A stretch of 32,145 bases of DNA from Sanchytrium tribonematis (Eukaryota): positions 1 to 32,145 of the forward strand of contig JADGIG010000045.1 in the NCBI GenBank assembly GCA_018985235.1, read 5' to 3'. Positions 1 to 32,145 of the stretch are shown one piece after another. Position 1 is the stretch's first letter; each line of letters starts with the position of its first letter. The notes beneath the pieces were generated by a model, which was not told the DNA's origin, did not search any database, and saw nothing but the letters and a program-made list of their open reading frames with translations. The translations under genes were made by a program, and so were the position numbers.

Positions 1-337
1 CTTTGAATTCTATGAATTTTTTCTCGATATTCACGGAAGCTTTATACTTAATTGAAACTGATCTTATAATATCCTTGTCTGATTTTGGCAAACTTTTCTT
101 AAATTTTTTGAATTCTTTTTCAAGAGCAGATATAGACTCCCCAACTTTCAGAGCCATTTCCTTTTTTAAATCCTGAGAGATTTGCTTTCCGGCATGCTCA
201 TACGCTGCAAATAAACAAAGAGAGAAAAACTTTTCGCTTCTTGGACCTTTTGACAAGTTCTTGATCTTTTCATATGCTTGAGTTACGCTTCTTGACAATT
301 TTACATTTTTCAAGACAAGTTGCTCTTTCTTCGACAT
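1..337 (-). CDS. 5' part of a gene running off the window edge, possibly ORC6-like
   Basis: Not in the ORF track. ATG at 337 opens a stop-free frame to base 1 (MSKKEQLVLKNVKLSRSVTQAYEKIKNLSKGPRSEKFFSLCLFAAYEHAGKQISQDLKKEMALKVGESISALEKEFKKFKKSLPKSDKDIIRSVSIKYK...). The spacing of CLFAA...G.S...FKK.L...IR.V resembles recalled Orc6 N-terminal sequences. Confidence 0.45.
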   Translation of the reverse strand, partial: MSKKEQLVLKNVKLSRSVTQAYEKIKNLSKGPRSEKFFSLCLFAAYEHAGKQISQDLKKEMALKVGESISALEKEFKKFKKSLPKSDKDIIRSVSIKYKASVNIEKKFIEFK

Positions 338-364
338 TTGGAGAAATTTTGTAACAAAAAAACT

Positions 365-991
365 ATGCAGCCTAAAAATTTCGACTTCAATGATTTAATT
401 ATAAGAAGTGCTAAGATATCTTTGACAAGGTGGGGAACTGACAAATATTTCCGACTCTATGATTATATTATCAATTATTTAGTGCTCCAATATCCAAAAA
501 GTAACTTGGTTTTAAGCCTGGGTAAATTGCTACCTGCAATTAATGATGCAAGATATTTGATGCGATTTGGGGGAATCCCAGAAACTCTTTATTACAATTT
601 GTATTCAGCTGACTGGAAAGATTATCTCCAAAATTATCTTATGCTTCTTTATTATCCTTTGGAACATGTCTATTGGCTTTCTGTGAAAAAAGTCTTAAAT
701 ATGTCTGATAGCAAGACAGCTTTCTGTGGTATTTGGATGTGTCGGGTTTGGCTAGCCTATATTGTCGTTGATTTATATAGAAATTATATTTCCTATAAAA
801 AAGGGCCCTTGGATAAGCACAATAAGGCTGACATTTATAGAAATATTGGTGATTTTATCATGTGTGCTCATTGGAGCTCCTATAGGGGATTGATTACAGA
901 TAAAAATTGTAGGCTAGCAGGTATTTTATCTTCTGTGGCCGGAATTTATCAACACTGGATCAAATATGCACCAACCAAGTCTCAAAAGTAA
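365..991 (+). CDS. PEX11: Peroxisomal biogenesis factor 11 (Pex11) family protein
   Basis: Motifs GTDKYFRLYDY, DARYLMRFGG, YYPLEHVYWL and AGILSSVAG. The first ATG (365) is preferred over the track's TTG at 320, which lies inside the opposite-strand gene. Confidence 0.75.
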   Translation: MQPKNFDFNDLIIRSAKISLTRWGTDKYFRLYDYIINYLVLQYPKSNLVLSLGKLLPAINDARYLMRFGGIPETLYYNLYSADWKDYLQNYLMLLYYPLEHVYWLSVKKVLNMSDSKTAFCGIWMCRVWLAYIVVDLYRNYISYKKGPLDKHNKADIYRNIGDFIMCAHWSSYRGLITDKNCRLAGILSSVAGIYQHWIKYAPTKSQK

Positions 992-993
992 AT

Positions 994-2481
994 TTATTGC
1001 ATTCGGAGAATTCCAGCGTTAATAAGGACTCTCAAATTTTTCATTACCTGAGGATTTTTCATGTGCTCTTGAATAGATGAAGGATCGTTTTGCATTTGCT
1101 CTAAAATAACTCTCATGGCTGGATCAGACATAACTCTTTGCACTTCAGGATCACGCGCGGCTTTTTCTTGTACTTCTTTGTCTGTTAAATTTTGTCCACC
1201 CATACCCATATTCGCTTTCATCCGAATTTGTTGGGCTTCAGCCATTTGGGCCTCATTAAATTCACAAGACATTGCAGCGAGGTCAAGAGTCTCTATGGCT
1301 TTAATTCCGTCCTTCATGATAAGTTGTAAAGTAGCTTTTCTCAAATAAGCTTTGGCAAATTTAGTGTCCAATGCAATGCATTTGTCACAATCTTTAATAG
1401 CTTCTGGAAATGCCCCTAGCTTGTGGTAACAAGCGCTTCTGTTTGAGTAAGCTTTAGGATCATTCTCGTCTCTTTTGATTGCTTCAGTATACTCTTTAAC
1501 AGCCTCTGCATATTTTTGGTCTTTAAATAGAGCATTACCACGATCCCTAGCTTCTTGGGATAGTTCTGGACTAAAATACTCTTCCTTCGCACGCTTTTCC
1601 ATTAACTTTTCGACTTCTCGAAGCTTATCCAGAATATCAGGAGTTCTATGTTCGGTGAGCGCTTTTGTGTAAAATTCTTTGGCAAGCGCTAAGTCATCCT
1701 TTTTATAGTAGCAATTACCAATGCGCCCAAATGCACGAGCCATCAATTTGAAATCGGCAAATATTTCTCGTCCTATTTCTACAGCTTTTTTACATACTTG
1801 GATGGCCTCGTCAAATTTTTCTTCTTCATAGAGGACGGCAGACTTGTTAGTCAAGCAAGAAATTTCTTTCTCATCTGATAAGTTGAATGCTTCGTCATAT
1901 AACTTGATAGCCTCAGCAAATTTCTTCTGTTTATAAAAAGAATTTCCCTCGGCTTTAATTTGCTGTACTTTTTCTCGCTTCAATTCTTCCTCTGATTTTT
2001 CAGAAGGCACTTCTTTAACTACTTCTGGAGCTACCTCAGGCTCTGGGACTTTTGCTTCATCCATCTCAACATCTTCAGAATCTGGCTTTTGTGGCATGTC
2101 TCTTTGAAATTGTGCCATCATTTTTTGCAGCAACATTTGCATATTTTGAGTTGGCGTAGGGTTAGTTGGGTCGAGTTTTGCAGCTTCTTGATATGCCTCA
2201 ATAGATTCTTTAAACTTGCCCATTCCTTCGTAAGCTGTTCCTAGTCTGTTAAAACCTTTGCTCCATTGTGGATTTAATTCAGTACATTTTTTGGCATCGT
2301 CTACTGCTTCTTGGAACATTTGGAGATGAGTATAACAAGCACTTCGGTTAGAGTACAACACATGCGTTGGTTCGACATTTATAGCCTCAGTATAAAAGCT
2401 AATAGCATCTTGATAATTCCCTTGCTTAAAGGCAGCGCTTCCCTTTAATTTAAATTCTTCTGCATTTGTCATTTGTGTCAT
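994..2481 (-). CDS. STI1: Hsp70/Hsp90 organising co-chaperone Sti1/HOP
   Basis: TPR1, TPR2A and TPR2B repeats (YSNRSAC, ALTEHRTPD) and a C-terminal DP domain (DPEVQRVMSDPAMRVILEQMQNDP). Confidence 0.95.
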   Translation of the reverse strand: MTQMTNAEEFKLKGSAAFKQGNYQDAISFYTEAINVEPTHVLYSNRSACYTHLQMFQEAVDDAKKCTELNPQWSKGFNRLGTAYEGMGKFKESIEAYQEAAKLDPTNPTPTQNMQMLLQKMMAQFQRDMPQKPDSEDVEMDEAKVPEPEVAPEVVKEVPSEKSEEELKREKVQQIKAEGNSFYKQKKFAEAIKLYDEAFNLSDEKEISCLTNKSAVLYEEEKFDEAIQVCKKAVEIGREIFADFKLMARAFGRIGNCYYKKDDLALAKEFYTKALTEHRTPDILDKLREVEKLMEKRAKEEYFSPELSQEARDRGNALFKDQKYAEAVKEYTEAIKRDENDPKAYSNRSACYHKLGAFPEAIKDCDKCIALDTKFAKAYLRKATLQLIMKDGIKAIETLDLAAMSCEFNEAQMAEAQQIRMKANMGMGGQNLTDKEVQEKAARDPEVQRVMSDPAMRVILEQMQNDPSSIQEHMKNPQVMKNLRVLINAGILRMQ

Positions 2482-2530
2482 TCAAACTGTTACAAAAGGA
2501 GTGAGTCACTTTATTTTAAAACTGATACGT

Positions 2531-2545
2531 AGAAAATTCGAGATA
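2531..2545. promoter_or_regulatory. Possible heat-shock element upstream of STI1
   Basis: aGAAa-aTTCg-aGATa gives two perfect and one imperfect inverted nGAAn units about 50 nt upstream of STI1, a known HSF1 target in other eukaryotes. Confidence 0.3.
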
Positions 2546-2674
2546 AAATTAAATTTTGCACATCCTCTTGACAGCTATTGAATTTTGATAAATAAGCGAT
2601 TTTTTAATTGGCAATGATTTAACACTAAATATTTGAAAATTATATTACAAAAGGGGAATCGTTTGTACTAAAAA

Positions 2675-3577
2675 ATGGACGAAAATTTACAAAATGAATT
2701 TCTGGATTGGCTGATAGAATCTGAAGGCTGTTCAATATCCCCAAAGTTACAGTTTCACGAATTTGAACATGGTAGAGGAATAATTGCTCTAGAGGATATT
2801 ATTGAAAATGAGGAACTATTTTTTATAAACTCAAAATGCTGCATCCGCGGCGAAAATGAAGCAGAGCTAAGACATGATCATAAATGGCTGCCTCTTATGG
2901 TCAGGTTGGCGAATGAACTGTCAAAAGACGAATTTCAACCTTATTTGAAAATATTGCCACAAGTAGATTGCCCAATGATTTGGAATCCAGAGGAACAAGA
3001 AATAGTCGAACTCATTCAGTCAATCGGAATCACCGAGTCTCAGGAATTGTATGACCAATTGTGTGAATATGTTGATATATCCCTGGAAGACTACTATTTT
3101 ATTGGGTGCTTGATCATGGCTTATAGCTTTACATTTGACGAAATTCTCATGATTCCATTTGCAGATATGCTGAATCATCATAGTGATCATAATGCGCAAC
3201 TATTTGAGGTTGAGGACGGATTTGTAATGCGAGCAGTCAAGCCTATTCTCCAGGGTTGTGAGGTTTTTAATACATATGGTGACTATGCAAATATAGATTT
3301 GCTATTGCGATATGGATTTATCGAAGCTGACAATCCTTGGGAGCAGTATTGGCTGGATGACTTTTTAGGATTGACATATTATGAAGAAACTGTTGAGGGA
3401 GACGAGGATAAAGATCCTTTTGATCCTCATTCTGCAGTTTTGGAATATACTCAAACTCTTGAAGACATTTTAGCAGTAGAGCCAAACGAAAGAATTGAGA
3501 AAGTGCAGTATATAGCCAATTCTCACTTGCAATTCTTAATTGACTGGCTAGAGACTGAAAATGCTCCAGAGGAATAA
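2675..3577 (+). CDS. SET-domain protein lysine methyltransferase (SETD6/Rkm4-like)
   Basis: GRGIIALEDI, MIPFADMLNH and EVFNTYG...LLLRYGF motifs of the Rubisco-LSMT/SETD6 class. Confidence 0.85.
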   Translation: MDENLQNEFLDWLIESEGCSISPKLQFHEFEHGRGIIALEDIIENEELFFINSKCCIRGENEAELRHDHKWLPLMVRLANELSKDEFQPYLKILPQVDCPMIWNPEEQEIVELIQSIGITESQELYDQLCEYVDISLEDYYFIGCLIMAYSFTFDEILMIPFADMLNHHSDHNAQLFEVEDGFVMRAVKPILQGCEVFNTYGDYANIDLLLRYGFIEADNPWEQYWLDDFLGLTYYEETVEGDEDKDPFDPHSAVLEYTQTLEDILAVEPNERIEKVQYIANSHLQFLIDWLETENAPEE

Positions 3578-3640
3578 TTTTTTACTTACACAGCGAAATA
3601 AATAAACTTTCAATCCGTTTGATATTTTTTGACACAAAGG

Positions 3641-4400
3641 ATGTCTCGTCGCTATGATTCAAGAACCACAACTTTTTCTCCAGAAGGGAGATTATTTCAA
3701 GTTGAGTATGCTATGGAAGCCATCAACCATGCGGGTACATGTATTGGAATTGTTGGAACAGATGGAGTCGTAATTGCCGCAGAGAAGAAAGTGATTTCGC
3801 CGCTTTTGGAGAATTCGACCGAAAAAATCTATAAATTGACTGACCATATATTATGCGGAGTAGCTGGTATTACTAGTGATGCAAATACTTTAGTGACTAC
3901 AGCTCGGGTCACTGCACAGCGTTATTTGTACACATTTAATCAGGATATGCCTGTGGAACAATTAGTTCAACGACTATGCGATATCAAACAAAGATACACG
4001 CAAAGTGGTGGTATGAGGCCTTTTGGTGTCTCTATCTTATATGCTGGATTTGATGAAAAATATGGATACCAATTATATCATTCTGATCCATCTGGAAACT
4101 ATGCTGGATGGCAAGCAACTTGCATTGGCCAAAATTCTGCAGCTGCAGAATCGCAGTTAAAGCAAGAATACAAGCCTGAGTTAGATCTTGCCGGTGCAGT
4201 AAAGCTTGCTTTTAGTGTGCTATCAAAAACTCTAGATAGTCCGCAATTAAGTAGTGACAAATGTATTATGATTTAATTTAGTGGAAGTCTCTATTATAAA
4301 AAAAATCAATGGTAAAGTGAAAACTAAAATTCTGAATGATGACGAGATTAAGATTTATATTGAGAAATATGGCGCCAAAAAAGAAGATAAAAAAGATTGA
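3641..4400 (+). CDS. PRE9: 20S proteasome subunit alpha-3; join(3641..4262,4282..4400), 246 aa
   Basis: Starts [28 protein letters not shown]. Removing the 19-nt intron restores the C-terminus [42 protein letters not shown]. Confidence 0.93.
4263..4281 (+). other. 19-nt spliceosomal intron (phase 1)
   Basis: gtattatgatttaatttag. Removal creates a T|TG (Leu) codon and an open frame to TGA at 4400. Confidence 0.88.
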
Positions 4401-4427
4401 TTTCAAAAATAAATTCCAAGCCTCAAA

Positions 4428-5387
4428 ATGTCTGTTTTAGAATATATCGAATCTTCAAAATCCATTATTGATGGTGGTAAAGAAACATTAAACAATTTAG
4501 ATAGTAAAACGAAAGAGTGGTCGCGTGTACAAAGGGAATCCACCAATGTTGAACAATTACATAATACGACTTATGAAGCAATCACTTATTTGAGTAAGAC
4601 CCTAAAAGAAATCCATAAAGCGCTTGATTCTCTAACCAAACTGCAGGAGACTAATGCAGTTCAAGTGGGGAGTGAAGCCGCTTTATTATCTGAGCAATTT
4701 AAAGTCATGAATTCAACTTTAGGTTTGGAAAAATATATTACAGAAATCAGTCCAGCTTTTTCTCAAACTGAATTTAGATTTGAAGAAGGAAATTCTGATT
4801 TTGAGGAGGATATCCCACTAGACCTTAGTTATGACTTTCATTCTACTAAGAAAATTGGAGTGCCATTGGACGAGTCAATGTTCGACTTTACTGCAATGCC
4901 TACGAATTCTGTTGCAAATAATAAGTATTCAACGGTTGATAGTATGAAAAACCAAACCACTAATAATAAGAAATTTAATTCCGATACAGTCAAAAAAGCA
5001 AGTAGAGAAAGCTTGGCTGAATTGCCTGCTAGTAAAAATTCCACCATGGTACAAGAAAAAAAAGGTCAATCGTTGGGTCGACCCCAAGATACACCAATCT
5101 CTCCTCCGCCAGTTCAGCAGACCATGTCGCCCCAAGTACCGATTCCTCAACAGATACCACAGCAAATTCCAGTTCCAGCGCCGCCTCAAACCACTCCGAG
5201 CCCTCAAGTTCATATCAAAAAGGCTAGAGTTTTGTATGGTTACAACGCCACTGAGAATGATGAACTGACTATGAAAGCGGGAGAATTTATCGATGTTCTA
5301 AATGAAGATATGGGCGATGGCTGGGCTTTAGGAATCGCCCAAGGAAAAAAAGGTCTTTTCCCAAGATCTTATGTTCAGATGCAATAG
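4428..5387 (+). CDS. SH3-domain adaptor with N-terminal coiled coil and Pro/Gln-rich linker, Abi (WAVE complex)-like
   Basis: Clear C-terminal SH3 (ARVLYGYNATENDEL...DGWALG...GLFPRSYV). The N-terminus (IDGGKETL, TYEAITYLSKTL...LQ) resembles recalled Abi1 N-terminal helices. The SH3 call is firm; the Abi call is tentative. Confidence 0.6.
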   Translation: MSVLEYIESSKSIIDGGKETLNNLDSKTKEWSRVQRESTNVEQLHNTTYEAITYLSKTLKEIHKALDSLTKLQETNAVQVGSEAALLSEQFKVMNSTLGLEKYITEISPAFSQTEFRFEEGNSDFEEDIPLDLSYDFHSTKKIGVPLDESMFDFTAMPTNSVANNKYSTVDSMKNQTTNNKKFNSDTVKKASRESLAELPASKNSTMVQEKKGQSLGRPQDTPISPPPVQQTMSPQVPIPQQIPQQIPVPAPPQTTPSPQVHIKKARVLYGYNATENDELTMKAGEFIDVLNEDMGDGWALGIAQGKKGLFPRSYVQMQ

Positions 5388-5555
5388 TAATAAATGTTTA
5401 TCGACTAAGTTTTAGATCTGCATGTGTAAGCGATCGCAAAGTCAGCAACCTTGGGCAAATTGGTTGCCATTTGGTGAACGCTAATGGTTGGCTAGAAGCG
5501 ACTTCGCCAATCAAATGCATAAAAAGGGTCAACCCAAGTTTTGGACAAAACAACG

Positions 5556-6239
5556 ATGCTTTCGTTTGGTAGTATTCAAAGAAGCGAAAACATAGCAGTC
5601 ATAATACATGGAGGAGCTTGGAGAACAGGCGAACCTGCAGAATACCAGGAAGCCGGTAAAATAATTGATGGAAAATTTGGAAATTGCTTGATTCCAGTAT
5701 ATTCTCTATGTGTTAATAATACCAAATGGGGCGTGCAACTGCAGGATCTTGTTGACTTTTTACATAACCTGCATGTAAAATATGGGAAATCTATCACTAT
5801 TTTTGGACATAGTTGTGGGGCACAATTAGCTCTGTGTTTATTGGCAATGCAGAAAGGAAAAATTATCAACGATTTTTACGGAAAACCCATTGATTATAGA
5901 GACTACCATATTAGCCATATATACTGCTTGGAAGGAATTTACGATATACCAGATCTACTATTAGAATATCCTACTTATTCTGATTTTATAGAGCAGTGCT
6001 TTGGAGTAGAAAGTGAATTATACAAGCAGGTGTCTCCCACATATTTTACAGAGTATTTTGACAACAATGAGGTACTAATTGTTCATTCGAAAAATGATGA
6101 CCTCCTGAGTGGTCGTCAACCTAGAGAATTTGCCTTGAAAATGAAATCGCAAGTATGTTGGATTTCAGGCAAGCACTGGAAATGTTTAGAATCTCGGGAA
6201 TTTATTGATTTAGTTTACAATCACAAAATAAATATGTGA
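5556..6239 (+). CDS. Kynurenine formamidase-like alpha/beta hydrolase (Bna7/AFMID-like)
   Basis: IHGGAW oxyanion motif, GHSCGA nucleophile elbow, EGIYDI and VHSKNDDLL. First in-frame ATG is at 5556. Confidence 0.8.
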   Translation: MLSFGSIQRSENIAVIIHGGAWRTGEPAEYQEAGKIIDGKFGNCLIPVYSLCVNNTKWGVQLQDLVDFLHNLHVKYGKSITIFGHSCGAQLALCLLAMQKGKIINDFYGKPIDYRDYHISHIYCLEGIYDIPDLLLEYPTYSDFIEQCFGVESELYKQVSPTYFTEYFDNNEVLIVHSKNDDLLSGRQPREFALKMKSQVCWISGKHWKCLESREFIDLVYNHKINM

Positions 6240-6277
6240 CTTCAATATTTCATTTTTCCTTGTTTCATTGTATTTGA

Positions 6278-7613
6278 ATGAGCGAAAATCGTCAAGCTTT
6301 ACTTGAACAAAAGAAGCGAAAATTGGCAGATCTCAGGAGACTTCGCCAAAAAAGGTATTCATCCTCAAATATTTCTGCCAATGAAAGTGTTCATAATATT
6401 CTGGAATCAATAGAGCTCCCTAATATGGAAACTGATGAGAATAAAGACAATGATATACCAGAGCCTCTTATTAAAAATCAAACTAATTTGCAAACATCCG
6501 AGTACATTCATTTTCAGATAAAACTAGACAAAATTGTATATGAAAAATCTACTCAAGCACAGGTAGAAGCACCTGAACCTGAGGATATTGAAATGAAATC
6601 AATAAGTGATGAAGGCACGATCAGTCTTTCCCCTGAAGATGAAATGCAAGATGGCAAACAAAATACTTTGCGGCTTGGAAACTCTAATCCTGTACCATTG
6701 GGTGACTTTGTCATGGAAGCCGCAAAGCGAATTGAAAATATAATGAGTATCCAGAACTCAACTAAGCATGTCTATATCTACGATCAAATTGAATTTAAAC
6801 AAGATGATGTGATTTCGTGTCAGTTTTTTAGGAATGACATTGCGTTGACTTGCGAATCTGGAATTTATTTTAGAAACTCAAAAATTTTATTATCAAATGT
6901 CACGTCTTCATTGTGTCATGAATTGATTTATTTAGGGACAGAGTATGGTTCTATACATGTATATGATTCTCGAACTTTACAATTAATTAATATTTTAAAT
7001 TATCACAAGTATCCAATCAAACAAATTGAGTTTAGCAATAATACCCTATTGTCTTTATCGGAGGATGGAGAGTTATTACTGTGGAATATCAAGATGGTTT
7101 CTGAGCCAATTGCAATGATTTCAACAAAGCCAGGAGCCTTGTGTATGGCAAAAATGCACCAGTATATTGTAGGATGCTTAGATGGCATGTACAGCGTTAC
7201 TATGCAAATGAATAATAGACCCCAAATCAATGACTCTAAATTTGAAATTGGAAGTGTTTATTCTTTGAGTGCCATGAATGAATTTGCTTTGACCGCATCA
7301 ACGGATCAAGTAAGTCTATGGCATATTCCGGTAGAATTCTTTAACGTAGACTAAACTGCCACAAATTGTTTCACCGATTAGGTCTTTTTCCATTGATGTT
7401 CCCACTGGAATTCATTGGTTAACAAGAAACAATTTTTTAATAACCAGTACAGATAAAATTTCAATTTACAATCTTCAAGGTTGGATAAACGATGTTAACG
7501 TTGATGTTACTGGGTGTATCGTAAACAGTTCAATTTTAGAGGACAACTTACTGCTATGTACCAATGAAGGCACTGTATATTGGGTAAAATTAAGTGAAGA
7601 TTTTTTTGAATAG
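6278..7613 (+). CDS. Cytoplasmic dynein intermediate chain-like WD40 protein; join(6278..7330,7350..7613), 438 aa
   Basis: N-terminal LEQKKRKLADLRR coiled coil, VYEKSTQ light-chain-binding-like motif and WD40 repeats. The 19-nt intron extends the ORF by 87 codons, ending LLLCTNEGTVYWVKLSEDFFE*. Confidence 0.75.
7331..7349 (+). other. 19-nt spliceosomal intron (phase 0)
   Basis: gtagaattctttaacgtag. Removal opens a stop-free WD40-like exon at 7350-7613. Confidence 0.85.
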
Positions 7614-7694
7614 TGCTTGTGTTCATCTTAGGCGTTGGATTCTAAATTAGATTATTTCAATAAAGTTCAATTTATCCGCTGTTTTAAATATTAG

Positions 7695-9539
<1,845 letters not shown>

Positions 9540-9545
9540 AGATTC

Positions 9546-10034
9546 ATGTTTCATCAACAAAATTCAGCTAGTGGTACATTTACTCGACCAGTAGGTAGCG
9601 GCATAAAGTTTGGAGTCTTGGGATTAATGGGAGGAATAGGAATCAGTGCGTTGGCTAACTCGAAATCAAGAACGTGGTCTCATATTTCTTTGGGGTCCAA
9701 AATGTTTGTTGTGTCGGCAATCGGCTTGATTGGTGCAATATTGGGCTCTGAGTATTCTAGAGATACCACCTCTCCTGGAAGTGCACATTACAAGACTTTG
9801 CCTTCTAACCCTGAGCCCTTGACTATCTCAGAAAGTTTAGAGAAAGCCAAATTCAAAGCGGCAGGAATTGTGTGGGCAAGTACTATTTTAGCCACATTTG
9901 GATACTTAGCTTCTCAAAAAAATATGAAAGTGTCTGAAAAACTTGCACATGGAAGAGTGGTAGCTCAAGCAGTGACTGTCGGCTCTATTGTTGGTTCTTT
10001 GCTGTTGGTTGGGTCTAGTCAAAAAGCGAAATAA
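9546..10034 (+). CDS. HIG1-domain mitochondrial respiratory supercomplex factor (Rcf2-like)
   Basis: Four hydrophobic helices and a C-terminal HIG1 motif, SEKLAHGRVVAQAVTV. Confidence 0.75.
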   Translation: MFHQQNSASGTFTRPVGSGIKFGVLGLMGGIGISALANSKSRTWSHISLGSKMFVVSAIGLIGAILGSEYSRDTTSPGSAHYKTLPSNPEPLTISESLEKAKFKAAGIVWASTILATFGYLASQKNMKVSEKLAHGRVVAQAVTVGSIVGSLLLVGSSQKAK

Positions 10035-10052
10035 AAAATATATCAGCCTAAA

Positions 10053-11135
10053 CTACAAAACTAATAGATTTTTATTCTTGCTTGCTTGTTCGATAATGGA
10101 ATACATGTCAGATTCTAAAAATTCGGACTTTTCAGATGAAATTAAATATATTCGGCAATTATGACTTGCTAAGTTCCATCCAGAACAGATATATTTCTCA
10201 CATTCGAAAAAATTTGTAATACTGCATATTTCCAAAGGTCTGTCTCTTGATTGCATCAATTTAAGACAGGAATGTGTGAAATTTTGAAATACTTCAAATT
10301 GCATTTTTTTAGCAAATAATTCAAATGACAAGTCAGAGTTCCTCAATTTAGTTTTTTGGTATTTAAGCTGTAAAAGCTTATGATTTAAAAATACAAGCGC
10401 TTGATTTCCTTTAACATATAGACCGTATAAAGAATGATTGGCTATTATTGGTTGCGAGTCAACTACAGTTGGAAAATGTTTCGAACATTTATGGTGAACT
10501 TCCATTATACTATCAAATTTATCATGCCTAGAAGATATGTGTACGAAATATACGAGATTCTCAAATGTGACTAAAACGTGAAGTAATTGAGTCCCGAATT
10601 GAACGGGTATCCATCTGTAACCTTCGGATCTTCTGCTTATAAGCATTTGTATAACCAAAATATCAGAGACAGTGAAATTAATTGACTGCCTCTTATATAC
10701 TCCTTTCAGAGTTGCAAAGGTGTTTGCTTGGTGAGTAAACACAAGAGTTGCTAACAGAAATTCATGGCCATGCCTGAGAGACAATTCCATGTCTTTGTTT
10801 TTATAAACAGGAAAGCATTCTAAATTTGCATAAAATCGCAACTGCTGAAAGTACATCGAAGCAGATCCTAGAATATCCTCCGGCTGATTTGGAAAAGATC
10901 TGTTTAAAGCGATACAATAGGTATGTATAATCAAAGCAAATTTTTCGATAATCTCAGTGGAAATATACAGAACATCGTCGATCTCTTTAAAATATATGCA
11001 ACGTGATTCTCCTTTGATCTGCTTTATTTTATTAGAATGGTATATCGAGAATAGCAATGGAACGTCTTTCAACTTTAAAATATCTTCTCCATAATCAAAA
11101 ATTGCTTTACCATCTCGACAAAGTATCAGCTGCAT
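10053..11135 (-). CDS. Tri-longin domain protein of the Mon1/HPS1/Fuzzy family
   Basis: N-terminal LILCRDGKAIF (cf. Mon1 FILSSAGKPIY) and SDILVIQML...WIPV...LHVLV...HISS segment. ATG 11135 avoids overlap with katanin. Confidence 0.5.
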   Translation of the reverse strand: MQLILCRDGKAIFDYGEDILKLKDVPLLFSIYHSNKIKQIKGESRCIYFKEIDDVLYISTEIIEKFALIIHTYCIALNRSFPNQPEDILGSASMYFQQLRFYANLECFPVYKNKDMELSLRHGHEFLLATLVFTHQANTFATLKGVYKRQSINFTVSDILVIQMLISRRSEGYRWIPVQFGTQLLHVLVTFENLVYFVHISSRHDKFDSIMEVHHKCSKHFPTVVDSQPIIANHSLYGLYVKGNQALVFLNHKLLQLKYQKTKLRNSDLSFELFAKKMQFEVFQNFTHSCLKLMQSRDRPLEICSITNFFECEKYICSGWNLASHNCRIYLISSEKSEFLESDMYSIIEQASKNKNLLVL

Positions 11136-11150
11136 TTTGGAGATGTTTGA

Positions 11151-12344
<1,194 letters not shown>

Positions 12345-12376
12345 TAAATTTCAAAGTGACTCTTAATTCTCAAACA

Positions 12377-14204
12377 ATGAATTCTATTTTTTTAACCACA
12401 AAAACTTTAAATTTCTTGCAACTTAGGTATAATGTCACCAAAGATGACAAAATGTTTGCAAAAATAGACTTGGAGACTATTCAGTCACATATTGACAATA
12501 ATCCCTATACTTCTGAATTTTTGGACTTTAAGGAAAAAATTTATGAGGCTAAGGCTTGTTTCGTAATCAAAGATGTATACTGGAAGAGTGGAAAAAACTA
12601 CGAAATAACATTTGATGAACCTGAAATTGCAATGGTTGAGCCCACTAACGCAAATGCAACTAGTGAGCCTTCAAAGCCTATATTTTTGAAAGAAATTCCA
12701 ATTATAATAGAAAAAAGCTGGATTGCACCGACGAGACATGACAAAACCATGTTAAAAACGGAAGAATTCAAGCTCACTAAAATGTTATTACACAAAAACC
12801 ACATTGAAAAGAAATTCATAGAAGTTAAAGAAAAAGTGTTTATAGATAAAGGGAGCCAAGTTGCAGCTACTCATTATTTGAACCGAAAATTACAGTATAG
12901 CACCAAACATCTAGAATCTAGTCAGATAAAAGAAATCTGTGCTCGCGACAACTTTTTATCTTTCGTGAAAGAAGCTGAGCAGCTTATTACAAAAGACATA
13001 GAATTCGAAGAGCTATTGTTTAAGTCCGCAATAAAGTCTTCCGACATATTTATTAGCAACAAAGACAAATTAACCGATTTGACTTCATTTAGTTTAAATG
13101 AAGAGTCTGGTGGAGAATCAATATTCGCAACCTGTATATTATTTGTACCAGAACAATGCGACAAAACGATTTGTAGTTTTGGCAATATAAAAGTCGACTG
13201 CGAATCAATTGTTTTATGTAAATGGTACTCCAAAGATATTATTGCACCAGAGAAAGTTTACCGCGATAAATTCGGAATCACAACATTTAGTATTTATCAG
13301 GGAAAAACAATTGTGGCTGGCTTTCAGGATGGAAGTATAAAATTTATAGACTTGGAAACATTTGATTGCGTCAGCGCCAAAAAAGAAGTTAAGGCAACTC
13401 AAAATCGTGCACCAATAGGCTTCATTCTAATTGAAGGAGACGAATTAATTGCCATCTCGACAAAATTTGAGATCTCTAAATATCTCATGAAAGACTCGGC
13501 ATTAGAATTAATTTCAAACGTATTTCTTTGTAATTTAGTATACATCCAAAATATCTTCGCTGTGCCTCCATGCAGAAGTTATTAGGGCTCAAAGAGCCAT
13601 AAAATTATCAGATGATATTGGAAATTTGTTTTCCACAAATATTGAGGAGACGAAGGTTCTCGTTGAAGATCCGATTCGATTGCCATTTGCTATATCATTC
13701 ATAACCGAAAATCCAGTAATTGATGATCTCATTCTTGTAGGTTCCACTGGGGTTTTAGTCATATATAGAAACCAAGTAGAAATTCACCGCTTATCTGTCG
13801 ATGTACAATTTACGTGTGGTAAATGGAGTCCCACAAGACCAAGCGTATTTTTTACAACCTCAAAAGATGGCAATTTTTATGTCTTCGATTTGTTACAAAA
13901 TGACGAAAGCCCTCTAGAAGTCAAGGCAATTAGTTCCAGTAGAATTATAAGCATGGATCTTCAAACATTTTCCAACAAACAGTTTGCATGTTTGGGTTCC
14001 CAAGATGGGTCCTCTCATATTCTTAAAATTCCTAAAGAGTTTTGTAAGCAATTCAAGTCCAATGCTAAAGAGTATGAAACCTATCTAACCAATCTAGAAG
14101 TCTCTAAAGAAACACTTTCGGAATTTCAAATCCCAACAACGAAAAAAGATTTGATCTTTGACGATGTCGACGAAATACTCTCAAAAATGGTTAAATCAAA
14201 ATAA
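12377..14204 (+). CDS. WDR63/DNAI3 (IC140)-like axonemal dynein intermediate chain; join(12377..13519,13539..14204), 602 aa
   Basis: N-terminal IFLTTKT...TSEF...KSGKNY matches the recalled WDR63 N-terminus. C-terminal WSPTRPSVFF...DG...FDLL is a dynein IC WD40 motif. The intron joins the two track ORFs in frame. Confidence 0.75.
13520..13538 (+). other. 19-nt spliceosomal intron (phase 0)
   Basis: gtatttctttgtaatttag. After removal the frame reads YTSKISSLCLHAEVIRAQRAIKLSDDIGN into ORF 13626..14204. Confidence 0.88.
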
Positions 14205-15560
14205 ATCATCAAACTTCCTCACATAAATACTATGATTCATGACTATGGTTAGTGTTTGACTAAACACAAATAAATTATAAGAGGAAACCACACTCGACAA
14301 GTTTGATTCATGACGCATAATCCCATTTTTATCAAATATAATCAATTTAAGATAATCTTCATCCTGGAATAAACTAACTAAATACTTGCCGTTAAATTTT
14401 AGTAATCCGGATTGATATCTATAATTGATTATAGCTTTGTCCGAGGACGCTAAGCACAGCACGCTATTGTTTGCAATTCCAACCAAGTATGGGTCATTCA
14501 ATGTTTCAACCAAAATTTTAAAGTTTAGAGGATTGTTAACCTTGAGAAATTCGACTTGAGGTAATGATTTTAGGTCAATCAAAGTACCTAAATTAATATT
14601 CTCATCGGTTTCTACAACGTTTGTTTCAATCAGATTTGGATACGATTTACAAAACGCAATTAGTTTTTTATCATCAGCATCAGGAACCTTATTTTGAACC
14701 AAACACAAAATCCAATGAAAAAATTCCAAAACACAAGTGTAATAGTCTTGATTTTTTTCAAAAATGGCCTCATTTGATTTTAATATTGAAAGACTTTTGC
14801 TTGTAATGTCATCAGAAGTCTTGTCCCATTCGAATGTAAGGGCAAACAAAGATCTGCTAAATCCCACTAACGAAATGTATTTCTCTTTCAGATCTAATTG
14901 ATGATTTATCCACAAATCGTATAAATCTGCTAGCATATTTAAATTTTTTTGGTAGCTTTGGATGGTGACGTAAGTCGAAATATAAAAGAGCATCAATTGA
15001 TTGTTCCCAAATAAAATATGCTGCGCTATACTCTTTATAGCCAGACCAGTTCGATGATCTTCAGTCTCATTACTTGCCTCGAATTTTAAATTGACGCATT
15101 CTTTTAAATGCAAGTACACCTGCTTCAATATTCCATCGATGTCCAATTCTATTTTTTCGACCTGTGCTTTTGATTCTTGTATAATATGCAATTGATTTAT
15201 AAAATCTGCTTTGACATTAAATGCTTTTCCAAGGACAATATTGCCAAGACTTGTATAGCCACATTTAGACAATACAATCGATTTCGCGCTATGTGACTCA
15301 ATCAAATAACCATATTTAGTGTAAGCAAAAATACCATTTCCGGTATTGGTAAATATGTACTCTCCAATTATTGTGGCATGTTGAATAGATTCAGTTTTTT
15401 CAAATGCAGAGATCTGATCAATATATACATACCAGGTGTCCGTGGTCCAGCCAACGCTCATGATACTGCTTTCTAGCACACTGCAATCTTTGACGTCTCT
15501 ATCTAATGTTAATAATATTTCTCCCCATTCGTTGAGAATATTTTTAAAATGGCAAAACAT
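14196..15560 (-). CDS. Divergent anaphase-promoting complex subunit 4 (Apc4)-like protein
   Basis: HILFGNNQLMLFY...YVTIQSYQK, EFFHWIL and DDKKLIAF resemble recalled Apc4 long-domain segments, flanked by beta-rich regions. Confidence 0.45.
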   Translation of the reverse strand: MFCHFKNILNEWGEILLTLDRDVKDCSVLESSIMSVGWTTDTWYVYIDQISAFEKTESIQHATIIGEYIFTNTGNGIFAYTKYGYLIESHSAKSIVLSKCGYTSLGNIVLGKAFNVKADFINQLHIIQESKAQVEKIELDIDGILKQVYLHLKECVNLKFEASNETEDHRTGLAIKSIAQHILFGNNQLMLFYISTYVTIQSYQKNLNMLADLYDLWINHQLDLKEKYISLVGFSRSLFALTFEWDKTSDDITSKSLSILKSNEAIFEKNQDYYTCVLEFFHWILCLVQNKVPDADDKKLIAFCKSYPNLIETNVVETDENINLGTLIDLKSLPQVEFLKVNNPLNFKILVETLNDPYLVGIANNSVLCLASSDKAIINYRYQSGLLKFNGKYLVSLFQDEDYLKLIIFDKNGIMRHESNLSSVVSSYNLFVFSQTLTIVMNHSIYVRKFDDLF

Positions 15561-15698
15561 TCTGTTTTAAGATTATAGGTTCAAAATTTGGCCACCTTAA
15601 ATTCCCATAAATGTTACAAATTGTAAATGAAATAATAATAATCAAATTACAAATTATATACTGCACAAATATAGAAATTGGCAAAGTTTTTGTAACAT

Positions 15699-18497
15699 AT
15701 GAGTCAGTTGATAAATGTATTTTCCTGCAATCAGGCAGATCAGACCATAAAATTTATATCATGCATAGCAATAGATCAATATATTGTTTGCGGTGGTTAT
15801 GATGGTACTGTACATGTCCTGAAATATCAAAATTTAAAATCTCCTATCATTCAAGATGAGGAAAGCATGCAACTCAATTCTAAAGCCTTACAATATTCTA
15901 AATTATTATCGTACCAAGCACACAAAGTAATGATAATGAATTTAGACACTAGGGATAATATTGTTGTGAGCGCTGCGTTAGATGGCAGTATTTATTGGTA
16001 CCAAATTGACACAAATCAAATATATCAGCTTCAGTTAAATAGACCGGTCAAGGGAATTCAGCTCTATGGTCAATCAAGCTCTTTTATATCCAGGACGAGT
16101 CAACCGCAGTTCATTTATACCAACGAGCATCGTTTGGCTTATAATACATCGTCGCTATTGAATAATTCTAAAAATGTTGTTTATTTTGAGGAATCGGAGC
16201 CTATTGAAAATGTACATGCATTTGGGAAACTCATTGTGACCTCTAATTTAAATGAGTTGCGAATATATGAGGAAAAAACGTTGATTTATATTGTCAAAAA
16301 AGATTTAGAAATGGTCCCTCAAGTTCAAATATATGAAAATACTGTGATTGTGGGCTGGAAAAATTGGGTTGCCATGTTTGCTGTTAACAACAGAAAAGTA
16401 GAACTAATATTTGAAGCAAATTTAGGAATTTTGATTTGTGGAGTGGGTCTCCTAGAAGACAAAGTCTTAATATTAGGCTATCCTAGAAATGATGTCAAAG
16501 GTATCTCTGTAAATTCTATAATGAAAGTTTTTGATTTCGAGTCAGATATTGAGAATCATGTTGCTTTGAAAGAACTTGACCATGAATTTACAAAGGAAAT
16601 GCCACTTTTAGCTTTACTTAATCCCAGAAATTTAGAAGCTTTTGAGCAAGTTTTTGCTCTCAAAATTCCAGACTTTAAAAATATCAGACCATCCGAGTAT
16701 AAATTTCTATGCAAAAATGGAATTTTTAGCATTTCTACTCCACAAATTATGTTGTTAGGACAGCCCACCACAATTCAAGACCAAGTTGGTTTGCTCGTGA
16801 AAGACAATAAAGTGGAACAAGCATTTCAATTGCTTATTAAGATAACAGATCCTATTGCTTACAGGACATCAAAACTTCATAAGTTTGAAGACGAAGTTTT
16901 CCTTTATCGTTTTCCCAAAGAATACCGTATCTTGTCTCATAAAATAGGCATTACCCTGATGAACCTTCTTTATGAAAATGAACGCTATGAAGATTGTGCA
17001 GCACTTGCGCCTAGCATTTTAACTCAAGATTGGAAAGAATGGCTGGTCAAGTTTAAAAATACTGGTCACATAAAGATTTTAGCTGCTGTAATACCATTTG
17101 AAAGTAATTATTTGGATGAAATCAACTTACTTATTGACTATCTGAAAGAAGATGATTTAGAATCGTTGATGAGCTTTGTTTCTGAACTACCAATTGATCA
17201 AATTCCGTTTGCTGATGAATTAATTATAGAACTTGAATCTTTGCATCATTCTAAGAAACATCCTCAAAAGCATACTATTCTGGAAACTTTAGAAATCTTA
17301 TATGAGAAAACACTAAAATATGACAAGCTGATTATAACTTTGCTCGAGTTAAAAAGTTACGATAAGGCGTACAAACTTATTGCAGAATATCCCTATTTAT
17401 TGCCAAATGTATTGCAATGTAGAGCATTGTTTTGGATGGAACTTAACGACTTTGTTGCCAGTAATCAAGAACGATATGAAGAATTAGATTTAAAATTTGT
17501 TCATTATTTTAAAACTCAAACCAATAAAACAGCGGAAAAACTGTATCATTCTGTGCCTATGAAATTAGTGATTCATGAGATAGAGCATTTAAGTGTTCAA
17601 AACATTGCTAATCAATTGAAAGAAGTTCCAAAACATTTATTTGTGTTTTTACATGTATTATTTGAGTACGATTCCAAAAAATTCACAGAATATCACAACA
17701 TGCTACTAGAATTATATGCTGAATTTGATCATCATAAATTAATGAGTTTTTTAAGGTCATCGAGCAATTATTCTCTAGAAAAAGCAGTAAATATCTGCGA
17801 GTCGAGGGCATTTGTAAACGAGACCTTATTTTTATATGGGAGAATGGGTAATTCCAAGGGAGCAGTAAAAACAATTTTGGAAAAGTTAAAGGACTACAAG
17901 TTGGCAATTGATTTCGCAAAGGAACAAAAAGATCCTAACGTCTGGGAAGAACTTGTCACTTATGCGACCAAATATCCTATCTTTTGGCCATATCTATTAG
18001 AACATGGTTCATTTGATGTGGCACCTTTGAAATTAGTTGAAAATATACCAAATAATGCCAAAATTGAGAACTTAAAGAGCCTTTTGTTGAAGGTGATGAA
18101 CAGCTGCAATATTGAGATTGCACTATCCCATGTCTGCTCGACTATAATGATTAATGATTGCCTGGCTAAAATGAAAAGCCATACGAAACATTCTCTCGAC
18201 TCATCATTTGTGCAACTCACAAAGGATGACCTGGAACTTGAACACACCTATTTACTATTCGGGTGTGGACATGTATTCAGTGAATCCTCAGATAAATCAT
18301 CTTCGCAGAATACGGAATTACGTCAACGATCAAATTCTCTATCCAGTATTTCATCGACATCAACTGTTAGGAAATTTCGGAAAAATACCAGGCAATTAAA
18401 AATCCTTGTGGAGTCAGAAAGGCTAAGGCAAGTCGCAGAAAACCCTGAAGTCGAATGTCCAGTTTGTATTCGAACTGCAAGTTTAATAAATAATTGA
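15699..18497 (+). CDS. VPS41: HOPS subunit Vps41
   Basis: N-terminal WD40, clathrin heavy-chain repeat (LELYAEFDHHKLMSFLRSSSNYSLEKA; LYGRMGN; AIDFAKEQKDPNVWEEL) and a C-terminal degenerate RING (CGHVF...CPVC). Confidence 0.9.
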   Translation: MSQLINVFSCNQADQTIKFISCIAIDQYIVCGGYDGTVHVLKYQNLKSPIIQDEESMQLNSKALQYSKLLSYQAHKVMIMNLDTRDNIVVSAALDGSIYWYQIDTNQIYQLQLNRPVKGIQLYGQSSSFISRTSQPQFIYTNEHRLAYNTSSLLNNSKNVVYFEESEPIENVHAFGKLIVTSNLNELRIYEEKTLIYIVKKDLEMVPQVQIYENTVIVGWKNWVAMFAVNNRKVELIFEANLGILICGVGLLEDKVLILGYPRNDVKGISVNSIMKVFDFESDIENHVALKELDHEFTKEMPLLALLNPRNLEAFEQVFALKIPDFKNIRPSEYKFLCKNGIFSISTPQIMLLGQPTTIQDQVGLLVKDNKVEQAFQLLIKITDPIAYRTSKLHKFEDEVFLYRFPKEYRILSHKIGITLMNLLYENERYEDCAALAPSILTQDWKEWLVKFKNTGHIKILAAVIPFESNYLDEINLLIDYLKEDDLESLMSFVSELPIDQIPFADELIIELESLHHSKKHPQKHTILETLEILYEKTLKYDKLIITLLELKSYDKAYKLIAEYPYLLPNVLQCRALFWMELNDFVASNQERYEELDLKFVHYFKTQTNKTAEKLYHSVPMKLVIHEIEHLSVQNIANQLKEVPKHLFVFLHVLFEYDSKKFTEYHNMLLELYAEFDHHKLMSFLRSSSNYSLEKAVNICESRAFVNETLFLYGRMGNSKGAVKTILEKLKDYKLAIDFAKEQKDPNVWEELVTYATKYPIFWPYLLEHGSFDVAPLKLVENIPNNAKIENLKSLLLKVMNSCNIEIALSHVCSTIMINDCLAKMKSHTKHSLDSSFVQLTKDDLELEHTYLLFGCGHVFSESSDKSSSQNTELRQRSNSLSSISSTSTVRKFRKNTRQLKILVESERLRQVAENPEVECPVCIRTASLINN

Positions 18498-18524
18498 AAC
18501 ACTCCAGCTGAAACTTAAAATTTA

Positions 18525-19940
18525 ATGATTCACTCGCCTACCGAAAGTTCGTTTGCTTCTTCGGTTCATGAGCAGATCAAACCTTTCAATATGAAAAAAT
18601 ATACATCGCTTTTACCCAGTATAGTTTTATATTTTGCAGTGTTGTTGCTTTTAAAGGATAACGTGATTGCATTATTCTGTGCATTGTTTGTCGCTATAAT
18701 TGGAACTGAACTAAAATTAAGTATCATCATTTTGATGGCATTACTCGTGCTAAGCATCACGGTAGAATTGCCAGAACTGCTCAGCGGATATCAAGAACCA
18801 ACTCTATTTTTGGTTTGGAGTGCTTTTCATTTGGGAACTGCAATCCAAATTCACCTGAGCTCCCATATTTCTATTTTTTTATTGTACAAATTCTGTTTTT
18901 CATGGTACAGTATGTCATTATGCATCATTGGCTTAGAATTATTATTTGCATCTGTAATTCCTTCCAATACAGCCAGAGGAGGTCTTATTTTGCCAATCGT
19001 TCAACACATGATGGACATGTTAGATTTGTCTTACGGTACATACCTGACTCTGCTCGCTGCTTTTGCAAATCTTATTTCTGCAAGCACTTGGATGTTTGGC
19101 ATGGCCACAAATAGCTTAATCATTGAATTCATGACTAATTACAAATCTATAAAATTTACATTCTTCGACTGGTTAAGTGGAGCAATATTGCCTACGCTTG
19201 TAATCTCAATTAGTTTACCATTTATCCTTAAATACTTTTTATTGAAAGATGTTCCAGATCATGTACCAATGCTCAGGAATCAGATTACCGCAGATTTTTT
19301 ACAGCTCCCTAAACTTAATTGGAAGCAATTCGCCTTGATCGGAATACTTTTGGGCTGTCTAGTTTTATGGATGTCTCATCAAATCCACAATATCTCTTCT
19401 ACTATTATTTCAATGTTTGGATTGTTACTTCTTTTGTCTCTTGACATTATTTCTTGGGACGATGTTCTTAAAAACAAACAAGCATGGGATGCATTTTTCT
19501 GGTTAGGTGGGTTTATATCAATTGTAAATATCTTACAATCTCATAATATTACCAGTATAATAGGCAGTGCGATTGGCGAGATGATGCAATTTATTCACTC
19601 ACCCATACTAACAACTATGATTTTGACTAGTATTTACTTCTTCAGCATGTACATGTTTTCGGGTTGTTCGTCACATTTATTAGCTTTGGCCCCACCGATT
19701 CTCATGTCCGGAATACAACTGGGTTGCCCACCAAAATTGCTTTTGGCTTTAATGGCCTATTTCACTACGTTGAGTGGGTTATTAACGTATTATTCTTCCG
19801 GCCCAATAGTCATGTATTATTCATTAAATCTTGTGCAAAGCAGTACGTGGTTAAAAATGGGTTTAATTGTATCTTTATTTGTCATGTCTGTTTATTTCAC
19901 AATTGGTCTTCTTTGGTTCAAGATTCTGGGATTTTACTAA
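18525..19940 (+). CDS. DASS family di/tricarboxylate transporter (CitT/DiT1-like)
   Basis: Polytopic membrane protein with IPSNTARGG, FFDWL, ISWDDVLKNKQAWDAFFWLG and LTYYSSGP motifs. Confidence 0.85.
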   Translation: MIHSPTESSFASSVHEQIKPFNMKKYTSLLPSIVLYFAVLLLLKDNVIALFCALFVAIIGTELKLSIIILMALLVLSITVELPELLSGYQEPTLFLVWSAFHLGTAIQIHLSSHISIFLLYKFCFSWYSMSLCIIGLELLFASVIPSNTARGGLILPIVQHMMDMLDLSYGTYLTLLAAFANLISASTWMFGMATNSLIIEFMTNYKSIKFTFFDWLSGAILPTLVISISLPFILKYFLLKDVPDHVPMLRNQITADFLQLPKLNWKQFALIGILLGCLVLWMSHQIHNISSTIISMFGLLLLLSLDIISWDDVLKNKQAWDAFFWLGGFISIVNILQSHNITSIIGSAIGEMMQFIHSPILTTMILTSIYFFSMYMFSGCSSHLLALAPPILMSGIQLGCPPKLLLALMAYFTTLSGLLTYYSSGPIVMYYSLNLVQSSTWLKMGLIVSLFVMSVYFTIGLLWFKILGFY

Positions 19941-19945
19941 TTTAA

Positions 19946-20416
19946 TCACAGAAAAATTTTTAGTCCCGAATTTATGATTAAACCAATTACACATCCAGCT
20001 TTAAATATTGTGTATTCATCAGACTTGATTCTGAGCGGGATCATTGTAAATACCGAAAATATAAACCCACTTAAAACCCCCATCAATAAATAAATGTACA
20101 AATCGTCTGGAGTTACAGCGGAAACATTTTGGGCTGTCATTTGGAGCGGATCAGATATGGTAGGCGGAGTTAGATGAACCATATTTCCATATTGTTTTAT
20201 TCTGGAGCTATAGAACGCTACGCTTTTGTTTAATTTCAACTTGGTGCCAAAATGGATTATATCAAAATTTCCTTCCAACTCTGCTGGTATTAGTTCGTTT
20301 ACAAAGGTATATGGTTCAATTTGAACCTCATATGTTTTTTCCTGATATATGCACTTGATTAAGTTTAACTCTGGTTTAATATTGACGAGAGGAATTATTT
20401 CGTGATTATCTTCCAT
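19946..20416 (-). CDS. Dsc3/DUF2407-like protein (ubiquitin-like domain plus two C-terminal TM helices)
   Basis: IIHFGTKL...VH ubiquitin-like segment and LLMGVLSGFIF...AGCVIGLIIN transmembrane pair. ATG at 20416. Confidence 0.55.
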   Translation of the reverse strand: MEDNHEIIPLVNIKPELNLIKCIYQEKTYEVQIEPYTFVNELIPAELEGNFDIIHFGTKLKLNKSVAFYSSRIKQYGNMVHLTPPTISDPLQMTAQNVSAVTPDDLYIYLLMGVLSGFIFSVFTMIPLRIKSDEYTIFKAGCVIGLIINSGLKIFL

Positions 20417-20454
20417 GTTTATTCTCCTTGTTACAAAAGATTTGAGATTGAACA

Positions 20455-22431
20455 ATGCTAAGAATTTTGAGGCTGCTCGAACAGGAAGATAACTCCCTTC
20501 GGCCCTTATTTCAATTGAAAGCAACAAATTTTGATAAATGGAAATGTTCCACTAATGAATACCCTGAACTTAATAATTATTTTAAGCAATTTATTCCTTT
20601 TATTGTCAACGAATTGAGATCTCAAGCTACGATTGACGAGCCTTCGTTCTACAGATTACAACTTCTTTGTAAAAATGAGAACGTGTATGATATTATTGGG
20701 AAGAAAACGGAACAAGGAATTCAAATCAATGACAAAGTTTTTTTATATCATGGTGATATCATTGGATTGTCTACTACTCATATTTTAGACTACGTTGCTA
20801 TCGTAGAAGGATTCCAATTGATTTGTCTTCACGATTTACCAGAAAATATCAATATGACTTCTCTTTGTAATGCAGTTCCTTTTGATCGAATGTTAAGTAG
20901 TTGTGAACGACCCCATCAACTCAGAAAGACTTTTTGTCAAGTTATTGTTAATGGAGAAATTCCTGAAAATCAAAATTTGCAATTGACTGAATTCCAGGTG
21001 TCAATGCTAAGAAACCTAGTCGTAAATGAATCTCAGAAACAATTTTTGGAAGATGCGCTCACTTCAACTCTACCTATTAAGCTTTTGGTCGGACCCCCAG
21101 GAACTGGTAAATCTTATTCTATCGTACAGTATATAAACTTGTTGCAACACAAAATCGTTTGCACCGCTCCAACTAATGTTGCTGTGGTCAACCTTCTTGA
21201 AAAATACATATCTCATGGCAAACGATCTTTTATTTGGCAGGGGAACAAATTTAGGCTGCGTGACATGAACTTACTAACCAAAAGACTGGAACTGTATCAT
21301 TTAGATGCACTCGTTGATAGAATAGTAAGTGTTTTCTTCGAGTTCCAGTCAGTGAATGAGAAGATTATGAATGAGTGCGATCCAGATGAAATCAGAGCTG
21401 ATATAAAATTGCACATTATGCATTTGAAAGAGATTTTGTCCAGACTTCCAAAATGCAAAATTTATGACTTATATACTCAAAGACTTGATAGAGCTAATTC
21501 TATTATCCTGAAGCCTATTACAGCTGACAGTGTTATCGTGATTCCATCGACAATGCATGAAACGATCAGGAAGTACTGTTTTAAAATTCCATTTGAGGTA
21601 GTATTTTGCACGGTCTCCCGATGCTCTGTGATTAGAAATTTGCCCGACCATATCATTGTGGACGAAGCCTGTATGGTCGTTGAGTCAGAGTCTACCATTT
21701 TGTTTCATGAAAATCTTCAAAAACTTATTCTTGTAGGTGATCCGATGCAATTGTCTTCGACCGTCAATAATATGGAAGCAAAGAAATACGATTTCGACAA
21801 AAGTCTTTTTGATAGACTTTACTCGCTAAATTATCCCTATCAAATGTTGAATATACAATATCGCATGGTTCCAAAAATCTGCGAAATAGTTTCTAAACTC
21901 TCTTACAATAACAAACTAGAAACTGGTTGGCTTCCACCGCAATTACCGTGGCAGAATGATACTCGCTTTTCTGAAATTCAATGGATAAATGTTGAAAGTT
22001 CCCAATTAAAACATCAGCCTAGTTATAGCAACGAAATAGAGGTAGATGTAATATTTAAATATTTGAACGAATTTTTCGAGAATTATTTTGAAGTGGTTAA
22101 ATCTGCCAACTTGAAAATTGCAATCATATCACCTTACAGGAAACAAATAGAGGTAATTCAGCAAATATTGTATAATATGGAAATTGATATATCCAAACAT
22201 ATCGAATGCAATTCTATTGATGCTTTTCAGGGTCAAGAAAGAGACATTGTTATAATTTCATTAGTTCGCACTCAGGGATTAGGGTTTACAGGAGATTTAC
22301 GGCGCCTCAATGTTGCCATTAGTCGCGCAAGATTCATGGTTACGATAATAGGAGACGCTAAGAATTTTATAGGCACAAGTTGGTTCGATGTATTCAAATA
22401 CTGCCAAAGTTTTAACGCAATTTTGTCATAA
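20455..22431 (+). CDS. SF1 Upf1/Sen1-like (DNA2/NAM7) helicase
   Basis: GPPGTGKS, APTNVAV, IVDEA, VGDPMQL, SLFDRL, LNIQYRM, ISPYRKQ, IDAFQGQERD and RRLNVAISRAR. Confidence 0.9.
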   Translation: MLRILRLLEQEDNSLRPLFQLKATNFDKWKCSTNEYPELNNYFKQFIPFIVNELRSQATIDEPSFYRLQLLCKNENVYDIIGKKTEQGIQINDKVFLYHGDIIGLSTTHILDYVAIVEGFQLICLHDLPENINMTSLCNAVPFDRMLSSCERPHQLRKTFCQVIVNGEIPENQNLQLTEFQVSMLRNLVVNESQKQFLEDALTSTLPIKLLVGPPGTGKSYSIVQYINLLQHKIVCTAPTNVAVVNLLEKYISHGKRSFIWQGNKFRLRDMNLLTKRLELYHLDALVDRIVSVFFEFQSVNEKIMNECDPDEIRADIKLHIMHLKEILSRLPKCKIYDLYTQRLDRANSIILKPITADSVIVIPSTMHETIRKYCFKIPFEVVFCTVSRCSVIRNLPDHIIVDEACMVVESESTILFHENLQKLILVGDPMQLSSTVNNMEAKKYDFDKSLFDRLYSLNYPYQMLNIQYRMVPKICEIVSKLSYNNKLETGWLPPQLPWQNDTRFSEIQWINVESSQLKHQPSYSNEIEVDVIFKYLNEFFENYFEVVKSANLKIAIISPYRKQIEVIQQILYNMEIDISKHIECNSIDAFQGQERDIVIISLVRTQGLGFTGDLRRLNVAISRARFMVTIIGDAKNFIGTSWFDVFKYCQSFNAILS

Positions 22432-22438
22432 TTAAAAT

Positions 22439-22900
22439 TTATTGGAAGGTGCCATATTTTGAATCATTATAACCTATTTTTTGTCTCTTTTTGGTAACGT
22501 CATGGTTTTCAATTTTCATTTCCCGTACTTTTATTTGTTGTATATTTATTGTTCCTTGAAGTTTTTCTTTATAAATATTAATTTCACTTTCTATTGAATC
22601 AATATTTTCCTGTAATTGATTTTTTTGATATTGTTTCGATGACTCGGCTTTTTGAAATTTCATTATGGCTTCTCTCAAGTAAACATGTTTTTTTTGAAGA
22701 TTTCGTTTTGAATCTCGGATAAAATTGGCTTCATTTCCCAAAAAATCCATTTCTCTCTTTAATGACTTAATCTTTGATTTTTGAAGCATGATTCTTTGAT
22801 GAAGTATATCCGCTTCAGTGGACTTGGTTTGTATTAGCTCAGTCATTTGACAAATGTCTTTCTCTGAGAATTTTTGAGTGGATGATAATTTTTGGCCCAT
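22439..22900 (-). CDS. Small coiled-coil protein of unknown function (start uncertain)
   Basis: K/E/Q-rich heptad-like ORF. ATG 22900 gives MGQKLSS, an N-myristoylation-like motif. An upstream exon from 23015 is also possible. Confidence 0.55.
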   Translation of the reverse strand: MGQKLSSTQKFSEKDICQMTELIQTKSTEADILHQRIMLQKSKIKSLKREMDFLGNEANFIRDSKRNLQKKHVYLREAIMKFQKAESSKQYQKNQLQENIDSIESEINIYKEKLQGTINIQQIKVREMKIENHDVTKKRQKIGYNDSKYGTFQ

Positions 22901-23065
22901 TTTCAATTGTTGGAAAATTTCTTTATAACGTTGAGGTTTAGCTGTTGAAATTTTGTGAACGCAGATGATGTGACTTACCTCTATCGATAATATCTTCTAC
23001 AGAGTCAACTCTCATTTTAATGATTTTAGAAACCTGACCCTAGTTAGACACACGAACTAGAAATA

Positions 23066-23314
23066 ATGTCAGAATTAAGTAGGCTGCAGCACATGAAAAA
23101 CTGCCAATTTCAGGGCTATTACGATTCGTTCATAGGTTTTACAACTATTTTTATCTCAAGTTATGTCGTAGGGCACTACCAAAAGAGTAGAGGTAAAAAA
23201 CTCTTGGTACAGTCTCTAGTATTTGGATTTGCCGGCGCAAGTGCCATTGGTGCCTTTTCTGCAATGCGATGCACTAGAAGTAAAAACATGAAAAGTAAAA
23301 TCCAAGACTTATAA
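23066..23314 (+). CDS. Small two-TM membrane protein, possibly TMEM141-like
   Basis: 82 aa with a CQ motif, two hydrophobic segments and a second Cys. AATAAA lies just after the stop. Confidence 0.5.
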   Translation: MSELSRLQHMKNCQFQGYYDSFIGFTTIFISSYVVGHYQKSRGKKLLVQSLVFGFAGASAIGAFSAMRCTRSKNMKSKIQDL

Positions 23315-23335
23315 TGAAAATAAATATATTTATAA

Positions 23336-24143
23336 CTACGATACTGGCTGTTTGGAGGCCATGTAGGTAATTGGCATTTCCCTGATTTGGGCAATTGAGC
23401 TATCCATTTGTTCATGGAGATCTGCATTGTGATGAAAAGTTTGTTCAAAAGTAGGTCTCAATTTATCTAACTCTGTTGCATATTTTATGCTGGTATTATA
23501 TTGAATGTGAAGTAGAGACTTAAATATTGGATCAAAATATGACTGTCTAGCATCAATGAAGGCAGGGATATCATGCAAAAGTCTGTTGTTTATATCTTCA
23601 TAAATTTGTTTTGTTTTTTGCGCTTCTTGCTCTTGCTAAATAAGTAAAAAGTACAGCCGGCATTTTTGTTGCATCATTACTAGGCGACTCGCTCAACTTT
23701 CGAACTTTAGTTCTAGCAGCATCATAATCAATTAATTTTCTACCACGTTTTTTGATAAGCTCATCAAAAAATTGGAACGACGCAGCATATTTGTTCACTG
23801 GATCCATAATATTTTTCCTAAAAGGCTCATCTAAAGCTTGTCTTACTTCATTATCCAATTGTTGGATCATCAATTTATATCGAGCAGCAACGGGCTTTTT
23901 CAAGTCAGTCTCGTCAAAAAGATTGTATAACATTTCAGACATATCACTCTGTGCGATTCCTACTGATCTGGTTGCATCCAACAAGGTCTTACTGCTTCCA
24001 ACAATACTTTGAATTTTTTTTTCAAGATTTTCTAGTTTTGTCTTGTCTTCATCAAATTTGGGGTCTATGGTTTTGTCTGCCATACCAAGCCCCTGCATAG
24101 CCTGGGTCGACGCTCTAGCAATAGCTTTCGATATCCCATGCAT
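23336..24143 (-). CDS. RVS161: N-BAR amphiphysin Rvs161/Hob3-like; join(complement 24143..23655,23635..23336), 262 aa
   Basis: GISKAIARA...DKTID, LIKKRGRKLIDYDAARTKVRKL and, after the intron, QEQEAQKTKQIYEDINNRLLHDIPAFIDARQSYFDPIFKSLLHIQ. Confidence 0.85.
23636..23654 (-). other. 19-nt spliceosomal intron (phase 0)
   Basis: gtactttttacttatttag on the minus strand joins track ORFs 23598..24365 and 23336..23578 into one BAR domain. Confidence 0.9.
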
Positions 24144-24321
24144 TTTGAACGAAGTTTCAAGGAAAAGCACAAATCTTGTTTTGCCTTGTACATTTGGCAA
24201 TTCATTTCCATTGTAGCATAGGGTATGCCAAACGACTAATTCTTTCTCGCTAAAAAATTTGTCCACAAAGAAAGAATATATAAACAATTTTCTAAACACA
24301 GTCATTTCTCCTTCTTTATCT

Positions 24322-25461
24322 ATGAGTATGCAAAAACCTACTTTCCGTTCCAGGAAGATAGACAAACACCGTCAAATGTGTGTATTATTAGAAGAAGATG
24401 TTGATTTTGATGGTACTATTCGCGATACCCAAAACATTGATTATGGTGTGGACAAGGAAGAAGCAGAGGAAGAGCATCTTTTGCAATCCTTGCAAACTCA
24501 ATTTCAAACAAAAAAAGCATATGTGCCACTTCCTGATGTACAATTATTAAAAAGGCCCAAAAAACTATTTCAGCGTCCAATAGATTGGATAAGGCACAAC
24601 GAGCCTGAGATTGTTGAATACTGTTCTTCTAAAGAAGAGATTGAGTTTGTGAAAAATCACCCAGGAATGAAGCTTGATGAATACGAGTACGTTATGCAAG
24701 TTTGTGATTCAATGATGTTGGATAGGCTCCCACATGCCTCAATTTTTGACATTGGCGACCTTCTATACAAAATTGTAACTGGTTATCAAAAGCCGCACCT
24801 GGAAGAAATAATACCTGTCATTTATGACCATTACAAAACCAAATTTTTAGAAAAAAATAATATATTAATGCCTGTCCTTTTACCAGCAGAAAAATTTGAA
24901 TCGGATTCCCACCCATATAAATCTTTTAGACCCAGAGAGATAGCGACATTTCGAAAAACGAGGCAATCACAAAACTCGACTTCTAGACTCAAACAATGGA
25001 ACAGTGAACTAAGTTCAGCTCATCAACTATTGCAGATGGTAGCTCATAGAGAGCGAATTCAAAAGGAAGTTCTTTTAGTAGACCAAATAATATTTGAGAA
25101 AAAGCTCAAAGTCAAACTAAAGAGAAAGCAACTTGGACTTCCAGATGAAGAACAAAAACCACTCGCTAGACAGAAATTGACAAGTATTGGCGATGGAATT
25201 AAGAGGAGAATTCAAATGGACAAAGATTACGTAGATATTAGTTTGTCGCTGTTTAATCACAGATCATGGGCCTATAGGTTGAGGCAAGGAATATCAAATA
25301 TGATCATTGATAGAAATTCCTCGTTCGACGCGTACGATGTACTTTCTGACGAAGAAATCGAAATTATAGATCCAAATGAAGACTCATTTACAAAAATTAG
25401 ATATGAACAGCTCACCCAGTTGGATTGGAACATGATAAATAATATTAAAAAAGAAAAATAA
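24322..25461 (+). CDS. EPL1: Enhancer of Polycomb-like NuA4 subunit
   Basis: FRSRKID, GVDKEEAEEEHL, YVPLPDV and HPYKSFRPRE...RKTR motifs. First ATG is at 24322. Confidence 0.85.
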   Translation: MSMQKPTFRSRKIDKHRQMCVLLEEDVDFDGTIRDTQNIDYGVDKEEAEEEHLLQSLQTQFQTKKAYVPLPDVQLLKRPKKLFQRPIDWIRHNEPEIVEYCSSKEEIEFVKNHPGMKLDEYEYVMQVCDSMMLDRLPHASIFDIGDLLYKIVTGYQKPHLEEIIPVIYDHYKTKFLEKNNILMPVLLPAEKFESDSHPYKSFRPREIATFRKTRQSQNSTSRLKQWNSELSSAHQLLQMVAHRERIQKEVLLVDQIIFEKKLKVKLKRKQLGLPDEEQKPLARQKLTSIGDGIKRRIQMDKDYVDISLSLFNHRSWAYRLRQGISNMIIDRNSSFDAYDVLSDEEIEIIDPNEDSFTKIRYEQLTQLDWNMINNIKKEK

Positions 25462-25481
25462 ATTAAGTAAATAATACAATA

Positions 25482-27192
25482 TCAAATATATCCGGCGCCT
25501 TCAAACATATCTTCGATCAAAACTTGGAATTCCGTTCCATTCAATTTAAGATATTTTACATACGGCTCTGGAATTCTAAATTAGTTACGAATACCGAGAT
25601 GACATGGCGTTGTACTCCAACATTAACTTGTCTTTTAATGATGACTTTAACATTGATCGCAATTGAGGGTCTATAAGTCGAACAGCTTTTTGAAGCTTTT
25701 GGGCATCCTCAAAATAGCTGTAGATTTGTTTAGACTTGTCTTTGAAAGCTTTTTCTTCTAGCGTTTTTCGAGCTTCCTCAATGCTTTTCTCTACAATAGA
25801 CCAGCAAGTCAAATAACCATCGAAGTGGGAGTGAAATTTGGTTGTTATCAATTTAGCTGTAGCATCGTTTACATATTCCTTTAAAGTGGTATTTTCGTTT
25901 ATAACATTTTGAATAAATGTAAGATTATTTAGAGCGAATACTCTACGGTGAAGATCATGCTGAAAATATTTTGCAGAGTCATCAATTAATTTGCAACATT
26001 CTGCGAGTAGCGAAGATAAATATTCGCTTGTATTTTGGTGATGAGTTACAAATAACTCGACCCACTCATCAACGTTTTGATCATGCTCGAGTAATTTGCG
26101 AATAAAAGTTATCGACAGATGAACACCCTCGTGAATAGTTCCATCTTGCTGCGGTTTAGAAGGGTTTTCATTAATTTTAGGATCAAAAAATTGGCCAGAG
26201 GCTTGTAAAAAATGCTGCTCATTTTTGATTATAATATTTTGCTTCTCAGTAATTCCTTCAAAACTATTGATGATCATTCTAAAATCACTGCGAATACCAT
26301 TGATGTTTTGAAGAAATATAAGAAATCCAGCCATTGCCTTTTGTTTTTTCATTTCTTTTAGATCTCGAATCGCTAATTCCACGGAGGAATTTAACAAATC
26401 AAACGCGTTTTTGGTGATTTCGTCAAAAGTTTTATGAACCACGCTTGCAACTCGAAAGATACAATCTGCAAACTTTCTTTCATTTTGAAATATGATCGCG
26501 GACCATTCCATCATGGACGGAAATTGATCGATGTATCCACTAGATGTCGGGGACTTGGGTTCGCTTCCAATCGAGCCTCTTTTGACAAAAGCATCTGGAC
26601 CTAGCGGTAACAATGACTCATAGATGAATTTCGCTCGAAGACTGTGAAAATCTTTTGAAAACTCAAAATCGGCAGACCCATCATATATTGTTGCGGCTAA
26701 CTTTTGAATGAATTCTAATGCTTCGTCCTCAACAATAGCTTGATCTTCGGCACCGTTTCGAATTATAGTCGGAATATCAAGTGGTTCGGAAACCTGTCTA
26801 ATTTTACTCATAAATAAATTGCTTAATTGTAACAAACCAACTTTACGGAGCTGTCTTAAAGACACAATGTTTTTTTCTGATCCTTTCCAGGGATTTTCAC
26901 TTAAAATTTTAATTGCATTTTGAATTCTATTTAAAGAATCCAAAAATGGTTGAACGTCAGTACCAACACCTCTTGTAATCAATTTTTCTTCTCTTTGTGA
27001 TGTTTTTAGAGAGTCCAATAAAATATCCAAATAATCTAGACACTTTTGACTGTTTTGAAGAGCAACCGAGTGCTTAGCAGTCTTTTGGTTAATTTTGGTG
27101 AAAGAATCAGTTAAATGTTGCACTTTTGTTATTAGAAAGTCACTACTATGTTGGGCCTGAGTTTTTAATTGATTTAGCTTTTCCAATTCCAT
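25482..27192 (-). CDS. EXO70: Exocyst subunit Exo70; join(complement 27192..25595,25575..25482), about 563 aa
   Basis: PQQDGTIHE, VFALNNLTFI and DPQLRSML. The intron restores the family-like end YVKYLKLNGTEFQVLIEDMFEGAGYI*. Confidence 0.85.
25576..25594 (-). other. 19-nt spliceosomal intron (phase 2)
   Basis: gtattcgtaactaatttag on the minus strand. It contains a canonical-looking branch site, ACTAAT, followed directly by TTAG. Confidence 0.88.
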
Positions 27193-27243
27193 GAGTTTCA
27201 AAATCTATAAACAAAAAAATATCAAATCCTACATTTATTTTCA

Positions 27244-29055
27244 TTAAATTAATTTTAGGTAACCACAGCCCATTACCTTCCACATAATCCCAACTTTATA
27301 TTGTTCTGGGATATACTTTAACCACTCATACATTTTGTCGTCTAATTTATGCGCCACCCTCTTTCGATATTTCATCCAGAGCTGATTTGAAGAATAGGTC
27401 TTGAAATGATCAAAAGGGTAGTTGTATTCATTCCTGCAGTCTTTCAAATATTGATAAACAATAGCCTGTGAGAATGTACTTGTGTCCGTGCCAAAAAAGG
27501 CTACTCCATGTCCACCCATCAATTGATCCAACATAAAATATAGCAGGTGGCCTTTTCCCCAGCTAAGCAAATGTTTGGTTTCTTCGGACCTCAGACTTGA
27601 TGTCGTCTGTATAGGCAATTTTGCCTTAATTGAGTCTATCATCTGTGGATCAGTCTCGATAATATTGTTTGAAGTAAAATCATTTAAAAAAAAGGTACAT
27701 GGATATCTTTTCAGAAAGGAATTTAGTAGCTTCGATAATCTAGGGTGGGATACATCTGTTGCCATATAAAGTACCAAAGGCAGCTCAGTCGGAAGCTCAT
27801 TTTTCAAAGTTACTATTCTTTCCGATTTCAATTTCGCATCTGCCAATTCCAATAGCCAAGCCAATTGATTATCCTTGCAAATTTTCATTCTTTCGGTCAT
27901 ATTGGAAATACTTTTCACATCTGAAAATGCGACCGAAGCCTTTGCCTGCTTAGGAGCTGTCAATCCTAAATCATAAGTCATTTTTTGGTAATGCTCATAA
28001 ACATTTTGCATATCAATATCTTCCGAATAGAGTAAACCTGGCATGTTCGAATCTTTTTGATACAGCCAAAGATTAGTGTACATTCGTAGCTCCTTATTTA
28101 ATTTCTTTAACAAATTGTATCTGTTTTCGAAAAATGTGGCTTCTGTACTTCGAAAATGAATAGATATGAATGGGCCCAATTGTGATTCCATTTTCTTGGT
28201 TAAATTCATCAACAACGGAGCAGCAATTTGTAAGTTTTGACGAATTTGGTTTTGAATTTCAATGTTTGCGCTTTCAATCAATGAGAGTCTTCCGGATCCA
28301 AAAAGGCTTCCAAAATGTAGTACAGACGAATTCATTTTAGATAGAAAATCAAATTCTAAGGGAATTCGGTATTTTCCAAGATATTGATTCAGGATTGATT
28401 GAGGAGTATTTAGAGTAGGAACCACAGGAATTTCTTGACGCAAGATATTGTTCTCGTTGTGGGTTACTGGAAAGTAATCGAATTGTTCAGAGTGAATATT
28501 TTTAAAAGCCGAATCAAAAAGCTTGTAGGAATACATCTGCTCGTCTTTAATGTATTGCACGTCTTCTATAGGTAGATTTGGGTAATCAAAGGGATCTAAT
28601 TCAATCCATGAGATATTTAATTTAGCTAAGAAATTTAAATCAACTGCTTGTGACCACTTCATCACTTCTCTAGTTGGTTGTCTACAGGCAATGTAGAGAG
28701 CGTCGCGAATTTCCGATGCATTATTTAATCCAATGCGACGATGTACTTCTTTCACACATTTCCGTCTAGTGTTTTGGATTTGCTGTATTCTTTGTTTTAT
28801 TAAAGCTTGAAGCTGTTGAAATGATTTGTAAGGTACGGCTCTGCCTATGAATAATGGAGGGATGACTAAAGTTCGATTTAAAATATATGCACTTATGATA
28901 GCGTTTTCAAGTGCAATACGTTGATTATTGAACCCAGAATGAGTCAGGTACATCAAATACTTAGGAGCTTCTTTGGAATGAACCTTGACTTTAGGAAACA
29001 GTACATATGCAAGAATCAATAAACTAATGAGTAAGAAGCCACGGTGAAGTTTCAT
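27244..29055 (-). CDS. O-fucosyltransferase family (fungal CigA-like) type II membrane glycosyltransferase
   Basis: N-terminal signal anchor, YLTHSGFNNQRIALENA...LNRTLVIPP, HFGSLFGSGRL, SIHFR, LYMATD and FFGTDTSTFS. First ATG is at 29055. Confidence 0.8.
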   Translation of the reverse strand: MKLHRGFLLISLLILAYVLFPKVKVHSKEAPKYLMYLTHSGFNNQRIALENAIISAYILNRTLVIPPLFIGRAVPYKSFQQLQALIKQRIQQIQNTRRKCVKEVHRRIGLNNASEIRDALYIACRQPTREVMKWSQAVDLNFLAKLNISWIELDPFDYPNLPIEDVQYIKDEQMYSYKLFDSAFKNIHSEQFDYFPVTHNENNILRQEIPVVPTLNTPQSILNQYLGKYRIPLEFDFLSKMNSSVLHFGSLFGSGRLSLIESANIEIQNQIRQNLQIAAPLLMNLTKKMESQLGPFISIHFRSTEATFFENRYNLLKKLNKELRMYTNLWLYQKDSNMPGLLYSEDIDMQNVYEHYQKMTYDLGLTAPKQAKASVAFSDVKSISNMTERMKICKDNQLAWLLELADAKLKSERIVTLKNELPTELPLVLYMATDVSHPRLSKLLNSFLKRYPCTFFLNDFTSNNIIETDPQMIDSIKAKLPIQTTSSLRSEETKHLLSWGKGHLLYFMLDQLMGGHGVAFFGTDTSTFSQAIVYQYLKDCRNEYNYPFDHFKTYSSNQLWMKYRKRVAHKLDDKMYEWLKYIPEQYKVGIMWKVMGCGYLKLI

Positions 29056-29342
29056 GGTGCGACGTGCTTGGTATTGCAAATTATAAGAGCAAAAAAGTTG
29101 ATATCTTCCACAAGCAGGTGATTCTACTCAAAAAGAGCAAACCTTAAATTGTGGTGTTTAAAGGAAAATTTGGTATGTTATAATCTTCTACAGGTTTAGT
29201 TGACAAAAAGCTTTTGAATCTGGATTAAGATCAATCTAGAATCATACAATAGTCAGTGGAAACAGTAGTGAGGAAATACATCGATGAGGAATGTAGACAG
29301 ACCACACGTGTTGTTAACCAATCAAAATAATTGAATTTATTT

Positions 29343-30152
29343 TTAAGCCAAAGCTGGAAATTCCTTTTCATTTTGAACTTGAAGCTTGCCACCTCTTTTA
29401 ACACCACGAGATGGTCCTCTGCTACCTCTTGAATCACTTCCTCTATCTCCACGTCCTCTGGGTGCTCCTCTATCTCCTCTTCCCCTAGAACCTCGAGCAC
29501 CAGCTCTACTACCTCTACCGCGTCCTCGCGTTTCTTTTCCGGAATTAGATGATGATGATTCTGGCTCAATAATTTGCTGTGCGATATCCAAATATACTTT
29601 CTTATTTTGTTCCTTGTCTTTAGATTTTTTGGATTTTGACTTTCCATTCATTAATGCAGCCAGGGTAGGGTCATCTTCCTCTTTTTTAAGCACTTTTGCT
29701 CCTTTCCAGTTACTGTCGACAGTTCTTCGAGCTTCAGGAATAGTATCCACTCCAATTTTTAAGTCTTTCTCTGCTTTTTCCTTTAAGTATTCATCCATTG
29801 TTTTTACATTTGCAACCTCTTCTTCTTCTTCTTGAGCTTCTGCTTCCTCTTCTTCAGATAGCTCAACAACTTTTGTTGGATCACCCCAAGTGCCTTTACC
29901 GGCCACATCTTTTTTGTGAGAATCTTTTCTGTCCATGCCAGAATGTCTATCAAATTCACGTTTGCCTGGTCTTTTTGATCCACCGCGACCAGTTTTTTTC
30001 GCATCACCTCTGGAGGAACTTGGCGCAATGGAGATGCCACGAGCGACGCCTCTCGTAGGGTAATCTCTCTTTCCAGTTTGCTGAGGTGCAGCTTTATTAA
30101 CCGGGGCCGATTTCAGTTCTTCGGCTGTGAGCACTTCAAATGGGTTACTCAT
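29343..30152 (-). CDS. Stm1/SERBP1 (HABP4/PAI-RBP1) RGG RNA-binding protein
   Basis: MSNPFEVL start, KREFDRHSG...GKGTWG, TMDEYL, RG-rich tail and EFPAL end. Confidence 0.88.
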   Translation of the reverse strand: MSNPFEVLTAEELKSAPVNKAAPQQTGKRDYPTRGVARGISIAPSSSRGDAKKTGRGGSKRPGKREFDRHSGMDRKDSHKKDVAGKGTWGDPTKVVELSEEEEAEAQEEEEEVANVKTMDEYLKEKAEKDLKIGVDTIPEARRTVDSNWKGAKVLKKEEDDPTLAALMNGKSKSKKSKDKEQNKKVYLDIAQQIIEPESSSSNSGKETRGRGRGSRAGARGSRGRGDRGAPRGRGDRGSDSRGSRGPSRGVKRGGKLQVQNEKEFPALA

Positions 30153-30187
30153 GTTGTTCTACTCCTTCCCCCTACCAAGGTAAAATT

Positions 30188-32145
30188 TCAAGATTTATTT
30201 TTCGTAAAAATATTCCAACCTTTTCGTCTTGCCAAAAGATCATTCCTTATTGAATTATCTTCTTTAAAACCAATTATTTCAGCCTCCGGCTCTAACATTT
30301 TGATGGCTCGAAAGAAGTAAATCTCCTCAAAATAAACATTGGGATATTCAGAAGGAAACAGCTGGTTCGAGTCTTGTTCTGAGATTTTTTCCAAAAAAGG
30401 CTTTATGGCGAGAGATTGGGTCTCCTTCGTAGAGCCTTTCAGTATTTTGCAGTATATATCATATTCGCTTAAATCGTCATTAATGTCTATCAAATTCGAA
30501 GCGGCCTTGATTCCAAGTAAACGAATACTTGGCTCTTCATCCAATAAAGCATAAACACCACAAATTGCATAAATGTGTTGTTTAATCTCAGTATCAATAA
30601 CACTGGAATGGCAAATGCTCGATAAGGCATAAGCTCCCTGAATTCGTGTATCAAATTCGTTTTCCCATTTTGTTCTAGTCGATAAAACGTCACACAACTC
30701 ATTTATATTACCGTCATCTATCCTAGAGCAAATCATATTTAGCAATTTATCTTTAAAAACTATATTACTACCTATCAAATAGTCTTCAAATCTATTAAAA
30801 TCTTTCATCAAAAACGGAGTAGAAAAAGGCTTGTTGTGAACAAGCTTAATTAACTCAAAATCAATTTCAAATTTTGCACTGGGCAAAAACTCAAATGGAA
30901 CATGACTAAAAAAGTTAGAGTGATTTTTTTCATTATTAAATGAAAAATTCAAGAAATATTCCATTCTTTTCTTAAACATCATATTAGAAGATTCTTCAAT
31001 TTCAATATATAATTTAGAGTAATTTGAACAAGACCTTATGTACTCATCAAATATAGCAGCTGAGCGAAGTCCACAATTTTGGGTTAAAAGTTCTTCAAAT
31101 TCTTTTTGTACAAATCCAGACGGAAATCCAACTATTCTAAAAATTTGAAGCAGCGTATGCTTTGATATATTGTCCAATTCATAATACGTCTTTTCCAAGC
31201 TGGAAAAATTGAGCTTGAAATTGGGATTTCGGTTAAGATATTGTAAAAGAACATTGAGAGTACCATGTCGTAAATTTGCAGATACATTTTTTTGATTACA
31301 AAGTAACTTCTCGACTTCATGGTCTAGAAGTAACATTGCCAAAGGTTTTGCTGCTAAAACTCGAAGTCTATATTCTTTATGTCCTATCAAATTTTCCAGT
31401 CTTGATTTAAGAAGAACAAATGCCTCTTCCTTATTTTCATTTTTAGGAGCACTAAATTTAGACAGCAGTAGCAAGCAAGAAAATACAGTTTCGCGATAGT
31501 CTGTTGCAAGAGCCTTGTCTAAAGATCGTAGTAAATTAGGAAACCTTCTAAAAAATTCAAAAGAAGAACATCCTTCTGCCCAGGTCCTTGCTGCCGTTCC
31601 AAAGCTTCTTCTAATAAGAGTGGAAAATAGTATTAAAGAACAATTTCTTATCCTCCAATTGACGTGACTCATTTTGGTAATCGCTATTTCCAGCCCAGTT
31701 GCCACTCGTGTGAAAAGATGTTTGCCTAGATTTGTTTCTTGGAAAATAGTGTGTAATATGTTCATAGAGTGGACCACTGAAATATCGTTGCTCCTTATTT
31801 GGCAATTACTAAAGCACCTATCGACAGTTTCGTGCAACACTTGAGTATTATCTAAGGCTGTCAATAGTGCTATGATAGATTGTGGAATACCGGCTGATCT
31901 TCTAGTTATATTTTGGTTGGAGTGGATGTAATCTTTTAAGTACAAATTTAATATTAAGAATGGAGTCAATTTCAGCTCCTCGCAATTTAAACAAAGCTTT
32001 GTGATGCTGCTTAAAATTGGACAAATATTAGCAAAAGCTCCTCGATGACGAATGCTTGTTGCCAATTCTACCAGATCCGAAAAAAATACTTTTACACTTG
32101 CGGCTTGAATATCTGCCATTTCTAAAGTCGTTTGTAACAAATTTG
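30188..32145 (-). CDS. THADA/Trm732 armadillo-repeat protein (DUF2428), 3' part; 5' end outside the window
   Basis: IRHRGAF, TRRSAGIP, VHSMNIL, WRIRNCSL and EFFRRFP motifs. The frame is open to the window edge. Confidence 0.88.
   Translation of the reverse strand, partial: NLLQTTLEMADIQAASVKVFFSDLVELATSIRHRGAFANICPILSSITKLCLNCEELKLTPFLILNLYLKDYIHSNQNITRRSAGIPQSIIALLTALDNTQVLHETVDRCFSNCQIRSNDISVVHSMNILHTIFQETNLGKHLFTRVATGLEIAITKMSHVNWRIRNCSLILFSTLIRRSFGTAARTWAEGCSSFEFFRRFPNLLRSLDKALATDYRETVFSCLLLLSKFSAPKNENKEEAFVLLKSRLENLIGHKEYRLRVLAAKPLAMLLLDHEVEKLLCNQKNVSANLRHGTLNVLLQYLNRNPNFKLNFSSLEKTYYELDNISKHTLLQIFRIVGFPSGFVQKEFEELLTQNCGLRSAAIFDEYIRSCSNYSKLYIEIEESSNMMFKKRMEYFLNFSFNNEKNHSNFFSHVPFEFLPSAKFEIDFELIKLVHNKPFSTPFLMKDFNRFEDYLIGSNIVFKDKLLNMICSRIDDGNINELCDVLSTRTKWENEFDTRIQGAYALSSICHSSVIDTEIKQHIYAICGVYALLDEEPSIRLLGIKAASNLIDINDDLSEYDIYCKILKGSTKETQSLAIKPFLEKISEQDSNQLFPSEYPNVYFEEIYFFRAIKMLEPEAEIIGFKEDNSIRNDLLARRKGWNIFTKNKS

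Follow-up and report, generated by a model that had tools for sequence, protein, structure and literature searches.

The window analysed here is a stretch of 32,145 nt from Sanchytrium tribonematis, an algae-parasitising sanchytrid fungus related to Amoeboradix gromovi; a first-pass annotation, made from the DNA letters, had correctly called the source fungus-like. The window is 93.7% genic, with a median intergenic gap of about 30 nt. Nineteen of its 25 gene calls are single open reading frames. The other six genes, all of them conserved, each carry one short segment with GT…TAG ends, five of these segments being 19 nt and one 21 nt in length.

Four of the segments are on the forward strand. 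Intron 1 (4263-4281; 19 nt, phase 1; predicted branch A at 4276) lies in the gene for proteasome subunit α3, between exons 3641-4262 and 4282-4400. Intron 2 (7331-7349; 19 nt, phase 0; predicted branch A at 7344) separates exons 6278-7330 and 7350-7613 of a gene in which Pfam shows only WD40 and which we take to resemble a cytoplasmic dynein intermediate chain. Intron 3 (11628-11648; 21 nt, phase 0; predicted branch A at 11643) contains an in-frame stop and splits the Walker A motif of katanin p60, whose exons are 11154-11627 and 11649-12344. Intron 4 (13520-13538; 19 nt, phase 0; predicted branch A at 13533), called from frame and motif only, lies between exons 12377-13519 and 13539-14204 of a WDR63/DNAI3-like WD40 gene. 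On the reverse strand, intron 5 (23636-23654; 19 nt, phase 0; predicted branch A at 23641) joins exons 24143-23655 and 23635-23336 of an Rvs161/amphiphysin BAR gene, and intron 6 (25576-25594; 19 nt, phase 2; predicted branch A at 25581) joins exons 27192-25595 and 25575-25482 of Exo70, the stop codon of which ends at 25482. Excision of the segments yields stop-free coding sequences of 246 aa (α3), 438 aa (WD40 gene), 389 aa (katanin), 602 aa (WDR63-like), 262 aa (Rvs161) and 563 aa (Exo70). With stop-free products in all six genes, the coordinates, strands, GT-AG ends and frame repair proposed in the first-pass annotation hold throughout.

Counting every GT-AG segment between 10 and 300 nt long by which the two frames can be joined gives 33, 28, 71, 48, 53 and 13 candidates for introns 1 to 6, respectively. 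The called segment is the shortest of these in three cases, tied for shortest in one and second shortest in two; because it is not always the shortest, intron length is not set by frame repair alone. Instead, homology pins the junction in five of the six genes (proteasome α3, katanin, Exo70, the WD40/dynein-IC-like gene and Rvs161), where excising the segment gives a protein that matches its homologues with nothing added or missing. In Rvs161, the Pfam BAR profile is matched at positions 2-170 and then 172-231 across intron 5, and the two exons abut when aligned on BIN2 (4avm_A). For intron 1, lengths of 25 and 28 nt were rejected by homology, as was an 18-nt version of intron 3. A 40-nt alternative for intron 2 is excluded by the relative P0240, a 61% identical protein that is conserved up to the called donor and diverges there.

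It is unlikely that one or two of the boundaries are misplaced, and the class would stand if they were. The suspects are a 13-nt version of intron 6 and a second 19-nt candidate in the WDR63-like gene. The former retains the 3' motif described below, and mouse Exo70 has R-Y at the same place; against this, 13 nt is less than the shortest introns in the cited literature (15-16 nt), and in the relatives the codon at 25594 marks the Exo70 donor. In four of them the protein ends immediately beyond that codon, and the tail of the A. gromovi protein contains no internal GT. Both the 13-nt and a 28-nt alternative were rejected on the relatives' Exo70 sequences. As for intron 4, both halves of the gene resemble dynein intermediate chains, but the junction itself is not pinned by homology; the competing candidate there lacks the motif. 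Searches of the PDB with the first WDR63-like exon, the last Exo70 exon and the last exon of the WD40/dynein-IC-like gene gave no significant match.

Proteins of relatives, drawn from EukProt, ENA and Logan and 61-89% identical, read through the donor and break at the same codon in six of six cases for α3, six of six for Exo70 (leaving out P0231, a 170-aa N-terminal fragment that ends short of the intron site) and one of one for the WD40 gene. On the sequences compared, these shared breaks exclude an assembly artefact as their source, and for introns 1, 2 and 6 the artefact reading is largely refuted. More generally, it could be supposed that assembly or amplification artefacts, or pseudogenes, are at issue and that chance GT-AG pairs only seem to repair them: the genome of the relative named above was made by whole-genome amplification, and 13-71 frame-repairing candidates exist at every break. 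Such an explanation is highly improbable, as errors of 1-2 nt would be expected, not 19-21 nt extra relative to homologues, and the genes are of an essential type and otherwise intact.

The tails beyond these breaks also bear on intron length. In the α3 protein P0003, the last 66 residues correspond to exon 2 translated in the wrong frame, offset by exactly 19 nt; 18 of 33 residues are compatible at this offset, compared with eight at the best other length, and none of 2,000 shuffles did as well. The Exo70 tails of A. gromovi (P0227) and of Logan P0226 fit a 19-nt intron at six of six visible motif positions, with a chance of 0.4-0.5% each. Nine of nine informative tails suggest lengths of 19-22 nt (19 nt in five, 20 nt in one, 22 nt in three), as read from protein tails and not from DNA; four Exo70 tails give no length, and five of the six α3 tails show just two motif positions, so that a 19-nt fit has a chance of about 6% in each and longer introns are possible. 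Thus, across the sanchytrid clade these putative introns are tiny and occupy conserved positions. By contrast, all four related katanins, A. gromovi P0128 included, lack the katanin intron and are continuous at its site. The α3 tree was built with 31 of 124 α3 proteins. Among related DNA, JGI metagenomes offered no close locus (best identity 65% among the best 80 of 555 loci), and viral contigs and prokaryote genomes yielded none. Seven of the 80 metagenome loci were compared at the α3 site: L001, L008, L009 and L011 are continuous there, some probably being transcripts, and three are not aligned that far.

The six introns have a common tail, T-W-A-Y-K-T-A-G, in which T at -8, A at -6 and T at -3 are invariant, making three of the ten columns from -3 to -12. 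Of 200,000 random sixes drawn from the window's 1,459 GT-AG segments, 3 had as many invariant columns; when the draw was limited to 351 AT-rich segments, 17 of 200,000 did. The branch-like A within T-W-A-Y therefore occurs at -6 in all six beyond chance, and it does so in both the 19- and 21-nt introns. Judged from their position, the invariant columns probably represent a branch point fused to the acceptor. This fused motif was no part of the first-pass annotation. The donor is GTA in five of the six, and the interiors are T-rich (58% T), with a G+C content of 17% compared with 35% for the window.

When the window was scanned with a looser form of the motif, seven 19-nt hits were found against 3.15 expected, a number reached by seven of 100 shuffles and not significant alone. 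The strict motif gave five against 0.5 expected (0 of 100 shuffles), an enrichment that is circular because the motif was derived from the same six introns. One chance copy, at 6915-6935, was considered as an extra intron and rejected, its counterpart in P0240 being conserved coding sequence; comparison with relatives can thus distinguish introns from look-alikes.

U12-type introns have an RTATCCTT donor and a TCCTTAAC branch box. None of the six continues GTAT with CCTT, and three do not start with GTAT, so the segments do not fit this type. An Rfam search of the window gave no match. Introns cut by IRE1, about 20-26 nt long, are removed without a spliceosome; in the HAC1/XBP1 type, a bZIP mRNA forms a pair of stem-loops with conserved cleavage loops. 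As the six introns are known here from DNA and protein sequence alone, the segments might be removed or bypassed by IRE1/tRNA-ligase-type cleavage, ribosomal bypass or DNA-level excision, although the chance of this is very small. The six share GT-AG ends and a branch-like A at a constant position, their hosts are unrelated housekeeping genes and, by Pfam, not bZIP genes, the predicted folds have no paired-hairpin layout in common, and the clade retains Prp8, SF3B1 and DBR1.

The window itself contains a gene (7698-9539, forward strand) with two Pfam Myb domains which, from its N-terminal sequence, we take to be an orthologue of CDC5L/Cef1, a spliceosome component of the Prp19 complex; the S. 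tribonematis genome would therefore encode splicing machinery. A. gromovi is annotated with Prp8, SF3B1, SNRNP40, Snu13 and the lariat debranching enzyme DBR1 (PMC8371127, supplement file 4), so that the lineage possesses genes for a major spliceosome. The segments behave like introns on every sequence test run, which supports the original proposal that they are spliceosomal. Very probably, they are U2-type introns of a clade-wide ultra-short class, with a predicted branch A fixed six bases from the 3' end.

Taking ultra-short to mean less than 30 nt and within a narrow range, all six introns of the window (19-21 nt) and nine of nine in relatives (19-22 nt) qualify. The first-pass annotation had described a near fixed-length 19-nt class; the 19-nt mode stands, but the length is not fixed, ranging over 19-22 nt. 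Its statement that no longer intron is needed anywhere holds as far as the sequence comparison reaches: 19 genes are single frames, and no intron-like in-frame insertion was found in the four genes alignable to relatives. Stop-free introns of 3n length may occur in the genes beyond these four. A search for short 5' exons gave no 5' intron with the full motif in any of the 25 genes. From six introns in one 32-kb window, the class may extend genome-wide. It is improbable that real introns were met in an unrepresentative window, 19 nt being the short tail of a broad mix of lengths in the genome. Just six introns were observed directly, lengths of 20 and 22 nt are already indicated in relatives, and four Exo70 tails give no length; yet every window intron and every informative tail is within the narrow range, and a genic fraction and gaps such as those of the window leave little room for longer introns.

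In the mechanism proposed for the ultra-short class, U2 snRNA would pair with the W-A-Y that surrounds the branch A, a loose CTAAC-like box, and the acceptor would be the first YAG, five bases past the branch A, leaving no space for a pyrimidine tract. The donor would be little more than GT(A), and as it lies only 14-16 nt upstream of the branch A, the whole intron would be recognised as one unit (intron definition), with a lariat loop of 14-16 nt. Variation in length (19-22 nt) would be confined to the interval between donor and branch, the spacing from branch to acceptor being constant. The introns are probably old and shrank during genome compaction, while katanin suggests that at least one was gained in a single lineage or lost differentially.

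Tiny introns as such are a known kind; it is their occurrence in sanchytrids that appears to be new, and no report of it was found in the literature searched. Introns of Stentor coeruleus are 15-16 nt, with the branch A 10th of 15 or 11th of 16 nt (PMC9505925). They resemble those of sanchytrids in being GT-AG and U-rich, in lacking a pyrimidine tract and in having the branch A, which is predicted for sanchytrids, at -6; sanchytrid introns differ in their length (19-22 nt), a more variable donor-to-branch distance (14-16 nt), a visible T-W-A-Y box, a weaker GTA donor (five of six) and an unrelated lineage. That the predicted branch A sits where it does in Stentor points to a steric lower limit on the branch-to-acceptor distance, reached by convergence. 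Chlorarachniophyte nucleomorphs share the size range (18-21 nt), GT-AG ends and a compact genome, and have over 800 introns in about 300 genes, with no motif beyond GU-AG in the parts cited (PMC10245619, PMC6009652), whereas the window has about one intron per four genes, in the main nucleus of a cell, with a clear 3' motif. Mikrocytids are likewise reduced parasites with a narrow length class (16-17 nt), but their 224 introns are conserved in sequence and served by a spliceosome of 17-19 proteins (PMC10245619), unlike the unconserved interiors and the probable count, by extrapolation, of about 2,000 in the present case.

Closer to home, the shortest introns among fungi and their relatives in the cited literature are those of microsporidia and Rozella, also parasites with compact genomes: about a third of 76 nt in E. 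cuniculi, where the 37 introns are mostly poorly spliced, and about 30 nt in Rozella (PMC6349667, PMC3629993). The sanchytrids are a separate phylum, sister to Blastocladiomycota, and at 19-21 nt the six introns are shorter and likely the shortest spliced introns yet in fungi. They are placed in the middle or towards the 3' end of essential genes, so that a retained intron would leave a truncated protein. Myxobolid myxozoans and Dicyema, which are opisthokont parasites too, have introns with median lengths of 22-27 nt that likewise show a donor reduced to GTa and no pyrimidine tract; there the branch A, measured from the 5' end, recedes from the AG as introns lengthen, whereas the one predicted for the six introns stays at -6 and the mode is shorter (PMC13644364). 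The class may have evolved independently. If so, near-minimal spliceosomal introns would have had an independent origin inside Fungi, apparently below the sizes of microsporidia and Rozella, and sanchytrids would allow one to ask which spliceosome parts change as introns shrink, their proteins being comparable with yeast structures.

On balance we favour a wider reading, with some reserve: that the phylum Sanchytriomycota splices about two thousand introns whose lengths peak at 19 nt, the shortest class in fungi and below the 22-nt median of the recent animal record, efficiently and in essential genes, with a spliceosome that recognises branch point and acceptor as one fused signal, and that it continues to acquire them, as in the katanin Walker A motif. 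On that reading, the class escaped notice because gene calling for the proteomes allowed no introns. Sanchytrid proteomes serve fungal phylogenomics and studies of gene loss, and truncation or splitting would affect around one gene in four (6 of 25 here); some published losses, such as those of inner-arm dynein parts, may therefore include split genes. The mis-annotation foreseen in the first-pass annotation is real, but its cause is intron-blind calling of open reading frames rather than a 20-nt minimum: the published sanchytrid proteomes were produced with TransDecoder on DNA contigs, and five of the six intron-bearing genes are present in a public collection as fragments.

Six segments of 19-21 nt interrupt genes of the window. 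The coordinates, strands and lengths claimed for them in the first-pass annotation are exact in the sequence (five of 19 nt, one of 21 nt), all six begin with GT and finish with TAG, and their excision does repair the broken reading frames, giving six stop-free proteins. On the forward strand, intron 1 (4263-4281, 19 nt) lies in the gene for proteasome α3 (246 aa once joined), intron 2 (7331-7349, 19 nt) in that for a WD40 protein resembling a dynein intermediate chain (438 aa), intron 3 (11628-11648, 21 nt) in katanin p60 (389 aa) and intron 4 (13520-13538, 19 nt) in a WDR63/DNAI3-like gene at 12377-14204 (602 aa). On the reverse strand, intron 5 (23636-23654, 19 nt) interrupts an Rvs161-like BAR protein (262 aa) and intron 6 (25576-25594, 19 nt) Exo70 (563 aa). 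Genes were identified from Pfam, the names of homologues and PDB matches. The introns lie, in order, at relative gene positions 0.84, 0.80, 0.41, 0.63, 0.62 and 0.95. Introns of yeasts and microsporidia have a 5' bias; those of the window, in contrast, sit late in their genes, with n of six and short 5' exons being harder to see. A search for short 5' exons in the window genes found none with the full 3' motif.

Frame repair by itself is insufficient to fix the boundaries. At each break, between 13 and 71 GT-AG segments with lengths of 10-300 nt could restore the frame, and among these the called segment is the shortest in three cases, tied shortest in one and second shortest in two. Five of the six junctions are decided by homology. 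In α3, residues at the junction match those of all six named fungal homologues aligned if 19 nt are removed, and with no other length. The katanin insert holds an in-frame stop within Walker A, and without it the protein is collinear with 6/6 homologues. In Rvs161, Pfam BAR positions 2-170 fall in exon 1 and 172-231 in exon 2, and on BIN2 (PDB match) the second exon's alignment starts where that of the first stops. P0240, a metagenomic relative of the WD40 protein, is identical over the seven residues preceding the intron 2 donor and diverges from there, ruling out a 40-nt alternative with a GTAAGT donor. Exon 1 of Exo70 ends about 32-48 residues before the ends of solved Exo70 chains, and exon 2 adds 30. 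A 13-nt alternative would retain the R-Y found at this place in mouse Exo70, which counts against the 19-nt call; however, four relatives terminate directly past the donor codon, so that the donor is as in the window and the 13-nt form is disfavoured. Intron 4 is placed by frame and motif. Both halves of its gene resemble axonemal dynein intermediate chains (exon 2 against PDB WDR63, E 4.6e-10), and no alignment crosses the junction; ESM Atlas matches pointing to such chains fall below its recognition threshold.

A signal not reported in the first-pass annotation is the tail T-W-A-Y-K-T-A-G (W, A or T; Y, C or T; K, G or T), shared by all six introns, with T at -8, A at -6, a pyrimidine at -5 and T at -3, counting the last base as -1. 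Three invariant columns between -3 and -12 were matched by 3 of 200,000 random sixes of GT-AG segments from the window, and by 17 of 200,000 AT-rich-matched sixes. Intron interiors are 58% T. A strict-motif scan of the window returned five 19-nt matches, all called introns, against 0.5 expected, a circular test given that these introns supplied the motif; relaxing the motif gave seven against 3.15 expected, equalled by 7 of 100 shuffles and not significant alone. Intron 3 is the sole 21-nt intron, has the sole non-GTA donor and is the one absent from all four relatives.

Intron-blind protein calls run on into introns, and the tails of related proteins can therefore be read for traces of them. 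In α3, 6/6 related proteins diverge from the window at the identical codon. P0003 (metagenomic, 79% identical) continues for 66 residues past the break, and this tail corresponds to exon 2 translated in the wrong frame, offset by exactly 19 nt (18/33 residues compatible; the best other length gives 8, and 0/2,000 shuffles equal the fit). Under the motif, the α3 tails of P0121 (Amoeboradix gromovi) and P0002 fit 19 nt, and those of the near-copies P0001 and P0123 and of P0124 fit 22 nt, each on two visible positions only, where chance is about 6% for each 19-nt fit. All six Exo70 relatives covering the intron 6 site terminate there; P0227 (A. gromovi) and P0226 (Logan) carry five residues ending in Ile and then a stop, as a 19-nt phase-2 intron with the motif requires (chance 0.4-0.5% each). 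The P0240 tail fits 20 nt on two positions. The nine informative tails thus comprise five at 19, one at 20 and three at 22 nt; four are uninformative. As the breaks recur across three independent sources, assembly error is excluded for introns 1, 2 and 6. The introns are clade-wide at three positions at least. The katanin intron is missing from 4/4 relatives, implying recent gain or differential loss; it is a candidate recent gain, sited within the Walker A codons.

The closest α3 relatives are ENA and Logan proteins (80-90% identity; named fungi <=68%), and the best match's cluster includes an A. gromovi protein 87.5% identical to the window α3. A. gromovi is also among the four relatives found for Exo70 (64%) and the top katanin matches (63%). 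In a maximum-likelihood α3 tree (31 of 124 proteins), the window, A. gromovi and four further rows group at 100/99 on a long branch, the group's position among fungi being left without resolution. These identities and the tree place the window sequence as that of a sanchytrid distinct from the A. gromovi reference. The phylum of A. gromovi, Sanchytriomycota, comprises parasites of algae whose genomes measure 10.5-11.2 Mb at ~35% G+C, and is sister to Blastocladiomycota (PMC8371127). Metagenomic proteins P0001-P0003, P0124, P0126, P0127, P0129, P0225, P0226, P0228 and P0240 group with A. gromovi and represent several undescribed sanchytrid-like lineages in public assemblies, some on contigs of 20-77 kb.

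Published sanchytrid proteins were obtained by running TransDecoder straight on assembled DNA contigs (PMC8371127), and in the main text of that paper introns appear solely within a reference title. The predicted mis-annotation is borne out: five of the six intron genes are represented in the protein collection by read-through or split products (211, 358, 164 + 230, 402 and 535 aa), while the Rvs161 read-through, from the start chosen here, was not found there. Extrapolating from six introns in 25 genes, a genome would hold about 2,000. No report of such introns was found in the literature on sanchytrids, subscription papers, where a mention is possible, being mostly outside the search; they are apparently unreported so far. 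Blastoclads and chytrids have conventional introns, and the tiny introns of sanchytrids may have arisen independently. Comparable introns are known from Stentor (15-16 nt; PMC9505925), mikrocytids (16-17 nt; PMC10245619) and chlorarachniophyte nucleomorphs (18-21 nt; PMC10245619, PMC6009652), with slightly longer ones in myxobolids and Dicyema (median 22-27 nt; PMC13644364). For fungi and related groups, the smallest published sizes that we found are those of E. cuniculi, about 25 nt, and Rozella, about 30 nt (PMC6349667), and the window introns are apparently the shortest in fungi.

The segments are real and very likely spliceosomal. The major spliceosome recognises GT, a branch A and YAG. 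The clade possesses this machinery: a CDC5L-like gene (Myb, Pfam) is found inside the window, and the A. gromovi annotation lists at least Prp8, SF3B1, SNRNP40, Snu13 and DBR1 (PMC8371127, supplement file 4). It is highly probable that removal depends on a branch box and a nearby YAG, without a pyrimidine tract. U2 would pair with the loose branch box, and the YAG five bases past the branch A would serve as acceptor. The mechanism itself is not new. In Stentor, the branch A is base 10 in introns of 15 nt and base 11 in those of 16 nt (PMC9505925), in both cases at -6, the position of the conserved A here. With the donor 14-16 nt 5' of the branch A, the lariat loop would exceed the 10-11 nt of Stentor and should be sterically feasible. 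Splicing is probably efficient, since retention would truncate essential proteins, whereas in E. cuniculi 30/37 introns are <50% spliced (PMC3629993).

The window is 35.1% G+C and 93.7% genic (25 gene calls). Compaction is extreme, with many intergenic gaps <40 nt and convergent stop regions overlapping near 14196-14204. Sanchytrids have been reported to be without axonemal and inner-arm dyneins, and the supplement of the same paper has A. gromovi entries for DNAI1 and DNAI2 (PMC8371127). Yet by similarity the joined gene at 12377-14204 (+) looks like WDR63/DNAI3, an intermediate chain of inner-arm dynein. A sodium:sulfate symporter (DASS/SLC13) family transporter of 471 aa lies at 18525-19940 (+; Pfam). 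ORFs at 10053-11135 (-), 14196-15560 (-), 19946-20416 (-), 22439-22996 (-), 23066-23314 (+) and 24322-25461 (+) have no Pfam match at E 0.01; the last may be Epl1/EPC-like. Katanin p60 (11154-12344, +) is short, at 389 aa against 391-401 aa in four relatives, and is without the N-terminal MIT domain (PF21126) present in the animal homologues matched.
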